Below are positions 1 through 64,000 of a stretch of 64,000 bases of DNA, in pieces. How positions within the stretch are numbered: position 1 is the first letter of the stretch; every line of letters starts with the position of its first letter. The DNA is from a virus. The notes under the pieces were generated by a model. The model ran no database searches. It was not told the origin of the DNA and was given only the letters and a program-made list of their open reading frames with translations. The position numbers and the translations under genes are program-made. The stretch lies in the UHGV virus genome UHGV-0363627; one strand, 5' to 3'.

Positions 1-1
1 A

Positions 2-3000
2 GCATTAGATGATGCTGCAACAGCTTTAGGTATTACTACTGAAGGTAAAAATATAAATGATTTAGCAAATGCCATTTATCGTAAATATAATGAAAAAGGA
101 TATATAACAAGAGTTTATAACGATGTAGGATTTCCTATTATTGATAGAGAACTAAATGTAAAACGATTTAGTGATGAAATGACAGAAGAAGAAAAGAAGA
201 TACATGACTTTATGGTTCTTCTACAATTTAATAAACTAAATCAATTAGGTAATATTGTTAATAATACTCTTAGTGTATTGACAGCAGATAAATTTGGTGC
301 TAAACCTAGTTATTATGCTACAGATAGAATATTTAGACAAATAGATGATATATTAGCAAGTGATGATAAATTATATACTGAAAATAAAAAAGGTGAAATA
401 ATTCCAGTGGTTGAAGCTATTTATCCTGGTATTAGTAAAGGTGTAGATAATTTTGCTAAAGCTGATATTAAAAATAGTAGTTATTCTTCTCTTGCTGCTA
501 TGTTGAAATATTCTTCTGTCACTGCATTAAAAGTCGGACAACAAGTATTTGAAACAGCAGAACCTAATTTTGTAGAACTTATATATAATATAGCTAAATA
601 TACAAAAAATGGAAAATTATCAGAGAAACTTTATAATGATTATAAGAAATATCTTGTTAAGAGATTATATGTAAATGATAATAATCCAGCTATTATATAT
701 CCTATTAGTCTAGATGATGATGGTAGTGTATTAATCAAGCAATCCTCTACGGGCAAGCTACATATAGATATTGAAAATGAAATGTCTAGAATTGCTGGTA
801 TTGGAAGTGAATATACTGAAAATACTAATTTTAAAATAGCTGATATTAATAATCCAACTAAAGAAGAAGTATTAGCTTTTGCTAAATTAAGTCCTGCTCA
901 AAAAGTTCTTTATATTAAAGAGAATTTTGATAATATAGGTATATTTGATTTTATAACAGTAAATAAGTTTAATGAATTTACTATTAAACAAAAAGGTTAT
1001 ATATCAAATGAACTTAAACTTAATCAAGGTAATTATACTAATGATTATTTATATGATTTATTTGATTTAGCTTATTTAAGTAGCAATCCAATTATTAGAT
1101 TGGCTGCAATAGACTTGGTAAAATATACTTATGTTGTAGAAGGAAATAATTTTAAAGCTGGTAATATTGCTCGTGCTATTTCTACTTTACCATTAAAACC
1201 TACTAATGTTGGTGGTATGAATATTGGATTTAGTACTAAACTTGCTTTTGATAATTATAGATTTATTGCTCCAACTACAAATGTTTCAGAAAAATTAATT
1301 ATTGGTTTTATTCGTCAAAATTATGATGATTTTCCTGCTAGATTTGTAGATGTAGATAAAATTATAAAGAAAAATGTAAATCATGCTCAAGATATTGAAT
1401 TTAATAATGATGGTTCGATAACTGTTTATACACATGGTATAGCTAATACAAAAGATTTTAATAAATTAGGATTATTGAATAAAGATGAGGCTTATGAAAT
1501 AATAAAAATTAGACATGGTAATACAGCAAAATTATATTATGGAATTAATCATATAGAAAATGTTACATATTATCCATTAAATAAACTTGATGAAATTGAT
1601 ACTAATAAAACAATAGAAGATAGTTCAGTTGCTCGCAACAACGTATATAAATCTTTATTCGATGTTGTATATGGATATAGAAGCGAAAAACTTGCTGAAC
1701 AATATGCTTTATATAAAGATAAATTTGTTAATGCTACAGAAATAACTATAGATGAAACAAATAATATAAGTGAAGTATTAGCTATAGCAAATCATAATTT
1801 CTTTAATAAGTCACAATTAATTCTTCGTAATACTGGATTTACAGGAGATAAATTAATAATAAATAATGCTATAAATGGTAAGAAATATGCTGCTACAAAA
1901 ATTACAGAAGAAGTAGCTAATAGACTTAGAGGAAATACTAGTAATCTTTATCAAGATTATATTGATTTTCTTGATAAATATCCTAATTATAAACCAGAAA
2001 GTGATTACGGTATCTTGCCCGTAGTGGAATATGGCAAAAGATATAGTAGCATTGGAGAACGTGATGCAGCTAGTTTTGCTATTAAACAAACTGTTGCTAT
2101 TGCTAGACAAGAAAGTTTTGGCGGTAATAAATTAGCTGAAAGTATGATGAAAATACTTAATAATGCTAATATCAATTATAAAGATACAAAAGAAATTGCC
2201 AACAATCTTCCTGTTGCTTCTTCGACTGTTGCTAAATTTGTAAAAGCTACTGCTGATAGATTGATATATGATGCTTATCATTTTACTATTGATGAGAATG
2301 GTAATGAATTGAAATTAAATGATGCTAGAGTTATAGAAAGAGTGTTGAAAGATGATAATCTTGAACGTAAGTTTATTACTCTTATTAATACAATCACATC
2401 ATTTAAAGATAGATATTCATTTAGTAATATTAATGTTGAAGGTTATGATGAAGATACAAAAGAAGCGTTAGAAACAATAAAAGAAGCTATTAATAAATTA
2501 AATAATGATACTATTGTGCTTCAAGCTAAAAGAAGTTATTGGAGAGAATTTATTAATAGTAGTACTACTAATCCTAATATTAAATCTGGATTGCAAGATG
2601 CTCTTACATTTTATGGAGATACAGGATTTTTTGATTTGAATATACAAGATATTGCATTTAATCATAATCAATTAGTTCAAGCTGTTGTTGGTGAAAGTCA
2701 AGCTATTATTAAAGAAGGAGAGTTTAGAGGTAAAATTGAAGCTCAACAATTTACTAAAATGCTTTCTGATTTAAAAGCTGAAGCTGCTAAAAATGGTAAA
2801 TCTATTGATTGGAATAAAATTGTTGATGAAAATGGTCGTCTTGTTCAGCCAAATAATAAAGAATGGTTTGAAATGAAAGACAAACTTAATAAAGAATATG
2901 TAAATGCTGTAGATGAAACAAAAGATAAATTTAGTGTTAAAGCATTAAGAGCTAAATTAGAATATGATGCATTTATAGCTGCAACTACAGAGTCACAATT

Positions 3001-6000
3001 TATTCCTATTAAAGATTATGATTATAACGGAGAAGAAGTTACTGTTGATTATACAAGAGAAACTATTACTAATCAATATGCTGTATTATATAATAAAAAC
3101 CCAAAAGTTGCTGAATTGTATGCTGAATATAAAAGATTGATGAAAGAACAATCTGATATATTAAGTAATATAATTGGTAATACTCCAACAGAAGAACAAG
3201 ATGAAAAGATACATCAAATATATCTTAAACTTCGTTTAATGACTTCTGACTTTGATGAAAATTATGAAATTAAAGATGATGAAGATTTGACTGCTGCTAG
3301 AACATTACAAGCATTTATTGATAGAAATAGATATTTAAAAGAATTGTTTTTTAATAGAAATATTAAAGTTGGTTTTGAAGAACAGCTTAATAATGCTTTA
3401 AAAACAATATCTGATATTGAAGGTGCTCGTGACCATGAAGGACGACTTCTTATTCCAATGAATATTCTTATGCAGAATAAAGAATATAGAAAAGCTAAAG
3501 CGTGGTTGAGAGCTAATGCAATGTATAAACCAGATGCTGATTTTATTAATGAAATTAATGCTTGTTTGACTGCATTAAATGACCCAACTATTGGTAAAAC
3601 TTCTGCTTTAAATATTGCTATTGAACAAGCAAACGCTCGTGATGAATTTGGTATTATTGATGGTAGAAAGTTTACTGCTGAACAAATAGAAAGAATTAAA
3701 AAAGAAACAGTTCGCAATTTCCATTTTAGTAAAAGAAGTGGTTTGCCTTATGCTGGTATATTAAGAAGTCAAGATGATGATGTTGTTATTTATAAATATG
3801 ATTTCTATGATAGTTTGCGAAATGATAAAGTTAAGTCAGAAGATGAAATAGAAGATATAGAAGCAATTAATAAAATTCTTGATAAAGTTTGGGATAGTAC
3901 AGCTAGAGTGCTTAATACAGGTAGCGATAAACTTACTATAGATGATTTGAATAAATTGTCTAAGTTGTTGGAATTATACGGCCTTGATAAAACTAAAAAT
4001 AAAAAGGCTGCTGAATTTATTGCTGAAGAATGTGTTGTTGATTATAATAATGCAGCTTATGAAGCGGATAAAGCAAGAGCATATAAAAACGGTGATGAAT
4101 GGTATCAAGCATGGAAGAAAGTATTTGAAACTGTAGATGATGATGGTAATGTTGTTCCTAATACAATATTCTATGGTGTTCTTAAACCTAAAGATGAAAG
4201 TAAATGGATTGACAAAAATAAAACTGATTATATAAGATTGATTAATAAACACGTTCAAAATACTAAAACTCAATATTACTATGAAGTTATGAGAACTAAT
4301 AGAGATAATATGAGTAAAGAAGAATTTAAAAAATGGTATTTTGATAATCATTATTATAATCCTTATAGTCGTCAATATGAACCATTGAAAATATGGACAC
4401 ATACTGAATATATAGATGAAAGTGGTAATAAAGCTAAAGGTAAATGGGAAGCTAGAATTAATCAGACAGATTTAGAGCCTAATAAAGATTATGTTAATGA
4501 GAAGTATGATAAGAATTATCCAACTTATAAAGAAGGTAGTACATATAAGGCTAAGCAAGAAGATGGAACTCGTAAAGAAGTAAGTTATGATAATTCTAAT
4601 TATAAATCATTAAATGAATATGAACTGAAACTGTTGAACAATTTAAAGAAGATAATGATGCAATATGCTTTTACTGATAGTAATAAATATTATGTAAAAC
4701 AAGGTTATCTTCCTTCTATTAGTAAAGAAAAAGAATTTGATTATAAAGATATATTTAAAGAAGCTATGGCATTTATTGGTGTTAGTTCTAATATTCCTAC
4801 TGATACTAAATGGCAAGATTTGGAGAATATAACTTATAATACTGATGAAGAAAAAGATAATCCAATGTTGCAAATGTTATTAGATAGAAATAGTTCTAAG
4901 TATGTTGAAGTTCCTCATTTTCCTAAACCTGGTGAAAGTGAAGCTGAATTTATTAAACGTAAACAAGAAGCTAAAGATGTTAATGCTAAGATAAGAGAAG
5001 AAAATGAAAAGATACATAATCAATTGATTAATAAAGATTGGGAAAATGTATTTAAATCGTTTATAATAAATAGTGCTAGATATGATGCTATTAGATTAAT
5101 TAAAGGTAAATTATATGCAGCCGATGATGCTTTATTAAGTTATGATGCTTATAAACTTAATTATAAGAATGAATTAATACAAGATTATAGATTAAGTGCA
5201 GAAAGTGAAGTTGAATATAAAACTGAAAGTAATCGTAATACATCTGCTCAATTAAGAAATTATATTCGTAGAGTTGTAAGAGATACTTATAAGAATAATA
5301 CAAATCCTCAGTTATTGAAGTTTGCTAGTATTGCTCAAAATATGGCTGGTAGTAAATATATGATGTTAAATATTACTGGTGGTATTGCAAATATTCTTAC
5401 AGGTCAGACTAACCTTGCAGCAGAAAGATTTGCTAGAGAATACTTTAATGAGAAAGATTGGATAATTGGTCAAAATCTTTATGTTGGTGGTGCTATTAGT
5501 TATATGTCTAATATGTATAATGATAAATCTACTACATTACAAGATGGTATTATAAAACTAGCAAATGTTGTTGATTATGATAGAATAGCAGAATTGACAG
5601 CTAATGATATAAAAGGTAATATAAAGAAATTAAGAGGTTTATTATTTACTCCACAAACTGCTGGTGAACATTATATGCAAAATACTGTTCTTCTAACAAT
5701 GATGAAAAATCATCATATAATTAAAGATGCTAATGGTAATGCTAAAATAGTATCGTTTGAAATGTTTAAACGAGAAAAAGAACTAGAAGCATTAATGATT
5801 GTATTGAATGAAGAAGAACGTGCTGCTTATGATAAATTCTTTAATGATATTCTTGCTGATGAAAATAGACGTGCTAATTATAATATGTTTAATGATAATG
5901 TCATAACAGATTTTATTAGAACACATCTTACAAAAGAAAGAATGGTTGAATTTGTAAGAAAACGTAAAGAGTTAATGAAAGAAGCAAAGAAGAAGTTTGA

Positions 6001-6943
6001 AGAATTACCAGATGTTTATAGTCAGTTTGAACTTGTTGATGATTATGCAAATCTAAAAGCTGATGCAGATATTGAACTTAAAGACTTTGCAAAACTTGTA
6101 GAAAAAGTTATCAGAGTTAATAAGAAAATACACGGCGTATATGATAAAATTGGTGCTGCTAAAATTGAAAATGAATGGTGGGGTGGTATTGTAATGCAAT
6201 TCCATAAACATCTATATCCTGGATTTAAGAAAAGATATAGACGACATGGTTATTACGATGAAGTATTAGAAACTATTGAAAAAGGTAGTTATAATAGTCT
6301 TATGCAATTTATTAATACTCCTTATCATTTGACTAAATATAAACGCAGTCAAGAAGAACTTGATACACTACAAGCTATTCAAGAATATTGTAAAAATGCT
6401 ATTAGTTTTATTACTCATATCAGACTTAATTATAATCTATTATCAGAAAGTGAACGTGCTAATATTAGACGTGCTTATGCTGATTTTGTTTATACAGGTG
6501 CAGCTGTAATTGGAGCAATAGCATTGACTGCAATAGCTGGAGGTGATGATGATAATGAAGAAAGTATTTGGTATAACTTATTAATGTATCATGCTGATAG
6601 ACTTGCTTCAGAAGCATTTGCATTTACTCCTATTGGTCTTGCTAGTGAAGGTGAAAAACTTTGGTCTAGTCCTGTTGCTATATGGCAAAGTGGTGATGAT
6701 TTATTAAAAGGATTAGCATTTGGAGTTCAAACATTAATTGATAATGGATTTGAAGGAGAATATAAAACAGGTCGTTATGCTGGAGAAAATAAACTTAAAG
6801 TTATAATTGGTAGAAATATACCTGTATATCGTAATATACAACGTATTATTGAATTGCCTGATAATAATAGTTATTATAAACTTGGAGATAATGCTTTGTC
6901 TGTTATACCTGTTAAAAAAATAGGTGAATGGATAAGAGAATAA
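2..6943 (+). CDS. Giant virion-associated protein, 5' partial. The reading frame is open from the window start. The first in-frame ATG is at 179. The stretch from 179 to the stop is 2254 aa.
   Basis: Frame 2 is open from nt 2 to the TAA at 6941-6943 with no stop upstream of the ATG at 179. Size and position at the end of the structural block resemble crAss-like giant virion proteins. No catalytic motif recognised. Confidence 0.6.
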   Translation, partial: ALDDAATALGITTEGKNINDLANAIYRKYNEKGYITRVYNDVGFPIIDRELNVKRFSDEMTEEEKKIHDFMVLLQFNKLNQLGNIVNNTLSVLTADKFGAKPSYYATDRIFRQIDDILASDDKLYTENKKGEIIPVVEAIYPGISKGVDNFAKADIKNSSYSSLAAMLKYSSVTALKVGQQVFETAEPNFVELIYNIAKYTKNGKLSEKLYNDYKKYLVKRLYVNDNNPAIIYPISLDDDGSVLIKQSSTGKLHIDIENEMSRIAGIGSEYTENTNFKIADINNPTKEEVLAFAKLSPAQKVLYIKENFDNIGIFDFITVNKFNEFTIKQKGYISNELKLNQGNYTNDYLYDLFDLAYLSSNPIIRLAAIDLVKYTYVVEGNNFKAGNIARAISTLPLKPTNVGGMNIGFSTKLAFDNYRFIAPTTNVSEKLIIGFIRQNYDDFPARFVDVDKIIKKNVNHAQDIEFNNDGSITVYTHGIANTKDFNKLGLLNKDEAYEIIKIRHGNTAKLYYGINHIENVTYYPLNKLDEIDTNKTIEDSSVARNNVYKSLFDVVYGYRSEKLAEQYALYKDKFVNATEITIDETNNISEVLAIANHNFFNKSQLILRNTGFTGDKLIINNAINGKKYAATKITEEVANRLRGNTSNLYQDYIDFLDKYPNYKPESDYGILPVVEYGKRYSSIGERDAASFAIKQTVAIARQESFGGNKLAESMMKILNNANINYKDTKEIANNLPVASSTVAKFVKATADRLIYDAYHFTIDENGNELKLNDARVIERVLKDDNLERKFITLINTITSFKDRYSFSNINVEGYDEDTKEALETIKEAINKLNNDTIVLQAKRSYWREFINSSTTNPNIKSGLQDALTFYGDTGFFDLNIQDIAFNHNQLVQAVVGESQAIIKEGEFRGKIEAQQFTKMLSDLKAEAAKNGKSIDWNKIVDENGRLVQPNNKEWFEMKDKLNKEYVNAVDETKDKFSVKALRAKLEYDAFIAATTESQFIPIKDYDYNGEEVTVDYTRETITNQYAVLYNKNPKVAELYAEYKRLMKEQSDILSNIIGNTPTEEQDEKIHQIYLKLRLMTSDFDENYEIKDDEDLTAARTLQAFIDRNRYLKELFFNRNIKVGFEEQLNNALKTISDIEGARDHEGRLLIPMNILMQNKEYRKAKAWLRANAMYKPDADFINEINACLTALNDPTIGKTSALNIAIEQANARDEFGIIDGRKFTAEQIERIKKETVRNFHFSKRSGLPYAGILRSQDDDVVIYKYDFYDSLRNDKVKSEDEIEDIEAINKILDKVWDSTARVLNTGSDKLTIDDLNKLSKLLELYGLDKTKNKKAAEFIAEECVVDYNNAAYEADKARAYKNGDEWYQAWKKVFETVDDDGNVVPNTIFYGVLKPKDESKWIDKNKTDYIRLINKHVQNTKTQYYYEVMRTNRDNMSKEEFKKWYFDNHYYNPYSRQYEPLKIWTHTEYIDESGNKAKGKWEARINQTDLEPNKDYVNEKYDKNYPTYKEGSTYKAKQEDGTRKEVSYDNSNYKSLNEYELKLLNNLKKIMMQYAFTDSNKYYVKQGYLPSISKEKEFDYKDIFKEAMAFIGVSSNIPTDTKWQDLENITYNTDEEKDNPMLQMLLDRNSSKYVEVPHFPKPGESEAEFIKRKQEAKDVNAKIREENEKIHNQLINKDWENVFKSFIINSARYDAIRLIKGKLYAADDALLSYDAYKLNYKNELIQDYRLSAESEVEYKTESNRNTSAQLRNYIRRVVRDTYKNNTNPQLLKFASIAQNMAGSKYMMLNITGGIANILTGQTNLAAERFAREYFNEKDWIIGQNLYVGGAISYMSNMYNDKSTTLQDGIIKLANVVDYDRIAELTANDIKGNIKKLRGLLFTPQTAGEHYMQNTVLLTMMKNHHIIKDANGNAKIVSFEMFKREKELEALMIVLNEEERAAYDKFFNDILADENRRANYNMFNDNVITDFIRTHLTKERMVEFVRKRKELMKEAKKKFEELPDVYSQFELVDDYANLKADADIELKDFAKLVEKVIRVNKKIHGVYDKIGAAKIENEWWGGIVMQFHKHLYPGFKKRYRRHGYYDEVLETIEKGSYNSLMQFINTPYHLTKYKRSQEELDTLQAIQEYCKNAISFITHIRLNYNLLSESERANIRRAYADFVYTGAAVIGAIALTAIAGGDDDNEESIWYNLLMYHADRLASEAFAFTPIGLASEGEKLWSSPVAIWQSGDDLLKGLAFGVQTLIDNGFEGEYKTGRYAGENKLKVIIGRNIPVYRNIQRIIELPDNNSYYKLGDNALSVIPVKKIGEWIRE
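742..759 (-). repeat. Dispersed motif copy (orientation R: ATCCTCTACGGGCAAGCT on + strand) inside the giant ORF, coding SSTGKL. Consensus is tGTAGCTTGCCCGTAG(A)GGAATG.
   Basis: Match to the family consensus on the minus strand. Confidence 0.8.
2022..2040 (+). repeat. Degenerate motif copy ATCTTGCCCGTAGTGGAAT inside the giant ORF (codes ILPVVEY)
   Basis: 14/18 match, GTAGTGG variant. Confidence 0.45.
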
Positions 6944-6954
6944 TATCTCGCTGA

Positions 6955-6973
6955 AACTTGCCCGTAGGGAATG
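6955..6973 (+). repeat. Motif copy AACTTGCCCGTAGGGAATG, 12 nt after the giant-ORF stop
   Basis: Consensus match. Gives rise to spurious ORF 6958..7209 (MPVGN...). Confidence 0.8.
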
Positions 6974-7077
6974 ACATGGTAATAATCATGCTGCTCCTTA
7001 TGGGCATTTTCGTATTAATACACTTGATAGAATTATTGTTAATATTGAAGATGGAGCAATTGCAAAAAATAAAGGCG

Positions 7078-7112
7078 GACAACCAGTTAATAACCAGTCA
7101 TCCGCCTACTAC
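7078..7112 (+). terminator. candidate terminator hairpin after the giant ORF (GGCGGAC...GTCATCCGCC), no clear U-tract
   Basis: 6-bp GC-rich stem in AT-rich context about 140 nt after the stop codon. Confidence 0.25.
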
Positions 7113-7338
7113 TCACATTCATAACAATTCATTACTATGCCTTCTCGCTTACAGATTTGCCGTCTGTTGCATTTTATTAGTCAGCATGATAGTTTGTATT
7201 GATTTTTGACAATCATTCGTCAGAGAGCCTTAAAATAAGTCGTTGTATTGACAACTATATTCGTTATCATCAATAACTCCAGCTATAATAGCAACAATCA
7301 CAACACCGACAAATATAATATCTATTATTCTTTTCATT

Positions 7339-7509
7339 TCAATTAGTTTCTCCTATTCTCCAAACAATAAACAAAACAAATAATATTATTCCAATCAAAA
7401 TACCAAAACCAAATTTATTAGATTGTTCTTGTTCAGTATCATCTTCGTTAATAAATACTTTTGCTACTACATATCCAATAATAGCAATAACAACAATAGG
7501 CAATGTCAT
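7339..7509 (-). CDS. Small 56-aa two-TM membrane protein (MTLPIVVIAIIGYVVAKVFINEDD...). Not in the supplied ORF track because it is under 60 aa.
   Basis: ATG (minus) at 7507-7509, TGA at 7339-7341. Hydrophobic composition. Found by hand translation. Confidence 0.25.
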   Translation of the reverse strand: MTLPIVVIAIIGYVVAKVFINEDDTEQEQSNKFGFGILIGIILFVLFIVWRIGETN

Positions 7510-7709
7510 AACAATTTCTTTAATAAATTACACATTCTTTTAGCATCATTTTCTTTATCATATACAACAGGTACACTTTTTCCCTTTATCATTATAATAG
7601 CTGTATAATAATAACCATTTCTTGCTTTTTGTTGAACAGCAAATTCTTCTTTGTCATTATAAGTAAATTTCTTTACAATAACAAGTTCTTCTTTTTCTTT
7701 CATAATCAT
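7506..7709 (-). CDS. hypothetical protein (67 aa)
   Basis: ORF in the minus-strand gene block. 4-nt overlap with the upstream gene (translational coupling). Confidence 0.4.
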   Translation of the reverse strand: MIMKEKEELVIVKKFTYNDKEEFAVQQKARNGYYYTAIIMIKGKSVPVVYDKENDAKRMCNLLKKLL

Positions 7710-8422
7710 TCAATTTTAATTTCTTCAAAAGGTTCAAATTTTCTAGATTTAATTCTTCCTAATATTTTCTTTTTATAATCTTCATTTAAACTAACAACAG
7801 GGGTAGTTTTTCCCTCTAAATATATAAATTCTAATTTTCTTTCTTTTGTATTATCATTTACCCATTTACATAATCTAATTTTACTCCCATTAAATAAAAA
7901 ATTATGATTTAATATGTAATATGATTTTAAATTATTAATAGGGACTAATACTTCCATCTTTATTAATGAAGATAAAGATGCAGCAAAAGTTTTATTATTC
8001 ATCCCAGTATGTCTATTAACATCATCTCTAGTAAAATAAACATAATTACAATCTCGTTTTATTATACTAGCGACATATAATAATAATTTAATAGATGAAT
8101 CATTAGTAAAACTAATTTTATTCCAATGCAACAATCTATAATTTAATACAGGATGCATTTGTATAAATGGTTCTTTACTTATATCTTTATTAATATTTAT
8201 ATCAGTACCATCAGACAAATTAGTACTTACTGTATTATTATAAGTATTAGTATCAAAAGGTGTTGGCAAATAATCACCTTTATCAATTTTATCTTGTAAT
8301 TTAGTTGTTTCTTTACAATCATTTATAATTTTATTACAACTAACATTACTTAATTTACCTTCTCTTGCTTTCTTTGCTAATTCTTCAAGCATATCGGCAG
8401 CTTCATTTTGTACTATATCCAT
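7706..8422 (-). CDS. hypothetical protein (238 aa)
   Basis: Long ORF, acidic N-terminus. No recognisable motif. Confidence 0.5.
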   Translation of the reverse strand: MDIVQNEAADMLEELAKKAREGKLSNVSCNKIINDCKETTKLQDKIDKGDYLPTPFDTNTYNNTVSTNLSDGTDININKDISKEPFIQMHPVLNYRLLHWNKISFTNDSSIKLLLYVASIIKRDCNYVYFTRDDVNRHTGMNNKTFAASLSSLIKMEVLVPINNLKSYYILNHNFLFNGSKIRLCKWVNDNTKERKLEFIYLEGKTTPVVSLNEDYKKKILGRIKSRKFEPFEEIKIE

Positions 8423-8728
8423 AACAATATTATTTAGTGATTAATAAAATTTGCATGGTCTTGATGACTACTCAAATATAACATTATAAATCAGACTACG
8501 CAAGTACGTACCAACCAAAACTATGCAAAATTGATATAATTGCCTGATAATCAGCTATTTACAGCTCCTTAATAATATTATTATATATAATAAAATATTG
8601 ATGTTCCAGCATATCATAAATAAAACCGCTACTACTTTCACAAGCAATAGCGGCAACAAATTTAATACTTAAATCAACAACAGTATCTTTAATATCTTTC
8701 ATTTTTTCAATATCAATTAGATTATTTT

Positions 8729-8748
8729 AGCTCGCCCGTAGAGGAATG
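8729..8748 (+). repeat. Motif copy AGCTCGCCCGTAGAGGAATG; left arm of motif-pair hairpin A
   Basis: Pairs with inverted copy at 8779-8794 (31-nt spacer). Confidence 0.8.
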
Positions 8749-8778
8749 CTAGGCATGATAGCTAGCTTAATCATCACT

Positions 8779-8794
8779 TTCCTACGGGCAAGCT
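8779..8794 (-). repeat. Motif copy (R) TTCCTACGGGCAAGCT; right arm of hairpin A
   Basis: Inverted relative to 8729-8748. Confidence 0.75.
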
Positions 8795-8859
8795 GTAATA
8801 TCAACAATAACTAAATCGTCAATATAAATAATAACTAAATTATAACATTTACTAGCAGT

Positions 8860-8878
8860 AGCTCCCCCGTAGGGAATG
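8860..8878 (+). repeat. Motif copy AGCTCCCCCGTAGGGAATG; left arm of hairpin B
   Basis: Pairs with 8894-8911 (15-nt spacer). Confidence 0.8.
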
Positions 8879-8893
8879 CTAGCATTACATCAT

Positions 8894-8911
8894 ATCCTCT
8901 ACGGGCAAGCT
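8894..8911 (-). repeat. Motif copy (R) ATCCTCTACGGGCAAGCT; right arm of hairpin B
   Basis: Inverted relative to 8860-8878. Confidence 0.8.
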
Positions 8912-8949
8912 ATATTATCTATTACATCTTTTTCATTTTTACCTCCTTT

Positions 8950-9141
8950 CTATGCTAATTGACCATCAAAATAACTTTCACATTCATCGCAATAAATTTC
9001 AACTACTTCATTATCAGTAATCATATCTATTGTTTCATCATCAGCATAATCTTCTATATAAACAGTATTACCGCAATATGGACATGAACAAATATAACCA
9101 CGTCCATCTTCATCATAAATTCCAACAATTTCTTCTTCCAT
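8950..9141 (-). CDS. small zinc-ribbon protein (63 aa)
   Basis: Two CxxC pairs (CSCPYCG ... CDECESYFDG). Confidence 0.45.
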   Translation of the reverse strand: MEEEIVGIYDEDGRGYICSCPYCGNTVYIEDYADDETIDMITDNEVVEIYCDECESYFDGQLA

Positions 9142-9143
9142 AA

Positions 9144-9404
9144 TTACAACATTTCAAATTTATCAATAACACATTTATAAAAATCAGCAGGCATAGAGCC
9201 AAATATTCTTGCTATTTCTCTAATATTTTCTCTAAATATAACAGTAGGAAAAACATTAGTTTTATATTTATTATTTGCAATATCTCGATTACAAGTTACT
9301 ATATTACATTTTATATCTTTATCTTTACATGTATCTTGTAATATACTACTAACAAATTCACAAGCAAGACAATCTTTAATTGTTATAACTTCTATTATTT
9401 TCAT
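9144..9404 (-). CDS. glutaredoxin/NrdH-like redoxin (86 aa)
   Basis: CLAC (CxxC) active-site-like motif near the N-terminus, then a VFPTVIF stretch resembling the glutaredoxin TVPxIFI motif. Thioredoxin-fold size. Confidence 0.5.
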   Translation of the reverse strand: MKIIEVITIKDCLACEFVSSILQDTCKDKDIKCNIVTCNRDIANNKYKTNVFPTVIFRENIREIARIFGSMPADFYKCVIDKFEML

Positions 9405-9697
9405 ACTTGTACAACTTCTTCATCTGTAAAACCATGAGCAAGACTAAAATGATTACGAAAATCATCAAGAGTTCTAACATACATTTGACTTTCAATATCA
9501 GCTCTAGTATATATAACTCCAGGACTCCATTTACCATTTAATTTAATAAGATTATCTCTTGCTTCTATAACTTTATATAAATTCTCAGTTTTAATATGAA
9601 TAAAATAATCTCCAGCATTTACTGGAGAATTATTATATAAAGGTTTTAATTTATTTGCCTGTGCTTCCATAACCACCTTGTCCTCTATCTGTTTCAC
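9401..9697 (-). CDS. hypothetical protein (98 aa)
   Basis: ORF, overlaps its neighbours by a few nt. Confidence 0.4.
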   Translation of the reverse strand: MKQIEDKVVMEAQANKLKPLYNNSPVNAGDYFIHIKTENLYKVIEARDNLIKLNGKWSPGVIYTRADIESQMYVRTLDDFRNHFSLAHGFTDEEVVQV

Positions 9698-10325
9698 CTA
9701 AATCTTCTAATTTATCAACTTCTTGCCATTCAATCTTAGTTCTTTTACGAACAAGAATTTGAGCAATTCTATCTCCTACTTTATAAGGGAATTTATTCAT
9801 ATCATTAAGTTCATATCTATCTCTATCTATAGCATTAAGAACATGAATATAAGAATCATTAGATTTATTATTATTAATTTTGTCTAAGTTAATTCTAATA
9901 CTATCAATTATATTTAAAAAATTAATATTATCTCTACATTTAAATACCACCGTTATTTCTCCTCTATAAGGTTCATCTATACAACCAGGCATATTAGCTA
10001 TATAATATTCAGTTTTAGTAAGAGAACTTCTAGGTTTTACTTCGCATTCATAATCTTTATCTAAAGCCATATGTAATCCTGTATGAACAATATATCTATC
10101 TTTTTTAGCATCATATTCAATAGATTGAGCATATAAGTCACAACAAGCATCGCCATCGTGAGCATAAGTAGGAAGAGGTATATCTTTATTTTCTCTCCAA
10201 CATTTAACAGGTATTATTTTATTAAGTTCATCTTGTTTAATTAAATAATTAAGCACATCTCCATTTTTACTACCAGAAAGTAACATTTTAAGTGCATGTT
10301 CTACATAATTTTCATTTCTTTTCAT
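9651..10325 (-). CDS. dut: dUTP pyrophosphatase (dUTPase), with N-terminal extension
   Basis: C-terminal dUTPase motifs GDRIAQIL (motif 3) and RGQGGYGSTG (motif 5). Confidence 0.75.
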   Translation of the reverse strand: MKRNENYVEHALKMLLSGSKNGDVLNYLIKQDELNKIIPVKCWRENKDIPLPTYAHDGDACCDLYAQSIEYDAKKDRYIVHTGLHMALDKDYECEVKPRSSLTKTEYYIANMPGCIDEPYRGEITVVFKCRDNINFLNIIDSIRINLDKINNNKSNDSYIHVLNAIDRDRYELNDMNKFPYKVGDRIAQILVRKRTKIEWQEVDKLEDLGETDRGQGGYGSTGK

Positions 10326-10342
10326 AATCTTTATTTATTTAA

Positions 10343-10849
10343 TTACCAATCAGTACATAAAGAAAGTTTAATAGTTTCTTCTCCTAAAATATCAATAGCT
10401 TGTTGAGCAAGTTCTTTAGATTTAAAATATATACCATCAGAACAACAACTTGCTACATATGCTATTTCTATTTTATTACCAGGATAATCTATATAAAGAT
10501 AATATTTATATTCAATTTTATTCTTATTATCCCAATCAGGTTGCCAACCACCATTAAGATATTTAGCAACATTCATTAGTTGATTAATGGCAAGAAGCTT
10601 TTTGGCTTGCTTTTCAGAAGTACAATTATTTGTATCATTATAATCATTATTTAGAGCTTTTATAAATTTTATATTACAAAAAGCATCAGTATAATAAGTT
10701 TTTTTATCTTTAAATAATTCTTTAGCTATATCATCATAAGTAAGTTCTTTTTTAATAGGTCTAAATTTAATAATATTATTTTCTAAATATGCTTCTGTTC
10801 CTTCAGGAATATCAATTTTAATTTCATTAATTGTCTTTTCCATAATCAC
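10343..10849 (-). CDS. hypothetical protein (168 aa)
   Basis: ORF only. Confidence 0.45.
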   Translation of the reverse strand: MIMEKTINEIKIDIPEGTEAYLENNIIKFRPIKKELTYDDIAKELFKDKKTYYTDAFCNIKFIKALNNDYNDTNNCTSEKQAKKLLAINQLMNVAKYLNGGWQPDWDNKNKIEYKYYLYIDYPGNKIEIAYVASCCSDGIYFKSKELAQQAIDILGEETIKLSLCTDW

Positions 10850-10855
10850 ATAATT

Positions 10856-11923
10856 TTAAATAACAAATTCATATTCTAATGCTTCTTTTAATTTTCTACT
10901 TTTATCTCCAAACATTATACTATCCATTCGTTTCGCACCTGTAGCTGTATCAACATTACTATAATAGCCAGTAATAGAATTATAAGCACCCCATGCAGTA
11001 CCAACTATTTCTTTTTGTCCGATACCAACATTATAATAGTCCCAAGTATCACTAATAATATTCAACTTACGTGTACTAATATCTGCATCATTACAAGCCT
11101 GACCATTTCTATATATAACTTGTTTATAACTATGACCTGTATTAAGAAGTTTCGCTTTTTCTTCATCTGTCAAATAAAATTCACAGATATATTTCATAAC
11201 TTGTTCATCAGTCATTTTTATACTTTCTAATAAATTATATGCATCATTTGTAGCTTGTATAATTTGTTTTGTAATTCCTAATACACGATGGGCTTCTTCT
11301 ATATTTTTATGAACAGAACTAGTATGTTTATATGATAAAGCATTTCCACTCTTCAAAGCAGCAGCTAATGTATTTTGACAAATAACCCTAATAGGAGTAA
11401 ATAATATTTTAACTCCACCATTACCATCATGATTATTAACAAATAAAAGATAATTTTCTACAATATCACCTTTTACTCTAATATTATCAGGTAATTTAGC
11501 AGAAACAAATATTCTTTCTCCATTACCAAAGAAACCAGCAGTTTGCCATTTAGCTTCATTTGTTCCTATTGCATCATCAAAGAATTTAAAAGCTTCTTTA
11601 TTTTGAACAATAGTATATTGTTTCTTAACAGTACCTAGAGGAATTTTATAATCATCACGATAAGTACAATAAGCATTAGGACAAGTAGTATATAAATTAC
11701 TACCTAAAATATGTGCATCAGAATCTTTCTTTTTAAGATTATTAAAATCATCTAATGCTTTATCCATATTTATTACATCAATAGGCATTTTAGCAACAAG
11801 TTCATGTTTCTTAACTTCATAGTCAAGACCAGCTTTAATCATTACTTCTTCTGTAGTTTTACAATCTTCTACATTGACAACCCCAGCATATCGCCAGGGT
11901 TGTCCAATAACTCTATAACTCAT
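10856..11923 (-). CDS. hypothetical protein (355 aa)
   Basis: Long ORF. No motif recognised. Confidence 0.5.
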   Translation of the reverse strand: MSYRVIGQPWRYAGVVNVEDCKTTEEVMIKAGLDYEVKKHELVAKMPIDVINMDKALDDFNNLKKKDSDAHILGSNLYTTCPNAYCTYRDDYKIPLGTVKKQYTIVQNKEAFKFFDDAIGTNEAKWQTAGFFGNGERIFVSAKLPDNIRVKGDIVENYLLFVNNHDGNGGVKILFTPIRVICQNTLAAALKSGNALSYKHTSSVHKNIEEAHRVLGITKQIIQATNDAYNLLESIKMTDEQVMKYICEFYLTDEEKAKLLNTGHSYKQVIYRNGQACNDADISTRKLNIISDTWDYYNVGIGQKEIVGTAWGAYNSITGYYSNVDTATGAKRMDSIMFGDKSRKLKEALEYEFVI

Positions 11924-12207
11924 AATTTTATATCTTTAAGTTTAACAACAGCGGTAACTCTAGTAAAAATAACTCCTTCTTCACAATCATCAAGTCCTTT
12001 CTTATTTCTATATTCACCAAGACAATATCCAAGACTATCAATATTTGCTAATTCTCCAGACATACATCCTCCATGTTTTCCATACATACAGCATTGTGAA
12101 CAAGAAAATATATTAGATTTTATATTAGATTTAATACATCTAACAATACCAAAACCTTCAATTAATGCTTCTTCTCCAATATTTAAAGCAAGAGTATTCT
12201 TTTTCAT
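11920..12207 (-). CDS. Cys-rich small protein (95 aa)
   Basis: CSQCCMYGKHGGC ... C ... C cysteine cluster. Confidence 0.4.
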   Translation of the reverse strand: MKKNTLALNIGEEALIEGFGIVRCIKSNIKSNIFSCSQCCMYGKHGGCMSGELANIDSLGYCLGEYRNKKGLDDCEEGVIFTRVTAVVKLKDIKL

Positions 12208-12208
12208 A

Positions 12209-12994
12209 TCATTTAATAGTTAAAGTTTGATTTTCACAAAGTCGAGCAACATTTAATTTAGCTTCTCTAGTAAGAATATAATTTTTATATCTTGTTTTAT
12301 CTATATCGACAGACAAACTTCCATCAGTATCTTCATGATTAAAATAAGTATTAACAATATCATAATTTAATTTATCAAGAAGTTTAATCAAAGGTATGTT
12401 AAATTTAATTTCAACACTAGTAGATTCTAAATCATCTTTAGTAAAATTAATTTGATTTTCTTCAGAACATTCAGCATTAAAATTAGCATTTAATGTACTA
12501 AGAAAACTATCAACATCAATGCTTTGTAATTCATTAGAATCTAATAGCATATCATTATTCCATAATTCTCTTAATCTATCAAAAGCAGCATCTTTTAATT
12601 CTAAAACAAGATTAGTATCAACTTCACAAACTTTACTTGCTCTAGTCATTAATTTACTATCATCTAATTCTATTACTTTATTGCCAGACTTATTAGTATC
12701 ACCATATTTAAGAACTGCATCTAGCATACTGGCTTTTAATCTATCAACAATTCTTTGTCTTGATTTAGATAAAGCATCTATTCTAGTTTTTTCATTTTTA
12801 CAATAATCAATACGAGAAGAAATTTCTGCAATAACTTTTCTATAATTATCAAGTTTTTCTTTAAGATTATCTTGAGTAATTTCAAGTTCTTTTGCTAATT
12901 CTTCTGTTATTTCTCCACCATTTTCAATTATTTCATCTATAATAGATGATAATCTCATATCAATACTATATAAACTTTGATTAATTGTTCCCAT
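12209..12994 (-). CDS. hypothetical coiled-coil protein (261 aa)
   Basis: Heptad-like charged composition. No catalytic motif. Confidence 0.45.
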   Translation of the reverse strand: MGTINQSLYSIDMRLSSIIDEIIENGGEITEELAKELEITQDNLKEKLDNYRKVIAEISSRIDYCKNEKTRIDALSKSRQRIVDRLKASMLDAVLKYGDTNKSGNKVIELDDSKLMTRASKVCEVDTNLVLELKDAAFDRLRELWNNDMLLDSNELQSIDVDSFLSTLNANFNAECSEENQINFTKDDLESTSVEIKFNIPLIKLLDKLNYDIVNTYFNHEDTDGSLSVDIDKTRYKNYILTREAKLNVARLCENQTLTIK

Positions 12995-13171
12995 ATCAAT
13001 AATTCTTTACTGTTTCAATAATAGTTGATTTAATTTTACCGCAATTAGAACAACGATTGATAATAATTTTACCAATCACATTTCCTCGAACATCTTTGCA
13101 TTCTTCTTCTTTATAAATTTCATATTTATGTAAATGAAGAAAACATTTTAAATCTTGCAACTTATTCATAT

Positions 13172-14044
13172 TTATCCTTCTCTAAATTCATAACCTAAAT
13201 CCATTAATTTATTTCTAATCATACCAGCAATTATACGGGCGTTTTCATGTGGTCGTCCAGTAGTTCCATAATATCTTAAATCTAATATATGACACCATTC
13301 TTTATAAGAGTAAGTATATGCACAAATAGTTGCAGTATCAAGAGGAAGAACACCGCGAGCATCTTGTCTATTCATTTTATATATATCTATAAGACGTTTA
13401 TATGAACTAAAACTTAAATCACAAGAATCAAAATATTCATTAAGTTTTTTACTACCTACAGAAAATACTTTATGCTCATCATTATTTATCATTTCTGCTT
13501 CTTCATTCGTCATCCAATGAGGTCTACAAAGAGTTCCATCTTCATATACATATCTAGTACTTCTTTCAGCAATACTATTAGGAGAAACTCTATTAAGTTC
13601 TCTACTAGTACTAATTTGAGTAGTAACTTTAAATGTATATCTTAACATAGGCATAGTTATTTGTCTATGTTCTTCAATACTAATAAATTTATGTCTATCT
13701 ACTTGATATTGTTTAATTAATTTAATAAAAGGATAATCTTCATTATCCATTATAAAATTTCTATTTGTAGAAACATAAGTATAGCCATCAAACACATGAA
13801 TATTAATATAAGGACAATTAGCATAATAAGCAGCTAAATCTCCTAAATTTCTATCATGATTAGGTATCATTGCATAAACACTTTCATGACGAAACATACT
13901 CCAATGTTTATCATTAATCAATCTTCTTATAGTAGCTTCATCATTACCTGTTTCTCTACCATAACAAACTCTTGCACATCTTGCAACATGAGCTTTAGCA
14001 TCTTCTTGTAACCAAAGTTCAACTGAAGGTTCAATAATTTTCAT
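13172..14044 (-). CDS. thyX: flavin-dependent thymidylate synthase (ThyX-like), divergent
   Basis: Segments aligning by eye to ThyX blocks: HWSMFRHE (cf. HGHETPFEH), RELNRVSPNSIAERSTRY (cf. RQWFRHRIASYNELSGRY), RGVLPLDTAT...LDLR (cf. ARIVLPL...LNLR). Confidence 0.55.
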   Translation of the reverse strand: MKIIEPSVELWLQEDAKAHVARCARVCYGRETGNDEATIRRLINDKHWSMFRHESVYAMIPNHDRNLGDLAAYYANCPYINIHVFDGYTYVSTNRNFIMDNEDYPFIKLIKQYQVDRHKFISIEEHRQITMPMLRYTFKVTTQISTSRELNRVSPNSIAERSTRYVYEDGTLCRPHWMTNEEAEMINNDEHKVFSVGSKKLNEYFDSCDLSFSSYKRLIDIYKMNRQDARGVLPLDTATICAYTYSYKEWCHILDLRYYGTTGRPHENARIIAGMIRNKLMDLGYEFREG

Positions 14045-14055
14045 ATCAATTATAA

Positions 14056-14469
14056 TTAAAAATTCGACAAATCTAAATTAATATCATTACGAAGAAAATC
14101 AAAATCTTTTGGATGCATATAATTAATTTTATCCAATGCTTCAACATTATCAAAATAATTTTCAAGAGCATTATCATTTATAAATATATAACTACCAAAT
14201 CTAATTGTATCTTCTTCTTCAAATGTTTTAATAAACAACGTAGCTATTTCTAGCTTTGCTTTACATTCTGGACAAACTACACCATTAATAGTATTAATTT
14301 CTTTTGAGCAATCTCTGTTCATTGTATTAAAGAAAGGTGTATAAAACATCGGTTTCTTACATATATAACAAACAGTAGGTGCAGCATTAACACCATAATC
14401 AGGATGATTTTTAAGTACATTGTAGCTTGCCCGTAGGGAATGCCTACCATTATAACTACAATACTTCAT
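14056..14469 (-). CDS. Zn-finger hypothetical protein (137 aa). The N-terminus carries one copy of the dispersed motif, coding HSLRASY.
   Basis: CYICKKP ... CPECK. Motif copy at 14424-14442. Confidence 0.45.
   Translation of the reverse strand: MKYCSYNGRHSLRASYNVLKNHPDYGVNAAPTVCYICKKPMFYTPFFNTMNRDCSKEINTINGVVCPECKAKLEIATLFIKTFEEEDTIRFGSYIFINDNALENYFDNVEALDKINYMHPKDFDFLRNDINLDLSNF
14424..14442 (+). repeat. Motif copy AGCTTGCCCGTAGGGAATG in CDS 14056..14469. Lies between a 7-bp inverted repeat ATTGTAG/CTACAAT (14419-14425 / 14456-14462).
   Basis: Exact consensus. Confidence 0.85.
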
Positions 14470-15358
14470 CTTTTATAACTTTAGCTATTTCATTATATAA
14501 ATCTTGTAAACTACCATTATTATAAATAGTTTTATCAGCATTAATATTTATCTCTTCGCTAACATGATTACTATTATAATATTCTATATGAGCATCATCT
14601 CGCCAAATACGAATAACTTTACCGCCTGCTTTATGAATAGCTTCTTCTTCATCTTTAAATCTAACATCTGGTATAATACATAAAGAATATCTATTAGCTA
14701 TTTCATGAGCATTATTAATAGTAGGTCTAATCCAAACATTATTATCAAATCTTTTCTTCATTAATTCTGTTCCAATAAATTGAAGAAGAGTTCTAATAGT
14801 AATAGCAATTTTACCGTCAAATTGTTTTATATAATTAATTAATCCTGTAACTTCTAAACTTTTAATATCAATTAATTTATAATCATTAGGATAATTATCT
14901 CCAACCAACTTTTGTTTATCCCAAAGATAATAACCTTTATCTTTATTTTCATTAATTTGTTTTATACTAAGTCCTGTTATAATAGAAAGAACTTGTTTTA
15001 ATGGGTCGGCAAAATGAATAATTAAATCTTCTCTTAATAAAGCATTTGTAACATAATATCTTTTATTCCATTTATCATAAGTTGGATTATTAACTAATAA
15101 TTGATACGTAATAATACTGGCAACAACATCTTTACCACTATGTGCTTTGCCAGCAATTCCAATAATTTTAGCTTGTTTCATATCTTTAAATTTATAAGTT
15201 ATCGTAACAAATATAATATTATTATCAATATCATCAAAACAAACAATCAAGAAATATTTGGCAGAAATAAATTTTCTATTTCGCATTTCTAGCCATTCTG
15301 ACATACTTTTGTCAAAATCCTTACAATGTATCACGACAATATAGAAAATCAAATACAT
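14456..15358 (-). CDS. deoxynucleoside-monophosphate kinase-like P-loop protein. An alternative start at 15181 (MKQAKIIGIAGKAHSGKD) is plausible.
   Basis: Walker A IIGIAGKAHSGKD resembles T4 gp1 dNMP kinase N-terminus (LSGVKRSGKDT). Confidence 0.45.
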   Translation of the reverse strand: MYLIFYIVVIHCKDFDKSMSEWLEMRNRKFISAKYFLIVCFDDIDNNIIFVTITYKFKDMKQAKIIGIAGKAHSGKDVVASIITYQLLVNNPTYDKWNKRYYVTNALLREDLIIHFADPLKQVLSIITGLSIKQINENKDKGYYLWDKQKLVGDNYPNDYKLIDIKSLEVTGLINYIKQFDGKIAITIRTLLQFIGTELMKKRFDNNVWIRPTINNAHEIANRYSLCIIPDVRFKDEEEAIHKAGGKVIRIWRDDAHIEYYNSNHVSEEININADKTIYNNGSLQDLYNEIAKVIKDEVL

Positions 15359-15460
15359 GCAAAATCTGACCTATTCTGAGCCATGTTTTGATATGTTTTG
15401 GATATAAACAAAAAATGCTGCCGACAATGACTTATCATCATTATCAGCAGCAATAACTTC

Positions 15461-15892
15461 TCATCGTATTTTATAAATAATACAATCAGGATTTTCTCTT
15501 TCTTGAACTAATTTTACATCTATATTAGTATCTTGTGTTATATCATAAAATATATCTTTAGTATAAATTTTATATCCACCTGTATAATCTCTAACTAACG
15601 GAATAGCATTATTAACTTTATCTTTATAAAGACAAACATAATAACTTCGTTCATTAGTTTCAGCATCATATTTATGTAATATCTGATATGATTTAGCTTT
15701 ATAATCAGTAAATATAATTATACTTTGAAAGAATACTGAATAATAACTTTTATTTCTATCAAATACTTTATTAGATATAACTTCAAATTCAAGATTAATA
15801 TCTCCTGTTATCTTCTGTGTAGGTTTAGCCGTCTTGACATTCCCTACGGGCAAGCTACGTTTTACAAAATTAAATCTTACATTTTTTACCAT
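15461..15892 (-). CDS. hypothetical protein (143 aa); motif copy near the N-terminus codes SLPVGN
   Basis: ORF. Motif at 15838-15858. Confidence 0.4.
   Translation of the reverse strand: MVKNVRFNFVKRSLPVGNVKTAKPTQKITGDINLEFEVISNKVFDRNKSYYSVFFQSIIIFTDYKAKSYQILHKYDAETNERSYYVCLYKDKVNNAIPLVRDYTGGYKIYTKDIFYDITQDTNIDVKLVQERENPDCIIYKIR
15838..15858 (-). repeat. Motif copy (R) CATTCCCTACGGGCAAGCTAC in CDS 15461..15892
   Basis: Exact consensus. Confidence 0.85.
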
Positions 15893-15893
15893 T

Positions 15894-17084
15894 CTAATCT
15901 ATTAAATAAACTTCTCTAATATGAAATGGACAATTAGTAACTCCACTTCTTTCGCCAAAAGCAATAAACACACTTTTACCTATATATTTTTCTTTATTAT
16001 CAAGTATTTCTTTTTGTCGTTCATGTGGATAACTAAATCTTGTTTCAAAAGTTTCATTATTAATATCATTACGACAAGTTATAATAGGTAAATCTCTTTT
16101 TTGTTCTTTTTGAATATCAATAATAACAAATCTTCCATCAGTTTTATCTTTATATTTAGTTAGAAAACCAACTCTACGTTTACCAAATTGATATTCAACA
16201 TTAGGATTACGAAGTATAAGACCTTCAAAACCAAGTTTTATAAAACAATCACGAGCATATATAGCAGTATAATCATTTGATATTTCAACACGAGGAAGAT
16301 AAACTAATCTATTAGTATTATTTAGATGAGCATCTTTATTTGCAAATAAAATTCTATGATTGTTTAAATAATTATCAAGAATATCAAATCTATGCTCTTG
16401 TGTCATATCAGCGATAGCTAAATCATAACACCAAAATTGTAATAGTTTATTTCTATCATCAGTTTTATCTTTAACAAAATGATTAATCTCATTTATACTA
16501 TAACCAGGAAGATAAACTTCACCATCAAGAACAAAATGTTCAATCACCATTAAATCTAATAATTCTTTTGGCAATACTGATAATAAATAATCTTCAAGAC
16601 TATCAAGAGTAGTCCAAATAAGACCTTCTCTACTTTGAAATCTTAATCGTGTAGAAGCAAATATATCATTATCTTGATAAGCAGATATAAAACATCTTAA
16701 ACCATTAATTTTCCATTGTCCTAGCATTAATGAATATTTCTTCCATAAATTGCTATTATAAGTTTTCGCTAACATAGCAAGAAGAACATCATTGTTATTA
16801 TTACTTCTATCATAAGGAAGATAATTATTCAAATAATCTAAAGAAGGAAAATCATTAACAGTATTGTCATCACGTATTTCATTAGCAAACATATATCCTT
16901 GTTTAACTTTTTCATTAATACGTGATTTAACTTCTTTCAAACCATCTTTTTGAGTAACAATATATTTTTCTTGACGAATAGTTTTACCAACAACTCCATA
17001 TTGTACAACTATTGAATTATCATTTAACTCAACACCCCAACAACATGGTTGTCCAGTATTATTTCTTCTAAATAACCATTGCAT
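15894..17084 (-). CDS. ATP-dependent DNA ligase
   Basis: KINGLR (motif I KxDGxR variant), EGLILRNP...YQFGKR (motifs IV/V), size 396 aa. Confidence 0.6.
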   Translation of the reverse strand: MQWLFRRNNTGQPCCWGVELNDNSIVVQYGVVGKTIRQEKYIVTQKDGLKEVKSRINEKVKQGYMFANEIRDDNTVNDFPSLDYLNNYLPYDRSNNNNDVLLAMLAKTYNSNLWKKYSLMLGQWKINGLRCFISAYQDNDIFASTRLRFQSREGLIWTTLDSLEDYLLSVLPKELLDLMVIEHFVLDGEVYLPGYSINEINHFVKDKTDDRNKLLQFWCYDLAIADMTQEHRFDILDNYLNNHRILFANKDAHLNNTNRLVYLPRVEISNDYTAIYARDCFIKLGFEGLILRNPNVEYQFGKRRVGFLTKYKDKTDGRFVIIDIQKEQKRDLPIITCRNDINNETFETRFSYPHERQKEILDNKEKYIGKSVFIAFGERSGVTNCPFHIREVYLID

Positions 17085-17085
17085 A

Positions 17086-17574
17086 TTATTTCTTATTAAA
17101 ATTAAATACTAATTTACCTTCAGGTATTTTAATCTTTTTCGACCTAACAATACCACCTTTATCATTAATAGTACTTATAGTAGTTTCTCCAGTAAACATA
17201 TCCGTTGTTCTAGCTTTTCTAGTACTTCTAGAATTTTTACTAACTTTTCTTTTTCCATCTTTATAAGGATTCATTGGAGGATTAAGTTTTTCATATTCGA
17301 GATTAGCGGCAATTCTTTCATTAAGTTTATCACAATACAAATTATATTGTTCATCACTTAATATATTTTTTGCAACAGCATCTTTAATAGTATAATCATA
17401 TCTTGCTAAATCAGCATAATAAGTATAATAAGTAGTCGCTGTTATTCTCATACCATCAGGAAGATGTCTTGTAACATCTAAACTATGTAACAATTCATCT
17501 AAAACTTTACAATGTCCTTTATTATTAATTTCACTATTAATAAAATTAATATCTATTTTATCCAATTCTATCAT
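17086..17574 (-). CDS. hypothetical protein (162 aa)
   Basis: ORF, basic C-terminal region. Confidence 0.4.
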   Translation of the reverse strand: MIELDKIDINFINSEINNKGHCKVLDELLHSLDVTRHLPDGMRITATTYYTYYADLARYDYTIKDAVAKNILSDEQYNLYCDKLNERIAANLEYEKLNPPMNPYKDGKRKVSKNSRSTRKARTTDMFTGETTISTINDKGGIVRSKKIKIPEGKLVFNFNKK

Positions 17575-17999
17575 AAATCAACTTTTTTACATCTATATAT
17601 TAATATATTCTTTGGTTTTCCAATAAGTAAATGATTATATTTAAACCATAGTATTACATTACCTGTTGAATAAGTTTTAGGAATTTTACCTTCATATTTA
17701 ACAATACCTTCTTCGTAATTAAAATTACTATGTATAGTGTTAGAAAAATCATCTTGATTAATTAAATTAAATTTCTTAATATATTCAACATTTTCTTTAT
17801 CTGATAAATCAATATCACCATAACAATATATATTATCGCTAGTAATTGTTTTATCATCAATAATAATTTTTCTATTTGCTTCTAATTCTTCAACTTGTTC
17901 ATCAGTTAAAGGTATCATCGCAGCAACTTCTTTTGCATAATTATTAAAACGGCAAAGTATTGCTCTCTTCCGTATTCCAATCAATTTCAATGTTTTCAT
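17571..17999 (-). CDS. hypothetical protein (142 aa)
   Basis: ORF. Confidence 0.4.
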   Translation of the reverse strand: MKTLKLIGIRKRAILCRFNNYAKEVAAMIPLTDEQVEELEANRKIIIDDKTITSDNIYCYGDIDLSDKENVEYIKKFNLINQDDFSNTIHSNFNYEEGIVKYEGKIPKTYSTGNVILWFKYNHLLIGKPKNILIYRCKKVDL

Positions 18000-19131
18000 C
18001 TTCTTGTATATAATTTATTACATTTTTAAATAAATTGTCAATAACTTGTATAGAGTAATTTTGTCTTAATTCAGCAAAATCTTTACATTCATATTCTTTA
18101 GGAATAAGTATAGGAGTAATATTGAATTCCTTCTTTAAATATATAGCTTCTTTTTTACCAGTCATATCATTATCCATAAGACTGATAATATTATATCTAT
18201 CTTTTATATTATTAAGAAGATATTCATATTCTCTATCTTTTAATTTATAACTTTCACATGGAATATTAATTAAGCCTATTGTAGCTTGCCCGTAGAGGAA
18301 TGATGACATAGTAGTCTTGTTTAAATAGCTTTTTAAAGCAAGCCTATCTTTAGTAGATTTAGTTATAACTATATAATCATATTTATCATTTGTATTAAAA
18401 TTAAGAACGCCTTCAATATGATTACAATTAGTAATAAATCTAACATCACCTTTCTTACGATTAGGAAAATAAAGTTTAATATTATATATTCCATGTTTAT
18501 CTTGTCCTAATATATAACCATAACATAAATCTTTTTTATTATGATAATATTTAGGTTCAGGATTAATATTACGATTAATATAAAATTGGTCAATAGGATA
18601 AACAAAATTAGTATTAAGCAGACTAATATCTATATCAAATTGTTTCCAATAATTTATATCATAATCTTCCCAATTACGAATTACAAGTTCTATAACATTT
18701 TTTCTATTACGAATATTATTAATACCTATATTTATTTCATTATCTAAATTTTCATCCTTTTCTGTTCCATAAAAAATATCTTTAAAAGTTCTCATTATAT
18801 GTTTAAGAACTTTCATAAAATCATTTTTATTATTTATATCAATATGTGTATTATACGCATTACTTATTACATAAGCGGCAACATCAAAACAATCACCCCA
18901 AAACATTTCATTACCAAAATCTCTAAACTTTAATTTGTTTTTATTATTGTAACGAAAACCAGCAGAAGGATGAATATCTACTCGTAAAGGATTGCTTATT
19001 AAAGTTCCATTATTAATACAATCTTTTATAATATCTTCTGATATATTTAAATATTTGCTGAATATCTTAATTTGACTAACTTTAGAGAGTACATAATCTT
19101 TACTTATTGTACCATTATTTATGTTTCTCAT
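17944..19131 (-). CDS. DnaG-like (TOPRIM) DNA primase
   Basis: TOPRIM-like acidic cluster SLMDNDMTGKKEA. Located in the replication block. Contains a motif copy (SFLYGQAT). Confidence 0.45.
   Translation of the reverse strand: MRNINNGTISKDYVLSKVSQIKIFSKYLNISEDIIKDCINNGTLISNPLRVDIHPSAGFRYNNKNKLKFRDFGNEMFWGDCFDVAAYVISNAYNTHIDINNKNDFMKVLKHIMRTFKDIFYGTEKDENLDNEINIGINNIRNRKNVIELVIRNWEDYDINYWKQFDIDISLLNTNFVYPIDQFYINRNINPEPKYYHNKKDLCYGYILGQDKHGIYNIKLYFPNRKKGDVRFITNCNHIEGVLNFNTNDKYDYIVITKSTKDRLALKSYLNKTTMSSFLYGQATIGLINIPCESYKLKDREYEYLLNNIKDRYNIISLMDNDMTGKKEAIYLKKEFNITPILIPKEYECKDFAELRQNYSIQVIDNLFKNVINYIQEDENIEIDWNTEESNTLPF
18283..18302 (+). repeat. Motif copy AGCTTGCCCGTAGAGGAATG in primase CDS. Flanked by ATTGTAG...ATAGTAG, 30 nt apart.
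   Basis: Exact consensus (A-insert subtype). Confidence 0.85.
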
Positions 19132-19132
19132 A

Positions 19133-19774
19133 TCAAATTATACCTAATCTTTTTAAATGATATTTAGCTATTATTTCTGCTTGTTCTTTTTCTTTATATC
19201 TACCAAAATAATATTTTTTATTTTTATATATAAATTCTACTCGCCAAAGTTTTTCCGTATTATTAAAATAAATACCTTTAGGATTAACAAAATTATTTCT
19301 ATTATGACTATTTAAAGAATAAGTTGTTTCTCTTAAATTACATTTTCTATTATCAAATTTATTTTGATTTATATGGTCTATTATAGTATTATTACATTTT
19401 TTCGGTAGTATGAGTTGATGTAATAATATTTGTTTATTATTTTTATAAGTAACAACATATCCAGCACTAGTTATAGTCCATCTATAATGTTCACATTTGC
19501 TTACATCTTCAATATCAATTATAGCTTTATTTATTATATTATTTTTTTTATCTGTTATTAATATTTCTGCATAATTATCATATATATTTATTTTACTATA
19601 ATCATTAGATGTTTGAACTATGCATCCATGCCGTTTCATTTGTAAATAATGTCTATTACATAATCCTTTATATTTGACAGGATTATTACAACCTTCTACA
19701 GAACAACATTTAATCATATCAATAATATTTATATTAATAAAAAAATGGCTAGAACTAATTAAAGTCCTAGCCAT
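19133..19774 (-). CDS. HNH homing endonuclease with AP2-like DNA-binding domain (free-standing)
   Basis: N-terminal CSVEGCNNPV...CNRHY Zn knuckle, HNH core DHINQNKFDNRKCNLR, C-terminal AP2-like WRVEF...KKYYFGRY. Confidence 0.75.
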   Translation of the reverse strand: MARTLISSSHFFININIIDMIKCCSVEGCNNPVKYKGLCNRHYLQMKRHGCIVQTSNDYSKINIYDNYAEILITDKKNNIINKAIIDIEDVSKCEHYRWTITSAGYVVTYKNNKQILLHQLILPKKCNNTIIDHINQNKFDNRKCNLRETTYSLNSHNRNNFVNPKGIYFNNTEKLWRVEFIYKNKKYYFGRYKEKEQAEIIAKYHLKRLGII

Positions 19775-19792
19775 TCTACTAACAATTAAATA

Positions 19793-20788
19793 TTAAAATG
19801 GTAAATCTTCACCGCTAACAGGAGTACCATAATTTGCATTAGGGTCAAATGCTCCAGCACCACCAATAGGAGTAGCACCACCCATACCAATATTAGTAGG
19901 AGTTACTCCAGTAGTAGGAACTCCTGGAATAGCTGGCATGTTAGGAGTTTTAGGTTTATTTGGAACTTCTTTGTCAGTTACAGATTCTTTAGAAACATCA
20001 ACTCTCAAATTAGGAGCTTTATCTTGATGATAAATTTCAATAGCACCTTCACCAACAAAATTAGTAAAACTATAATCACCAGCTTGATTACCTGAAGCTA
20101 CAGGTGTCCAATACATTTCTTTAGTTTTTCTATCACGAACTCGAACATATTTAAGCAACTTCATCCAAATAGGAAGAATTCCACCTTTATCATTCTTGTA
20201 ATATGGTTTGCCATCATTTTCAAGAATAGCAATAAAGTTTTCAAATAATGCTCTCCAACCAGCTAATACTTCTTCTGGCTCAACAGGAACATATTGTCCT
20301 TCTTCATCAGTATCAACATAAGAAAGTGCAAGTTTATCTTCCATTTCTTCTGTCATTGGTTTACCACGAAGAACAAATACATCAAGAATATGTTTAAGCC
20401 ATCCCATTTGCTGATTAAACTTCCATTCTTCATCACCACCTTCAATAGTCAATGCACTACTTTCAACAGGCATTACACGAAGAGTAATATAACGTCTATC
20501 AGTTTCTTTATCATGATTACTAGCAAAAGTAAATGCAAGATAAGGAACAGCAAGACCAGCAAACGATGTAGCATTATCTTCTTTCTGTGTTGCCCATTTC
20601 ATTTCAACAGTATCAAGATGACCAATAAACAAACCGTTAGAACGATTATAATCATCTTTAGAAAATTTCAATCTACTAGCACCACGAACACTTCCTAAAC
20701 CTCTACGTTTCTTTTTCGGAGTTTCAACATTAGCACCATTAACATTAGCCTCTTCAACATTTGTAACTTGTGGATTAATTGTAGTCAT
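19793..20788 (-). CDS. hypothetical protein with SSB-like C-terminal tail (Gly/Pro-rich linker ending ...GEDLPF)
   Basis: C-terminal acidic-aromatic tip DLPF after a disordered G/P-rich linker, as in bacterial/phage SSB tails. Confidence 0.35.
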   Translation of the reverse strand: MTTINPQVTNVEEANVNGANVETPKKKRRGLGSVRGASRLKFSKDDYNRSNGLFIGHLDTVEMKWATQKEDNATSFAGLAVPYLAFTFASNHDKETDRRYITLRVMPVESSALTIEGGDEEWKFNQQMGWLKHILDVFVLRGKPMTEEMEDKLALSYVDTDEEGQYVPVEPEEVLAGWRALFENFIAILENDGKPYYKNDKGGILPIWMKLLKYVRVRDRKTKEMYWTPVASGNQAGDYSFTNFVGEGAIEIYHQDKAPNLRVDVSKESVTDKEVPNKPKTPNMPAIPGVPTTGVTPTNIGMGGATPIGGAGAFDPNANYGTPVSGEDLPF

Positions 20789-20820
20789 AACTTAATTAAG
20801 TTTTAAAAGATTAATAACTA

Positions 20821-20871
20821 TTTTGTACAAAATAAGGCTGTACAATCAACATTAGTATCATGTACAGCCTT
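20821..20871 (-). terminator. rho-independent terminator (11-bp stem AAGGCTGTACA / TGTACAGCCTT) after gene 20897..21727
   Basis: Perfect 11-bp inverted repeat 20834-20844/20861-20871. T-rich on both sides, so possibly bidirectional. Confidence 0.6.
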
Positions 20872-20896
20872 TGAAAATCATTTTTATAACAGAAGA

Positions 20897-21727
20897 TTAT
20901 TCAGCAGAAGTTTCTTCATTTTCTCCTTCTTCGTTATCTTTCTTACGAGTAGATTCAACATCACGATATTCTTTCAATACAGCAGCTTTAATTGTTACAT
21001 CTTTGCAACCATCATTGATAACAACATCCATAAGTTCTGTAATATCAACAGAGAAAATACGACTATGAGATTTCATTGTTTCTCCCATATTAGCTTTCAA
21101 TGCAGTCCATACAGAAGCATCAGCAAATGTAACAACATTACCAATACCAACAAACTTAGAAGGATTAGCGCATTTAGCACCACGATATTTATCAACAACT
21201 TCGGGCTGCAATGAATTAGCAATCATTTCAATCTGTGCTTCTTTAGTCATACCTTCAGCAGTCAAAGCAGCAACAAAATCAGCTTCACCATTAGCTTTTG
21301 CACTTTCAAAGATATTATCAAAGTCATTAGTCACATAAGCCATCTTAGCATCCTTAGTCCATCTTTCAGAAACTTTTATAGGATTACCTTTAGCATCAAA
21401 TTCCTGAATACCTTTAGCAACAGCCCACATATCAAATGCTTCGTGAATAGCATCAATACCAGCAGGAGAAGTAATATCAATATTATTTTCTTGACACCAT
21501 GCTACCAATTCTTCATCTTTCTGTGCAATAGCCATATCAATAGCAGCAGTGTTACCAACAAACATTACATAATCACCACTTGCAATACCTAAAGCACGAG
21601 TAACAGGAGCAGTCAATCTAAAAGAACCAGGAGTTGTATTAGCAATAAGTTCAGGCTCAGCAACTACACCACGTTTTGCAAGATTAACTACTGACATACC
21701 GAAAGACAATTTACCAAATGTTTTCAT
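20897..21727 (-). CDS. hypothetical protein (276 aa), followed by a strong terminator
   Basis: ORF. Hairpin terminator immediately downstream. Confidence 0.45.
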   Translation of the reverse strand: MKTFGKLSFGMSVVNLAKRGVVAEPELIANTTPGSFRLTAPVTRALGIASGDYVMFVGNTAAIDMAIAQKDEELVAWCQENNIDITSPAGIDAIHEAFDMWAVAKGIQEFDAKGNPIKVSERWTKDAKMAYVTNDFDNIFESAKANGEADFVAALTAEGMTKEAQIEMIANSLQPEVVDKYRGAKCANPSKFVGIGNVVTFADASVWTALKANMGETMKSHSRIFSVDITELMDVVINDGCKDVTIKAAVLKEYRDVESTRKKDNEEGENEETSAE

Positions 21728-21817
21728 AATTGTAAAATTTTAAATGTGAATAAATAAATTAATTATATTAATACAAATAGCATTAATCAAAGTTTTAAGA
21801 GTTTGACTAATTCAACT

Positions 21818-22744
21818 CTATTCTTCTACAGTTTCAACTTCTGCATCAATAACATCATTATCATTGATAGCGATATTATCTTGAAGTTTCCACTCTAATT
21901 TTTCTTGACAACCCATCAAAATATCACTAGCAATATCTCTAGCACCAAGAGTAAATGCTCTATGACTAATCATTATTCTAGCATATTTTTGATAAGTATC
22001 TTTTGTAAAGAAACCAGCTTGTTGAGCTTCTTGATAACTAAAATGTGATGTACATTCTTGAATATGAATTTCATTACCAATACTTCTAGCACGTTTAAAT
22101 TTATATTCAGTAATATAATCAATAGGTTGTGGAGGTATTCTAAATATTGGAATTTTGTTTTGTTTAGCAATTTCAGCAGCAACTATTCTATTAGGTGCAA
22201 TAGCAAAATTACTATTCAGTTTAAATTCATCATAAACATTACCATTATAATCTTGATAATATCTAACTTGATAAACTCCAACTATATCTCCATTACTTTC
22301 TTTAGTTATTTCAGCAGCTTCTTTAGCTGTAGCACACTTTTTACAATACTCAGGTAGATTATTCTCATTATAAGCAATATTGCCATCTGTATATTGATAC
22401 AGACAAGTATAATCGTGAGTACATTCCCAAATTACTTGTGCCTTTGACAACAAAGCCTTGATAATATGAATATCTATTACCGTTTTACCACTGACAACAT
22501 GAATATGTTCTATACAAGTGCTAAAAGGAAGAGCCAAATCTTTTGCTCTCATAAGAATAGCAAGACCATCGTTAATAGTCTTAATACCACCTTTCTCACT
22601 TCTTACAATTTCAGTAAGAAATCTTTTAGCAGATGCAAGTTGTTCTTCATCCAATAGATTAATAGTATCTATTGTACAATTACCAACATCATGTTTAACA
22701 ATAGCAACATCTTTCTTTTCTTTTACTTCTTTATCTTCTGTCAT
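21818..22744 (-). CDS. hypothetical protein (308 aa)
   Basis: ORF. Confidence 0.45.
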   Translation of the reverse strand: MTEDKEVKEKKDVAIVKHDVGNCTIDTINLLDEEQLASAKRFLTEIVRSEKGGIKTINDGLAILMRAKDLALPFSTCIEHIHVVSGKTVIDIHIIKALLSKAQVIWECTHDYTCLYQYTDGNIAYNENNLPEYCKKCATAKEAAEITKESNGDIVGVYQVRYYQDYNGNVYDEFKLNSNFAIAPNRIVAAEIAKQNKIPIFRIPPQPIDYITEYKFKRARSIGNEIHIQECTSHFSYQEAQQAGFFTKDTYQKYARIMISHRAFTLGARDIASDILMGCQEKLEWKLQDNIAINDNDVIDAEVETVEE

Positions 22745-22792
22745 AATGTCAAAGAGCTTTATTGTTTTTGATTACATGACAAATATAAGCAA

Positions 22793-24163
22793 TTATTCTG
22801 AACTACCAAAACTTTGAACATAATATTTTTCATTCTCTGTAATATTTTTTATTTCATGATTTTCATTAATAGGTTTTAGTCTACTACAATCATTTTCTTC
22901 ATTTGTACCTATCATATATAATTTATAGATTTTTATTTTATCAGTATTAAAAGTAAGTTTATTATATCTATATAGAAACTCTTTTATATTATAGCAGTTT
23001 GGCGACATGAATATAATCGCATTACACGTAATTTCTAGACTGTCTGACGAACAATTTTTAATGGATAATACTCTAATATTGTTTGAGTTGAAAGATTGCA
23101 CAGAAAGGCTGGAAATGGCTTGTGCGGCGAAGTTTTTTACTTCTCCTTTTCGATTACCAGTCTTATATCTTATAAAATCTCCAACATTTTCATCATAAAC
23201 AGGTCTAGCTTCAATATCATTATGAAATTCACCACATGATATATTATTTTTATTAAGAGTTTTATAAACTTCTGTTGCAAGAATAGTATTCTTACTAACT
23301 ATTATTACTTTCTTATCTTTTAATTCTCCATTTAATAAATCTATAACTATAGGTATCTTATTTACATTATTATTTACTAAATTATTACGTTCACGAAAAA
23401 TATTATAAGCAGTAGAACATCTTTCTTCTATACTAATAGGATTAAATAAATCATCTATTTGCTTATTAAAAGGTATAGTTACATCAAGATGTTCATTCCA
23501 ACCATTATATTGAGCAATAGATAATCTTACAGCTTCAGCAGATTGACCTGTAGTTTTATCTCCTACTCTAGCACGATTTATATTTTCAAGACTACCAAAT
23601 ATATTAATAGTTTTATTTATATAATCACTATATTTATCATATAATTCTTTTTCATCCTGTCTAGCAAATTGTACTCCAATGTGAATTTCCTCTACGGGCA
23701 AGCTATATTTAGCTGCATATTTGGCAGCATAATCAGCTTGATTTAATATAGGAAAATATTTATAAAGATAAGCACGAGAATCAGGATGAATTTTATCTGT
23801 TGTTATAATAAATAGTCCATATTTAATTATACTATTAATATAATTTGCTTGATACATATCAGTTAATCCAACATAAAAAGCTATATCATAATTATAATGT
23901 ACACCTATTTTTACATAAACAGAAGTAATACAAGCATAATTATTAGAACTTACATTGTTTTCTTTTAAATAATTCACAATACTAGTTCTAACATCATAAT
24001 CTTTAACTACAATAAGAGCTTTTATATTTGGATTTTTCTCTATACTTCTTTTCATTATATATTCTATTAGTATAGCAGGATTATAAGGTTCAAGAAGTAT
24101 ACAACAACCTTTACATTTATTTTCTCTCCATTTATTTGCTATATCAATATATGTTTTATTCAT
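22793..24163 (-). CDS. hypothetical protein, possibly a degenerate helicase-like replication accessory protein (456 aa). Contains a motif copy (SLPVEE) next to a tandem AAKY-AAKY duplication.
   Basis: Long ORF overlapping the polB stop by 8 nt. No clean Walker A. Confidence 0.35.
   Translation of the reverse strand: MNKTYIDIANKWRENKCKGCCILLEPYNPAILIEYIMKRSIEKNPNIKALIVVKDYDVRTSIVNYLKENNVSSNNYACITSVYVKIGVHYNYDIAFYVGLTDMYQANYINSIIKYGLFIITTDKIHPDSRAYLYKYFPILNQADYAAKYAAKYSLPVEEIHIGVQFARQDEKELYDKYSDYINKTINIFGSLENINRARVGDKTTGQSAEAVRLSIAQYNGWNEHLDVTIPFNKQIDDLFNPISIEERCSTAYNIFRERNNLVNNNVNKIPIVIDLLNGELKDKKVIIVSKNTILATEVYKTLNKNNISCGEFHNDIEARPVYDENVGDFIRYKTGNRKGEVKNFAAQAISSLSVQSFNSNNIRVLSIKNCSSDSLEITCNAIIFMSPNCYNIKEFLYRYNKLTFNTDKIKIYKLYMIGTNEENDCSRLKPINENHEIKNITENEKYYVQSFGSSE
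23685..23704 (-). repeat. Motif copy (R) ATTTCCTCTACGGGCAAGCT in CDS 22793..24163
   Basis: Consensus with one extra T. Confidence 0.8.
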
Positions 24164-25178
24164 CTACATCATCAAATAAAGTATTGTACATTCCACTAAA
24201 TTTACGAATTTTACTCTTTCCTTTACCTTTAGGAGTAATACCTAACTTAATCGGGTCTATTAATTTCATACATTCATTATAATAATATTTAAAATCAATA
24301 TTTCTTAAACTAATATCAGTATCATCTAAAGTATTTACAACACAAACTTTAACTCCAGCTGCCATTCTTGACCTACTATTAGTAATATTATGAACTTTTT
24401 CTATTGTATATCCATCATTACTAATATAAAATCTAACATATCGCTGACAAACTATTTTTGTAAGTATTCCATTAACAACTTTTGTTTCTTCAACATGAAA
24501 TTGTCTACCAACATTTTGAGTCATACAAAAATCAAGAATATTAGTAGCTTTTTGAAGAGTTTCCATTATAGGAACTTTATTAATGAAATATTCATAAACA
24601 GCTTTAGCAACAATAGGTTTATCATATCCTTTTTGTAAGTCAATACGATACATATCTGGGTTCATTGCTCCTTTAAATTCTGTCTTTAACTTTCTAACTT
24701 CTTTCTTTTCTTCTCTAAATAAGGCTAAATAATTATTTACATTGCTAGCTATAAGACAATGAAGAATATCACTATCTGCTTCCATTTTAGTTTTTTGTTG
24801 CCATCTAGTTGTTATATCATTAAACAATGCTTTATCTTTTTCATAAACTTTTACCATAATACCATCTGTATTAGCAGATATAATATGTATATTATTAAGT
24901 TCAAGTTCTTCACAAAGCATAAGCATCATTAATTGACCATTTATAGTAACTCGAAGAGTAGCAAGTCTATCATAAAGTGGACTATTTTCATCTCCAAATT
25001 TACCATATATACTATTAATGACAATTTTTAATACAAGTGCAAGCACATCTTTAGGAATACCATCAATTATAGCTTCTTCGCTATGCTTAACAGTAACACG
25101 AGTATCTTTCATCCATTGTATTAGATTACGAAATGCACTCTCAATCATATGAGCAGGAGCAACACTATATGCAGCCAT
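24156..25178 (-). CDS. family-B DNA polymerase, C-terminal exon (palm motifs B and C)
   Basis: KIVINSIYGKFG (motif B, Kx3NSxYG) and ISANTDGIMV (motif C-like). Confidence 0.65.
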   Translation of the reverse strand: MAAYSVAPAHMIESAFRNLIQWMKDTRVTVKHSEEAIIDGIPKDVLALVLKIVINSIYGKFGDENSPLYDRLATLRVTINGQLMMLMLCEELELNNIHIISANTDGIMVKVYEKDKALFNDITTRWQQKTKMEADSDILHCLIASNVNNYLALFREEKKEVRKLKTEFKGAMNPDMYRIDLQKGYDKPIVAKAVYEYFINKVPIMETLQKATNILDFCMTQNVGRQFHVEETKVVNGILTKIVCQRYVRFYISNDGYTIEKVHNITNSRSRMAAGVKVCVVNTLDDTDISLRNIDFKYYYNECMKLIDPIKLGITPKGKGKSKIRKFSGMYNTLFDDVDE

Positions 25179-25510
25179 AATACTAGGATAATACGACGCG
25201 CATTAACATCATAGCTTTCACTATGAACCTGACTATATCTTAATCTTATAACAAGATTTCTCGCACTTCCACATTTATTAATAATGTGTACTCCTTTCGG
25301 ATAGTCGATGAACTTTACTATTATTATATTTCACAATATAATGAGTAGTCTTAGCTGCTGATTGTCCATTATTACGATACTTAGGAATATTATTCCATAT
25401 ATCATCTGTTATTTCTTTTCTACTTTCGTAACTATTGCCATTTAGATTTTCATCTTCTGTTTTAGTAATAACAGCTTTAGGAGTTTCCAGCAATTCACGA
25501 GATTACGACA
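25179..25510 (-). other. Group I-like intron in the polB gene, without an intact homing-endonuclease gene. Boundaries are approximate.
   Basis: 332 nt separate two collinear polB ORFs. It shares five ordered conserved blocks with the helicase intron (AATTGCTGGAAACTC, AGATGAAAATCTAA, GACAATCAGCAGCTAAG, AAAGTTCATCGACTATCC(C)GAAAGG(G)AGTA with GAAA tetraloop hairpin, TAAGATATAGTCAGG). Confidence 0.6.
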
Positions 25511-26786
25511 CTGCGTCACTTATGTCAAAATGATAAATTGTAAAAGCATTATCTCTTTGTAGCTTGCCCGTAGAGGAATTGCTAGATATATCCCATTCAG
25601 TAGTACTCCATATTTCCATTGGTCTATCTTTACTATGAAGTCCACCTGTAGCTAGAGTATAATTAACATCACCAATAATAACTTCTTTCTCAAAAGCATC
25701 TTTGCTAACTCTATATAATGTAGTCTTTTTTATTTCTTTAAGTAGTTCTTGTAACTGTGGAGTTTTAAATTCAACACAATCAAATATAATCTTACCTAAA
25801 TTCATAGCAGTTCTTTTAGTTCTTCCATCTTTCCATTTCTCATATGGAATACCACTATATTTAGTATAAAACTTTTGAAATAAAACATTAGCCATATTAC
25901 TACGACTACTATTAAGAACATCTACTTTATAAGAAGCAGAAACAGCATATCGAGATTTAATTTCATTAGGATTAAGACGAACAATTTCACAAACAATAAA
26001 TACATCATTTTTATTATAATGCATCATATCTGGAATATATTCATCTATTATATATCTATCCCATTTATCAATTACATTGGTGAGCTTTTTATAATCATAA
26101 CCTTTATATCTTGTATCTTTTGCATAATAGTGATAATCTTTATCACATATATCAGGTAATTCGTATTCAAGAAGTTCATACCATTGTAGATTTATACTAG
26201 TTTGTTTTAAGCCTTTTGGAATATATTTCTTTTCTCCAGTTTTACTATCAACAATAGTTCCAGCTTTATTCAAAGCAAACACTTTCATTACATCTACACC
26301 TTTAAACGGCAATGGATATTTTCTTAAACTTCTTAATAGAAAATCATTTTTAGCACCATCTTTATTATCTTGTAATTCAATTATCTTTTTTGATGTTTCA
26401 TAAAGCCTTGTAATAAGTTCTTTTGTAGTATCTGTTTGACCAAAATACATTAATAAAGCAGCAATCATAAGATTATCATAGCTTTGACTATTATAACCAT
26501 ATAAATCACTACGAGGATAAAGTTCATTAGCTTTAAATCCATTAATATATTCAACCATTGAGAATAATTGACTATCATCTGTATCTGTAATATAAAATTG
26601 TTTACATTTTACAACATCAAGTCTTTGTAATAATTCTTTAACAGATATTTTTTGAACAATAGGAATTGCTTTTCCTTTACTATCTACAACATCTTTAAAA
26701 GTATCAAGATAACTAGCTAAATCAATAAATGTTATCGAAAAAAAGTTAGGAAGTACTTCCACATCATAACATTCTATTCTTATCAT
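25503..26786 (-). CDS. family-B DNA polymerase, N-terminal exon (3'-5' exonuclease domain plus start of motif A)
   Basis: Exo I-like YDVEV. Ends ...HFDISDAVS immediately before a TAA. The downstream ORF continues the polymerase with AAYSVAPAHM, consistent with an intron in motif A (D..S.Y). Confidence 0.6.
   Translation of the reverse strand: MIRIECYDVEVLPNFFSITFIDLASYLDTFKDVVDSKGKAIPIVQKISVKELLQRLDVVKCKQFYITDTDDSQLFSMVEYINGFKANELYPRSDLYGYNSQSYDNLMIAALLMYFGQTDTTKELITRLYETSKKIIELQDNKDGAKNDFLLRSLRKYPLPFKGVDVMKVFALNKAGTIVDSKTGEKKYIPKGLKQTSINLQWYELLEYELPDICDKDYHYYAKDTRYKGYDYKKLTNVIDKWDRYIIDEYIPDMMHYNKNDVFIVCEIVRLNPNEIKSRYAVSASYKVDVLNSSRSNMANVLFQKFYTKYSGIPYEKWKDGRTKRTAMNLGKIIFDCVEFKTPQLQELLKEIKKTTLYRVSKDAFEKEVIIGDVNYTLATGGLHSKDRPMEIWSTTEWDISSNSSTGKLQRDNAFTIYHFDISDAVS
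25561..25579 (+). repeat. Motif copy AGCTTGCCCGTAGAGGAAT in polB exon (codes SSTGKLQ), 56 nt from the intron boundary
   Basis: Exact consensus. Confidence 0.85.
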
Positions 26787-27313
26787 ACATATCTTCTCAT
26801 ATTATAATATTTTATAGCATTAACAAAATCTGTTTTTATAGCTTTCTTTACCTCAGCTTCATTATATTTATCAAATGAAAACTTTATATTGTAAAAACAA
26901 TATTTTCCATAATTGATAATCTTATTAGAACAACCATTAGGAAAAATAGTACGAGTACTATTAATCACAATCATATATCTATAAGGAACTCTCATAAGTT
27001 CTTCATTCAATATATTGCGACAATTACTCATACTATTCTCATAAAGTTTGTATGAACAATTATAAGTAGAACATTTAATATTATACGTAATGTAACATTG
27101 TTCAAGCATATTTCGTCCTGTATATTCAAGCCAAATAGCTTTTAAATCTTCTAATAATTTATTACGAAAATTCTTATTACCATACATAGGTAAAAGAATA
27201 ACAATATCAGAAGTTATACATCCTATGCCAATATCAATAGTACGACCAATATTAAACATTCTATTTATACAATACTGACAATGAATACAAGTATCAACAG
27301 TCATATAAAACAT
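26783..27313 (-). CDS. Cys-rich hypothetical protein (176 aa)
   Basis: CIHCQYC cluster. Confidence 0.4.
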   Translation of the reverse strand: MFYMTVDTCIHCQYCINRMFNIGRTIDIGIGCITSDIVILLPMYGNKNFRNKLLEDLKAIWLEYTGRNMLEQCYITYNIKCSTYNCSYKLYENSMSNCRNILNEELMRVPYRYMIVINSTRTIFPNGCSNKIINYGKYCFYNIKFSFDKYNEAEVKKAIKTDFVNAIKYYNMRRYV

Positions 27314-27552
27314 TATAATGATAATAATTTATCTACAATATAAAGTTCACCGCACCATAAATAATTATAACTTTCAATCATAGGAGAATTAATTCTAATA
27401 TCATCATAACTATTAACAATATCCCAACCTGTATTGTTATATCTGCCTATTATTATATCATTTTCTGATATACCAACAATCATAACTTCTTCATCCGATT
27501 CATTTTTATAAGTTTTACCGAGATGTTTCTTTATAAATTCTTCAGCCGTCAT
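27313..27552 (-). CDS. small hypothetical protein (79 aa), paralog of 27549..27797
   Basis: Shared pattern F(I/V)K..LGK.....E....MIVG....(D/E)..IIG.YN with the adjacent ORF. Confidence 0.4.
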   Translation of the reverse strand: MTAEEFIKKHLGKTYKNESDEEVMIVGISENDIIIGRYNNTGWDIVNSYDDIRINSPMIESYNYLWCGELYIVDKLLSL

Positions 27553-27797
27553 AATATTTTAATATTTGATGGTCTCACATAATAATAAGTTTTAAACATA
27601 GCAGATTGAATAATAAATTTATCACCTTCATAATTATCATTATAAGGGTCAGTCATCCATCTGTCTGTGACATAATTATAAAATCCTATAATAACATATT
27701 CAGTATTGCGATAACCAACAATCATTCCTTTATCTGCAAATTCATTTATATGACATTCTTTACCAAGATTATTTTTTACAAATTCTATATTATCCAT
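27549..27797 (-). CDS. small hypothetical protein (82 aa), paralog of 27313..27552
   Basis: See paralog above. Tandem duplication. Confidence 0.4.
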   Translation of the reverse strand: MDNIEFVKNNLGKECHINEFADKGMIVGYRNTEYVIIGFYNYVTDRWMTDPYNDNYEGDKFIIQSAMFKTYYYVRPSNIKIL

Positions 27798-28767
27798 AAC
27801 ATATATACAATTTATTCTTACATCTACTACAAGCTACATACAATCGTCTTAACAAATCATCTACATTACTATAAGCATTACCATTTTTATCATAACACAT
27901 ATCATTTATATCAACAAATACATTATCATAAGTACTACCTTGGCTTCGATGACTTGTTAAAGCAAATCCATAATCTATATCTCTTGAAATAATAATCTTA
28001 CCTGTATAATCAACTACATTTTCAAGCAAAAGATACTTTCTCTTAAACTCATAATATTTCTTCCAACAACTAGAACGAGTTTTAATATCAGCATTTTTTG
28101 CTTTATTAATAAGATAATTTACCTCATCACAATATGTTTTCAATGTATAAGCATCAAAATGATTTATAACAAATAAAGGCTTAGTAACAGCTCCACCATG
28201 TATAGCTTGAAACCTTATCATAAAACCTTTAAAATTATAAGTTTCATCTTCATAATTAACTATGTCTTTAATAATATATTCTTCACTATTATTAATAATA
28301 ATATCATTAAAATCATCAACAATAGTTGTATAAGACATTATCAAATCATTTCTATTAATTATAGTCTTATCAGCATTTCGAACAATAGTTTGACGAATAA
28401 CTTTATTCCAATAAGATACAGCATTATTAGTATATGCTACCATACGATACAAATCAACATTTGTTGCAAAATTTTCATCAGAAAATCTATTCATAACAAC
28501 ATTTGTAAATTCTTGTCGATTATATACTTTATATCCAACATCACCATTTATATTTTCTCTGTTTTTATAAATATAACTAAGAAAATTAAATGTTCTATGT
28601 TTTATATCATCACGTAGCATTGCCAACAATTCAGTAACAGGATTATCTTTTTCTTGTCGTACAATTTCTTTAAGTTCGCTAGTCTTATAAGCATTTTTAA
28701 AAGCAGTACTAACTTTCTCATTTACAGGACTAAGCTGATTTGCATCCAATAATCTTATAACTTTCAT
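27790..28767 (-). CDS. Dda/RecD-like SF1 helicase, C-terminal exon
   Basis: C-terminal SF1 motif TSHRSQGSTYDNVFV and ...YVACSRCKNKLYI. Confidence 0.6.
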   Translation of the reverse strand: MKVIRLLDANQLSPVNEKVSTAFKNAYKTSELKEIVRQEKDNPVTELLAMLRDDIKHRTFNFLSYIYKNRENINGDVGYKVYNRQEFTNVVMNRFSDENFATNVDLYRMVAYTNNAVSYWNKVIRQTIVRNADKTIINRNDLIMSYTTIVDDFNDIIINNSEEYIIKDIVNYEDETYNFKGFMIRFQAIHGGAVTKPLFVINHFDAYTLKTYCDEVNYLINKAKNADIKTRSSCWKKYYEFKRKYLLLENVVDYTGKIIISRDIDYGFALTSHRSQGSTYDNVFVDINDMCYDKNGNAYSNVDDLLRRLYVACSRCKNKLYICYG

Positions 28768-29964
28768 TATAAGCCTGACTATATCTTAGTTGCATTATCA
28801 ATATCTATATAAGGTAAAAATTGTTCTTTATATTTTTTATCAAGTTTAAAAAAATCAACAAAAACATATCCTTTATGACTCTTTTTTGTACCGTTTATAA
28901 CTTGACTGACATTTTTAGGTGTAAAGCCATTATCTCTAAGGTCTTGTGAACCATAAAATATTCTAAATTCATGTTCATCATTATTTGTTATAGCTAAAGA
29001 AATACCAATATAAATTCTATTATTAGTTTTACCTGGCATATATTCATAATTTTTATCAGTATCATAATTATTTTTATAAATCCATTGATAGCCTTTATGA
29101 ATATTTCTTTTTCCTGAACAACAATCAGCTATACATCCAGCGTAAAAATGCCCAATTTCTTCCGCTTCTGTAGCTGATGCCCATTCTTTAACAATATTAC
29201 CTAAAATATCTATTTGTAAAACAGGTTTTGAATTAGGATTAAGTTCATATTTATTTCCATAATTACCATTTTCTTTACCAATAAAATGTTTGTTATAAAA
29301 ATAATTTTCATTTCCTTTTTTCCCAATACAAGTATCACCTTCATTTCCATTAACTAAACAACCACCATTTTCAATACATTTGTATTTAGCTATTAATTCT
29401 TTTTCTATAGTTATACTATCTTCAATAGATATATCTATTTTATTTATAACTACTTTAACTTTAGAAACATCTTTAACTTTATTTTTCCAAAGATTATTTC
29501 TATTATTAAAATTAAATGCTCTACTAATAGTACCTTGACCTACATAAAATGGTAGTTCTTCATCATTATAATAATGAAGATAAACACAAATTCTTTCTAA
29601 ATCTTTAAAAGAATAATCATACTTACTAGGAATATCTTTAACGCTATTAATATTCCTTTTCTTTTTGTTAATTGTAAAATTAAATGTAACCATATATTTA
29701 TAATTTAAAAGTTCATTACAAATATATGGCGAAAATTGATAATTTGCAACTTTCTCCGTTTCGATTTTTAAAAAATCTACTCCCTTTCGGGATAGTCGAT
29801 GAACTTTGTTCATTTCATAATTCACATTATTACTTAGAACCTTAGCTGCTGATTGTCATATATTATTAGTTTTTCAAGCATTCACACTTAGATTTTCATC
29901 TTATGTTGTAGCACTAATAACTTCACGAGTTTCCAGCAATTAGAAGAATTTTATATCGGCAATG
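28768..29964 (-). other. Group I-like intron carrying the GIY-YIG homing-endonuclease gene, splitting the Dda-like helicase gene. Boundaries are approximate.
   Basis: The helicase N-terminal ORF ends at TAG 29965-29967 and the C-terminal ORF resumes at 28767. The intervening 1.2 kb holds the HEG and the same conserved blocks as the polB intron. Confidence 0.6.
28779..29825 (-). CDS. GIY-YIG homing endonuclease encoded inside the helicase intron
   Basis: VYLHYYNDEELPFYVGQG (GIY-10aa-YIG spacing) plus downstream conserved R and N. C-terminal region resembles I-TevI-type DNA-binding modules. The 5' end of the ORF overlaps conserved intron core sequence. Confidence 0.7.
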   Translation of the reverse strand: MNYEMNKVHRLSRKGVDFLKIETEKVANYQFSPYICNELLNYKYMVTFNFTINKKKRNINSVKDIPSKYDYSFKDLERICVYLHYYNDEELPFYVGQGTISRAFNFNNRNNLWKNKVKDVSKVKVVINKIDISIEDSITIEKELIAKYKCIENGGCLVNGNEGDTCIGKKGNENYFYNKHFIGKENGNYGNKYELNPNSKPVLQIDILGNIVKEWASATEAEEIGHFYAGCIADCCSGKRNIHKGYQWIYKNNYDTDKNYEYMPGKTNNRIYIGISLAITNNDEHEFRIFYGSQDLRDNGFTPKNVSQVINGTKKSHKGYVFVDFFKLDKKYKEQFLPYIDIDNATKI

Positions 29965-30453
29965 CTATTCACCGATGTAAAGAACTTTAATTTTTCTATC
30001 AGCGCAATATTTATTAATATAAGTAACTAATGCTTTATTAAGCATACTAGCTTCATCAACAATAAGAACTTTTACATTAGCAACTTTAGGCGGACCAATA
30101 GGTTTAAAAGCAGGCAAATTAGGGTCAAAATCTTCAATATTAGTATCAATTCTAAACCCAAAAGCAGCTTGTATAGTAGTTACTTTTCTACCTCCTGTAG
30201 CATTAGACAATATACGACAAGCTTTATGTGTTGGAGCAGCAAGATAAAACATACTTGAACCATATTTACTATGCTCAATTATATAATTTGTAACAAAAGT
30301 TTTACCACACCCTGCTGCGCCAGATAATGCTTGAACATTTTTAAGTTTATTAAAATCTTCAGCTATAAAACTTATTATATTATCGACAGCTTTTTCTTGA
30401 CTAGGAGTAAAATTAGGTTTAATAGCTTTTTGGTCTAAACTAATCATATTCAA
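29965..30453 (-). CDS. Dda/RecD-like SF1 helicase, N-terminal exon (Walker A)
   Basis: LSGAAGCGKTF Walker A, LIVDEASM Walker B/DEAD-like. Confidence 0.65.
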   Translation of the reverse strand: MNMISLDQKAIKPNFTPSQEKAVDNIISFIAEDFNKLKNVQALSGAAGCGKTFVTNYIIEHSKYGSSMFYLAAPTHKACRILSNATGGRKVTTIQAAFGFRIDTNIEDFDPNLPAFKPIGPPKVANVKVLIVDEASMLNKALVTYINKYCADRKIKVLYIGE

Positions 30454-30862
30454 AAAATACTTCTTTTATTGTATCTATATCTATATCATTTAATAATGTA
30501 TCATGATAAACTTTAGTTATAGCACATATTCTTTTATTATTAATAAAACAAATATTAGCTTTAACTTTTAACCCAATAGCAATACTAGTATAATGTTTTG
30601 TTCCAACATCAACCGTATCTTCACCATTACGAATTATCTTTATTCTATGACCATTTTCATCTAATCTTCGAGTATAAATAATTCGTTTTCCTTTAGTAGA
30701 AATACTATTTTCATCAATATCATATAAAACATCATTTGCTTTTAACTTATATTCGTTATTAACAATAGCGATGACACCTTCAATAGTTTCTACTACATTT
30801 GTCTTAGGTTTACTTTTCTCTTTTTTCTTAATAGCAGATAAAGAGAAATTAAAAGTTACCAT
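30440..30862 (-). CDS. hypothetical protein (140 aa)
   Basis: ORF. Confidence 0.4.
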   Translation of the reverse strand: MVTFNFSLSAIKKKEKSKPKTNVVETIEGVIAIVNNEYKLKANDVLYDIDENSISTKGKRIIYTRRLDENGHRIKIIRNGEDTVDVGTKHYTSIAIGLKVKANICFINNKRICAITKVYHDTLLNDIDIDTIKEVFFEYD

Positions 30863-30866
30863 AACA

Positions 30867-31157
30867 TTATCTCTTATATTGTTTCTTACTATTAGTCATT
30901 ATAGCTTGTTTCATAGTACGTTTGTTTTCCGTTCTATCCTCTACGGGCAAGCTATCCTGAACTTCAACCACTTCATCATTTGTCATAATTCTTGTATATC
31001 CTTTATAATTACATAAGTAATCAATTTTTCCAGATATAGAATTACTCATTCTCACACCTTTACTAATTCTAACAGTTTTGTCATTAGTTACAATTTTAAT
31101 TCCATTAATTGCTTTCAGTGCTTTGATAACACTTACTTCATCATAATTTTTTGCCAT
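30867..31157 (-). CDS. hypothetical protein (96 aa) with in-frame motif insertion SLPVED
   Basis: ORF. Motif 30936-30953 flanked by 7-bp direct repeat AGGATAG. Confidence 0.4.
   Translation of the reverse strand: MAKNYDEVSVIKALKAINGIKIVTNDKTVRISKGVRMSNSISGKIDYLCNYKGYTRIMTNDEVVEVQDSLPVEDRTENKRTMKQAIMTNSKKQYKR
30936..30953 (-). repeat. Motif copy (R) ATCCTCTACGGGCAAGCT in CDS 30867..31157. 7-bp direct repeat AGGATAG on both sides (18-nt unit).
   Basis: Exact consensus. Confidence 0.85.
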
Positions 31158-31184
31158 ACTTTACATAAGTTTTAAATTAAACAA

Positions 31185-31225
31185 TAATATTAATAAAAGC
31201 AGAAGCAACACTAGTTACTTCTGCT
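31185..31225 (-). terminator. rho-independent terminator (stem AGCAGAAG / CTTCTGCT) downstream of gene 31256..31552, directly preceded by a motif copy
   Basis: 8-bp stem 31198-31205/31218-31225 followed on the minus strand by UUUAUUAAU. Confidence 0.5.
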
Positions 31226-31230
31226 ACAAA

Positions 31231-31250
31231 ATCTCCCCCGTAGAGGAATG
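31231..31250 (+). repeat. Motif copy ATCTCCCCCGTAGAGGAATG, intergenic, adjacent to terminator 31185-31225
   Basis: CTCCCCC variant, as at 8860. Confidence 0.75.
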
Positions 31251-31255
31251 TTAGA

Positions 31256-31552
31256 CTAATCAACCAACTCTAGTCCTAACATCTCTGCAACAACATTATA
31301 CTGTTCTTTTTCAAAATCTTCATCTTCTTCATAATGTTCAGCATCTTTAATAAATTCTTCATAACATTCTTTACAAAATGCCATATTAAGAACAGCTATA
31401 AAATATATAATCTCATTATCATCTTCAATAAGTTTATTACATTGGTCACAAATAAGTTTATTACCATAACCAAACTTACATTTATTTCTTGCTTCATCTA
31501 AAGTCAATTCTATAATAAGAAATCCTTTTTCATTTTCTATCTTTTTTACCAT
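31256..31552 (-). CDS. Zn-finger hypothetical protein (98 aa)
   Basis: CDQCNK ... CKEC. Confidence 0.4.
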   Translation of the reverse strand: MVKKIENEKGFLIIELTLDEARNKCKFGYGNKLICDQCNKLIEDDNEIIYFIAVLNMAFCKECYEEFIKDAEHYEEDEDFEKEQYNVVAEMLGLELVD

Positions 31553-31964
31553 AAACTAAATTATTAAATTCTTCAACACTAACAGTTTTATCCCAATCAA
31601 TTCCACCATGCTTATCAATTATTTGTTGAGCAACATCAATAGGTAATAAACCAACAGTAGTAGTAACATCTTCAGGACATTCTGCATATACTTTAAGAAG
31701 TTCTTCATCTTGATTAGGAAAACCAAATTCAACAGTTTCCATAGTATGACCTAAAGTTCTATAACCATTTTCAGAAGAACAATAATTACCATTATGTATT
31801 TGTAGACTTATACTAAACCCATCATTGCAAACAACACGAGGACAAAAGAACCAAGTATTATTATAAGTCATATTATCACCATAATACTTATTATACATCA
31901 TAATAGTAACACCTTTTTGAAATATAGACATTTGTATTAGTCTAAAGAAATGTATTAATTTCAT
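31530..31964 (-). CDS. hypothetical protein. Start trimmed to internal Met 36 of the 179-aa track ORF, to remove a low-complexity N-terminus and the overlap with the upstream gene.
   Basis: Starting at 31964 makes the gene abut 31966..32313. The N-terminal 35 aa of the long ORF look like AT-rich read-through. Confidence 0.35.
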   Translation of the reverse strand: MKLIHFFRLIQMSIFQKGVTIMMYNKYYGDNMTYNNTWFFCPRVVCNDGFSISLQIHNGNYCSSENGYRTLGHTMETVEFGFPNQDEELLKVYAECPEDVTTTVGLLPIDVAQQIIDKHGGIDWDKTVSVEEFNNLVYGKKDRK

Positions 31965-31965
31965 A

Positions 31966-32313
31966 TTATTTATCTTTAAATTGTTCACCAAACATTTGTT
32001 CAAAATCTTCTTTAGGACAAAGCATGATTCCGTTATTAGGAATAGCAACAGCTTCTTTTTTAATAGCAACTAATCTTCCTGTTCTATATGGATTTGCTTC
32101 TTGTTTTTCAACTTCAATGATAAATACGCCACCATCATCAATAACTTTTTGACAATCAGGACATATACTACCATCTACTATTTCTCTAGGTGCTTGAGTA
32201 TCTCCTTTAAGTCTACCAAACAAAGCAATACTATGATGTTTACCACAAATAAAACATTTAATCATACTTGGATTAAGACCATGATTTTTACTAAGTGTTA
32301 TATTTTTACTCAT
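31966..32313 (-). CDS. Zn-ribbon hypothetical protein (115 aa)
   Basis: CFICGKHH ... CPDCQ. Confidence 0.45.
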   Translation of the reverse strand: MSKNITLSKNHGLNPSMIKCFICGKHHSIALFGRLKGDTQAPREIVDGSICPDCQKVIDDGGVFIIEVEKQEANPYRTGRLVAIKKEAVAIPNNGIMLCPKEDFEQMFGEQFKDK

Positions 32314-32507
32314 ACTTCAAATATTATAGTAGCTCTATCAGCATTATAATTCAACTCTTTTATTCTCTCAATAATCATATCGCGATAATCATTTTTCAAA
32401 ACATGACAATCATCAGCAAGTTCTATCACACGTTCTAATTCTTCTATATCATTAGCTGCAACAAGAAGAACATTATTAGATTTATTAGTACATTTAAAAC
32501 ATTTCAT
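32310..32507 (-). CDS. hypothetical protein (65 aa)
   Basis: ORF, 4-nt overlap coupling. Confidence 0.35.
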   Translation of the reverse strand: MKCFKCTNKSNNVLLVAANDIEELERVIELADDCHVLKNDYRDMIIERIKELNYNADRATIIFEV

Positions 32508-32645
32508 ATCAATTATTTATTTCTATATTATATAAAAATTCAGAATGAGCCATTTATTTGACATCTGACGGACTTTCTCACAAAAGTAATACAAATTATC
32601 ACGATTGATATAAAAGTCTATCAGAAGTCAAAAGAAGTGGCAAAT

Positions 32646-32873
32646 TTAGGCTGTAGCGGTCAATAAGTATTCAGGAATCGCATGATACTGGGAATGACCA
32701 CATCGAATATCATAGTATATTGCATCAGTGTTATTATCATAAATAACATTAGCAATAACAACTTCACGTTGATTAGCCTTACAATGAACAGTTTCTCCTT
32801 TATGAAATTTAGCATATTTGCTAATAAGACTATCAACCATAACATCAGTTAAAAGGCTTGCAATAGTATCCAT
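32646..32873 (-). CDS. hypothetical protein (75 aa)
   Basis: ORF. The alternative-frame ORF 32660..32845 is rejected. Confidence 0.35.
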   Translation of the reverse strand: MDTIASLLTDVMVDSLISKYAKFHKGETVHCKANQREVVIANVIYDNNTDAIYYDIRCGHSQYHAIPEYLLTATA

Positions 32874-33044
32874 AGTTATTTCTTTTTTACTAAATAATCA
32901 TTATCTTTTTTATTTTTAGAATGAATACAACGAATCTTACAATATTCACAAGGTAAAATTTTTCCATTATGTTCTTCTAATATAACAAAATTATATTTAC
33001 AGTAATCTCCTTCTTTTACCATAATCAATATATTTAAATTAAAC

Positions 33045-33091
33045 AATAATCAAATAAAAAACCAGTACTATCTTCACAGACAATACTGGTT
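33045..33091 (-). terminator. rho-independent terminator (stem AACCAGTA / TACTGGTT plus U-tract) downstream of gene 33251..33700
   Basis: 8-bp stem 33060-33067/33084-33091. The minus strand continues UUUUUUAUUUG. Confidence 0.55.
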
Positions 33092-33250
33092 ACTAAAATA
33101 ATTAACACAATGTATTTATGCAGTTGTAATAACTCCAAGACTATTATAAATAGTTTAGACTTCATTTATCTCATCAGTTGGAGTGCAACTACTCCTACTT
33201 TCACAAGCAAGAGTAGTCTGTTTACTATGAAATTGCAGTTAAACATATAA

Positions 33251-33700
33251 TTATTTTTCAGATTTTCTTTTTTTTACAACAGCTTCAAGAATATCAGTCG
33301 GAATATCTTTAAATTTATCCATTAATTCATTAATATTATTATCAGCAATTTTATTAAATTCGCTTATGCTAACATTAATATTATGACATAAAGACTTATT
33401 AATTTTTACAATAGTATTAATAGCATCATTGACAACGCAATTAACATATTCAATTTCATCTTTTGTCATATCTTTAGCTATTGTAGCTTGCCCGTAGAGG
33501 ATTGACAGCAAATAAGCATAACTTAATGGACATTCTTGAGCTTTAACAACAGCTTCAAGAAAACCAGTTCTATCTTCATCATACTTTTTACAAAAATCTT
33601 CAATCCAAGCAATAGCATCTAAAAACTTTTCTTTATTAGTTTTAGCTATAACATCTTGCCCGTAGGGAATGTCAATCATAACAACTTTCTTCATATTCAT
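33251..33700 (-). CDS. hypothetical protein (149 aa) carrying two motif copies (IPYGQD, ILYGQAT)
   Basis: ORF. Motifs at 33485-33504 and 33653-33671 in the same frame. Confidence 0.45.
   Translation of the reverse strand: MNMKKVVMIDIPYGQDVIAKTNKEKFLDAIAWIEDFCKKYDEDRTGFLEAVVKAQECPLSYAYLLSILYGQATIAKDMTKDEIEYVNCVVNDAINTIVKINKSLCHNINVSISEFNKIADNNINELMDKFKDIPTDILEAVVKKRKSEK
33485..33504 (+). repeat. Motif copy AGCTTGCCCGTAGAGGATTG in CDS 33251..33700
   Basis: Consensus, preceded by the TTGT extension. Confidence 0.85.
33653..33671 (+). repeat. Motif copy ATCTTGCCCGTAGGGAATG in CDS 33251..33700. 6-bp direct repeat ATAACA 30 nt apart.
   Basis: Consensus. Confidence 0.8.
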
Positions 33701-33848
33701 TTTATTTAATTATTAAAACCAAATGCATTATCTTCACTAACATAATCTTCATAAAGACTACCAACTTCTATTTCTGATATATCTTTATTAACAACATCAG
33801 AATCAATACTAATAGTATTTTCTTCTTTATCAACAGTTTCTACATATT

Positions 33849-34076
33849 CTATAGCCATAAATCAATATATTTAATAATACCACTTATAGTAGCAAAAATT
33901 ACAACAACGCTAATAACAAATGTTATAATATCAAATAGCTTAACACCTCGACCATATCGAATATCAGATACAATACAACATATAACAAATACACTTATAA
34001 TAAGCATAACTAGAATAGCAACAATAAGTGCACTTAATACAAAGAGATTTATTATATAAGTCATATTATTTGGCAT
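33849..34076 (-). CDS. small membrane protein (75 aa, two TM helices)
   Basis: Hydrophobic stretches LFVLSALIVAILVMLIISVFVICCIV and ITFVISVVVIFATISGII. Confidence 0.45.
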   Translation of the reverse strand: MPNNMTYIINLFVLSALIVAILVMLIISVFVICCIVSDIRYGRGVKLFDIITFVISVVVIFATISGIIKYIDLWL

Positions 34077-34393
34077 TAATCCTCTACGGGCAAGCTACGA
34101 TTGACTTCTTTAGCAACAAATTCATCTAATAAAGCAGCAGTTCTATTACTAAATTCATCAAAAGCAGCAGTAAAACATTCAAGAAATTGTTTATTACTAT
34201 AACGATATTCTCGTTTAAGTCCATCTTTAATAATAATAAATCTATCTGCCAATAGAGATACATTTGCATCTTCACCAAAACATCTTTTCAGATATTCAAT
34301 AGTAACACCTCTAACATTAGCATTATTTCTAACAACATTAGACAAAGCTAATACATGAGCTGGAGTTTCAGGTTTTTCTTTTTTCTGTTTCAT
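34076..34393 (-). CDS. hypothetical protein (105 aa). The C-terminus is formed by a motif copy (…SLPVED-stop).
   Basis: ORF. Motif at 34079-34096 supplies the last 6 codons. Confidence 0.45.
   Translation of the reverse strand: MKQKKEKPETPAHVLALSNVVRNNANVRGVTIEYLKRCFGEDANVSLLADRFIIIKDGLKREYRYSNKQFLECFTAAFDEFSNRTAALLDEFVAKEVNRSLPVED
34079..34096 (-). repeat. Motif copy (R) ATCCTCTACGGGCAAGCT forming the last codons of CDS 34076..34393
   Basis: Exact consensus. Confidence 0.85.
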
Positions 34394-34517
34394 AACTAAT
34401 TAATTTAAAAGATTTACAACTACAAATATAATAATATTCTCACATATAACAATTATTATTACAATTATTATTTACAGCAATATAGTATATTATTATAACA
34501 GATGATGTTATAACTAT

Positions 34518-34573
34518 TGCTACAAATAAAGAAACCGCATAAGCTGTAACAAATGAAACAACTGTATGCGGTT
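34518..34573 (-). terminator. rho-independent terminator (stem AACCGCATA / TATGCGGTT) ending the long non-coding transcript downstream of gene 35018..35590
   Basis: 9-bp stem 34533-34541/34565-34573, then UCUUUAUUUGUAG on the minus strand. Confidence 0.55.
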
Positions 34574-34708
34574 ATAAAAATAAATATAATTGATATGGAA
34601 AATGTAATGTCAAGAGAGTTATTATTGAAAGTCTTATAGATAAATCAACAAAGGTAATAAACGAATAATAAATGGTATCATAATAAAGATAATAAAGGAC
34701 TAATAAAA

Positions 34709-34756
34709 GGTATAACAAAAGGTATAGCAAAAGATATAGCAAAAGATATAGCAAAT
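34709..34756. repeat. Four tandem 12-mers (GGTATAACAAAA GGTATAGCAAAA GATATAGCAAAA GATATAGCAAAT) in a non-coding locus
   Basis: Direct tandem repetition read from sequence. Produces the spurious LYLLLY ORF on the minus strand. Confidence 0.8.
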
Positions 34757-35017
34757 GAAGATATTGAAGATGAGATTATAACTAAAAGTTATAGGCATAT
34801 AACGAAAAGTTATAATGATGATGCAAGAGTAATTCGAGCAGAAGATATAATAACAATTAGAATAATGAGAGTTAGAGTTGTAAGAGAAGCAATTAGAGTA
34901 AGAATAATAGTAGTAAGAATTATAGCAGCAAGATATAGAAGTTTATTAGGAAGAGGATTAGGAAGTGGAGCAGTAGGAATAGCTCCAGGTACTCATGCTC
35001 ATTCTCCTCTTCTATTA

Positions 35018-35590
35018 TTAATCAGCTTTAATTTTACCACTAGCTGTTATTAATTTATCTAAATCTTTTTCTTTATACATATCATTATAATCTTGTATAA
35101 ATTCTTCTCTTTTACCATAAAATAGTTCATTATGATTAATAACAACTTTATGAATATCGGTTGTAAGACGAATTATATTATCTCTTTGCAATTTATAAAG
35201 TGCATCTCTAACAAATCTCGTATTTTTACAAATATGTTCATAATCATTTTTATTAATGACAATAACATTACTGTTCCATTTAAGATTTCTAATAAGAACT
35301 TTAATAGTTTTATGAACATATTTATCAGCTGCATCATCTATATCATTCAATCTATCACTAATTTGTTTATATGATACACCTATAGGTTTAGATTCTATAC
35401 CTCTTAATAGTCTATGACCAAATTGTATATCTTGTTCGACATCTTTATAATTATATTGAACATTAAAAGGAGTAGGGAGTATAGTATTTGAACTATTAAC
35501 AATAGAATTAATATATCTACTTTCTGTATTAGCAAGAGCAATTTTATTAGCTTTAGTAAGTTTTTTAGTATCGAATTTGAATGTTGGCAT
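35018..35590 (-). CDS. hypothetical protein (190 aa), paralog A of a duplicated cassette
   Basis: Aligns with 35891..36481 (NLKWNSNVIVINKNDYEHI / NIKYNSNVIVISDDDIDAI etc.). Confidence 0.5.
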   Translation of the reverse strand: MPTFKFDTKKLTKANKIALANTESRYINSIVNSSNTILPTPFNVQYNYKDVEQDIQFGHRLLRGIESKPIGVSYKQISDRLNDIDDAADKYVHKTIKVLIRNLKWNSNVIVINKNDYEHICKNTRFVRDALYKLQRDNIIRLTTDIHKVVINHNELFYGKREEFIQDYNDMYKEKDLDKLITASGKIKAD

Positions 35591-35830
35591 AGTTGTATAG
35601 TTATTAGTTATTAATTATAGTTATCAGTGCAAATATAGGAATAAAATGTATAATAGCTATACAAATTATAGAGAAAATTATAAAGTGTATAGTAAATATA
35701 CATTTTGCTGCATGAGCCAGATACAAAAATGTATAGTAACTATACAAAACATAATATCGTAAATCGCTGATACAGAGGCTTGTAGCTGCTTTACACCAAA
35801 ATCTATATAGATATATAGAATATTTTATTA

Positions 35831-35888
35831 TCAGCTATATCATCAACAACATGACAACTCTTATCACCAACTCCAGCAACGACAACAT
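35831..35888. repeat. 58-nt element, copy 1 (TCAGCTATATCATCAACAACATGACAACTCTTATCACCAACTCCAGCAACGACAACAT), about 240 nt upstream of paralog gene A
   Basis: 57/58 identical to 36711-36768. Confidence 0.85.
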
Positions 35889-35890
35889 CA

Positions 35891-36481
35891 TCATTTTATA
35901 ACTATTCTACCATATTTATTTGTCTCAATATCTTTATTTTCATATAACTTCTTATAATGTCTCATAAATTCATCATATCTACCATAAAGAATATATTTAG
36001 GATTAATAATAAATGTATCTTTTTTAGTAGTTCTAGCTAAAACTTCATAAGAACATAATTGTCGAATATTACGGTCAAAAACTTGTTTATTTTTAGTAAT
36101 AGCATCTATATCATCATCACTAATAACAATAACATTACTGTTATATTTAATATTACGAGCAATAAATGCAACAATATTAGTAGCTATTTCTGATTTAATA
36201 TCAGATAATACTCCAAATATATTAGGTGAAACAATACAATATTTACCTCTTTCATAAGTAATACAATCAATATTAAATGTACTACCATCTGCTAGAATAA
36301 ATGCTTTAGTTTTAACATATTCTTCAAGATTAATATCAAAAGGCATAGGTTTAATAAGTTTTACCCATTTAGTAGCATCATCAAGTTCAGAAGAAACATA
36401 ATTAGCAACAGCTTGTTTTTCTGTTTTAGTAAGTCCTTTAATAGCTGGATTACTAGAAAAATTAAATATTGGTTTTTTCAT
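35891..36481 (-). CDS. hypothetical protein (196 aa), paralog B of the duplicated cassette
   Basis: See paralog A. Both copies have a near-identical 58-nt element about 240 nt upstream. Confidence 0.5.
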   Translation of the reverse strand: MKKPIFNFSSNPAIKGLTKTEKQAVANYVSSELDDATKWVKLIKPMPFDINLEEYVKTKAFILADGSTFNIDCITYERGKYCIVSPNIFGVLSDIKSEIATNIVAFIARNIKYNSNVIVISDDDIDAITKNKQVFDRNIRQLCSYEVLARTTKKDTFIINPKYILYGRYDEFMRHYKKLYENKDIETNKYGRIVIK

Positions 36482-36710
36482 AATTGAATACTTTAGAGTG
36501 ATTAAATAAATGATTTTGCGAATATATCATCTGTATTCGATATTTACAAGTAATAATAGGTATAAAATTCTATATGTACTCAAAAGTATATAGTTTGTAT
36601 GAGCCAGTTATAAAGTTGATACTTTGGAGTATCAATTTTTTATAGCTAAAATGCTGATAATCAGACAGATAAATGAAAAAATTGCATCTTATAGATATAT
36701 AGTAATATCA

Positions 36711-36768
36711 TCAGTTATATCATCAACAACATGACAACTCTTATCACCAACTCCAGCAACGACAACAT
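36711..36768. repeat. 58-nt element, copy 2, about 230 nt upstream of paralog gene B
   Basis: 57/58 identical to 35831-35888. Confidence 0.85.
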
Positions 36769-36982
36769 TATCTTTTATGTCATTAACTCGACAACCGCCA
36801 ACGCCACCAACCACGTCACCGCAACGCTTAGCACCAACTCCAACAACGCTGCAAGCAATTTTATGTTATTATTTCGAGTTGCACTACTATCATCAGCATT
36901 GTTTATGTTATTATTATGAGAAGCCACAGTAAAACTATCTAAAAGAAAAGGCAGAGTAACCGTAGTCACTCCGCCAACTTCT

Positions 36983-37678
36983 TTAGAATGGAACTTCTTC
37001 TGTTGTAGATTCTGCACTTGCTAACAATGCTGCACGATTTGCTTTAGCTGCACGAGCTGATTTCATAGCCTCACGCATCATCTCTCTTGTATCAGCAATA
37101 GCATCACGATATGCTTGAACAAGAAGTTCATCAGTCGGTTGCTCAACACCTACAACATGATAAATATATCTGTCATACTCTTTCACGCCGTACTTATTCT
37201 CCTTACGAGTAAAAGGATTCTGAGCATCAACACCAGCTGGAACAAATTCAGCAAGAATATTCATAGTCAAACCAGCAATATATTGGTCACCAAAGCCAAC
37301 TTCGATAGCATCAGCAATATACTTGATAAATCTACCAAAGAACTGATTACCTCTCATTGCCAATTCAAGCTGCCAATACGGCATCTGAATAGTACGAATA
37401 TAAGCTGGTTGATAAACACCATTAGCATCTTTAGCAACGCCAATAATAGGTTTGTCCAAAGTCATGAACAAATTCCAATATTCCTTGCCAGTTTTGCCAT
37501 TACGTTTGTCAAGCTGAACAGATGCAATAGTAACAGTAAGGTCTTTGTTAGCTTGATTGCCTTTCAAAGCTGCTACAATTTCATCGTAAGGCTTTGCCGG
37601 CACAGGAGTAACATTATTAGCTACTGCATTGTTAGCTGCATTACCATTCACATTCTGAGTTGTTTTATTTGTTGCCAT
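36983..37678 (-). CDS. putative single-stranded DNA-binding protein (SSB-like; acidic C-terminal tip …TTEEVPF)
   Basis: 231 aa. N/Q-rich N-terminus, beta-rich middle, C-terminal acidic tail ending in PF. GC content locally elevated. Confidence 0.4.
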   Translation of the reverse strand: MATNKTTQNVNGNAANNAVANNVTPVPAKPYDEIVAALKGNQANKDLTVTIASVQLDKRNGKTGKEYWNLFMTLDKPIIGVAKDANGVYQPAYIRTIQMPYWQLELAMRGNQFFGRFIKYIADAIEVGFGDQYIAGLTMNILAEFVPAGVDAQNPFTRKENKYGVKEYDRYIYHVVGVEQPTDELLVQAYRDAIADTREMMREAMKSARAAKANRAALLASAESTTEEVPF

Positions 37679-37805
37679 AATAATTAAGTATTAAATTGTT
37701 AATAATAAATTATACCGACACACATCATCGGCAAAATCTTTTATGTCATTAATATGAGATGTCACATTTTAGTTAAGCTGGTATAACACCAGCCCAACCA
37801 TTAAT

Positions 37806-38069
37806 TTAATCTGTGACATAAAGCACATTAGTAAGAAAAGCACAACCACTAACTATAGCACACAGCATCGCATTAACACTATCTACATGATAATAATTAA
37901 GATAAGCAATCGCAAATACCACAGCTACTATTAGCAAGAAGATAGTAGCCAAAGACTTCAAGATAATCTTTTTCATGATTAATAATTTAAAAAGGATAAA
38001 TATCGTCATCATCAATGACATTATAACTCTCAGTTGTGGTATTTTCATCTTCGATGATTTTCTCACCAC
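37806..38069 (-). CDS. small membrane protein (87 aa)
   Basis: Hydrophobic helices. First gene of the minus block next to the switch region. Confidence 0.4.
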   Translation of the reverse strand: MVRKSSKMKIPQLRVIMSLMMTIFILFKLLIMKKIILKSLATIFLLIVAVVFAIAYLNYYHVDSVNAMLCAIVSGCAFLTNVLYVTD

Positions 38070-38238
38070 ATATAGCTTCTATTAAAGCGTCTGTAAAATT
38101 ATTTTCTATATATTCCATGATTATCAGTTTTAGCACAATCAACACCGACTGCAAAATCTTTTATGTTATTACCATGAGAATAATCAACTTTGTTATTTTC
38201 TCTGTCTTTAGCATACGGGGGTATCTAATTCAATTTTA

Positions 38239-38252
38239 AGACCCGGGGGTCT
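38239..38252. promoter_or_regulatory. G/C-rich near-palindromic box AGACCCGGGGGTCT, the first of three G-rich boxes in the switch region. The others are GAAGGAGGTGAAC at 38455-38467 and ATAGGGGAGGGGGCTG at 38683-38698.
   Basis: GC islands in an otherwise about 25% GC intergenic region. Each is followed by a degenerate 35-40-nt direct repeat (…ATAGCTTCATTTTTATAACTATAAATTC / ATAGCCTCACCTTCACAACTATAAACTC…). Confidence 0.4.
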
Positions 38253-38789
38253 ATCATACATAGCTTCATTTTTATAACTATAAATTCTAAATTCAACTAT
38301 AAATTCCACTACAAACTCTACTACATTTTCATCATTCAAATCATTATAATTTTTACTTTATTCTTCACCTGCTTTATTACTTGAATTATTTTTAATATCC
38401 TTATCATAATCACCTATTATATAAGAGGATGTTCAATCACTTTTAGAAGGAGGTGAACTATATATAGCCTCACCTTCACAACTATAAACTCAATATAATT
38501 TATTACTTCATCTCTAGTCTTATCTTTATTTCTTTAATTTTTATACCTATTTTTATTATCTCTGTTTCATCATCTTCATTATTTTACTTTATAATTTTTA
38601 TCATCTTTATTTTCTATCATCTTTATTTTCTATTATATTATTTTCTTATTTCTTATTTCATTCTTTTTTATTATCTATAAATATAGGGGAGGGGGCTGTT
38701 CAATCATCATCTTTAATAGAGGGTTTATTATATTCACCTTCTCTTTTATATTTATCTTTATTATTTGCTATCTCTTTGTTGTTTATTGT

Positions 38790-38806
38790 ATCTTGCCCGT
38801 AGAGGA
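38790..38806 (+). repeat. Motif copy ATCTTGCCCGTAGAGGA in the divergent switch region. Loop of a perfect 8-bp hairpin TATTGTAT/ATACAATA (38784-38791 / 38811-38818).
   Basis: Consensus core. Confidence 0.8.
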
Positions 38807-38869
38807 TATTATACAATATCTACAACTTCATCTTCTATTATATCTTCTGTTATATTAGCTGTAAACCTG

Positions 38870-38990
38870 CCTTTATATTAGCTTATTATAGCTATATATA
38901 ATTATATTATTATATAATATATAATATAGATAATATATCTATATAAGATATATAATATAAGATAGATTTATATAGATGTTATTAATCATC
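38870..38990. repeat. About 120-nt almost pure A/T low-complexity tract (TATA/ATAT-type) in the divergent switch region. Candidate DNA-unwinding element.
   Basis: Near-absence of G/C over about 120 nt. Confidence 0.6.
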
Positions 38991-38994
38991 TTAA

Positions 38995-39234
38995 TTGTTA
39001 AAAGTTGTTACAGCTATTGTTTATCTCGATAATATTACTTATAATTGTATTGATGAAATTATAAATGATAATGATATGAATAAAGTTATTGAAAAAGCTG
39101 AAGCATTTATAAGTAAAAATAAAAGACAAAATGCTGCTATAAAAGCTAAAGAAGAACCTAAAGAAGAAATTAAAGTTAAAACCAATAGAAAGTTTAATCT
39201 TGGAGAACTAGGAATTAATTGTATAACCAAATAA
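38995..39234 (+). CDS. hypothetical protein (79 aa), first gene of the plus-strand block
   Basis: ORF. Confidence 0.4.
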   Translation: MLKVVTAIVYLDNITYNCIDEIINDNDMNKVIEKAEAFISKNKRQNAAIKAKEEPKEEIKVKTNRKFNLGELGINCITK

Positions 39235-39773
39235 AATTATTGATTATGTTGAAAATTAAGAGTGACTTAAAGAATTACGGAATTGTAGTTCCTACTAGTA
39301 TTAATGAAATTAATGCTGATTATTTTGAAAAATTATTGAAAGATGTAGAAGTTGCTGAACACTATTCTATTGTAGCTATTTGCTATAAAGATAAATTGTT
39401 TAATTGTGCAATGAGTGTTAAAACTGATTCTAATATTAAAGTTGATATTACTCCAATTATTGCTAAATCTAATAAATATAAAACTTGTGATAGACCTATA
39501 ATGGATAGTTTGTCTATTGAAAGAGGAACACATTTTTATATTCCAAATAATATTAATAGTTTTGCTTCTGTTGGTAAATATTGTGCAGATGATAAAGACC
39601 TTTATATGTCTATTATGAATGGTTCTTATTTTAAGAAAAGTAATGAAACAAATATTGAAGCTAAGAATAATGCTCCTGATTGTTATTTTATAGAATATAA
39701 AGTTATTCCTAACTGTGATATTAAAGCTGTATATTCTAAAGATGCTAAATTTGAGAGTATTATGAAGTTCTAA
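39219..39773 (+). CDS. hypothetical protein (184 aa)
   Basis: ORF. A motif copy sits immediately after the stop. Confidence 0.45.
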   Translation: MYNQIKLLIMLKIKSDLKNYGIVVPTSINEINADYFEKLLKDVEVAEHYSIVAICYKDKLFNCAMSVKTDSNIKVDITPIIAKSNKYKTCDRPIMDSLSIERGTHFYIPNNINSFASVGKYCADDKDLYMSIMNGSYFKKSNETNIEAKNNAPDCYFIEYKVIPNCDIKAVYSKDAKFESIMKF

Positions 39774-39774
39774 C

Positions 39775-39792
39775 ATTCCCTACGGGCAAGCT
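39775..39792 (-). repeat. Motif copy (R) ATTCCCTACGGGCAAGCT immediately after the stop of CDS 39219..39773
   Basis: Exact consensus. Confidence 0.85.
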
Positions 39793-39805
39793 ATAATTAG
39801 ATAAT

Positions 39806-40339
39806 ATGGATGATGTTTTTTATGGAGAAGATATAAATACAGATTATCCTGTTGTTTATAAAAAGTTTGATGATGTTTTAAAAGATATAGTTTTTGCTAA
39901 TGATAATGAAAGATTGCTTTGTGCAAGTATTATTGAAAGTCTAGAATTAGAAGCTAGTATTCAATTTCGTGCTGATAATGGAGTTCATATACCTTATATT
40001 GGTAAATTTCGTAAAAATCTTATTCGTAGAAATGTATTGAAGAAATATAAGAATTTTCTTTCTGAAAGTAATAATCTCACTAAAGAAGAAAAAAGAGAAT
40101 TTTTAAGAGCATCTTCTATTGAAGAAAGAAGATTACGTGATGAAGAAATTGCAAGAAAGAAAGCATTTAAATTTACACCTGGTAAAGAATTTACTGATTA
40201 TGTAAATCTTTGTAGAAAGAAAGGAATGAAATTTGCTAAGTTATATTATGAATTTAAAAAGAAGATGATTGATATTCCTTTTATACAAGAAGTACATGAT
40301 AGTTATATGGAGATTTTAACAGATGATACAAATAGATAG
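39806..40339 (+). CDS. hypothetical protein (177 aa)
   Basis: ORF, basic C-terminal half. Confidence 0.45.
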   Translation: MDDVFYGEDINTDYPVVYKKFDDVLKDIVFANDNERLLCASIIESLELEASIQFRADNGVHIPYIGKFRKNLIRRNVLKKYKNFLSESNNLTKEEKREFLRASSIEERRLRDEEIARKKAFKFTPGKEFTDYVNLCRKKGMKFAKLYYEFKKKMIDIPFIQEVHDSYMEILTDDTNR

Positions 40340-40922
40340 ACTTTTGACGATTGATGATACAGGTATGCCAAAAGCTCCTAGTATAAAACAACTTCTTGAT
40401 AAAGATGTTAAAGCATTATATCTTAGAGATAATACTCCTGATAAAATGATGTATATAAAAGAAGTTGGTGTTATATATTATCTTGCTGACCCGAAAGGTC
40501 CTTGTATGCAAGAAGGACTTAGTAGACAAGAAGCATTAAAAAGAGCAATAGAAAATTTTGATTTACCTGTTAATTATCGACCAGATTTATTAGTAGAAAA
40601 ACTTATAAAGCGTTATCATGACGAACGTGTAGGTGTAGTTGGAACTGCTGTTGAATCTTTACAAAAAGCTATTCATAATGTTACTCTTGCTGGTAATATT
40701 TTAAATGAATTATTAAATAACAAATTGAGTAGTGGATTAACCGATGAAGATGCTACAACTGTTATTGATATAATGGATAGGCTTAATAAAAAGATTACAG
40801 ATTTACCAAATCTTATTAAAAGTTTAAATGAAGCACAACAGCAATTACAACTTGAAGAAGAAACAATACGAGTTAGAGGAGGTAATAATGCTGAATCTAG
40901 TATGATTGAAGAAGATATATAA
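40323..40922 (+). CDS. hypothetical protein (199 aa)
   Basis: ORF. Confidence 0.45.
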   Translation: MIQIDRLLTIDDTGMPKAPSIKQLLDKDVKALYLRDNTPDKMMYIKEVGVIYYLADPKGPCMQEGLSRQEALKRAIENFDLPVNYRPDLLVEKLIKRYHDERVGVVGTAVESLQKAIHNVTLAGNILNELLNNKLSSGLTDEDATTVIDIMDRLNKKITDLPNLIKSLNEAQQQLQLEEETIRVRGGNNAESSMIEEDI

Positions 40923-40933
40923 AATAAAAGAAT

Positions 40934-41935
40934 ATGATACTATCAGATAAACGATATGAACAAGTTAGATTAATCTTTAAAGAAGAAGGTCATAAATATA
41001 ATGATACTCTTGGTAATGATTATGTTTCTACTACAACTATATTACATAGTTATCAGCCTTCTTTTGATAAAAGCTATTGGTTAAAGAAAAAGTCAAAAGA
41101 GTTAGGAATAAGCGAAAAAGAATTAGAAGAACAATGGAATACTATTACTAAAGAGGCTTGTGCAAGAGGTTCTAATACTCATAATGGTTTAGAAGATGGT
41201 ATTAAAGGTAGTAGTCAATTTCAAAATGCTGTTCAATATTTGAATATTGAAAGAGATGGAGAAATGATTACTGTTGCTGATATTCCTTTATTCGGTGCTG
41301 ATTATAAACTATTGGATATAGATTATTTTATTGAAGCAACAGGGAATAAATATCCTCAAATATATGAAGCTTTTGCTAAATATACTGCTGCTGGATATAA
41401 AATATATTCTGAAATAGGATGGTTCTTAATAGATTATCTTTTAAGTGGTACTATAGACGTTCTTTTAATTAGAGAAGATGGTTTTATTATAGGAGACTGG
41501 AAAACTAATAGAGGCGGTCTTGTTTTTAAAAGTGGTTATTTTAAGAAAGATAAATCACAAAAACCTGCTCAATTAACTAATATTTGGGTTGATAAAAAAG
41601 AAACTCTTTTAGCTCCTGTTAATAATTTACCTAATTGTAATGGCAGTATTTATAATTTACAATTAAGTATGTATGCTAAAGCTGTAGAGATTATATTAGG
41701 TATTCCATGTAAAGGACTTTGGTTATGTCATATTGATAGTGATTTTGAACTTAATGAATATGATATGCCGAAAAGATTTGAAGATGGTCTTTATCACATA
41801 AAAGATAATCCTATTGAGAAAACTAAATTTTATGTTATGCCTTATAGAAGTACAGAGATAGATAAAGTTTTAGCTGATAGAAAAATGAAACTTAAAGCTA
41901 ATGAAGTTAAACAACAGTTTAAACTTGAAATGTAA
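40934..41935 (+). CDS. putative PD-(D/E)XK-family nuclease (333 aa)
   Basis: GTIDVLLIREDGFIIGDWKTNRGG resembles the D...(D/E)xK core of RecB/Cas4/lambda-exo-like nucleases. Confidence 0.35.
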   Translation: MILSDKRYEQVRLIFKEEGHKYNDTLGNDYVSTTTILHSYQPSFDKSYWLKKKSKELGISEKELEEQWNTITKEACARGSNTHNGLEDGIKGSSQFQNAVQYLNIERDGEMITVADIPLFGADYKLLDIDYFIEATGNKYPQIYEAFAKYTAAGYKIYSEIGWFLIDYLLSGTIDVLLIREDGFIIGDWKTNRGGLVFKSGYFKKDKSQKPAQLTNIWVDKKETLLAPVNNLPNCNGSIYNLQLSMYAKAVEIILGIPCKGLWLCHIDSDFELNEYDMPKRFEDGLYHIKDNPIEKTKFYVMPYRSTEIDKVLADRKMKLKANEVKQQFKLEM

Positions 41936-42267
41936 TGAATAAAGATTTATATGTTGCGATAGCTACTATTGTCGGTATAGTTATTATTATACTTGCTACT
42001 ATATTTAATAGCAAACCTGTTCCTGAAATTCGTTATATTCCCTACGGGCAAGATACAACGAGTTTAAAAGAACTTGTTCTTACTAAAGAACTTCTTAGAC
42101 GAACTCAAGATAGTCTTAATGCTTATAAATGTGATACAACTATTTCAGCTGAACTTTTTGTTGCTAAATATAAATTAGAAAGAATTAGATATTATAATAA
42201 CATTGCAGCCAAAGGAAACAACATTCGTTTTTTGAGGGGCTGGATAAACAGAGTTTTAAATGAATGA
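41935..42267 (+). CDS. hypothetical protein with N-terminal TM helix (110 aa); contains a motif copy (IPYGQD)
   Basis: ORF. Motif at 42037-42054. Confidence 0.4.
   Translation: MNKDLYVAIATIVGIVIIILATIFNSKPVPEIRYIPYGQDTTSLKELVLTKELLRRTQDSLNAYKCDTTISAELFVAKYKLERIRYYNNIAAKGNNIRFLRGWINRVLNE
42037..42054 (-). repeat. Motif copy (R) ATTCCCTACGGGCAAGAT in CDS 41935..42267. Imperfect inverted flank TCGTTATA / TACAACGA.
   Basis: One mismatch (AGAT). Confidence 0.8.
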
Positions 42268-42544
42268 TATTAGAAGTATAAGTAAATATGTTTATGGTGA
42301 AATAAAAAAAGTTGTAAATGGTAATAAATATCAAATTGGATATATTACCATGAAACATTGTTCACTTTTTGATGGAAATCCTGATAAAAAAGTATTAGAA
42401 AATAATGGTTTTTCTACAGGATATATATTGTATGTAAATAATAAATTTGAATGTGGCCCTTTTGGTTATAATCTTACTAAAGAAGAAGTATTAAATAAAT
42501 TAGATGAATTAATAGAATATTATGAAAAAAGAAATACTATTTAA
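42260..42544 (+). CDS. hypothetical protein (94 aa)
   Basis: ORF. Confidence 0.4.
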   Translation: MNDIRSISKYVYGEIKKVVNGNKYQIGYITMKHCSLFDGNPDKKVLENNGFSTGYILYVNNKFECGPFGYNLTKEEVLNKLDELIEYYEKRNTI

Positions 42545-42752
42545 AAAAAATAATCTTAGGCTTATTGAAACTATTGAATTAAATAAAGTTGATGATTGTA
42601 TTATTGAATATGCTGTTTTTAAACTACAGATAAAGAAGTTTGGAATATGGATAACTTTTAAAAAGATTATATGTGAAAGTAATGATAAAGAGCAATATAA
42701 TTTTGATAAAAATAATGCTATTGAATTGTTTAGAATTATAATAAATGTTTAA
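42522..42752 (+). CDS. hypothetical protein (76 aa)
   Basis: ORF. Confidence 0.35.
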   Translation: MKKEILFKKNNLRLIETIELNKVDDCIIEYAVFKLQIKKFGIWITFKKIICESNDKEQYNFDKNNAIELFRIIINV

Positions 42753-42755
42753 GTT

Positions 42756-43172
42756 ATGGCTAATTTTAAAATTGCATTAGATAAAGTTCTTTATCGTGAA
42801 GGCGGTTATGTTAATGACCCAGATGATAAAGGTGGAGAAACTTATAAAGGAATTTCAAGAAAATATAATCCTGATTGGAAAGGATGGCGTATAATTGATA
42901 ATACAAAAAAAGAACATCCTAAAGATTTTAAAGGTTATCTTAATAGAAATCCAGAACTTGAAAAAGCTGTTTATGATTTATATAAAGATAAATATTGGGA
43001 TTGTTTTGATTTAGATGAAATTCCAAATCAACAAGTTGCAGATATTATGTTTGATACTTGTGTTAATCAAGGTGCTGTTGCTGCAATTAAATTTGCAGAA
43101 AGAAGTCTTGGACTTAGAGAAACTGGAATTTGGAAACTTGATTTATTTAATAAATTAGTTGCTTTAAAATAA
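42756..43172 (+). CDS. endolysin, GH108-family N-acetylmuramidase-like domain
   Basis: REGGYVNDPDDKGGETYKGIS matches the GH108 signature EGGYVNDPxDxGGxTKYGI. Confidence 0.65.
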   Translation: MANFKIALDKVLYREGGYVNDPDDKGGETYKGISRKYNPDWKGWRIIDNTKKEHPKDFKGYLNRNPELEKAVYDLYKDKYWDCFDLDEIPNQQVADIMFDTCVNQGAVAAIKFAERSLGLRETGIWKLDLFNKLVALK

Positions 43173-43180
43173 AATTATAA

Positions 43181-43477
43181 TTGAATAGAGTTATGAAAAA
43201 GATTATTATAATGGTGTTGATTATAGAGATAATTAATTTAAGTTTAACATTGTTTGTTATCAATAAAATAAAAAATGTAGAAGTCTTTAACGAATGCAAT
43301 GTTGATACTGTTTTTAATAAACTTCGGATTGACTCTATTCAATATAATATTATTCAAAAAGATAGTACAATAATAACAATTAATAATATAATGAAAGATG
43401 AAATCAATAAAGCTGATAGTCTTAATAATGATAGTGCAGTTATTTTATTTAGACAGTTATTGCAAGAGTTGGAGTAA
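43181..43477 (+). CDS. holin-like small membrane protein (98 aa, one TM helix)
   Basis: KKIIIMVLIIEIINLSLTLFVINKI TM segment. Sits between the endolysin and the spanin-like ORF. Confidence 0.35.
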   Translation: MNRVMKKIIIMVLIIEIINLSLTLFVINKIKNVEVFNECNVDTVFNKLRIDSIQYNIIQKDSTIITINNIMKDEINKADSLNNDSAVILFRQLLQELE

Positions 43478-43808
43478 TGATAGTATTCCATTCCCTACGG
43501 GCAAGCTACAACAAGATAGTATTAATGTTGGTATTAATGAAATACGAGCAAGTAATAGAGTATTTATTAAATATAAATTTAAAAATAATATTATAGCTTT
43601 AAAAGATAGTATTATTCATCTACAAAATAAAAAAATAGATGTTTATAAAGATGCTTATGATAAAATGAAAGATGCTGCTATAGCAACTGAAAGAATAAAT
43701 CAACAATTACAACGTGATGTTGATAAATACAAAAAGAGAAATGTTATATATGGCGGAGTTGCTGGTGGATTAGCGACTTCGCTTTTATTGTTTATATTAA
43801 TTAAATAA
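43398..43808 (+). CDS. spanin-like protein. It has an N-terminal signal/TM with Cys22, a coiled-coil and a C-terminal TM, which is u-spanin-like architecture. It contains a 36-nt motif insertion (PFPTGKLQQDSI).
   Basis: N-terminal hydrophobic LIVLIMIVQLFYLDSYC. C-terminal VIYGGVAGGLATSLLLFILI. Overlaps the preceding ORF as embedded lysis genes often do. Confidence 0.35.
   Translation: MKSIKLIVLIMIVQLFYLDSYCKSWSNDSIPFPTGKLQQDSINVGINEIRASNRVFIKYKFKNNIIALKDSIIHLQNKKIDVYKDAYDKMKDAAIATERINQQLQRDVDKYKKRNVIYGGVAGGLATSLLLFILIK
43490..43507 (-). repeat. Motif copy (R) ATTCCCTACGGGCAAGCT in the spanin-like CDS. Perfect 9-bp direct repeat GATAGTATT at 43479-43487 and 43515-43523 (36-nt unit).
   Basis: Exact consensus. 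Confidence 0.9.
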
Positions 43809-43816
43809 CTATAGTT

Positions 43817-46075
43817 ATGGCTAAAGAAGTATATCCTTTTGCTGAATTTATTAAAGAAGATAAATCACATTATAAAACTGCTACTGAAGCTGGATATTAT
43901 GACCCTTATAATAATTTTCTTATAGGTGATAGTGGTGGATTTCTTATGAATATTAGACCAGGTAGATTTGTAAATACTCATTTATTTACAGAGATGGCTG
44001 ATGTATTTAAGAAAGAAGGTAAATATACTAATTTTAAAAAAGATAGTATTCCTTATAGACAATTAAGAAAAAGAGAAACACATAGAAGATATTATGGATA
44101 TTCTGCACCTTGTTGGGAAAATCCAGATGGTAGTATAGAGGATATTCATATAAGTGGAGATTATTATAATTTCCTTAATTATACTCGTATGAGTATGACC
44201 GATGATACAAGTGTTATTAATAGTAGTAAAGGTGGTGTAGGTCAAAAAAAATATAGTTTTCCTAGATTTATTGATGCTCAATATTGGAGTCATAATATAT
44301 TAGAATTTGCTAAAAATAATGGCTTTCATATTATTATAGTTAAAACTCGTCGTGGAGGTTTTAGTTATATGATGGCAGCTAGAAGCGCTAACGCTATTAA
44401 TCTTCAAAAACATAAAGTTTTTATAAATGTTGCATCTGATAAGAAATATCTTACTAAGAAAGGTGGTTTAACTGACTTTGCAATTAATAGTTTAAAATTT
44501 TATGAAGAAAAGACTATGTTTAAAAGAGGTATATTTAGTCCTAATGTAGAAGATTTTCGTTTAGGATTTAGATTACCTAATGGAGTTGAAAGTGAAGATA
44601 GTTGGCAAAGTTCTCTTATTTCTGTATCTGCTGCTAATGACCCAGACTGCGCTATTGGTAAAGATGCTATCGGAGTTAATGTAGAAGAGCTTTCTACAAT
44701 GGATAACTTTGATGACTTTATGTTTGTGACTGAACCTGCAATGACTGTTGGAGATATTACTACAGGTATGTTAGTTGCATGGGGAACAGCTACTGCTACT
44801 AATATGCAAGTATTTGAAAGTAATTTTTATAATCCAAAAGGATATAATTTTATGCCATTTGAAAATGTTTGGGATAAAGATTGTAGACATGAAGTGTGTG
44901 GATTTTTTAAAAGTTATGCATGGGGTATTGAAGGAGAGATAGATGGTGTTAAAGGAGTTGATGAATTTGGGAATTCACGAATAGATATAGGTTTGCAATT
45001 AGCTGATAGAGGTAGAAAAAATATGAAGACTAATGCTAAAACTTATGCTGATTATATTAACTATTGTGGACAGAGAGCATTATTTCCAGCAGAAGCATTT
45101 AGTAGTGCAACTGAAAATATATTTGCAAGTGAAGAATTTAATAAATGGGAAGATAAACTTCGATTGGATAATAATTTAAAATTTTATGTTGATGGACAAT
45201 TATTTATGCAAAATGGAGTTGTTAGTTTTAAAAGTAATGAACGAATTAAAGCTGAAGACCCAACTGCTAAAATATATGATTGGATAAATGGTGTTCCTAG
45301 AAAAGGAAACGAAGACCCTCATGGTTGTGTTAGAGTTTGGTTTGCTCCACAATATGATATTGAATATACAGAATTTGGACAACGTAAAGTTATTCCTAGA
45401 GGAACATATACTATTACTTATGACCCTGTTGGTATTGATAAAGAAAAGAAAGCTATTACAAATAAACATTCGCATAATAGTATAAGAGTTTGGGAAAATC
45501 CTTCTGCTAGAAATGGATATAAGTTTAAATGTTGTGCTGCTTATTATGGTAGACCAGATAAACTTGAAGAAGCTGATAAGATATTTTATAGGCTTTGTGT
45601 TTGGTATCATTGTTATGGAACAGGTATTGTTGAAGTCAATAGAGGTGAAACTGTTTCTAATATGAAGAAATGGAAAGCTCTACAATATCTTGCACATGAA
45701 CCTTTATTTGTTTGGGATTCTACTATTAAAGGTAAATTTAGTACAACTTATGGATATGTTGTAACAGATGGTGCAAAGAAACTTGATGCGTTACGATTAT
45801 TAAAAGAAATATTATATGAAGTAATAGGTAAAACCGATAATGGAGAAGATATATATGCTTTTACTAGAATATATGATTATCAAGCTATATTAGAATTAAA
45901 GAAATGGAACGCAGAAGGAAACTTTGACCGAGTATCAGAAATGTTGTTATATGCAATATATTATAAGTCGTTGGATATAAAAGGTAGATTAGATATGCAA
46001 ACAAAGAAGAAAATAGAAGATTTAGACGAAAAATCTAAGAATGATTTTTGGAATAGAGAATGGTTTACTGATTAA
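43817..46075 (+). CDS. terL: terminase large subunit
   Basis: 752 aa immediately upstream of portal. VKTRRGGFS resembles the terminase Walker-A-like K.RQ.G.S/T. Size typical of crAss-like TerL. Confidence 0.65.
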   Translation: MAKEVYPFAEFIKEDKSHYKTATEAGYYDPYNNFLIGDSGGFLMNIRPGRFVNTHLFTEMADVFKKEGKYTNFKKDSIPYRQLRKRETHRRYYGYSAPCWENPDGSIEDIHISGDYYNFLNYTRMSMTDDTSVINSSKGGVGQKKYSFPRFIDAQYWSHNILEFAKNNGFHIIIVKTRRGGFSYMMAARSANAINLQKHKVFINVASDKKYLTKKGGLTDFAINSLKFYEEKTMFKRGIFSPNVEDFRLGFRLPNGVESEDSWQSSLISVSAANDPDCAIGKDAIGVNVEELSTMDNFDDFMFVTEPAMTVGDITTGMLVAWGTATATNMQVFESNFYNPKGYNFMPFENVWDKDCRHEVCGFFKSYAWGIEGEIDGVKGVDEFGNSRIDIGLQLADRGRKNMKTNAKTYADYINYCGQRALFPAEAFSSATENIFASEEFNKWEDKLRLDNNLKFYVDGQLFMQNGVVSFKSNERIKAEDPTAKIYDWINGVPRKGNEDPHGCVRVWFAPQYDIEYTEFGQRKVIPRGTYTITYDPVGIDKEKKAITNKHSHNSIRVWENPSARNGYKFKCCAAYYGRPDKLEEADKIFYRLCVWYHCYGTGIVEVNRGETVSNMKKWKALQYLAHEPLFVWDSTIKGKFSTTYGYVVTDGAKKLDALRLLKEILYEVIGKTDNGEDIYAFTRIYDYQAILELKKWNAEGNFDRVSEMLLYAIYYKSLDIKGRLDMQTKKKIEDLDEKSKNDFWNREWFTD

Positions 46076-46163
46076 CACCAATAACTATTTACTATTATAA
46101 AATATAGTGGAATTAGTTGGGATATTATAGATATTATTTTATTTGTAGAAAAAAGTATTAATT

Positions 46164-48542
46164 ATGGATGTTATAGGATATAAACAAAATGTAGATTTTC
46201 CTCAACAGAAAGTTTCTGCTGCTGAAAAAGCTAAACCTGAATGGTATGCTAATTGTTGTGATTATGTTATATCTTCTGGACTTAATTGTATTGATACAAA
46301 AGATATAGAAGATAAATATAATTTTTTAAAAGAAAATATATCAGAAAATGATTATAAAAAGATATTAAATCCTTATAATGTTAAAGAAGAAAAGTATAAA
46401 AGATTTCCAGCAACAATGAGAAATTATGATATTACTAGTGGTATCATAAGAAGATATGTTGGAGAATATATACAAAATGCTCATGATTTTATTGTTAGTG
46501 CTAATAATCCCGAAGTTGTATTGGCAAGAAATGTAAAGTTAAATCAAGAATTGACAATGCTTGTGCAACAACAAATAGCACAGAGAATACAACAAGAGTT
46601 GCAATCATTTATACAACAAGGTGGCAATCCAGAAGAATTTAATCCTCAACAAGCTATAGATATTGATAAATTTATAGAAGATTTTAATGAGAATTATATT
46701 GATGATATATCAGCACAAGGACAAGCCATATTAGATGTTATAGATGATTTGACAGATAGTGTTGCTTTATATGCTAGAGCATATTTTGAATGGGTTACAT
46801 TTGGTAGCTTTTATACATATACAGAAGTAAAAGGAAATACAATTCATAAACGAGTTGTTTCAAATAGAGATGCTTTTCCTACTCCAAATGATAATCAATT
46901 AGTTGAAGATTTTGATATGTTTGCTGAAAGACGAAAGATGTCATTACAGCAGATAATGGACGAATATTCAGAAGATTTATCAGATAAAGAAAAAGAATAT
47001 CTTGTATCATATTATAAAAACGGTAATCGTGGTGGAGAATATGATAATACATGGTATTGGAATAATTATAAGAAAACATTCCCTGATATATGTAAGAAGT
47101 TTAATGATACTGAAATTAAACAAGTTCCTATAATGACTAGAGATTTAAATCAAGGTCTTATAGATGTTTGGAAAACTGTTTGGAAAGGAGAAGTTAAAAA
47201 AGGCATTCTTACTTATCAAAATAATGGTTTAATTACAACCAGAATTGTTGATGAAACTTATAAGTTAAATAAAGCTATTGGAGATATTTCTATTGAATGG
47301 TATTGGGATACACAAGTTTATGAATGTGATAGAATTGGAGGTAGACATAATTCAATTTATCCTTTTAAAGCTAGACCAATAGATTATAATAGAAATGGTA
47401 AACTTCCTTATAATGGTTTAATGGAACTTCTTCCTGGTTATGGTAAATTTAGTATTATTGATATTATTAAGCCATATCAGATATTTGGAAATATTGTTGC
47501 TTATCATAGAGAAATGGCTATTGCTAAAAACAAACTTAATGTTCTTATGATAGCTAAGTCGTTATTAGGTACTAAACCTGATGATACAATTTATAAGATG
47601 GCGGCAGATGGAGTTCTTTATATAGATGATGAAGATGACCAAGGGATGTTAAAAGCTCAACAAGTAAGAATGCTTGAAACTAGACAAAATGATTATATTA
47701 CTCAATTAGGACAACTGTTACAAGAGAATGAACAGATGGCTATGATGAAAGTAGATATGACACCTCAACGATATGGTGCTATTGCTAATAGTGCTGGTAA
47801 AGGTGTTACAGAAGAAGCTGTCATTCGTGGTAGCATGGGTAGTGTTATCGTTGAGTTTATGTTTGATTGGGCTAGGGAACATGACTATGCTAGAGATTTA
47901 GATTATACTAAACTTGCATGGATAGATGGTCTTAATACATCATATAAAGATAAGAATACAGGAAGTATTAAATATTTAAGTCTTGATGTTAATTCTCATA
48001 TTTATGCGGATTATGTAATTAAAGCAAAGTTGTCTGTTAAAGAAAGAGAGAAATTAAATCAATATAAACAATTTGCTTTTAGTGCTGCTCAAAATGGAGA
48101 TATGAGTATGGCTGTTGCTGCTATTGAAGGTGATAATTGTGCTGAGATTAAACGTCTTATAGATAGATTACAAGATGCAAAAACTAAGCATGAAGAAACA
48201 ATGAAACAAATGGAACAGCAGATGGAACAAATGAAACAACAGAATGAACTAGCAAAGATACAAGCTAAAGGAGAACAAGATAGAGAAACTTTAGCGTTAG
48301 AGAAGTATCTTGATAGTGAAATAGAGAGTTTGAAAGCTATGCTTAGTTCTGATGATGCTTCATTCCCTACGGGCAAGCTAGATGAAATAAAAGAATCTAT
48401 TGAAAGAGAAAAGCTAAATATTGAGAGAGAAAAAAATAGAACTGAAGCTGCTCTTAAAAATAGAGAAATTAATGCTAAAATTCTTGATAGTAATAATAAA
48501 CTTAAAATTGCTAAGACTAATAAAAATAGACATGATAAATAA
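46164..48542 (+). CDS. portal protein
   Basis: 792 aa between TerL and scaffold/MCP. Acidic coiled-coil C-terminus. Contains a motif copy (SFPTGKL). Confidence 0.55.
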   Translation: MDVIGYKQNVDFPQQKVSAAEKAKPEWYANCCDYVISSGLNCIDTKDIEDKYNFLKENISENDYKKILNPYNVKEEKYKRFPATMRNYDITSGIIRRYVGEYIQNAHDFIVSANNPEVVLARNVKLNQELTMLVQQQIAQRIQQELQSFIQQGGNPEEFNPQQAIDIDKFIEDFNENYIDDISAQGQAILDVIDDLTDSVALYARAYFEWVTFGSFYTYTEVKGNTIHKRVVSNRDAFPTPNDNQLVEDFDMFAERRKMSLQQIMDEYSEDLSDKEKEYLVSYYKNGNRGGEYDNTWYWNNYKKTFPDICKKFNDTEIKQVPIMTRDLNQGLIDVWKTVWKGEVKKGILTYQNNGLITTRIVDETYKLNKAIGDISIEWYWDTQVYECDRIGGRHNSIYPFKARPIDYNRNGKLPYNGLMELLPGYGKFSIIDIIKPYQIFGNIVAYHREMAIAKNKLNVLMIAKSLLGTKPDDTIYKMAADGVLYIDDEDDQGMLKAQQVRMLETRQNDYITQLGQLLQENEQMAMMKVDMTPQRYGAIANSAGKGVTEEAVIRGSMGSVIVEFMFDWAREHDYARDLDYTKLAWIDGLNTSYKDKNTGSIKYLSLDVNSHIYADYVIKAKLSVKEREKLNQYKQFAFSAAQNGDMSMAVAAIEGDNCAEIKRLIDRLQDAKTKHEETMKQMEQQMEQMKQQNELAKIQAKGEQDRETLALEKYLDSEIESLKAMLSSDDASFPTGKLDEIKESIEREKLNIEREKNRTEAALKNREINAKILDSNNKLKIAKTNKNRHDK
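48362..48379 (-). repeat. Motif copy (R) ATTCCCTACGGGCAAGCT in the portal CDS (SFPTGKL)
   Basis: Exact consensus. Confidence 0.85.
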
Positions 48543-48575
48543 ACCGAAAGACGTATTGCTATAAATGTTAATGAT

Positions 48576-48622
48576 AAGTCTGATGTTATTCGTGATGAAT
48601 GATGTCAGACTTTATTTTTTTC
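48576..48622 (+). terminator. rho-independent terminator after the portal gene (stem AAGTCTGA / TCAGACTT plus TATTTTTTT)
   Basis: 8-bp stem 48576-48583/48605-48612 followed by a T-run. Confidence 0.6.
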
Positions 48623-48821
48623 CTGAATTTTGACCGATTTTCAGGCTCTCTGCCAGCACTTTACATAATTTCGGATATATTGTTCAGCCACTGCAAATAA
48701 ATCGCTCTGACACAAAGGAAAGTGGCTCATTTTGCCTCATTTGAAACATTTTGCACCAATGATAACAAATTGTTAGTAATGGGCTTATAGATATAGATTG
48801 CTGATATAATTGAAGGTACAT

Positions 48822-48829
48822 ATATTTGT
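48822..48829 (+). promoter_or_regulatory. Candidate Bacteroidetes-type -7 promoter element TATATTTG (TAnnTTTG), about 25 nt upstream of the scaffold-like gene
   Basis: Exact match to the TAnnTTTG consensus. Position is appropriate. Follows the portal terminator. Confidence 0.35.
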
Positions 48830-48853
48830 TTTCATAATAATAATTAAACGTAT

Positions 48854-50113
48854 ATGAATATGGGATTACAATTTGGTTTTGAAGGACAAAAAAGTGCTGC
48901 TGCTGCACAAGAAACAAAAGTTGATGTTAATACAGGAGAAGAAACTAAAGTTGATAACAATGGTGAAGAAGTTGCTACTTTAGATAACAATGGCAATCCT
49001 GGTGAACAAACTCCTCCAGCAGATAATAATAGAGAAGGTGATAATGACAATTTAGAAGTTGGAGCTGTTGTTAGTTTAGGTGAAGATAATTATACTGTTA
49101 ATGAGAAAGGTGATTTAGTTGATAAAGATGGAAACATTTTTAAAGAAGCTAAAGATGTAAAGGCTTTTCTTGAAGAATATGAAGTTACTGAAAAAGATGA
49201 AACTCCAGTATTTGATATTAATGGTATGATTGAAGCTGTCGGAACAAAAATTACAGATGAAGATGGCGAAGATGTAGTTTTTGAAAATACACCAGAAGGG
49301 GCTGCTGCTTATGTTAATGAAGTTCTTGAATTAAAGAAAGAAGAATTTGCTAAAGCTGGTGTTGAAGCATTGATTGAGAAATATCCTATTGTAAATGATT
49401 TCCTTAATTATTATATTGCAAATGGTAATTCTTATGAAGGATTTGGACAAAATAAAGATAGAAGTTCTATCGTAATTGATGAAAATAATGAAGCACAGCA
49501 AGAAGTTATTATTCGTGAGGCTTGGAAAGAAAGTAAACGAGCTGGTAATGTTGATGCTTACATTAAATATCTTAAAGATAGTAATCAATTAAAAGATGTT
49601 GCTCAATCTGAATTAGAAGGATTGCAAGAATATGATAGACGAGTTAAAGAACAAATTGCTAAAGAAGCACAAGAAAGAATAGTAAAAGAGCAACAAGAAC
49701 AAGAGCAATATTGGGGAATGGTCAAAGAAATAATTGACAATAAACAAATTGCTGGTTACAAACTTCCAGAAGTGATTATGCTCAATAAAGATGGTAAACA
49801 AGTTACTGCTTCTTTGAATGACTTCTATAATTATGTTTATCAAGTTGATGATAAAGGTATTAGTAGATACGAATATTCTTTAATGAATAAGACGCCGAAA
49901 GAAAGATGTGAAAGACAACTTCTTGAAGCTTATTTAGATTTTACTGGTAATGATTATACTAGTCTTATTAATTTAGCAATGGCTGAAGAAAAGAAGAAAC
50001 AATTAGTATTAACTTCTGCAAATAAAAAGAATAAAGTAACTATTATCAAACCAAAGAGAGAAGAAACAAAAACTGCTGGTTCTACTGCAAATAAGATAGC
50101 TAGTAGTTATTAA
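48854..50113 (+). CDS. scaffold-like acidic protein (419 aa)
   Basis: Highly acidic, coiled-coil, directly upstream of the MCP. The second ATG at 48860 gives MGLQFGF, matching the start of gene 51633. Confidence 0.35.
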   Translation: MNMGLQFGFEGQKSAAAAQETKVDVNTGEETKVDNNGEEVATLDNNGNPGEQTPPADNNREGDNDNLEVGAVVSLGEDNYTVNEKGDLVDKDGNIFKEAKDVKAFLEEYEVTEKDETPVFDINGMIEAVGTKITDEDGEDVVFENTPEGAAAYVNEVLELKKEEFAKAGVEALIEKYPIVNDFLNYYIANGNSYEGFGQNKDRSSIVIDENNEAQQEVIIREAWKESKRAGNVDAYIKYLKDSNQLKDVAQSELEGLQEYDRRVKEQIAKEAQERIVKEQQEQEQYWGMVKEIIDNKQIAGYKLPEVIMLNKDGKQVTASLNDFYNYVYQVDDKGISRYEYSLMNKTPKERCERQLLEAYLDFTGNDYTSLINLAMAEEKKKQLVLTSANKKNKVTIIKPKREETKTAGSTANKIASSY

Positions 50114-51612
50114 TGTTTAATTTAAAATTATTTTTACTTATGTACACGATGCGAAAATTGAGTACAGGTAGATATGATGATAGAGGTTATTCTAATGAAG
50201 AATCTATCGCTAATCTACAGCTTACTCGACCTGTTGAATTAAATGCTTTCCTTACTTATAACTATGGTATGGATAGTGATAGATTTCCTCTTAGTTTTAT
50301 GACAGAAGGACAAGGCAGTAGAGGTATTACTACTTGTAAGACTGTTCAGTGGACTTGGAAAACTATGGGAAGAATGAAGTTTACTGATTATGTAACTTAT
50401 TTTAATAGTGGTAATACTAAACCTGGTATTGGTGGTACTGAATTTGAAGTTCATTTTGCTTCTCATTGGTTTATTGAACAATATGGTTTGCTTGCACCTG
50501 ATGGTATTACACAAGTTCGTATTCAGAAAGATTGTGGACAGAGTGCTTATGGATATAAATATATTCTTGTTTGTACTAATCCTGACCCTAATTTCTTTAT
50601 CGACCCAGACCTTTTAGCTAAAGGTAAATATTGGAGTTTAACTGCTCCTACTGTTAGTGAAAGTTATTCTAAAGGTAATAGAAGTAATTCTATGGGACCT
50701 GGTGAAATGACTTCACAATTGGAATTCTTTAGATATAGTAAAGAAATTGCTGGTAATCTTGCTAATACTGTTACTCAGTATGAATTTATTGATGAAAATG
50801 GTGCTAGTAATAAACTTTGGATTAATGAAGAAATGCGCCAGTTCAATCTGAATATGCGTGTAATGAACGAAGAAAGATTGTGGTTGCATGAATATAATAG
50901 ATTGCCTGATGGTACGGTTAAACTTATTGATAGAGATAATGGTAAACCTATTTATCAGACTGCTGGTATGTTAGAAATTTGTCGTGAAAGTAACTATGAT
51001 ACTTACGGTGAATATTTGACATTGAATAAACTTGAAAGAACTATCGGCGATGTTTTGAATAAAGATACTGATGATGGAACAATGGATGTTGTTCTTATGG
51101 GTGGTAAAGGATTTATTCAGGATTTCCAGTTAGCTGTTGAAAATGATGCAAGAGCTAAAGGTTTTGTTACTCCTCTTGGAGAAAAGAAAATCATGGATAA
51201 CGGCGATGGTCTTGCTTATGGTAAATACTTTAATCAGTATAAGACACCAGATGGTCATACTATTACAGTTAAACATTGTGCTTTCTTTGACCATGGTACT
51301 CCAGCAGAAGCTGCTAAACAGAATGGTATGATTCATCCTCGTACAGGACTTCCTATTACTTCACATCAGGCTTGTCTTATTGATATGTCTAGTTATAAAG
51401 GTGTGCAGAATGTTCGTATTGTTAAACAAGCTGGACAAGAATATATGGCTAAAGTTATTGAAGGTATGACACCGATTCCTGCGTCTTGGGGTATTCCTTC
51501 TACTGGTCATGCAGCTACAGATGTTGATATGGCTCGTTATGAAATTAAAGGTTCAATGGGACTGCAAGTTAATAATGCAACTAAGATGTTCTTGTTGAAG
51601 TGTGTATTGTAA
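50113..51612 (+). CDS. major capsid protein
   Basis: 499 aa following portal and scaffold. Size and position match crAss-like HK97-fold MCPs. Confidence 0.55.
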   Translation: MFNLKLFLLMYTMRKLSTGRYDDRGYSNEESIANLQLTRPVELNAFLTYNYGMDSDRFPLSFMTEGQGSRGITTCKTVQWTWKTMGRMKFTDYVTYFNSGNTKPGIGGTEFEVHFASHWFIEQYGLLAPDGITQVRIQKDCGQSAYGYKYILVCTNPDPNFFIDPDLLAKGKYWSLTAPTVSESYSKGNRSNSMGPGEMTSQLEFFRYSKEIAGNLANTVTQYEFIDENGASNKLWINEEMRQFNLNMRVMNEERLWLHEYNRLPDGTVKLIDRDNGKPIYQTAGMLEICRESNYDTYGEYLTLNKLERTIGDVLNKDTDDGTMDVVLMGGKGFIQDFQLAVENDARAKGFVTPLGEKKIMDNGDGLAYGKYFNQYKTPDGHTITVKHCAFFDHGTPAEAAKQNGMIHPRTGLPITSHQACLIDMSSYKGVQNVRIVKQAGQEYMAKVIEGMTPIPASWGIPSTGHAATDVDMARYEIKGSMGLQVNNATKMFLLKCVL

Positions 51613-51632
51613 TAATTTAAAATAATAGTATT

Positions 51633-52757
51633 ATGGGATTAGAATTTGGTATGACGAATGGTAATGCTAATAAAGCAGAAGTAGCAAAAGAAACCACAGA
51701 AGAAACTAGACAGAAATTTTCTAATAGTGAGGAACGAGAAGCGTTTCTTAGTAAAGAATATACAAATAAAAGAAGTGTTACTATTGCCTTAACAAACAAT
51801 TATTCTTTCTATAGAAAAGCTAACGATAAAGTATTAGATGAACGTAATGAGTATATTGGTAGTTGTGTTCGTACTTCACGTACTTTAGCTAGTAACAAAG
51901 AAGAAATGAACGCTTACTTTCCAAATCTTATTGGAGTTTCTCCTAGTAATGAAAATTATATTACAAAAGTCAAAGAGTATTTGAATAATATTCAAGTAAA
52001 AGTAGATAAGTTAGGTGTTAAACTTAATACAAGTTTTGTTTATTATCAGTATCGACATTATCTTAAATATAAAGATGCTGAAGATAAAATTAATGCTGAA
52101 TATGATGCAATAGACAAGACAAATACTAAAGCTCTTAAAGAAGGACTTGAAAAGAAAATTACAGCTCTTAATGCTCTTGAAAGTGAACAATACAAATATG
52201 GTTATCCTGAAAATATTGCTGATTATCTTTTATACAGACATTGTTTGTTATATAAAGATATAGCAAAAGAGCCAGCTTTAATTAATAACGATAAATCTAT
52301 TCGTTTTTGGATTAAAGATGAAGCTAAAGAAGCTAAACTTCAAGAAGGATTGCGTATTGAACTTAACAAAGCTAAACGTAATTATGTTGGAATTTGTGAT
52401 GATGATGATTACTTTAAAAATGTTTATGTTCAGTATTGTGTTATTAAAGGTATGCCAATTTCTGCATCTCTTGCTGAAAGTAAGATTACACAGCAGAATA
52501 ATCTTGATAAATTTAGTCAAGAAGAACCTGTTAAATTTAATAAGATATGTTCGGATAAACAACTTGTTGTTAAGTCATTGATTGAACAACTTATTGAAAA
52601 TGGAGTTCTTAATAGGCATCCTTATTCACAAAATATTGTTGCTGCTGATAGCGGTGATTATATTGGAGCAAATATGAAAGAAGCTGTAATATGGTTTACT
52701 AATCCAGATAATGCTAATGCCGTTGAAGCATATAAGAATAAACTAAATTATATGTAA
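51633..52757 (+). CDS. head-associated protein (374 aa)
   Basis: ORF downstream of MCP. Shares the start module ATGGGATTAsAATTTGGT (MGLxFG) with 48860. Confidence 0.4.
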   Translation: MGLEFGMTNGNANKAEVAKETTEETRQKFSNSEEREAFLSKEYTNKRSVTIALTNNYSFYRKANDKVLDERNEYIGSCVRTSRTLASNKEEMNAYFPNLIGVSPSNENYITKVKEYLNNIQVKVDKLGVKLNTSFVYYQYRHYLKYKDAEDKINAEYDAIDKTNTKALKEGLEKKITALNALESEQYKYGYPENIADYLLYRHCLLYKDIAKEPALINNDKSIRFWIKDEAKEAKLQEGLRIELNKAKRNYVGICDDDDYFKNVYVQYCVIKGMPISASLAESKITQQNNLDKFSQEEPVKFNKICSDKQLVVKSLIEQLIENGVLNRHPYSQNIVAADSGDYIGANMKEAVIWFTNPDNANAVEAYKNKLNYM

Positions 52758-52758
52758 T

Positions 52759-53418
52759 ATGACAATAGAAGAGATGCACGTCATGTTTAGAGAGGTAGCA
52801 CAACAGATGGGGTTACAGACTGTACGTGCTATCTTTTCTGAAAATATAGATATATGTCTTAATAATGCTATTAATGCAAAAGTCAGAAATTTGTTAGCTG
52901 AAAATATTGGTAATATACCAACTAATAAAGCAAAACAAATAGGAGTATCTCCATTAAATAGTTTACGAACTTTGTATAAAGAAGGAATTATTGATGCAGA
53001 TGATATTAATGGAGATGGTACTGAAATAAGTCCTTTTACATTTAATATTGATACGACTGAAATAATGTTGATAACAGGTTTCAAACTTTATTATGATACA
53101 AAACTTTATGAATGTAGAATAATTGAGAATGAAGAATTGAGTGATACATTACGAGATTTTTGTAATAGAGCATCTAAGACATATCCTATAATTACTGCAT
53201 TTGGTGCTGAAAATGAAATAGATGTACAATTATATAATGGTGATGATAAGATAAAACCTAAACAAATAAAGTATAGTTATATCAAATTACCGAATACAGT
53301 TGTATATGATGAAGAATATGGAGATAACAATATAAATTGTGATTTACCAATATATCTTCATAATGATATAGTAAATGATGCAGTAAAATATTATTTATCT
53401 AGTATTGGTAAAAATTAA
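52759..53418 (+). CDS. hypothetical structural protein (219 aa)
   Basis: ORF in the structural block. Confidence 0.4.
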   Translation: MTIEEMHVMFREVAQQMGLQTVRAIFSENIDICLNNAINAKVRNLLAENIGNIPTNKAKQIGVSPLNSLRTLYKEGIIDADDINGDGTEISPFTFNIDTTEIMLITGFKLYYDTKLYECRIIENEELSDTLRDFCNRASKTYPIITAFGAENEIDVQLYNGDDKIKPKQIKYSYIKLPNTVVYDEEYGDNNINCDLPIYLHNDIVNDAVKYYLSSIGKN

Positions 53419-53430
53419 AATTGATAAGTT

Positions 53431-54315
53431 ATGAGACGATTTATTTTAGCTGATAAAACAGCAATGGCTAATTATCCTACTACTATTCCTTTGACTGCTG
53501 GACAAGTTGCATTTGCTGCTTTTAAAGATGATGGTGCTGGAACAGATGATGGTGCTGGAACAGATGACACAGGTTTAGTACTTGATACTGACGGTACTAA
53601 AATTAAAAAAGAAGGAGTTATTCTTTATCACGATGGACAGAAGATGTGGAATATTCCTATTTATAAGAATAGCTTTAGTTATGTGAAAAGTGGTTATGCT
53701 GCTGGTACTGCATTTAATTGTGATGTAACAATCCCTGCTCCTACAGCTGGTTTGACTTATACTATGATTCTTGTTAAGAAAGGCATGCCTTTTAATCATA
53801 GAAATAAATGGACAGGAACTTATTTAGCAAAAGATGGTGATACGGCTAATACAGTTGCAGCTTATTTGAGAAAATATTTTTCAGCTAATGCTGCCGAACT
53901 TGATATTAAGGTAACAGGTTCTGCAAGTCAGGTTATTATTACAGGTAATGATAAACGACAAGATTATGAAATTGTATTTGCTGATGATTTAGCTGGAACT
54001 GCTCAGACACCTACTCATGCTATTGCTCCAACTAATGATGCTAAAGCTATTCAGGAAATGTGGTTGCAAGCTGCTGGAGATATGGGATATACAGATACAT
54101 TTGATGATTTTATTTATCGTGGTCATTATCCTCTCAATCCTCTACGGGCAAGCAATACAGCTGATACAGGCTTTATTGTTTATACTCTTCAGTTTGCTGA
54201 ACCTAGAACTACAAGAACTGTAGATACTGCCATTAATCAAATTGTTCAAATTGCTTTACCGACAAGTACTTTAACAACTGAAATCGACGCTGTACTTACT
54301 GCTCTTGCCAAATAA
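53431..54315 (+). CDS. hypothetical structural protein (294 aa) with internal 18-nt tandem repeat (DDGAGT x2.3) and a motif copy (NPLRASN)
   Basis: ORF. Tandem repeat 53526-53567. Confidence 0.4.
   Translation: MRRFILADKTAMANYPTTIPLTAGQVAFAAFKDDGAGTDDGAGTDDTGLVLDTDGTKIKKEGVILYHDGQKMWNIPIYKNSFSYVKSGYAAGTAFNCDVTIPAPTAGLTYTMILVKKGMPFNHRNKWTGTYLAKDGDTANTVAAYLRKYFSANAAELDIKVTGSASQVIITGNDKRQDYEIVFADDLAGTAQTPTHAIAPTNDAKAIQEMWLQAAGDMGYTDTFDDFIYRGHYPLNPLRASNTADTGFIVYTLQFAEPRTTRTVDTAINQIVQIALPTSTLTTEIDAVLTALAK
53526..53567 (+). repeat. 18-nt tandem repeat (GATGATGGTGCTGGAACA x2.3) inside CDS 53431..54315, encoding DDGAGT repeats
   Basis: Direct tandem copies. Confidence 0.8.
54137..54153 (-). repeat. 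Motif copy (R) ATCCTCTACGGGCAAGC in CDS 53431..54315 (PLRASN). CAAT...CAAT flanks.
   Basis: Consensus minus the final T. Confidence 0.75.
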
Positions 54316-54386
54316 CTTGATTGATTAGAGATGTTAGCCGAATATTAATCAAAAAGGAGTTATTGATATTAATCTTATGATTAGTA

Positions 54387-55022
54387 TTGGTAACTCCTTT
54401 TATTGTATATATTTTTATGGATTTGATGAATAGTGCTGTAGAACAAGGAATTTGGTCTGCTATTGTTGTTGGGATTTATCTTGTTATTGCAAAAGTGATT
54501 GATACTTATAAAGAAATTAAAAAACATAATAAAGAAGAAGAAGTCAAAAAACATCAAATAGTTATTAATCAAAAATTGATTGATAGCGTTGCAAATATTA
54601 GTGATTTTATTACATTAACTACAAAAAATATAATAGGTAAAGATAAAGAAAGATGTGTAAATGCTATCAAACATTTATTTAAATCATCTGCTAATTCTAT
54701 TATAAAATTTGGTACTGATACAATTATTGCAAATAATATTCAGATTAATAAAGTAAACATATTAAGTAATATTGAAGATATTGTTAATGCTGAATATTAT
54801 AGTTTGTATAGTGCGTTAATGCTTTATCATACTGATGCAAATCCAATTACTGATTATATAAAAGTAGATTGGAAAAATGAAATTAAAGATGTATTGATAA
54901 ATATTATTTATAATGAAAATCTTAATAAAGAACAAAAACTTTATAATATAAACAATAAGATAAATATTAAAATAAATGATTATAGTATTTATGTAACTAA
55001 TAAATATTTAGAGAAATGTTAG
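54387..55022 (+). CDS. hypothetical protein with N-terminal TM helix (211 aa)
   Basis: ORF. Confidence 0.4.
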   Translation: MVTPFIVYIFMDLMNSAVEQGIWSAIVVGIYLVIAKVIDTYKEIKKHNKEEEVKKHQIVINQKLIDSVANISDFITLTTKNIIGKDKERCVNAIKHLFKSSANSIIKFGTDTIIANNIQINKVNILSNIEDIVNAEYYSLYSALMLYHTDANPITDYIKVDWKNEIKDVLINIIYNENLNKEQKLYNINNKINIKINDYSIYVTNKYLEKC

Positions 55023-55243
55023 AATTAGATATTGTAAAACCAAAATATGAAGAAAAACTTGTATTAATGGAAACAAATAATATTAAGAAAAAGAAATTTG
55101 GATTTATGATACAAGAGAAAGAAAAAGATATTGGACAAATATTATCTATTGTTGTTTTACATGGATTTGACAATATAGATATATTTGATGACAATACAAA
55201 ATTAAATTTGTTTGATATGAGTAATAATATAGTATATGAATAA
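55016..55243 (+). CDS. hypothetical protein (75 aa)
   Basis: ORF. Confidence 0.3.
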   Translation: MLELDIVKPKYEEKLVLMETNNIKKKKFGFMIQEKEKDIGQILSIVVLHGFDNIDIFDDNTKLNLFDMSNNIVYE

Positions 55244-58211
55244 ATATTCTTATTTAAAAATACCACTTGATTATGTTTGTATTTATAACAAACTTGCATA
55301 TTGTTTATATGCTTATGGTATAGATATAATTAAAGATTGCTCTGCTTCTTGTAAAACAAATAATAAAACTATTATTGAACTTTGGAATTTGTTTCAATTA
55401 GCTGTTGTTTGTTTTGAAAAGAATGAAATTGATAAAGCTGATTATTTTATTGATTATATAAAATCCAATCTTGATAAAATATATAATTCTATTAAAATAC
55501 CTAATTATAAAGGAGCAAATAATTATTATATTGATGAAGAAGGCAATAAACATACTTGTATAGTTTGTAATGGTTGGATATATGAAACTCCAAATCTTGT
55601 TACAACTTATGAATTTGTAATATCTGGTGGAACAACTATTGAAGATAATGGTAAAGGACAAACAATAAATATTCAAATAACATCTACAAAAACTATATCA
55701 GATGGAAATGATGTTCAAACAGAAGATGTACCATTTGATATAAGATATAATAATGTAGATGATGCTAATTGGATAGTATATAATTATAATGATAAAACTT
55801 TAACCATTAAACCTAATTCTTCTGAACCTAGAACAGGTAATATTTATTTTGAACAAAATGAAAGTAATAAACGAATAGATATTACTATTAATCAAGCTAA
55901 AGATGCTACTGAATATGAATATTATTTTGAATATGAACCTGATTCTTTTGTTTTTGAAAAAGAAGGTGGAGAAATTCAATTTAATGTTACAAAAAGTAGT
56001 AAAAGAGAATTAGCAGAAGGCTTGCCCGTAGGAGAAGAAATACCTGTTGAATGGAACGCAAAGATTGATGGATATGGATTTAGTTATAATACATTTACAA
56101 ATAAAGTTGTAGCTGAAGCTAATGATTATAAAGCACGTACAGGTAAACTTATTATTAATCGACCTGAATTGGGTACATCAAAAGATATTGAAATATCTAT
56201 TACACAAAAAGCTGGCGAACTAAATATTATATATAGTTTACAAGCAATTGCTAATACTAATATTGTTCCTGCTTTAAACGGTAAAGTAATAATAACGGTT
56301 TTATCTACAAAACAAGGTTATTATGGTAGTGAACCTATTGGTGACCCTGAACAAGTGCCATTTACTATTACTTCTGCTAGAGGATTTTTAAGCGGTGTTA
56401 ATGAAAACGGTGCTGTTTGGAATATGACAGAAAATATATCTGAAACAACACGAGAAGATACATTAATTGTTACACAAAATAATGCTGAGGGTAAAGAAGT
56501 AAGAATTAAAATTATCCAACAACCAGCTGTAGTTGATTATATTTATGCTTTTAACACTGATGCAGATACTATACGTATAGAAGCCACTGGGGGTAATAAA
56601 ACATTAAATGTTATATCAACGAAACAGAAAACTGTTAACGGAAAGCCTTACGGTGATGCTATTCAAATTAATTATAATTCTTCAATTACAGAAGGGTTTT
56701 CTATTAATAAAAATGTTGTAAATACTACAGAAAACCAAAATGAAGAAGAAAAACGAGGAACTGCAACATTTGTACAAGATGAAAGTAAAAAACAATTTAC
56801 TGTAACTATTATACAAAATGCTGCTACTGAGTCTTATGTATATACATTTTCAGTAGCAGAAGGAACTAATAAAGTTAGTTTTCCATATAGTGCCAGTCAA
56901 AAAACATTTAATATAACATCTGAAAAACAGAAATTATTAAACGGTAGTCCTTCAGGCGGTAAAGTACAAGTTGGTTTTAAAACTATTATACAAGGTGATG
57001 GTTATAGTGTTGGAGCAACAACAGAAAAAACAACAGAAATTAAAGTTAGTGAAAATAAAACAACTAATATAAGAATTGGTAGCGTAAGGTTTATTCAAAA
57101 TGAAAGTAATAAAGAATTACCTATTAGTTTAGAACAAGCTGCTGGAACATCTGAATGGAGATATAGTCTTGAAGTAACTGAAAGTAAGATAAATGTTCCT
57201 AATTATGAAAGCAGTGGAATTAGAAGAAATTTTACAATACAAAGCTATAGAAAATTATATATAAATGATGTTTATCAAGACCAACAAGCTAATGTGCCTT
57301 ATAATGTTTCATCTAATCAATCATGGTGTCAAGTAAATAATAATTCTACACAAATATCTGTTGATGAAAATTTAAGTTACATGCGAACAGCTATTGTTAC
57401 AATTACACAAACAGAAACAAATAATAATAAAAATATTGATATTAATCAAGAAGGTTCTAGTACAAAATATGAACAAAAAATAACTGCTCCTGATTTTTAT
57501 TTTCAACACGGTGAAAGTGTAAAAGTAGAAACTGCTGTTGCTGAATCATATCATTTAATAAATGGGCATATAATTCAAAATAAATCTGAACATAAAATAA
57601 TAGGAATTACAAGAAATGATTCAAATGGATATTATGATTTTGTTTATGATAAACTTAATATAACATGTACTATTACTAGATTCACAGAATCATTTAAGTC
57701 TAGCTATAGAATGAAAACTTCAATTGGTAATGCAGATGGTCGTGTTCTGTATATTAATCCGTCAGTTCTTGTTAATAATATAAATATAAAAGAAATATCA
57801 CTTTCTGATATTTATCTTCTTATTAAAGAAAATTATATTACAACTTATCAAAAACTTATAACCCTTATAATTAATAATAATAAAGCAATAAAAGAAAAGC
57901 CTGATAATGTTGTTAATAAACAAATTATTGATTGTTGGAATTTATTTCAATCCGCTGTTGCTGCTTATAATTTAGGATTTGAAAAAGATGCTGATTTCTT
58001 TATAAGTTTTATAAATTGTAATATAGATAATATAATTAATAAATATGGAGAAATATATAATGAAACTTTCTATTTCGAACACCCTGATATGATTGGAATA
58101 AGAGGAACAGAAATAACAATAGATGATATTGATTTTTATGTTAATGATGAAGATGGTAATATTTATCAAAAAGTAAATAAAGATGAAACCGATAATAAGA
58201 AAATTAGGTAA
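55236..58211 (+). CDS. tail/fibre protein with BACON-like repeat domains and homologous N- and C-terminal modules (991 aa)
   Basis: Repeated about 90-aa units ending in ...RTGNIYFEQNESNKRIDITINQA / RTGKLIINRPELG...ISITQKA / RGTATFVQDESKKQFTVTIIQNAA / IGSVRFIQNESNKELPISLEQAAG, typical of BACON domains known from crAssphage. N-terminal ELWNLFQLAVVCFEKNEIDKADYFIDYIKSNLDKIYN is repeated as DCWNLFQSAVAAYNLGFEKDADFFISFINCNIDNIINKYG near the C-terminus. Confidence 0.55.
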   Translation: MNKYSYLKIPLDYVCIYNKLAYCLYAYGIDIIKDCSASCKTNNKTIIELWNLFQLAVVCFEKNEIDKADYFIDYIKSNLDKIYNSIKIPNYKGANNYYIDEEGNKHTCIVCNGWIYETPNLVTTYEFVISGGTTIEDNGKGQTINIQITSTKTISDGNDVQTEDVPFDIRYNNVDDANWIVYNYNDKTLTIKPNSSEPRTGNIYFEQNESNKRIDITINQAKDATEYEYYFEYEPDSFVFEKEGGEIQFNVTKSSKRELAEGLPVGEEIPVEWNAKIDGYGFSYNTFTNKVVAEANDYKARTGKLIINRPELGTSKDIEISITQKAGELNIIYSLQAIANTNIVPALNGKVIITVLSTKQGYYGSEPIGDPEQVPFTITSARGFLSGVNENGAVWNMTENISETTREDTLIVTQNNAEGKEVRIKIIQQPAVVDYIYAFNTDADTIRIEATGGNKTLNVISTKQKTVNGKPYGDAIQINYNSSITEGFSINKNVVNTTENQNEEEKRGTATFVQDESKKQFTVTIIQNAATESYVYTFSVAEGTNKVSFPYSASQKTFNITSEKQKLLNGSPSGGKVQVGFKTIIQGDGYSVGATTEKTTEIKVSENKTTNIRIGSVRFIQNESNKELPISLEQAAGTSEWRYSLEVTESKINVPNYESSGIRRNFTIQSYRKLYINDVYQDQQANVPYNVSSNQSWCQVNNNSTQISVDENLSYMRTAIVTITQTETNNNKNIDINQEGSSTKYEQKITAPDFYFQHGESVKVETAVAESYHLINGHIIQNKSEHKIIGITRNDSNGYYDFVYDKLNITCTITRFTESFKSSYRMKTSIGNADGRVLYINPSVLVNNINIKEISLSDIYLLIKENYITTYQKLITLIINNNKAIKEKPDNVVNKQIIDCWNLFQSAVAAYNLGFEKDADFFISFINCNIDNIINKYGEIYNETFYFEHPDMIGIRGTEITIDDIDFYVNDEDGNIYQKVNKDETDNKKIR
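56020..56033 (+). repeat. Degenerate motif copy GCTTGCCCGTAGGA in the BACON protein CDS (GLPVGE)
   Basis: Core CTTGCCCGTAGG retained, 3' end diverged. Confidence 0.5.
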
Positions 58212-59580
58212 AGTTAGTATAACTCCAAAAGGAGATTACGATGTTAGTCGAGATTATAATATTCTTGATGCTATTAATGATAATGGTAAAACTTTTATCG
58301 CTAGAAAAAATGTTCCAAAAGGAACTCCTACTAATAATAAAGAATATTGGATGGAAATAGCTAGTGGTAAAAATGCTACAATACAAAATGTAACAGCAAG
58401 TGTTGATAATCATATAGGAACGCCAGAATGTATTATAACATTAGAAGGTGATGAATTTAATAGAATTATAAATTTAGAATTTAAAAATTTAAAAGGAGAT
58501 ACTGGTGCTAGTATAAATATTATTTCTAATCTTAACAATGAAAGTGAATTACCTGCTGATGGTAGATATGGAGATAGTTATTTAATTGATGGCAATTTAT
58601 ATTTATATGTTGGAGAAAATGGCAATGTCGCTAGTAATCCAAAATGGCAAAATAGTGGTAGAATTAAATTTAGTTATGAAGATTTTACCCCAGAACAAAT
58701 AGAAGATTTAAAACAACCTGCTTATGATGCTGCCAATGAAATAAAAACAGATTATAATGATAATGTAAAACCAAGTATAACAGAAGCCATTAATAATGCT
58801 AATCAAGCTACTCAAAATACAACTAATGCTATAGAAGAAGCTAACACTCAATCAGATTATGCTAAAGAACAAGGAGATTATGCTAAAGAACAAGCCGATA
58901 GAATTTCTAATTTAGACCTTTCTTTATATAGAGTTGTTATTAATTTACCTAATATACCTAACATGTCTGATGATGATAAAAATAAAATATATCTTAAAGT
59001 ATCAGCAAAACAAGGAGAAAGTAATAAATATGATGAATTTGTAGTAGTTGATGATGCATGGGAATTGTTAGGACAATATGAAGCTGCTATTGATTTAACT
59101 GAATATGTTGGTAAGACTGAATTAAGTAATGAAATAGCTACATTACCTAAACTTGATAATATCTCTAAATTTGTTTGCATTAATGAAAATGGAAAAGTTG
59201 CAGGAATAATGACAAAAGAGCAGGTTGCATCAGTAATGTCAAGTATTTTAGGAACTGTTTTATTTCATTTTGAAATAAACTTTAGTAGTACTCAGTATGG
59301 TGGTGGTGAAATTAATGATAGATATACATATAAATCACCAGGAATAGAATTTTCTATATCAGATTATACCGTAAACGGATTTAAAGTAAATCATAATATT
59401 GGTTCTAAGAAATACGCTATTACTATTGCTAAATCATCAAATGCATTTAATGGTCTAGAAGGAAAACCTGAAGCTGACATATATTATGCTGAAAATACTG
59501 AAACTTCATTTTATATTATATCTGGGGCAGGTAATAATCCAGCAAATGTTATTATATCTGTAACTGGAATTAAACAATAA
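58183..59580 (+). CDS. tail-associated protein (465 aa)
   Basis: ORF overlapping the previous gene by 29 nt. N/T/E-rich. Confidence 0.4.
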   Translation: MKPIIRKLGKVSITPKGDYDVSRDYNILDAINDNGKTFIARKNVPKGTPTNNKEYWMEIASGKNATIQNVTASVDNHIGTPECIITLEGDEFNRIINLEFKNLKGDTGASINIISNLNNESELPADGRYGDSYLIDGNLYLYVGENGNVASNPKWQNSGRIKFSYEDFTPEQIEDLKQPAYDAANEIKTDYNDNVKPSITEAINNANQATQNTTNAIEEANTQSDYAKEQGDYAKEQADRISNLDLSLYRVVINLPNIPNMSDDDKNKIYLKVSAKQGESNKYDEFVVVDDAWELLGQYEAAIDLTEYVGKTELSNEIATLPKLDNISKFVCINENGKVAGIMTKEQVASVMSSILGTVLFHFEINFSSTQYGGGEINDRYTYKSPGIEFSISDYTVNGFKVNHNIGSKKYAITIAKSSNAFNGLEGKPEADIYYAENTETSFYIISGAGNNPANVIISVTGIKQ

Positions 59581-59837
59581 TTTATTAATAAATTAATAAT
59601 AATATACTTAATATTGATAATAACTTTAATATTTTTTTTTCATGAAAAAGATATATTATAATAGTCTTTATAATTACTTGTTAAACAAGATTGAATATTA
59701 ACTATTAATAGTTATTGTAAATCTAATAATAAATATATTGCAACTAAATCTGATGTAGGCTATTATGCATTGGATGTTATAGATGATGAAATAGTAAAAG
59801 TTATTTTTAAATAATTAATCTTTAAACAATTACAATT

Positions 59838-60071
59838 ATGATTACAAGAAATCATTTACTTTATGCAATTATAGCGATAGCTGTAGCTGCATTGTTTGGT
59901 ATTACATTAAGTATGACAATAGAATGTATGATACCTGTTAGTTTTGTTGCTATTTGTTGTGCTGCTTATGAAGGTATACACAATAATAAAACTTATTGGA
60001 AATCAATAGTAGATGGTGCTGTTCCAGCTATTCTTGGTGGTTTATTAATTTGGTTGTGTTTTGCTTTATGA
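59838..60071 (+). CDS. small membrane protein (77 aa)
   Basis: Two TM helices. Confidence 0.35.
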   Translation: MITRNHLLYAIIAIAVAALFGITLSMTIECMIPVSFVAICCAAYEGIHNNKTYWKSIVDGAVPAILGGLLIWLCFAL

Positions 60072-60400
60072 TAGAAAAGATAATAGACTTGATAATAAAC
60101 AACTTTGATTTTTCTTTTATGCTTGCTATTAATGGACTTACTTATTTTATCATTAAGATTATTGATGATATGAATGGTAAAAAGAAAGTTCCAACTTGGC
60201 AAAAAAGATTAGTATTAGTTGTTTGTATTGGTATAATTACTACTGTTTATATCAAAATAGGATATGGTGATATGAAGATGTTATTAAATAGTGCTATACT
60301 TGCTCCTGTATTTTGGAAGTGGTTAGCTGCTCCTATTTGTGATAAATTAGGTATTAATTATAGAAAAGTTGATGAAGTTATTAATGATAAAAGTGAATAA
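59996..60400 (+). CDS. membrane protein (134 aa)
   Basis: Hydrophobic segments. Overlaps the previous ORF in another frame, so one of the two may be mis-started. Confidence 0.3.
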   Translation: MEINSRWCCSSYSWWFINLVVFCFMIEKIIDLIINNFDFSFMLAINGLTYFIIKIIDDMNGKKKVPTWQKRLVLVVCIGIITTVYIKIGYGDMKMLLNSAILAPVFWKWLAAPICDKLGINYRKVDEVINDKSE

Positions 60401-60425
60401 GTAAAAGTGTAATGATAAGTCATGT

Positions 60426-60444
60426 ATTCCTCTACGGGCAAGCT
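60426..60444 (-). repeat. Motif copy (R) ATTCCTCTACGGGCAAGCT forming the 24-nt loop of a perfect 13-bp hairpin (AATGATAAGTCAT 60411-60423 / ATGACTTATCATT 60448-60460), intergenic
   Basis: Exact consensus. Confidence 0.9.
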
Positions 60445-60648
60445 ACAATGACTTATCATTATATTAGTATTAATCAATTAAATATTACAATTATGAATTG
60501 GAATGTATTTTGTACATAAGTTATTAAATTATTAACAAGAATTGCTGAAGGTGGTGGAACAGGTGGTGGAGTTTCTTCTGATGAATTTAATAAACTTAAA
60601 CAACAAGTTAGTGATATACAATCTGATGTAACAACTGTTGAAACTAAA

Positions 60649-60957
60649 GTGACTAATCTTGAAAATAAAACTAATTTTAAACTTATTAATGAAACAGCTA
60701 CTACTAAAACAATTAGTCCTAATATTTATTATAAATGGGGTGAAGTTGCTGAATTGAATATTACTTTAGGTGATGCAGCTAATGATGATATAGTCAATGA
60801 ATATATGATTGAATTTATTAGTGGAGCAACTGCCACTAAATTAGTTCTTTCTGCTGATTTGAAATATGAAGAACCATTGACTATTGAAGCTAATAAGATT
60901 TATCAGATTAATATAGTTAATAAAATTGTTGTTGATATTAATGTTAGTAATGTATGA
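60649..60957 (+). CDS. Hypothetical fibre-associated protein. The track start is a GTG. The reading frame is open upstream to 60520 (VIKLLTRIAEGGGTGGGVSSDEFNKLKQQV...) with no ATG.
   Basis: In-frame open sequence 60520-60648 encodes a Gly-rich plus coiled-coil N-terminus typical of fibre proteins. Start codon uncertain. Confidence 0.3.
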   Translation: MTNLENKTNFKLINETATTKTISPNIYYKWGEVAELNITLGDAANDDIVNEYMIEFISGATATKLVLSADLKYEEPLTIEANKIYQINIVNKIVVDINVSNV

Positions 60958-62540
60958 GAAGAAGATATTTAAGAAATAGAGCAAGAGGAAATATTATTTA
61001 TCCTGGACTTATAGCCGCTTGGCCAGCAAAAGGTAAATCTAATGATGATGAAGATAAAGCAACTCTTAAAGATTTGACAGGTAATGGACATGATATTACT
61101 TTGAATGGGTTTGCTTTTAGTGAGATGAGTGGGTATGGAGGGTATTCTACAGATTTTAAAAAATGGTCTACTGTTAAAGATAGCGGTGTTTTTGAAAAAC
61201 AATATAATAAAATTGTAATTACTGAATCAAATACCGTCACCAAGGCTTTATTATATTATACTTTTACACTTAATGCAATGAAAGTAAAAGTAACTGGATT
61301 GCAACAAAATCAATCAATTAAATTTGGTAATGATGGTAGTAATTATATAGTAAAAACAATAACTGAAGATGGAACATATGATATAGATTTTACTGATATT
61401 GAAAGTACAAAAGCTAGATGTATAATTCCTGGATTTATTGGAAAATGTAATATAACAATAGAACTTCTTCCTGAATATGAAGGAGCATTAGTCTTTGATG
61501 GTGTAGATGATTATGGTGTTAATGAGGATATGCCTATACAAGATGATTTTACTTTAATATTAAAGACTACCCCTCTTAATTATAATAAAGATTATAATGT
61601 GACTGTTCTATCTAAAGATGCGGGAGATTATAATAATTGTGCTTTTTCGTTAAGATATAGGAGTTATCTTAGTTATGGGCTTGAAAGTGGAAGACAATAC
61701 CCGATAAATTATCCTATTATATATGTAACTCCTACAAACTATAATTCGATTATTGTAAATAAAGGAAATGGAAAAGATACAAATATAATAAATTTAGGTC
61801 GTTTAAGAAATAATATTTATCATGCTAAAATGGCTTTCTACTCTGCCTATCTCTTTGACCATTCTTTAGACGAACAAGAAATCAAATCTTTTATTCGTAA
61901 ATATATTGACCCTGAATATCTTCTTCCATCTGAAATTCCTACTCCTGATTGTTATTATGATTTTAGTCAAGGTAGTAATGATGATGAAAACAGAGATACT
62001 ATTAAGGATTATAGTGGTAATAGAAATGATGCTGTTGCTCATAACTTTGCTTGGAATGAAGAAAGTAGTGGATATAAAGATGGTGCATTAGTATTTGATG
62101 GTATAGATGATTATGTAAGTCTTGATGCTTTTGATAGTGGGTTTAAGACTATGTTTATGCTTGTAAAACCTTTTTCTGCAAATCAAATATTATATGACCA
62201 AAGAGCGATAATCAATAAATACGATTATGCTATATTTACTGATAATAAACCAATAGCATACAATGGTAGAAATATAAATGGTACTTATATTAATAACGAG
62301 TTCAACAATTATCATGGACAGGATGTTATTAACAAAAAACAATTAATAATGGTAAAATCAAAATTAACTCAAATGCATAAACCATATATTGCTTGTAATC
62401 AAAGTAATTCAGATTTTTTTGCTAATATGGCACTTTATAAATTCCTCGGTTTCAAAGAAGCTCTAACAGAAGAACAAATAAATGCCATAATAAAGAAATA
62501 CAATCTCCTTGACGGAGTAGATGAAATCGAAGTAAGTTGA
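60954..62540 (+). CDS. tail fibre / receptor-binding protein with two LamG-like (concanavalin A-like) domains
   Basis: Twice-repeated LamG signature: DLTGNGHDITLNGFAFS...EGALVFDGVDDYGV and IKDYSGNRNDAVAHNFAWN...DGALVFDGIDDYVSL. Confidence 0.5.
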   Translation: MRRRYLRNRARGNIIYPGLIAAWPAKGKSNDDEDKATLKDLTGNGHDITLNGFAFSEMSGYGGYSTDFKKWSTVKDSGVFEKQYNKIVITESNTVTKALLYYTFTLNAMKVKVTGLQQNQSIKFGNDGSNYIVKTITEDGTYDIDFTDIESTKARCIIPGFIGKCNITIELLPEYEGALVFDGVDDYGVNEDMPIQDDFTLILKTTPLNYNKDYNVTVLSKDAGDYNNCAFSLRYRSYLSYGLESGRQYPINYPIIYVTPTNYNSIIVNKGNGKDTNIINLGRLRNNIYHAKMAFYSAYLFDHSLDEQEIKSFIRKYIDPEYLLPSEIPTPDCYYDFSQGSNDDENRDTIKDYSGNRNDAVAHNFAWNEESSGYKDGALVFDGIDDYVSLDAFDSGFKTMFMLVKPFSANQILYDQRAIINKYDYAIFTDNKPIAYNGRNINGTYINNEFNNYHGQDVINKKQLIMVKSKLTQMHKPYIACNQSNSDFFANMALYKFLGFKEALTEEQINAIIKKYNLLDGVDEIEVS

Positions 62541-62561
62541 AACAATTAAATTAAAAGAAAT

Positions 62562-62831
62562 ATGAAGTTTATCATACTACCAATAGAAGACGCTAAAATA
62601 ATCTTTAGCGAAAAAGAACTTGAAACTCATAGAAAGAGTATTGATGGAAATGAAGTAATAGTTCATGAAGAAACTTTACTAGAGAAAAGAAAAACACTTG
62701 AATTTAGAGAACTTCCAACTGATACAGATGGTACTATTCAATGGACTTATCCGAGCTATGAATATAATACGGATGAACTTAATAATTTGTTGGAAAGTGA
62801 TGAATGGAGTAGTAAGGAGGAAATAATATGA
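62562..62831 (+). CDS. hypothetical protein (89 aa)
   Basis: ORF. Confidence 0.35.
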   Translation: MKFIILPIEDAKIIFSEKELETHRKSIDGNEVIVHEETLLEKRKTLEFRELPTDTDGTIQWTYPSYEYNTDELNNLLESDEWSSKEEII

Positions 62832-63058
62832 TAAATGGTATTGTTAATAAAGTAGGTGTAGATAAAATTCTACATCTACTTGTTTGCTTAAGTCTTACTT
62901 TAGAACTTAGAAGATTTATTGATTTATGGATTGCTATTATAATAGTATTTATTATAGCAATTAGCAAAGAAGTATATGACAAAGTAAGCAAGAAAGGAAT
63001 GTGTGATTATAAAGATATAATCGCAGATTGTATTGGAATTATTATTGGTTGTATTTAA
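62828..63058 (+). CDS. small membrane protein (76 aa)
   Basis: Two hydrophobic helices. Confidence 0.35.
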   Translation: MINGIVNKVGVDKILHLLVCLSLTLELRRFIDLWIAIIIVFIIAISKEVYDKVSKKGMCDYKDIIADCIGIIIGCI

Positions 63059-63071
63059 AAATTAAATTATT

Positions 63072-64000
63072 ATGGACACAATACCTATTTCAACAAATAG
63101 CGACCAAAGAATTGGTATTCAATTTAGAAAGAAAAATCGTTTACCTATTAATCCTAATGATGTACACATTAAAGGTAAACTTTATACTAATCCTAATACT
63201 CCTTTTGAATTTGAATTAAATAAAGGAGCTCTTACTAATTGTACTATTAAAGATAATATTGTTTGGTTTAATATAACTCCTAATTTTAAATCAGGTACTG
63301 TTGTTTTTGAAGGTTATAGATTTACATCATCCGAAGATGTATTAGGCAAATATATTAAACAAGAACTTGATATTAATATTACATCTAATACTGATGTTCG
63401 TAATCTTCAAGATTATGCTGTTGCTGATGTTATATTATATGGAGAAGAGTCAGATGCCACTGAACCTATCAACCCAACAGATGTAAATAAAATAGTACAA
63501 GATTATCTTACAACTAATTTGCCTGGTTTAGTAACAAATTTAATTCAAACTAGTGTTGTAAATGAAGTAACAAAACAACTAGCTGATAATTTAACAGGAA
63601 AAATAGATACAGAAGTTATTAATAAAATAAATAGCATACTTCCTAAAATTGTTGTTAATGCCATTAATACAAAAATAGCTTCTGATGATTTAGCTAAAAA
63701 TAATTTAGAAGATGTTGATTTAGCTAAATTATTAGAAAAAGGTAACGCTGCTGGTTTAGCTTCTAAAGATTTATCTAATGTAAAAAGTAATTCTATAGTA
63801 AGTAGAATTAGTACTTCGGATGCTGATAATCTTGTTAAAAATACTCCCGCTTTTGAAGCTTTGAGTAAATCTCAACATGATGCAGTTAAAGGTAAAACTA
63901 AAGATGAAATTAAAGCATTGTTTTATACCAATAGATATGAAACACAAACTGCAATAGATTTATCTCAAGCTCCTTACAAAGATGTTACAACTTTATTATT
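63072..64000 (+). CDS. tail fibre-like protein, 3' partial (open to window end; not in the supplied ORF track)
   Basis: ATG at 63072. Frame verified open by hand through 64000 (more than 309 aa). N/T/D-rich with repetitive K.I motifs. Confidence 0.5.
   Translation, partial: MDTIPISTNSDQRIGIQFRKKNRLPINPNDVHIKGKLYTNPNTPFEFELNKGALTNCTIKDNIVWFNITPNFKSGTVVFEGYRFTSSEDVLGKYIKQELDINITSNTDVRNLQDYAVADVILYGEESDATEPINPTDVNKIVQDYLTTNLPGLVTNLIQTSVVNEVTKQLADNLTGKIDTEVINKINSILPKIVVNAINTKIASDDLAKNNLEDVDLAKLLEKGNAAGLASKDLSNVKSNSIVSRISTSDADNLVKNTPAFEALSKSQHDAVKGKTKDEIKALFYTNRYETQTAIDLSQAPYKDVTTLL

Follow-up and report, generated by a model that had tools for sequence, protein, structure and literature searches.

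The window analysed here, a 64,000-nt stretch of the virus genome UHGV-0363627, comes from a Crudevirinae crAss-like phage and raises a simple question: why is one GC-rich word of about 20 bases repeated throughout 27% GC DNA, inside genes and between them? With one mismatch allowed, a scan for CTTGCCCGTAG gave 23 matches, both strands counted, where dinucleotide shuffles predict 0.07 and none of 100 shuffled sequences reached 23; two decayed copies with two mismatches each, at 8862 and 31233, bring the window total to 25 (Table 1). The first-pass annotation, made from the letters alone, had counted the same 23 good and 2 decayed copies, had put the chance expectation at effectively zero and had split the copies into subtypes of 9 and 13; scan, shuffles and recount uphold all three statements, with nine copies of the form ...GTAGGGAAT..., 13 of the form ...GTAGAGGA... 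and three odd ones (2014, 8782 and 56021). A two-mismatch match at 43542 is spurious and was not counted. Sixteen copies lie within 14 ORFs and nine at gene edges or in non-coding DNA. All sense copies in ORFs are translated as (S/G/I)LPV(E/G/V), whereas antisense copies are read in any of three frames (SSTGKL/FPTGKL, IPYGQD/FLYGQA and PLRASN/HSLRASY). This asymmetry, which the annotation had also described, has a mechanical cause, because TAG interrupts two reading frames of the motif's forward strand, and all three of the reverse strand are free of stops. Beyond the window, the 98%-identical contig IMGVR_3300045988_110116 carries 27 copies in the 70 kb recovered.

Table 1 Copies of the motif in the window, with their strand and genomic context
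Feature	Position	Strand	Context	Remarks
Copy GTAGCTTGCCCGTAGAGGATTGC	739..761	-	Antisense, giant RNAP-like ORF (179-6943)	Read KQSSTGKLH
Weaker copy GTATCTTGCCCGTAGTGGAATAT	2010..2032	+	Sense, giant ORF 179-6943	Read GILPVVEY
Non-coding copy	6953..6975	+	10 nt past stop codon of giant ORF	
One-mismatch copy, left arm of inverted pair 1	8727..8749	+	527-nt intergenic region upstream of RepL-like gene 7706-8422	
Right arm of inverted pair 1	8774..8796	-	Same 527-nt intergenic region	Cluster 8715-8925
Decayed copy GTAGCTCCCCCGTAGGGAATGCT, left arm of inverted pair 2	8858..8880	+		2 mismatches
Right arm of inverted pair 2	8891..8913	-		
Copy at gene boundary	14422..14444	+	Antisense, genes 14456-15358 and 14056-14469	
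Sense copy	15836..15858	-	5' edge of ORF 15461-15892, directly after ligase gene	
Antisense copy	18281..18303	+	DnaG-type primase gene	Orthologous copies in cr110_1 and p-crAssphage
Sense copy	23684..23706	-	SNF2 ATPase gene, YSLPVEEI	Orthologous in 5/5 genomes compared, each in its own dialect
Antisense copy	25559..25581	+	DNA polymerase B exon 1, SNSSTGKLQ	Orthologous in 5/5 genomes compared
Sense copy	30933..30955	-	ORF 30867-31157, DSLPVEDR	In-place origin; decaying in contig 110116
Decayed non-coding copy AAATCTCCCCCGTAGAGGAATGT	31229..31251	+	5 nt past stop of ORF 31256-31552	
Antisense copy	33483..33505	+	ORF 33251-33700	
Antisense copy	33651..33673	+	Near start of ORF 33251-33700	168 nt from preceding copy; only close direct pair
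Sense copy	34076..34098	-	Gives last codons and stop of ORF 34076-34393	
Non-coding copy	38788..38810	+	Divergent region between replication and structural gene blocks	
Spacer-filling copy	39772..39794	-	32-nt spacer from stop of ORF 39246-39773 to ATG at 39806	
Antisense copy	42034..42056	-	Peptidoglycan-binding membrane protein gene, YIPYGQDT	cr110_1 has own-dialect copy at same site, 2 mismatches
Antisense copy	43487..43509	-	Gene upstream of terL	Orthologous in cr110_1 and p-crAssphage
Antisense copy	48359..48381	-	Near 3' end of portal gene	
Antisense copy	54134..54156	-	Tail-sheath-like gene, LNPLRASN	In-place origin, length unchanged versus cr110_1 and p-crAssphage
Weaker sense copy	56017..56039	+	Tail protein gene 55236-58211, EGLPVGEE	
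Non-coding copy	60424..60446	-	24 nt past stop of ORF 60068-60400	

A motif search in related crAss-like genomes, proposed as a check in the annotation, revealed dialect copies throughout the Crudevirinae examined. The word ...CCC(C/T)GTA(G/A)AGGA..., with lineage-specific flanks, occurs about 30 times in every such genome (28 copies in cr110_1, 31 in p-crAssphage, 31 in cr3_1 and 30 in Rudgehvirus jaberico, a cultured phage), and it is present as well in about 70 IMG/VR contigs. Among 80 Crudevirinae loci we distinguished at least 12 dialects, each with an information content of 30–38 bits and all with CCC(C/T)GTA(G/A)AGG in common; dialects differ even between closely related phages of one single sample. 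The window and the 8348/22590 lineage both use the half-dialect AGCTTGCCC, and in a weak test no residues of the replication-module proteins, including the primase, were uniquely common to these two lineages. In the locus survey the motif was absent from loci whose primase is only 28–34% identical, and it is absent from crAss001, which has its own dispersed 9-mer instead. Scanning the genomes of 185,579 species for an 18-mer gave no match in Bacteroidales, so the word is not a repeat of host origin. We found no description of the Crudevirinae motif in the searchable literature.

Placement along these genomes is far from random. The coefficient of variation of copy spacing is 0.46–0.57 against 0.87 for random placement (P = 0.0003 to 0.03), neighbouring copies favour opposite orientations (runs test, combined z = 4.6; z = 4.16 without close pairs) and close pairs (≤500 nt) are inverted in 26 cases and direct in 3 (P = 8e-6), although these and the per-strand statistics are not fully independent, as the compared genomes have some orthologous sites in common. 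Even spacing also holds on each strand separately, including when the null is built by permuting strand labels (p-crAss + strand, coefficient of variation 0.31, P < 0.0002; cr3_1, both strands, P ≤ 0.006; Rudgehvirus - strand, P < 0.0002). Density is one copy per ~3.3–4 kb. Non-coding DNA holds 42 copies versus 12 expected, and 128 of 170 copies overall (~60–90% per genome) fall inside ORFs. Orientation is weakly related to transcription (73 antisense to 47 sense), and 10 of 11 non-coding single copies lie 0–50 nt past the upstream stop codon. Copies both sense and antisense to genes bear out the annotation's view that promoter or terminator strand logic does not explain the set, and we agree that neither a CRISPR array nor local iterons do so; subfamily-wide occurrence, dialects, even spacing and strand alternation lay beyond its reach. 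The uptake sequences of bacterial chromosomes, Neisseria DUS and Haemophilus USS, are read by the competence machinery and resemble the Crudevirinae word in their two orientations, permissive frames within genes, intergenic inverted pairs, dialects, unusually even spacing and origin by point mutation, not insertion. Unlike them, the phage word is absent from host genomes, and a phage genome is not known to undergo such uptake.

The copies are under purifying selection at the nucleotide level. Among relatives at 90–98% identity, the 11-nt core changes at 0.4% against ~6% in its flanks, a ~15-fold slower rate, and presence/absence polymorphism of copies was not found. Orthologous sites in the genes for SNF2, DNA polymerase and primase and in the gene upstream of terL each bear the dialect of their lineage, and dialect switches at such sites include synonymous TTG/CTC leucine changes, confirming that conservation acts on nucleotides, as the annotation had supposed. 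Its further proposal, a miniature in-frame-inserting mobile element whose copies would appear as clean 18–36 nt insertions relative to orthologues, was not borne out by comparison. Of the nine window-specific copies that could be aligned, seven came about with no indel, and neither target duplications nor inverted repeats in the flanks exceed control. In favour of the proposal, a few copies coincide with short insertions, such as 12 nt in the p-crAssphage RNAP. Overall, the alignments suggest that copies were created mostly via point changes and not insertion, and a mobile element is not supported because the copies are stable, orthologous across genera and mostly indel-free.

In our judgement these copies are probably a selected, strand-specific recognition signal and not a mobile element, and we infer a trans-acting, sequence-specific reader that co-evolves with the motif and is probably phage-encoded. 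Among the annotation's candidates, the evidence favours a recognition site for a DNA-binding, nicking or modifying protein, the reader itself being putative. As to function, we propose tentatively and with low confidence that DNA synthesis may start at motif copies, through either priming or nicking. ColE2-type Rep primase/ori systems and plasmid single-strand initiation signals use one or few sites per replicon with plasmid-specific dialects; the Crudevirinae word is likewise a long, asymmetric, strand-specific site with a putative dedicated initiator, but numbers about 30 per genome. Against priming, known primases read 3–5 nt, not ~20. In favour of a link to replication, both inverted pairs in the window lie 300–480 nt upstream of a RepL-like gene, and in p-crAssphage the pair at 95746/95864 immediately precedes repL, the location of a predicted origin according to Schmidtke et al. 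(PMC10983915). The RepL-like protein is nevertheless excluded as a universal reader, since cr3_1 lacks a gene of this type yet has 31 copies. Localized single-strand interruptions are described in T5, phiKMV-like phages and the Pseudomonas phages tf/Rembedalsseter (motif WACTRTGAC), with 13 sites in a genome treated as ~45 kb, about one per 3.5 kb (PMC11780129). Like these nick-associated motifs, the Crudevirinae word is short, conserved, over-represented, kept group-wide despite low nucleotide identity and similar in density; it is about twice as long, however, and is evenly spaced and alternating on both strands. The known nick motifs occupy one part of the genome and one strand only (PMC11780129), the latter counting against nicking.

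Four further roles for a selected site, and the reading as a selfish repeat, have to be weighed. Dispersed duplex sites for a phage-encoded DNA-binding protein acting chromosome-wide, which could be a global silencer of a carrier or phage-plasmid state or a partition or compaction protein, form an unlikely alternative. Its model is the stoperators of Cluster A mycobacteriophages, 13-bp sites of the L5 gp71 repressor oriented with transcription in temperate phages, whose consensus co-evolves with its reader so that site and repressor diversify in concert. The Crudevirinae copies match these in being ~25–35 dispersed, asymmetric, intergenic and coding sites with a consensus varying by lineage, and high information content and enrichment in non-coding DNA fit as well, as do the pairs located in the regulatory DNA that precedes RepL-like genes and the phage-plasmid lifestyle proposed for p-crAssphage (PMC10983915). 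Yet a duplex site predicts neither even spacing per strand nor alternation of neighbours, orientation is only weakly tied to transcription, unlike that of stoperators, and we found no repressor candidate common to all motif carriers.

Besides initiation, a Chi-like signal would fit the alternation and even spacing. On meeting such a signal from one side, a translocating host or phage helicase-nuclease would turn from degrading DNA to repairing it, which would mark phage DNA as self; both orientations would be needed because ends can arise anywhere. Strand specificity, over-representation and a copy every 3.3–4 kb recall Chi itself (5–8 nt, read by a host enzyme as a mark of self DNA, about one per 4–5 kb); the phages are annotated with a Gam-like nuclease inhibitor, RecT, a PD-(D/E)XK exonuclease and a RecD-like SF1 helicase, and the crAss001 counterpart is Chi-sized. 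We nevertheless consider this distinctly unlikely: 30–38 bits far exceeds any known Chi, which is skewed with replication direction where the Crudevirinae word alternates; the 18-mer is absent from Bacteroidales genomes; and dialects differ among close relatives in a single sample, so a host enzyme is disfavoured as reader.

Promoters for the giant RNA polymerase that the phage itself encodes are very unlikely, too, despite a length, information content and lineage-specific specificity positions resembling the 23-bp promoters of T7-like phages (T7, T3 and SP6). The crAss-like virion polymerase acts on single-stranded templates and has no known promoter, which favours the idea, but early transcripts of phi14:2 have no common upstream motif and its middle and late promoters are host-type (bioRxiv 10.1101/2020.03.07.982082). 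Moreover, the copies follow no sense-strand logic, most strong ones being antisense to genes and many deep within ORFs. We give scarcely more than a slight chance to an RNA-level element, the annotation's third suggestion, in which copies would direct transcript processing, stability or termination and inverted pairs would form hairpins. The position of non-coding copies just past stop codons and the strong fold of the four-copy cluster at 8715-8925 (-78.8 kcal/mol, z = -7.4) point this way; however, ~40% of copies are opposite in sense to local transcription, most lie inside ORFs, complementarity of flanks is no better than control, no Rfam family matches, a canonical terminator (8654-8625) already follows the cluster, and distance from the next gene's start is also expected from promoter exclusion. 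Least credible, and largely refuted by the selection, placement and indel evidence above, is a selfish miniature element inserting in frame and homogenised by gene conversion: a GC-rich word in AT-rich DNA, tolerated through open frames in many genes, with flanks homogeneous within a genome and different between genomes, does recall Rickettsia palindromic elements and yeast mitochondrial GC clusters, but those are polymorphic palindromic insertions of 30–150 nt, and the motif has neither palindrome nor terminal repeats.

Taken together, Crudevirinae genomes probably carry, all along their length, copies of a single cis-acting signal in the DNA that selection keeps in place. The phage would need a copy per ~5–7 kb on each strand, and would therefore hold two interleaved arrays with one copy per ~3.5 kb, opposite neighbours and inverted close pairs, the copies sitting where their cost is least, in non-coding spacers and in tolerant, variable protein segments. 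Under the mechanism that we tentatively prefer, each copy would mark the start of DNA synthesis on its strand, with either a sequence-specific primase or RNA polymerase supplying the primer or a site-specific nick providing the start, and the GC-rich word may provide a stable primer or anchor in AT-rich DNA. Inverted pairs would then be bidirectional start sites, or origins, and at single copies the complementary or lagging strand may be started.

The dispersed GC-rich motif is real, is broader than a reading of one window could reveal and, as far as can be searched, is undescribed: full-text literature searches with the strings in both orientations and with related crAss terms returned no description of it. 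In the window (27% GC), CTTGCCCGTAG with at most one mismatch has 23 matches on both strands versus 0.07 in dinucleotide shuffles, confirming the excess reported by the first-pass annotation; at two mismatches, a pair of decayed copies and one spurious match join them in the 64 kb. The reported subtype counts (nine of GTAGGGAAT and 13 of GTAGAGGA) were reproduced, and re-reading the copies inside window ORFs bore out the statement that sense copies use a single frame and antisense copies all three. The single sense frame arises because the forward strand of the motif has TAG in two of three frames whereas the reverse strand carries a stop in none, an asymmetry that also explains in large part the mild antisense excess inside genes.

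The window derives from a crAss-like phage of the subfamily Crudevirinae, with cr110_1 (Delmidovirus) and p-crAssphage (Carjivirus) as best annotated relatives at about 75% nucleotide identity over structural genes. IMG/VR contig 3300045988_110116 is 98% identical to the window, and three further contigs are 90–93% identical. The exact 14-mer is multi-copy in crAss-like contigs only, including lineages at only about 68% nucleotide identity to the window. Unbiased k-mer counts, a check proposed by the earlier annotation, revealed related words in the relatives: GAGACCCCCCGTAGAGGA in cr110_1 (28 copies), TAGAC(C/T)CCCCGT(A/G)GAGGATGGA in p-crAssphage (31 copies), GTTCCCCCGTA(G/A)AGGAA in cr3_1 (Diorhovirus; 31 copies) and TGTAAACTCCCCTGTA(A/G)AGGAG in the cultured Rudgehvirus jaberico (30 copies). 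These lineage-specific forms, which we term dialects, each hold 30–38 bits of information over about 18–22 positions. At least 12 dialects, many from a single sample, occur among 80 loci fetched around primase homologues, and CCC(C/T)GTA(G/A)AGG is common to all of them; loci with a primase only 28–34% identical have at most one core match, which is chance level. Dialect diversity coexists within one community, as IMG/VR sample 3300045988 alone contains dozens of distinct Crudevirinae contigs with at least eight dialects. The genome of crAss001 (Steigviridae; MH675552, 1-100000) lacks the Crudevirinae motif and has its own dispersed 9-mer, CTTCTGGAG, with 27 exact copies on both strands versus about 1.1 expected, roughly one per 3.7 kb. 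The short cores of the words are CCCGTAGAGG, CCCTGTARAGG and, in crAss001, the 9-mer itself. Further GC-rich snippets lie in a non-coding divergent region of the window: CATACGGGGGTATC, which resembles, in reverse, the C-rich cr110_1/p-crAssphage dialect, the palindrome AGACCCGGGGGTCT, and GGGGAGGGGGC. Beyond them, a run of TA-rich DNA of low complexity is a possible origin or promoter region.

Motif copies follow a regular arrangement. After merging of close pairs, spacing is evener than random in four of four Crudevirinae genomes (CV 0.46–0.57 versus 0.87; P from 0.0003 to 0.03), and density is one site per 3.2–4.1 kb in every genome, crAss001 included, despite the different words. Neighbouring copies tend to opposite orientation (runs tests, combined z = 4.6; P = 0.019 in p-crAssphage, 0.005 in cr3_1, 0.047 in Rudgehvirus and 0.004 in crAss001, where two + copies never stand side by side). 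Alternation persists at z = 4.16 once copies with a neighbour within 500 nt are dropped, and 26 of the 29 pairs within that distance are inverted. Copy numbers on the two strands are roughly equal, and each strand's set, taken alone, is also regular in its spacing, even against a null in which positions stay fixed and strand labels are permuted. Crudevirinae genomes share some orthologous sites, which makes these tests not fully independent; the strongest signals come from cr3_1 and crAss001, both largely independent of the other genomes. Across six genomes, copies are enriched 3.5-fold in non-coding DNA (42 versus 12 expected). Alternation together with per-strand evenness indicates a strand-specific signal for which regular copies on either strand are favoured.

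Comparison of close relatives points to selection on the motif. In five genomes at 90–98% identity, all 101 compared sites with a spanning orthologue are occupied and the sole differences are point decay at five, with no presence/absence polymorphism of the kind left by insertion. Over the same genomes, 0.4% of positions diverge in the 11-nt core versus about 6% in the flanks. Copies in the genes for SNF2 ATPase (sense), DNA polymerase B and primase and in the gene upstream of terL (the last three antisense) are orthologous across as many as five genomes, each spelled in the dialect of its own lineage. In SNF2, Leu-Pro-Val-Glu-Glu is encoded within AGC TTG CCC GTA GAG in two lineages and ACA/TTA CTC CCC GTA GAG in two others; the same residues from different codons make the dialect difference there partly synonymous.

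A miniature mobile element inserting in frame had been offered as one explanation of the copies, and short indels do accompany a minority of lineage-specific ones. Alignment to orthologues, however, showed no indel at seven of nine alignable window-specific copies. At 54134 and 30933 the length equals that in cr110_1 and p-crAssphage, lineage-specific copies mostly occupy same-length sequence in variable protein segments, and some are built on residues that already matched in part, such as NPL at 54134 and, in cr110_1, YG of the Gam-like gene. Variable stems closing the motif, seen by eye as flanking inverted repeats of 4–7 bp, showed no excess in five genomes over a control in which each upstream flank was paired with the downstream flank of another copy. 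In these genomes no terminal inverted repeat, palindrome or target-site duplication emerged, flank complementarity being equal to that control. The occupied sites, slow core, orthologous dialect copies, same-length origin and null stems lead us to reject an in-frame mobile element. Keeping about 30 sites per genome in one dialect requires a co-evolving reader, meaning a factor that recognises the motif, or some homogenising process.

An intervening sequence interrupts the gene for DNA polymerase B; it has no group I or II intron match in Rfam at gathering score, and contig 3300045988_110116 has about 750 nt more at this place. It lies about 40 nt downstream of a motif copy and varies independently of it, and we judge the proximity coincidental. 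Two lineage-specific ORFs are predicted from their domain matches to be homing-endonuclease-like (see table).

We consider it likely that the motif is a recognition signal that is strand-specific and under selection. Its arrangement would fit a process that reads a single strand of the DNA yet has to serve both; candidates would be the start of DNA synthesis, through a primer or a nick, or a Chi-like nuclease-control signal. Known primases recognise sites far shorter than the motif. In the single test made, residues uniquely shared by the two lineages with the half-dialect AGCTTGCCC, none stood out in replication-module proteins (primase scored 0), and no replication protein tracked the dialect. 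Initiation is nonetheless preferred because inverted pairs have the geometry of bidirectional starts, and because a p-crAssphage pair immediately precedes repL, at a predicted origin (PMC10983915), as the two pairs of the window precede a RepL-like gene. On this circumstantial support we suggest, tentatively, that the motif may mark sites at which DNA synthesis is initiated.

The closest analogues are nick-associated motifs (T5, phiKMV and tf-like phages), stoperators, uptake sequences, Chi sites and ori-specific primase systems; all five match in part, and each fails on a defining feature. Chi sites are 5–8 nt long and also over-represented in the host chromosome. The motif carries 30–38 bits, and its full 18-mer, from which the short core may differ in this respect, had no match in the Bacteroidales genomes scanned. 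Nick-associated motifs are likewise over-represented words kept across a phage group, but known ones are restricted to one strand for all sites (PMC11780129), whereas Crudevirinae copies alternate between both. Stoperator arrays resemble the motif in that asymmetric sites are numerous, scattered and of a consensus that varies by lineage, but they follow the direction of transcription; motif orientation is only weakly biased in that regard (73 antisense, 47 sense), with alternating neighbours. For operators bound as duplex, regular spacing on each strand would be unnecessary. Promoters and terminators would be expected to track gene orientation: copies are not placed upstream of genes in sense orientation as T7-like phage RNA polymerase promoters would be, and for inverted pairs as terminators, the four-copy cluster of the window folds strongly, yet it is closely followed by a canonical terminator, and the majority of copies stand alone. 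An RNA element is not expected in both senses or inside most ORFs, and there was no Rfam match at gathering score, no tRNA and no flank pairing. A host-derived repeat, raised earlier as a potential refutation, fails because the 18-mer, scanned against one genome for each of 185,579 prokaryotic species, had no match in Bacteroidales, only 19 single matches in unrelated taxa and one Deltaproteobacteria MAG. That genome, MAG213 (JBLMZC01, about 35% GC), has at least seven copies of a repeat, AAACTTGTCCGTATAGCTTGCCCGTAGGGGAT, which contains the 18-mer of the window, is flanked by heptamer-like tandem repeats and shows a curious half-site duplication, CTTG(T/C)CCGTA; the match is probably a chance one inside a repeat family. 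Dispersed cis-acting recognition words are a known kind of element in phage genomes, and the new part is the strand-alternating, evenly spaced, dialect-rich architecture.

Among candidate readers, the RepL-like or 'transcription regulator' family has three paralogues in the window and further members in p-crAssphage (gp43 and gp88) and cr110_1 (gp42, gp80 and gp82); a profile search gave about 400 representatives, one of which matches Pfam RepL. In the window and p-crAssphage, one or two RepL-like paralogues are preceded by inverted motif pairs, and cr110_1 gp82 has no motif within 2.5 kb in the linear record, the 107/259 pair falling upstream only if the record is circularised. A link between inverted pairs and origins is possible. 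RepL-like proteins (and RepL iterons) are rejected as a universal reader, as neither tblastn nor HMM searches revealed a RepL-like gene in cr3_1, which carries 31 copies. No DNA-binding candidate, such as the cognate repressor that a stoperator array would require, was present in every motif carrier among the genomes compared, and 30 small or uncharacterised ORFs searched against Pfam and PHROGs for such a candidate yielded only HNH/I-HmuI-like homing endonucleases, DUF932, one sub-threshold DUF6563 match and three PHROG families with no assigned function. One 89-aa ORF, with no Pfam or PHROG match, has its sole homologue detected among the compared genomes (53% identity over 66 aa) in contig 3300022590_000039, from a distant lineage with the AGCTTGCCC half-dialect, a pattern that may be an artefact of incomplete lineage coverage.

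Features of the window discussed in the text
Feature	Position	Strand	Remarks
RepL-like paralogue	7706-8422	-	downstream of inverted pairs 1 and 2
Intrinsic terminator, canonical	8625-8654	-	GCCGCTATTGCTTGTGAAAGTAGTAGCGGT then T-run; just downstream (- strand) of four-copy motif cluster
Inverted motif pair 1	8727/8774		
Inverted motif pair 2	8858/8891		
Decayed motif copies	8862, 31233		
213-aa ORF, lineage-specific	19133-19774	-	weak HNH_3 match; between primase and SSB genes
DNA polymerase B exon 2	25199-24168		
DNA polymerase B intervening sequence	25199-25518		~320 nt
DNA polymerase B exon 1	26786-25518		
SF1 helicase gene, split	27790-28767 + 29965-30447		
344-aa ORF, lineage-specific	28779-29813	-	I-HmuI NUMOD-like domain; splits SF1 helicase gene
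ORF with DUF6563 match	33251-33700		sub-threshold
RepL-like paralogue	35018-35590	-	
RepL-like paralogue	35891-36481	-	
GC-rich snippets	38210-38262 + 38684-38700		non-coding divergent region
TA-rich stretch	~38880-38960		low complexity
89-aa ORF	62562-62831	+	

The prototypical crAssphage, the most abundant human gut virus, belongs to Crudevirinae, and its replication, gene control and persistence are largely obscure. A selected, strand-alternating, evenly spaced signal of 30 copies points to a specific reader and a genome-wide process undescribed for these phages, and the roughly 30 defined sites per genome offer a concrete handle on both. Rudgehvirus jaberico on B. cellulosilyticus WH2 and, for its own 9-mer, crAss001 provide cultured test systems; ONT rapid-kit reads exist for Rudgehvirus Bc11 (PRJNA737576; PMC10028833), and cultured phages together with existing native long-read data make the finding directly testable. 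Dialects can serve as a simple sequence marker for lineage typing, and the many dialects in one sample hint at diversification of specificity among competing phages. Within the DNA polymerase, primase, SNF2 and portal genes the motif constrains synonymous sites, which bears on phylogenetics and on crAssphage marker assays. A more far-reaching and rather doubtful reading is a 'strand barcode' in Crassvirales, in which two interleaved, evenly spaced strand-specific arrays of about 15 copies per strand would let a co-evolving phage factor start or protect synthesis on phage DNA only, with dialects acting as compatibility or kin recognition and the crAss001 CTTCTGGAG array belonging to the same system. 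If so, the many dialects within one gut community would serve compatibility or kin recognition between co-infecting crAss-like phages and, with crAss001 included, the barcode would be a general, experimentally tractable trait of the most abundant human gut viruses.

Follow-up and report, generated by a model that had tools for sequence, protein, structure and literature searches.

The family-B DNA polymerase gene (polB) of this virus appears to be interrupted in motif A by a self-splicing group I intron of subgroup IA type that has lost the endonuclease gene from its P8 element; we assign this reading a probability of about 0.9. The DNA analyzed, a stretch of 64,000 nucleotides from UHGV-0363627 (here called the window), belongs to a crAss-like phage that is Intestiviridae/Crudevirinae-like. 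PolB was the sole replicative polymerase seen in the window, and a search of the window for tRNA genes found none. All of the features described below lie on the minus strand.

Two collinear polymerase ORFs, 25503..26786 (427 amino acids) and 24156..25178 (340 amino acids), are separated by a gap of 324 nt. The upstream ORF ends with HFDISDAVS and a stop codon and the downstream ORF begins with MAAYSVAPAHM, exactly as the initial annotation had described them. The two ORFs matched positions 56-352 and 369-653, respectively, of the PHROG 1252 DNA polymerase profile, and the downstream ORF (the C part) also matched Pfam DNA_pol_B. Alignment with the intronless PolB of cr110_1 located the intron at 25201..25521 (321 nt, without an endonuclease gene), so that the existence of an intron was upheld while the exon ends proposed earlier turned out to be about 20 nt off. 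Exon 1 (25522..26786) extends through the N-terminal/exonuclease region to the Asp of motif A, and motifs B (KIVINSIYGKFG) and C (SANTDG) are located in exon 2 (24156..25200). With these boundaries, the last six codons of the upstream ORF (SDAVS and the stop) are intron sequence, and the 22 nt located 5′ of the downstream ATG are exon sequence. Exon 1 ends CAT TTT GAC AT, encoding His, Phe, Asp, and the first 2 nt of an Ile codon; exon 2 begins C GCG TCG TAT TAT CCT AGT ATT ATG, which completes the Ile and continues with ASYYPSIM. The insertion point thus follows the second base of the codon next to the catalytic Asp of motif A.

Joining of position 25522 to position 25200 yielded a 769-amino-acid PolB that is collinear over its full length with the cr110_1 protein and also collinear with annotated crAss PolB. 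The junction, HFDI/ASYYPSIMA (HFDIASYYPSIMA), is the same in both the spliced protein and cr110_1 and constitutes motif A (DxxSxYPS), the restored motif of the ligated polymerase being HFDIASYYPSIM. An interruption of motif A had been predicted correctly, but the DxxxxY segment that was to arise from SDAVS and MAAY was not what splicing produces; alignment of the spliced protein to PolB motif A gave the full DxxSxYPS. The junction also aligned to motif A of archaeal-type PolB (LDFRSLYPSII), and the spliced protein aligned to PDB 8s84_A and to pol alpha. The Pfam DNA_pol_B score (PF00136; cut-off, 23) rose from 22.0 before splicing to 24.6 for the spliced protein. The motifs of family B were found in order 3′ of the exonuclease domain: DIASYYPS (A), KIVINSIYG (B), and ANTDG (C). 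An in-frame TAA is located two codons 5′ of the 3′ splice site, with no ATG, GTG, or TTG before 25178; ASYYPSI could not be translated otherwise, and splicing is therefore required.

The intron begins with AAGUGACGCAGUGUCG and finishes with UGUUAAUG, its terminal G being position 25201, and an intron was found at the same site and in the same phase in 11 related contigs. P1 (25507..25526), as read from the sequence, pairs exon GACAU (25522..25526) with the internal guide GUGUC (25507..25511), places a U·G wobble at the 5′ splice site (U25522·G25511), and holds the P10 strand in its loop. For P10, intron GACGC (25513..25517) pairs with GCGUC in the 3′ exon (25195..25199; exon 2 nt 2-6). Introns at the same site in other contigs displayed compensatory variants of both pairings, namely, GACGU/GCGUC (L003) and GGGACAU/GGUGUCCC (L124) for P1 and GACGA/UCGUC (L003), GAUGC/GCAUC (L124), and GAUGA/UCAUC (L132) for P10. 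The terminal G was present in 12 of the 12 introns at the polB motif-A site, and P10 occurred in four covarying versions.

A local Rfam scan of 901 nt matched the polB intron to RF00028 with 50.9 bits (E = 7.7e-12) over model positions 1-253 of 253, just above the gathering score of 50, and thereby bore out the group I assignment. Group I introns were detected only in such short local scans. Scans of the whole window (gathering threshold or E ≤ 0.01) gave no match to this intron or to a second one in the helicase gene, and an Rfam scan of L002 and L003 (13.6 kb) gave no match. The whole-window outcome is attributable to speed filters; had the Rfam search suggested in the initial annotation been run in that way only, the intron would have been wrongly dismissed, whereas local scans recovered both introns. 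The fold of the spacer was better than those of all 100 shuffled sequences (MFE z = -2.64).

RNAalifold applied to the family alignment misdrew P7, and the helices were therefore placed by hand from the Rfam alignment. The P3 5′ strand, UCUCGUG (25496..25502), pairs with GUGCGAGA at 25259..25266 (Rfam alignment). The P4-P5 domain (25356..25492), placed by Rfam alignment and MFE fold, is closed by P4, UGCUGG (25487..25492)/UCAGCA (25356..25361), and its P5 extension comprises P5a (CUGUUAUU/AAUAACAG) and two GAAA-tetraloop hairpins (25444..25455 and 25420..25431). A further hairpin in this extension (25376..25403) is lineage specific, the 45 nt concerned being present only in the window, L125, and L146. 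The P6/P6a/P6b arm (25312..25355) is supported by covariation in P6a and P6b. The P7 5′ strand GACUA (25302..25306) pairs with UAGUC (25231..25235), which is preceded by J8/7 (AAGAUA, 25236..25241), in agreement with the Rfam consensus GACUA...AAGAUAUAGUC. Sequence and MFE fold located P7.1 and P7.2 at 25270..25301, as UCC-GAAA-GGA (25292..25301) and CACAUU...AAUGUG (25270..25288). P8 is a short 6-bp hairpin, AAUCUU-GUUAU-AAGAUU (25242..25258), and P9, UCAUAG-UGAAAG-CUAUGA (25209..25226; Rfam alignment), is followed by the 3′-terminal sequence that ends in G. No P2 helix was evident in the polB intron. The intron would fall into subgroup IA (IA2-like) as judged from the visible helices P7.1 and P7.2 rather than from a subgroup-specific model.

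Covariation was assessed in 30 family members. The proposed helices were paired in 89% of cells, compared to 35 to 46% when the partners were slid by 1 to 3 columns, in an alignment of endonuclease-trimmed sequences, cut by rule, with helices defined on one member, which favors the proposed structure somewhat. Compensatory changes were seen in P3, P5, P5a, P5b, P6a, P6b, P8, and P9. P3 was paired in 99% of cells, with compensatory changes in 5 of 6 pairs; the values for P6a were 100% and 4 of 4, and those for P9 were 91% and 6 of 7. P6b and P8 showed such changes in 5 of 5 and 6 of 6 pairs, respectively. P7.1 was paired in 69%, which is an underestimate due to misaligned columns between 3-bp and 4-bp variants. 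P4, P6, and P7 do not vary among family members (P7 in 30 of 30 relatives) and thus add no evidence from covariation. When the 15-nt P4 sequence AATTGCTGGAAACTC was compared with viral contigs, the matches listed were mostly unrelated phages, and a two-block pattern was used instead.

A sister group I intron of 1,224 nt (28747..29970) interrupts an SF1/Dda-like helicase gene in motif III (KVLYIG/DANQLSPV). Local scanning matched it to RF00028 in two parts (47.6 bits for the 5′ part and 21.4 bits for the 3′ part); its P1 is AUCGGU/GCCGAU, its P10 is GCAU/AUGC, and the helicase junction agrees with cr110_1 gp69 (VIGDDSQLSPV). The conserved blocks that had been reported as common to both introns were confirmed: AATTGCTGGAAAC, GTTCATCGACTATCC, and AAGATATAGTC have just two occurrences apiece in the window, one in the polB intron and the other in the helicase intron. 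Over the 149 P4-P7 positions that the two cores share, identity is 75%, and the two introns belong to the same ribozyme family. The GAAA hairpin described for both is present, with P7.1 having 3 bp in polB (UCC-GAAA-GGA) versus 4 bp in the helicase intron (UCCC-GAAA-GGGA), but the adjoining sequence in polB is GGAGTAC and not GGAGTAG. P8 of the helicase intron contains an endonuclease-like ORF of 304 amino acids (28779..29693; ATG at 29693); a longer version of 348 amino acids (GTG at 29825) runs through the ribozyme core. This ORF matched an I-HmuI NUMOD-like Pfam domain (30.7 bits) and PHROGs 20162 and 3855, and its DNA-binding region resembles that of the L003 GIY-YIG endonuclease. Pfam, PHROGs, and PDB gave no assignment for its catalytic domain. 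By eye, the ORF looks GIY-YIG-like (VYLHYY...PFYVGQG).

The absence of an endonuclease gene from the polB intron, as originally noted, was substantiated by comparison with L125. The PolB exons of L125 and the window are 99% identical (19 mismatches in 2,310 nt), and the L125 intron matches that of the window at all but 2 of 321 positions and has 757 additional nt in P8 that encode a 232-amino-acid ORF. The two differences map toward the 3′ end of the intron, within the P8 and P9 hairpins or next to them, and leave the P3-P7 pairings unchanged. The 232-amino-acid ORF aligned lengthwise with the L003 endonuclease, whose GIY-YIG identity was confirmed by Pfam. Since the ORF is present in P8 of this near-identical intron, the copy in the window is best regarded as a derivative that lost its endonuclease: it appears to be an L125-type intron minus a clean 757-nt deletion, and the short P8 hairpin appears to be the scar of the deleted gene. 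L146 carries a different, partial endonuclease deletion. Other short-P8 introns without an endonuclease occur at the same site in L135 and L132 (279 nt each) and in L146 (353 nt). The window polB intron thus has no homing endonuclease of the kind that defines a mobile intron. Unlike the window, L125 has no helicase intron. A search for an intronless allele of the window lineage by means of the ligated junction gave 0 matches.

The 71-amino-acid ORF (25278..25493; TTG start) reads through P4-P7.2 and had no match in Pfam or PHROGs. Its frame contains 1 to 3 stops in every family member outside the window/L125/L146 lineage, although the nucleotides are conserved. The stops in all of the more distant relatives argue that the ORF is spurious and not a gene, as had been suspected. 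The alternative suggestion that it is an endonuclease remnant was rejected, as the endonuclease of the relatives is located in P8 and the frame is stopped elsewhere.

Splicing of the polB intron and its homing history are both inferred from sequence and may be pictured as follows. In the pre-mRNA, the last five bases of exon 1, GACAU, would pair with the guide GUGUC to form P1, and an external guanosine bound at P7 would attack after U25522. Exon 2 would be held at its beginning by the adjacent GACGC of the guide (P10), and the released 5′ exon would then attack after the terminal G (25201), giving ligated exons and one 769-amino-acid polymerase. The intron may have reached the conserved polB site by endonuclease-driven homing, and the window copy would then have lost the P8-loop gene by a clean and recent 757-nt deletion. 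It would now be an immobile passenger that is still splicing competent.

A polymerase that is genuinely split, with exonuclease-side and palm-side polypeptides assembling unspliced and the spacer being merely intercistronic, has a precedent in gp43 of Aeromonas phages 25 and 44RR, likewise a family-B polymerase broken into two ORFs by an insert, whose 43A and 43B products copurify in active form and assemble unspliced (PMC2988022). The downstream ORF in the window also has its own ATG at 25178. However, the motif A Asp would then be on one chain and ASYYPSI would be untranslated (TAA, with no start before 25178), and in contrast to the Aeromonas case the two ORFs are separated by an entire group I ribozyme, whose P1, P10, and terminal G are positioned exactly so as to restore the motif in a single frame. 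The guide-exon covariation in relatives makes sense only if splicing is selected. We therefore consider a split polymerase very improbable.

Alternatively, the intron might be decaying and splice poorly after the loss of its endonuclease, PolB being a pseudogene or the gene of a defective variant. The missing endonuclease gene, the reduction of P8 to a 6-bp hairpin, and the marginal Rfam score are in line with this idea, which we nevertheless judge unlikely. The core differs from that of L125 at only 2 of 321 positions with no P3-P7 pairing altered, the length of the P8 loop is not critical in group I introns, and short-P8 introns without an endonuclease persist at this site in L135, L132, and L146. 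Moreover, the exons are undamaged and share 99% identity with their L125 counterparts, and no replicative polymerase besides the PolB that they encode was seen in the window. Explanations that invoke an intein, a group II intron, or an artifact of assembly or frameshifting have nothing in their favor beyond the interruption of the gene itself and are of negligible likelihood. The insert is out of frame and contains stops and is thus not an intein, RF00028 was the sole Rfam model reported in the local scan, and the same insert in the independent contigs L125 and L146 speaks against an artifact. A splicing-competent group I intron is a well-known kind of phage element.

Phage IA2 introns (T4 td, nrdB, and nrdD and those of Twort-like Staphylococcus phage) have P7.1/P7.2 and an endonuclease ORF in a peripheral helix and insert in catalytic-site codons of DNA metabolism genes. 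The window family shares P7.1/P7.2, the looped-out endonuclease ORF, and the catalytic-site insertion with them; the window intron differs in host gene, in host phylum (a Bacteroidota phage), and in that no P2 is evident. In blastn searches, the P3-P6 core showed 68 to 79% identity to Staphylococcus, Clostridium c-st/D-1873, Listeria, and Bacillus phage sequences, and one match was annotated "Group I catalytic intron." Bacillus phages SPO1 and SP82 and T7-like phages have a self-splicing, endonuclease-spread group I intron in the replicative polymerase; these polymerases belong to family A, and HNH nickases serve as the endonucleases. In the window, by comparison, the insertion site is motif A of a family-B polymerase, and the relatives carry GIY-YIG-type endonucleases (Pfam confirmed for L003). 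In GenBank, the related phages cr3_1 and "Rudgehvirus jaberico" already have PolB or helicase genes annotated as two halves that flank an endonuclease. Group I introns in core genes of crAss-like phages, including PolB, were described by Yutin et al. (2021, PMC7886860) and concern the same virus order, kind of element, and target gene class as in the window. They occur in conserved replication genes and are often paired with endonuclease ORFs; the study used protein domains of endonucleases to find them and located them chiefly in the Delta and Zeta groups, while the well-studied alpha-gamma genomes were said to lack mobile-element insertions (PMC7886860). The window intron differs in its Intestiviridae/Crudevirinae-like genome and the absence of an endonuclease, and RNA structure and exact site were not given in that study (PMC7886860). 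A protein-domain screen would miss it, as it has no endonuclease.

Within the wider family, the sites considered, in two replication genes, are PolB motif A, PolB motif B, helicase motif III, and helicase ...SQG/ST.... The cores are not grouped by site: the window helicase intron is more similar to PolB motif-A introns from other phages (88%) than it is to other helicase motif-III introns (84%). The family endonucleases share their N-terminal peptide, M-V/I/P-T/Q-FNF... (in most cases with a Lys-rich stretch after it), with a conserved resident protein of the phage, the gene for which lies immediately upstream of the helicase gene; the first residues covary genome by genome. This common peptide hints that the endonucleases took over a host-phage signal. 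It is possible, though doubtful at present, that one ribozyme family moved repeatedly among at least four catalytic-motif sites and that its endonucleases captured an expression or targeting signal of the host phage. If both points are true, the family would be a compact natural system for intron site change and endonuclease domestication in the most abundant human gut phages.

Existing knowledge of group I introns is left unchanged by these results. For annotation, the sole visible replicative polymerase and the SF1 helicase would each be misannotated as two fragments; introns without an endonuclease escape protein-domain screens, and whole-contig Rfam scanning misses both introns in this AT-rich DNA. 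The intron differences may allow strains to be told apart and may attest to coinfection and recombination in the gut. The window and L125 together would provide a snapshot of the homing cycle, from gain to endonuclease loss, in one crAss-like lineage.

The DNA polymerase lies in a crAss-like phage replication module, where the neighboring genes encode a RecT-like protein, an SNF2-like ATPase, UDG and an SF1 helicase. In the nearest GenBank record, that of the uncultured phage cr110_1 (Intestiviridae, Crudevirinae; ~75% nucleotide identity), PolB is one uninterrupted 768-aa gene. The window instead carries an upstream ORF (25503..26786, minus strand; 427 aa) and a downstream ORF (24156..25178, minus strand; 340 aa), separated by 324 nt. 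The initial annotation assigned these collinear ORFs to one DNA polymerase, and this was confirmed: both match the single profile PHROG 1252, the former as its N part (profile positions 56-352) and the latter as its C part (positions 369-653), with an additional Pfam DNA_pol_B match.

The reading of the gap as a group I intron was upheld by Rfam. A 901-nt local scan aligned the gap to the whole RF00028 model with a score of 50.9 bits (gathering threshold, 50; E = 7.7e-12). In the helicase gene, 3 kb away, a long ORF divides the interruption into a 5' part, which scored 47.6 bits, and a 3' end, which scored 21.4 bits. Both introns were recovered in scans of 0.9 to 1.6 kb (E of about 1e-10 to 1e-11), whereas scanning the whole 64-kb window (1..64000) yielded no match, either at the gathering threshold or at E <= 0.01, because the speed filters drop these AT-rich introns. 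Thus, the Rfam test works only when run locally. The polB intron contains P7.1 and P7.2 helices, which are a hallmark of subgroup IA group I introns. Most of the drawn helices were recovered by an unconstrained minimum free energy (MFE) fold (z = -2.64), and blastn with the P3-P6 core found matches in phages of Staphylococcus, Clostridium, Listeria and Bacillus, where they lie in introns or in spacers without annotation.

The splice sites could be placed by pairing with the exons (all on the minus strand). P1 pairs the exon bases GACAU (25526..25522) with the guide GUGUC (25511..25507), leaving a U·G wobble at the cleavage site, and P10, as read from the sequence, pairs the intron bases GACGC (25517..25513) with GCGUC, bases 2 to 6 of exon 2. 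The 3'-terminal base of the intron is a G at 25201. With 25522 joined to 25200, 321 nt are lost and the reading frame is preserved; the ligated exons would read CATTTTGACAT followed directly by CGCGTCGTATTATCC. The 769-aa spliced product aligned end to end with cr110_1 PolB. Its junction, HFDIASYYPSIMA, is the same in both proteins and aligns with LDFRSLYPSII, motif A of an archaeal-type PolB; motif B (NSIYGKFG) and then motif C (ANTDG) follow downstream. The Pfam score rose above the cut-off of 23 only after splicing (24.6). The intron thus interrupts the codon directly following that of the catalytic Asp, between its second and third bases. The initial annotation was right that splicing restores motif A but misjudged the exon ends: SDAVS*, the end of the upstream ORF, corresponds to the P1 loop and guide sequence of the intron, and ASYYPSI, encoded upstream of the ATG at 25178, lies within exon 2. 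Its observation is therefore confirmed, and its interpretation is supported with corrected boundaries.

A truly split PolB that functions without splicing is found in Aeromonas phages 25 and 44RR (PMC2988022), but this arrangement does not fit the PolB of the window. Exon 2 has no start codon ahead of 25178, and a TAA stands two codons before the 3' splice site, so that ASYYPSI could not be translated without splicing. Splicing of polB itself is what we infer from the sequence.

A two-block core pattern collected the intron family from 39 viral contigs, and insertion sites were placed by tblastn in PolB near residue 423 (motif A) and near residue 493 (NSIYGK, motif B) and in the helicase near residue 161 (motif III) and at 429/430 (between ...SQG and ST...). 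Further members were found in unrelated phages. Twelve introns (window plus 11 related contigs) interrupt the motif-A codon in exactly the same phase, all 12 ending in G, and exon changes at this site are matched by changes in P1 and P10, the latter occurring as GACGC/GCGUC, GACGA/UCGUC, GAUGC/GCAUC and GAUGA/UCAUC. In an endonuclease-trimmed alignment of 30 distinct members, the helices drawn by hand were 89% paired, compared to 35-46% when the 3' partners were slid by 1-3 columns. Compensatory changes were seen in most pairs of P3, P5, P5a, P5b, P6a, P6b, P8 and P9, while P4, P6 and P7 were invariant. The same ribozyme family occupies the PolB motif B site (after NSIYGK.G) or the helicase 429/430 site in crAss-like contigs L099, L126-L128, L130, L133, L134, L140, L147, L149, L151, L155 and L157. 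In L157, the PolB match falls into four pieces, which implies about three insertions in that gene, and its helicase holds one further insertion.

The SF1/Dda-like helicase gene (27790..30453, minus strand) is split in motif III by the second intron (28747..29970, minus strand; 1,224 nt; P1, AUCGGU/GCCGAU; P10, GCAU/AUGC), and the junction of KVLYIG with DANQLSPV agrees with cr110_1 gp69. As the initial annotation had proposed, the two introns are related, with 75% identity across the 149 core positions common to both; the helicase intron comes closest (88%) to introns that other phages carry in PolB motif A. Its ORF, most likely starting at ATG 29693 (MVTFNFTINKKK...) rather than GTG 29825, is endonuclease-like with NUMOD-type DNA-binding repeats. 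Pfam, PHROG and PDB searches gave no family match for its catalytic domain; a GIY-YIG-like motif was seen by eye only. Intron endonucleases of this family share their start, M-V/I/P-T/Q-F-N-F..., with a resident phage protein; a Lys-rich stretch usually comes next. In the window, the endonuclease-like ORF lies at 28779..29693 and the resident protein at 30440..30862 (both minus strand); the shared start was also seen in contigs L125, L142, L152, L160 and L001. The resident protein, a conserved cr110_1 gp70 homologue encoded just upstream of the helicase, matched neither Pfam nor PHROG. The first residues covary per genome (MP in both proteins in L160; FNFSLS in both in L125). Synonymous differences between the codons of the shared peptide suggest that selection acts on the protein.

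A related contig, L125 (IMGVR_UViG_3300045988_110116; 88.7 kb), differs from the window at 12/1265 and 7/1045 positions of the polymerase exons and at 2 of 321 aligned intron positions, and carries an extra 757 nt in the P8 loop. These encode a 232-aa ORF that aligns lengthwise with the endonuclease of contig L003, a GIY-YIG enzyme by Pfam (PF01541; 39.5 bits). Because this near-identical intron has the additional endonuclease-like ORF, the window's polB intron is a recent clean deletion derivative of an endonuclease-bearing form. Contig L146 shows a different deletion, retaining the endonuclease leader and full P8 stem, and L135 and L132 hold more short copies at the motif-A site. The L125 locus (7752..13579, reverse strand; helicase and PolB 97-99% identical in amino acids to the window) has an uninterrupted helicase gene; the two near-identical genomes therefore differ in both introns, each in the opposite state. 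The 71-aa ORF within the polB intron (25278..25493, minus strand) matched no Pfam or PHROG family. It overlaps P4-P7.2 of the ribozyme, its KVHRLS being the conserved AAAGUUCAUCGACUAUCC, and its frame contains 1-3 stops in every family member except the window/L125/L146 lineage. We rejected it as a gene, in line with the initial doubt about it, and also as an endonuclease remnant, the alternative offered, since the endonuclease of relatives sits in P8.

Yutin et al. 2021 (PMC7886860) described group I introns of crAss-like phages, located in PolB and further core genes, and detected them via endonuclease domains, chiefly in the Delta and Zeta groups; alpha-gamma genomes were said to be without such insertions, a statement repeated in a review. 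In GenBank, related phages already show PolB or helicase split with an endonuclease between the halves. In cr3_1 (NC_055874; 1890..5255), the break in PolB lies much further downstream, leaving CDS of 611 and 176 aa on either side of an annotated homing endonuclease; the core pattern of the window's intron family found no match in this interruption, which may be a different intron. 'Rudgehvirus jaberico' (OQ198719; 2357..4696), a cultured crAss-like phage of Bacteroides cellulosilyticus and a possible experimental system, carries an intron of the same family in its helicase gene: the annotation gives two helicase CDS flanking a 'GIY endonuclease', and blastn matched the window's intron core in this region. 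The polB intron adds a member to the already known phage group I introns.

Follow-up and report, generated by a model that had tools for sequence, protein, structure and literature searches.

A repeat-rich intergenic region beside a RepL-like initiator gene in a crAss-like phage of the human gut

Genomic setting and anatomy of the locus

The DNA examined here, referred to as the window, is a stretch of 64,000 nucleotides with a G+C content of 27% from a crAss-like phage of the human gut. It encodes a Crass_capsid major capsid protein and a BACON-domain protein, and the capsid protein was 80% identical in sequence to that of cr11_1/cr110_1 and 74% identical to that of Carjivirus communis, the prototypic p-crAssphage. 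The genes between about 7.7 and 39.8 kb are located on the minus strand and most of the later genes on the plus strand, as is an ORF for 2254 amino acids at positions 179 to 6943. The locus of interest is a 624-bp gap separating 2 minus-strand genes at positions 35018 to 35590 and 34076 to 34393, which encode a RepL-like protein and a protein of 105 amino acids, respectively. The features identified in the gap and next to it are listed in Table 1.

Table 1. Features of the intergenic locus and its surroundings, with positions in the window.
Feature	Position	Strand	Remarks
Conserved left block	34387-34654		268 nt
AT-rich part of left block	34394-34532		83.5% AT versus 72.6% in the window
Bacteroides-type -7 box TATATTTG	34430-34423	-	About 30 nt upstream of the start of the 105-aa gene
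12-mer, 2.3 copies	34445-34472		In the AT-rich part of the left block
Third dyad, TTATAAC-N7-GTTATAA	34493-34513		Within the conserved left block
Intrinsic terminator	34522-34573	-	9-bp stem and inner 6-bp stem; U-rich tail 34532-34522
Nearly invariant 87-nt block	34574-34660		Mini-ORF MENVMSRELLLKVL followed by a stop (34595-34639, plus strand); short inverted repeats
130-codon open frame	34661-35053	+	On the purine-rich strand; 36-nt overlap with the RepL-like gene (3' end)
Four tandem 12-mers	34705-34755		4.2 copies, 94% match
Two 17-nt dyads, TATAAC-N5-GTTATA	34777-34793, 34798-34814	+	21 bp apart; loops TAAAA and GAAAA
15-mer repeats AGTAAGAATAATAGC, 2.5 copies	34897-34933		AGTAAGAAT-type; within the GTAAGA repeat zone
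16-mer GAAGAGGATTAGGAAG	34950-34965		Common to p-crAssphage
Outer stem GAAGAGGA/TCCTCTTC	34950-34957/35005-35012		Encloses the GGAGC/GCTCC hairpin; specific to this phage
Hairpin GGAGC-N10-GCTCC	34967-34986	+	GGAGC 34967-34971, GCTCC 34982-34986; arms conserved, loop hypervariable
RepL-like winged-helix initiator gene	35018-35590	-	190 aa; directly precedes the locus in the minus-strand direction
Second RepL-like gene	35891-36481	-	196 aa; homologue of p-crAssphage RepL
SSB-like gene	36983-37678		231 aa; after the second RepL-like gene

A first-pass annotation of the locus had described a pyrimidine-rich minus strand with tandem 12-mers, repeats of the AGTAAGAAT type, a terminator with a 9-bp stem and a nested hairpin. 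The 12-mers were recovered, as were the AGTAAGAAT-type repeats in the form of 15-mers, and the purine fraction of the plus strand at positions 34680 to 34979 (0.713) was the highest in the whole window. Both stems of the nested hairpin were present in this phage, but the outer stem was absent from its relatives.

To describe how the locus varies, 15 distinct variants were gathered from gut metagenomes. The comparison revealed 3 zones, a conserved left block, a purine-rich variable zone and a sharp break at the right, where the similarity between phages ended at the stop codon of the RepL-like gene. The left block contains the promoter region of the 105-aa gene, the terminator and the nearly invariant 87-nt stretch, and differed by 0.027 among 13 variants, as compared to 0.07 to 0.13 at the synonymous sites of 4 neighbouring genes. 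Its AT-rich segment could be considered as an unwinding element adjoining the repeats, but it also contains the promoter of the gene that follows. The variable zone ranged in length from about 350 to about 890 nt, and consists of modules that duplicate, delete and recombine, with a second module that lacks a start in many relatives with long variants. Outside the conserved arms, the purine-rich sequence drifted at an approximately neutral (synonymous) rate with indels of 12, 24 or 36 nt, and length shifts of these sizes were seen in the GTAAGA repeat zone. The copy number of the 12-mers also differed among relatives, including a 24-bp deletion in variant L001.

The hexamer TATAAC/GTTATA occurred 10 times in the locus versus 1.02 times expected (P=1.4e-7), which was the maximum in the window. 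In the 12-mers, the half-site TATA(A/G)C is repeated in the same orientation at positions 34711, 34723, 34735 and 34747, each copy being followed by AAAAG, such that a unit corresponds to half of a dyad together with the loop. Copies of this one half-site are thus clustered in the locus as both direct and inverted repeats. The arms of the dyads and of the GGAGC/GCTCC hairpin were 5-fold better conserved than their loops, and the sole change among variants within the arms of the latter was GTTCC in L005, which is a wobble on the plus strand.

The stem of the terminator is formed by AACCGCATA (34533 to 34541) and TATGCGGTT (34565 to 34573), followed on the minus strand by TCTTTATTTGT with the U-tract UCUUUAUUUGU. 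A compensatory change from C-G to U-A was observed in relatives, as well as a change from G-C to G.U in L014 and L017 that preserves pairing on the minus strand only, and the stem was therefore taken to be a real minus-strand RNA hairpin. The covariation supports the prediction, also made in the first-pass annotation, that an intrinsic terminator at positions 34533 to 34573 operates on the minus strand. A consensus terminator scan missed the stem because its loop is longer than 8 nt.

Folding of the whole locus as RNA gave weak z-scores on both strands (-2.45 for the minus strand and -2.33 for the plus strand), and the minus strand contained no conserved structure beyond the terminator. A scan of the locus with the Rfam 15 covariance models at a permissive E-value, a check proposed along with the initial description, returned only mir-338 (E=5.9) and no family match, and a megablast search of the locus against GenBank phages gave no match. 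It was also considered whether the locus could be the target of a diversity-generating retroelement, which was rejected because no part of the locus has a second copy within the window.

Dyads and RepL-like genes in related phages

Both 17-nt dyads were present in 15 of the 15 variants, and the arms differed by 0.027 as compared to 0.141 for the loops and the spacer. Single mismatches in the dyads were unevenly distributed between the strands. Thirteen unit types contained a G.T mismatch on the plus strand, several of which were common to 3 to 7 loci, whereas the mismatches compatible with wobble pairing on the minus strand only (A.C) were found in 3 unit types, all of which were singletons. 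The asymmetry of 13 versus 3 is modest (P=0.02), the unit types are not fully independent, and one pair was compensated. Such an asymmetry is unexpected for a symmetric double-stranded site and suggests that the dyads may form hairpins on the plus strand, either as RNA or as single-stranded DNA.

A sensitive BLAST match led to a 559-bp unannotated gap in p-crAssphage with 5 dyads, 3 of which were spaced by 22 bp. This gap shares with the locus the TATAAC-N5-GTTATA dyads, the enrichment of the half-site (8 copies versus 0.87 expected) and the 16-mer GAAGAGGATTAGGAAG. It differs in that it and its relatives contain 5 to 12 dyads at 22-bp spacing, in that its C-rich half is missing here and in that no RepL gene is directly adjacent. 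Among other crAss-type contigs and relatives of p-crAssphage, 5 to 12 dyads in 22-bp phase were identified, and across the crAss-type contigs there were 2 to 12 copies spaced by 21 to 22 bp. The loop of the dyad proximal to the ORF was GAAAA in 29 loci. Only 2 dyads with N5 loops are present in the phage examined here.

Tandem dyads were also identified in a non-coding region of a gokushovirus and in a few unrelated contigs. In one of the latter, L042, the dyads are located 1 kb upstream of a gene with a Pfam match to RepL, but no RepL gene was found in some of the dyad-bearing contigs. A scan for tandem dyads in 185k genomes gave matches in archaea, Firmicutes and Prevotella that resemble unrelated operators or MITE-like arrays, and identified no common binding protein. 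A PHROGs search of the genes adjacent to the dyads in other contigs was uninformative.

The 190- and 196-amino-acid proteins encoded next to the locus are homologues of p-crAssphage proteins annotated as RepL. The RepL1 protein of p-crAssphage passes the threshold for the Pfam family RepL (PF05732) with 31.8 bits. The RepL-like proteins in the window had no direct match to PF05732 but matched RepL1 of p-crAssphage, and a profile of their family aligned in the winged-helix region with a Pfam-RepL-positive protein at an hhalign probability of 92%. The right neighbour of the locus was a RepL-like gene in every variant, although the alleles were only 25% to 35% identical in sequence, which indicates that the gene is a swapped cassette. 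A search of IMG/VR with the 190-amino-acid protein gave no match, since the allele is variable.

The gene order, with the RepL and SSB genes followed by the gap and a homologue of the 105-aa gene, is the same in p-crAssphage, and the matches to both the SSB homologue and the 105-aa gene show that the locus and the p-crAssphage gap are syntenic. Our survey of the literature on crAss origins, iterons and hypervariable intergenic regions recovered only 2 preprints, on phi14:2 and on C. communis. In the latter, 2 origins were predicted, one of which is located upstream of repL, whereas the other follows the first at a distance of about 2.6 kb in the downstream direction, immediately behind 2 genes annotated as "TA system" (Schmidtke et al., PMC10983915). 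The predictions were made with OriFinder only, and the dyads are not mentioned (PMC10983915). Judging from the verbal description, in which coordinates are not given, the second predicted origin is probably the gap that contains the dyads (PMC10983915).

A candidate control region of the RepL module

Of the readings considered here, we tentatively prefer the one in which the locus is an origin-type, copy-control or initiator-binding element and forms the transcribed tail of the RepL operon, at a confidence somewhat below even. According to this reading, the locus would not be a gene but would act in cis to control the RepL replication module, and its working parts would be the TATAAC half-site repeats, that is the 2 dyads, the 12-bp direct repeats and the single N7 dyad. 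A sequence-specific protein would bind to the repeat units, for which the winged-helix initiator encoded by the neighbouring RepL-like gene is the obvious candidate. Binding may start replication at the locus, which would then serve as a second origin similar to the one predicted in p-crAssphage and located in the same place, between the RepL and SSB genes on one side and the homologue of the 105-aa gene on the other. Alternatively, binding may titrate and handcuff the initiator and thereby set the copy number. Minus-strand transcription of the RepL operon would continue into the locus as an untranslated tail that ends at the conserved intrinsic terminator, and transcription through the site could therefore activate or open it.

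The presence of 2 dyads 21 bp apart together with 4 half-site repeats of 12 bp, and the location of RepL-like genes next to the locus, are consistent with an initiator array. The strand asymmetry of the dyad mismatches, the small number of N5 dyads and the tandem dyads in contigs in which no RepL gene was found speak against it. The half-site within the 12-mers has been lost in L014 and L017, and no co-variation was observed between locus variants and RepL alleles, such that identical dyads adjoin alleles that are no more similar than stated above. Furthermore, no DnaA boxes were found in the locus, and their number in the window (20 versus 22.6 expected) was at the level of chance. The minimum of the cumulative GC skew was located at position 38871, in another ORF-poor and AT-rich region, which looks like a better candidate for the primary origin than the locus.

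Several known replicons offer points of comparison. Origins regulated by iterons include P1 oriR/incA and those of F, R6K and pPS10. Like these, the locus contains short repeats in a phase of about 2 helical turns beside the gene for a winged-helix initiator, with one half-site in both direct and inverted orientation and a variable number of repeat copies. Unlike these, the dyad units are symmetric and only 2 in number, DnaA boxes are missing and the mismatches are strand-asymmetric. The origin of lambda consists of 4 dyad-symmetric sites for the O protein and an AT-rich region, and is activated by transcription. As in the locus, its repeated initiator sites have dyad symmetry and are part of a transcribed unit of the replication operon, and an initiator of the RepL family is likewise used by the lytic replicon of P1 (RepL/oriL). 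However, lambda ori and P1 oriL are located within the initiator gene, whereas the array described here is located in the untranslated tail, just before the terminator.

Three options had been put forward in the first-pass annotation, a non-coding RNA, a long structured 3'UTR and an iteron-type replication or partition site. The last of these is now the best supported, given the cluster of half-sites, the RepL-like gene beside it and the synteny with p-crAssphage, although the most informative repeats turned out to be the 17-bp dyads, which had not been singled out. The locus most likely belongs to the repeat-rich control regions associated with initiator genes, with a dyad common to crAss genera.

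Transcripts, open frames and drift as alternatives

The asymmetry of the dyad mismatches keeps alive a rather unlikely alternative, in which an RNA on the plus strand, antisense to the gene block, begins near the dyads and contains them as tandem 6-bp hairpins with purine pentaloops. It would extend as far as the 3'-terminal part of the RepL-like gene and act as a counter-transcript or protein-binding regulator of the RepL module, and its open frame may be translated. The G.T mismatches become G.U pairs in such an RNA, and the GTTCC change in L005 is also compatible with pairing on this strand. The right arm of dyad 2 creates the sequence TATAAT, and this lineage, p-crAssphage and the gokushovirus all have an ATG-initiated open frame 50 to 64 nt past their last dyad. 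Stops were scarce in the frame, with 1 observed versus 5.3 expected when one truncated variant was omitted (P=0.03). On the other hand, scans revealed no convincing promoter on the plus strand, with sigma-70 matches at the level of chance, and no plus-strand terminator was seen. The 4 matches to the Bacteroides promoter motif TTTG-N-TAnnTTTG were all located within genes and are uninformative for the locus. The annotated genes in this block of crAss genomes all point in the opposite direction, the plus-strand fold was only slightly more stable than expected, the asymmetry is modest for the reasons given above, and hairpins in single-stranded DNA at an origin predict the same signal.

Plasmids provide precedents for copy control by counter-transcripts, such as CopA in R1, RNAIII in pIP501 and RNAII in pMV158. 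A possible antisense hairpin RNA beside a rep gene would resemble these, and the hairpins were better retained on the antisense strand. However, the counter-transcripts known to us target the 5' leader of the rep mRNA and not its 3' end, and neither a promoter nor a terminator for such an RNA was found at the locus. In the N/boxB module of lambda, a short stem with a GNRNA pentaloop is followed by the gene for an arginine-rich peptide. The GAAAA loop of the proximal dyad presumably matches that of lambda boxB nutR, but the dyad units other than the ORF-proximal one include loops that start with U. The more specific suggestion that the dyads are RNA hairpins of the antisense strand, with AU stems and purine pentaloops, followed after 50 to 64 nt by an open frame that starts with a peptide rich in arginine and lysine, was considered slightly less probable still. 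If true, the dyad RNA array would be an unannotated antisense regulatory unit of crAss-like phages, and as a counter-transcript or an RNA-peptide pair similar to N/boxB it would control the RepL module and perhaps the lifestyle of a phage-plasmid.

The open frame on the plus strand could also be a gene in its own right, encoding a small and fast-evolving protein that is disordered and rich in arginine, with a length of 62 amino acids from the ATG at position 34865, or more. The initial description had found no credible ORF, which overlooked a frame of 130 codons, a length reached in none of 5,000 composition-matched simulations (simulated mean 35 codons). Its first ATG, GTG or TTG codon is the ATG at 34865, located 50 nt past dyad 2. 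In its codons, 80% of the first positions are purines and 92% of the third positions are A or T, and by codon log-odds it scores the same as the flanking genes. Gene callers predicted a protein from it in 11 related clusters, each of which belongs to the same group of phages. The frame was open in all variants, which differed in length by multiples of 3, and the N-terminus MRVRVVREAIRVRI was invariant wherever present.

We nevertheless consider a functional protein improbable. The multiples of 3 follow from the repeat units, since these are 12 nt long. The pN/pS ratio was 1.23 among the 15 variants as compared to 0.18 to 0.42 in 4 neighbouring genes, and the variable sites were spread over codon positions 1, 2 and 3 (32, 28 and 25). 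The ATG was retained in 12 of the 15 variants, whereas L014 and L017 contained only a GTG elsewhere and L016 had no start; farther upstream, the frame was interrupted by a stop in L003 and a frameshift in L007. The C-terminus is whatever is antisense to the adjacent gene, the mean pLDDT of the AlphaFold model was low (51.5), and searches of the open frames against Pfam and PHROGs gave no match. An origin by duplication of a gene fragment was rejected because no paralogue of the frame was found in the window or in p-crAssphage.

The antisense frame in the p-crAssphage lineage consists of 91 codons, is located 64 nt after the last dyad and has a pN/pS of 0.84. It starts with MKRIRKN, as compared to MRVRVVREAIRVR in the phage examined here, and the 2 proteins are unrelated (hhalign probability 0.3%), such that the gaps share DNA motifs but no protein similarity. 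Since the 16-mer GAAGAGGATTAGGAAG is read in different frames in the 2 lineages, it is the nucleotides rather than a peptide that are conserved. As judged from these comparisons, the plus-strand frame is not a conserved protein, and the locus is non-coding in the sense that it has none, in line with the initial description. This anatomy explains the orphan "protein" reported here by gene callers.

Another doubtful alternative is that the product is the minus-strand RNA itself, as a long CU-rich non-coding RNA or a structured 3'UTR of the RepL operon that ends at the terminator. Both had been put forward in the first-pass annotation, and a minus-strand transcript remains plausible in view of the validated terminator. 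The invariant 87-nt block is located just upstream of the terminator, which is the usual place for the seeds of sRNAs. There is also a precedent in phi14:2, in which 2 long intergenic regions in the early block are transcribed above the level of most genes and persist late in infection (bioRxiv 10.1101/2020.03.07.982082). Like the locus, these regions belong to a Crassvirales genome, where they form long segments without ORFs in the early or replication block, and spurious small ORFs were later dropped from the phi14:2 annotation. However, they have no sequence, dyads or repeat pattern in common with the locus. In addition, no structure other than the terminator is conserved on this strand, the dyad mismatches disfavour pairing on it, neither the Rfam scan nor the fold z-score pointed to a structured RNA, and most of the putative transcript body, which ranges from about 600 to about 1150 nt, drifts neutrally.

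With a similarly low probability, the variable part could be without function, as a recombination scar or the remains of a decaying gene at the point of exchange of RepL cassettes, with only the left block, which contains the promoter and the terminator, being functional. The similarity break located exactly at the RepL stop codon, the swapped RepL alleles, the near-synonymous rate of evolution, and the duplications and deletions of modules, including the start-less second module of the long variants, would all fit such a scenario. It is at odds with the 5-fold better conservation of the dyad and GGAGC/GCTCC arms, with the highly significant enrichment of the half-site, and with the persistence of the dyad arrays and the 16-mer across genera, as in p-crAssphage with a major capsid protein that is 74% identical.

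Finally, some crAss-like phages recode TAG or TGA, and a recoded minus-strand ORF spanning the gap had been raised as a caveat in the first-pass annotation, beyond which nothing speaks for it; its probability is negligible because every minus-strand frame contains TAA stops together with TGA or TAG, which also rejects minus-strand coding in general, and furthermore long genes on both strands, including the structural block on the plus strand, are intact in the standard code and no such ORF was seen by eye in the gap sequences of relatives.

We conclude that the locus most likely serves in replication control or as an origin-type site, as opposed to being a novel type of RNA. Repeat-rich non-coding regions beside initiator genes are an ordinary class in phages and plasmids, and the hypervariable array found here may account for possible assembly breaks at the locus. 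The crAss-like phages are the most abundant viruses in the human gut, and yet their replication and persistence are largely unknown. The 17-nt dyad TATAAC-N5-GTTATA, tied to the RepL module in 2 genera, provides concrete sites at which roles as an origin, in copy control or in antisense regulation may be sought. If the locus is indeed an origin or a copy-control site, it would be a candidate component for Bacteroidales replicons.

RepL-like cassette exchange and small frames beside it

The swapped cassette comprises the RepL-like initiator genes, which were compared between the window, where 2 paralogues lie in tandem, and L003, L007, L010, L013, L014, and L017. The alleles encode proteins of 190, 196, 198, and 201 amino acids with a mutual identity of only 25% to 35%, and these divergent alleles fill one slot beside near-identical left flanks, with the breakpoint of the cassette at the stop codon. 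A mini-ORF lies within a nearly invariant block, and its copies in the relatives have accumulated 3 synonymous and 3 non-synonymous changes, which speaks neither for nor against it.

An unannotated antisense frame was also identified in the p-crAssphage gap (L018). Its length was unchanged in 8 of 9 variants despite variation at 61 of 273 sites, its pN/pS ratio was 0.84, and its composition was not gene-like. It was also noted that many short "viral genomes" of 4 to 5 kb in IMG/VR (L022, L024, L027, L031, L032, L035, and L037) are pieces of p-crAssphage with the dyad array. These fragments carry between 4 and 9 dyads each, a variation that points to assembly breaks within this hypervariable array.

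Coordinates of the features in the window and in the compared sequences
Feature	Sequence	Position	Strand	Context
Mini-ORF MENVMSRELLLKVL (then stop)	Window	34595-34639	+	Nearly invariant 87-nt block
RepL-like paralogues	Window	35018-35590, 35891-36481
ORF-poor stretch	Window	37688-39218		Replication block
AT-rich palindromic repeats	Window	about 38870-38990		Inside ORF-poor stretch
Antisense frame MKRIRKN..., 91 codons	L018 (CrAssphage ZA)	1608-1883	+ strand of locus	p-crAssphage gap
Non-coding region with tandem dyads	L019 (Gokushovirus WZ-2015a, KT264832)	1021-1242		Microvirus genome
Region with withdrawn small ORFs	L058 (phi14:2, NC_021806)	2905-4601		Early block

TATAAC dyads in a microvirus and in cellular contigs

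The gokushovirus L019 carries tandem dyads with the same 21-bp spacing as in the window, and its non-coding region is 88% identical to window positions 34773-34814 across 42 nt. A 77-amino acid ORF begins 59 nt downstream of the dyad region. The dyads common to the 2 phages could represent a site for a shared host factor or a horizontal transfer.

Arrays of 22-bp TATAAC-N5-GTTATA units were found in Prevotella or Prevotellaceae MAG contigs (L044, L048, L051, L050, and L055), flanked by inverted repeats, GCTGTGTCAAAAT. One MAG contained several contigs with such an array and its repeats, and the arrays look like a MITE-like multicopy element.

In Woesearchaeota and Methanosarcinales MAGs, TATAAC dyads were located near a conserved gene for a protein of about 200 amino acids (MVEITENGKLALKLIFTDF...). 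The gene starts 3 to 10 nt downstream of tandem dyads in L045, L049, and L053, and is apparently also present, on the opposite strand, in L043 and L047. By eye, the product looks like an HTH protein, for which Pfam and PHROG gave no support. The layout resembles that of autoregulatory operators, and these dyads are probably convergent with the phage motif.

Other ORF-poor or non-coding regions of the early and replication blocks

In phi14:2, 9 small-ORF annotations across about 1.7 kb were withdrawn in 2020, and this region corresponds to the published highly transcribed non-coding regions of the phage. A comparison of its repeat anatomy with that of the locus identified no elements in common.

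The replication block of the window contains another ORF-poor stretch, with palindromic repeats and short G/C clamps. The plus-strand purine fraction reaches its lowest value in the whole window here (0.28 at 38499), as does the cumulative GC skew (38871). This stretch is a candidate for the primary origin, and may be the counterpart of the origin predicted upstream of repL in C. communis (p-crAssphage).
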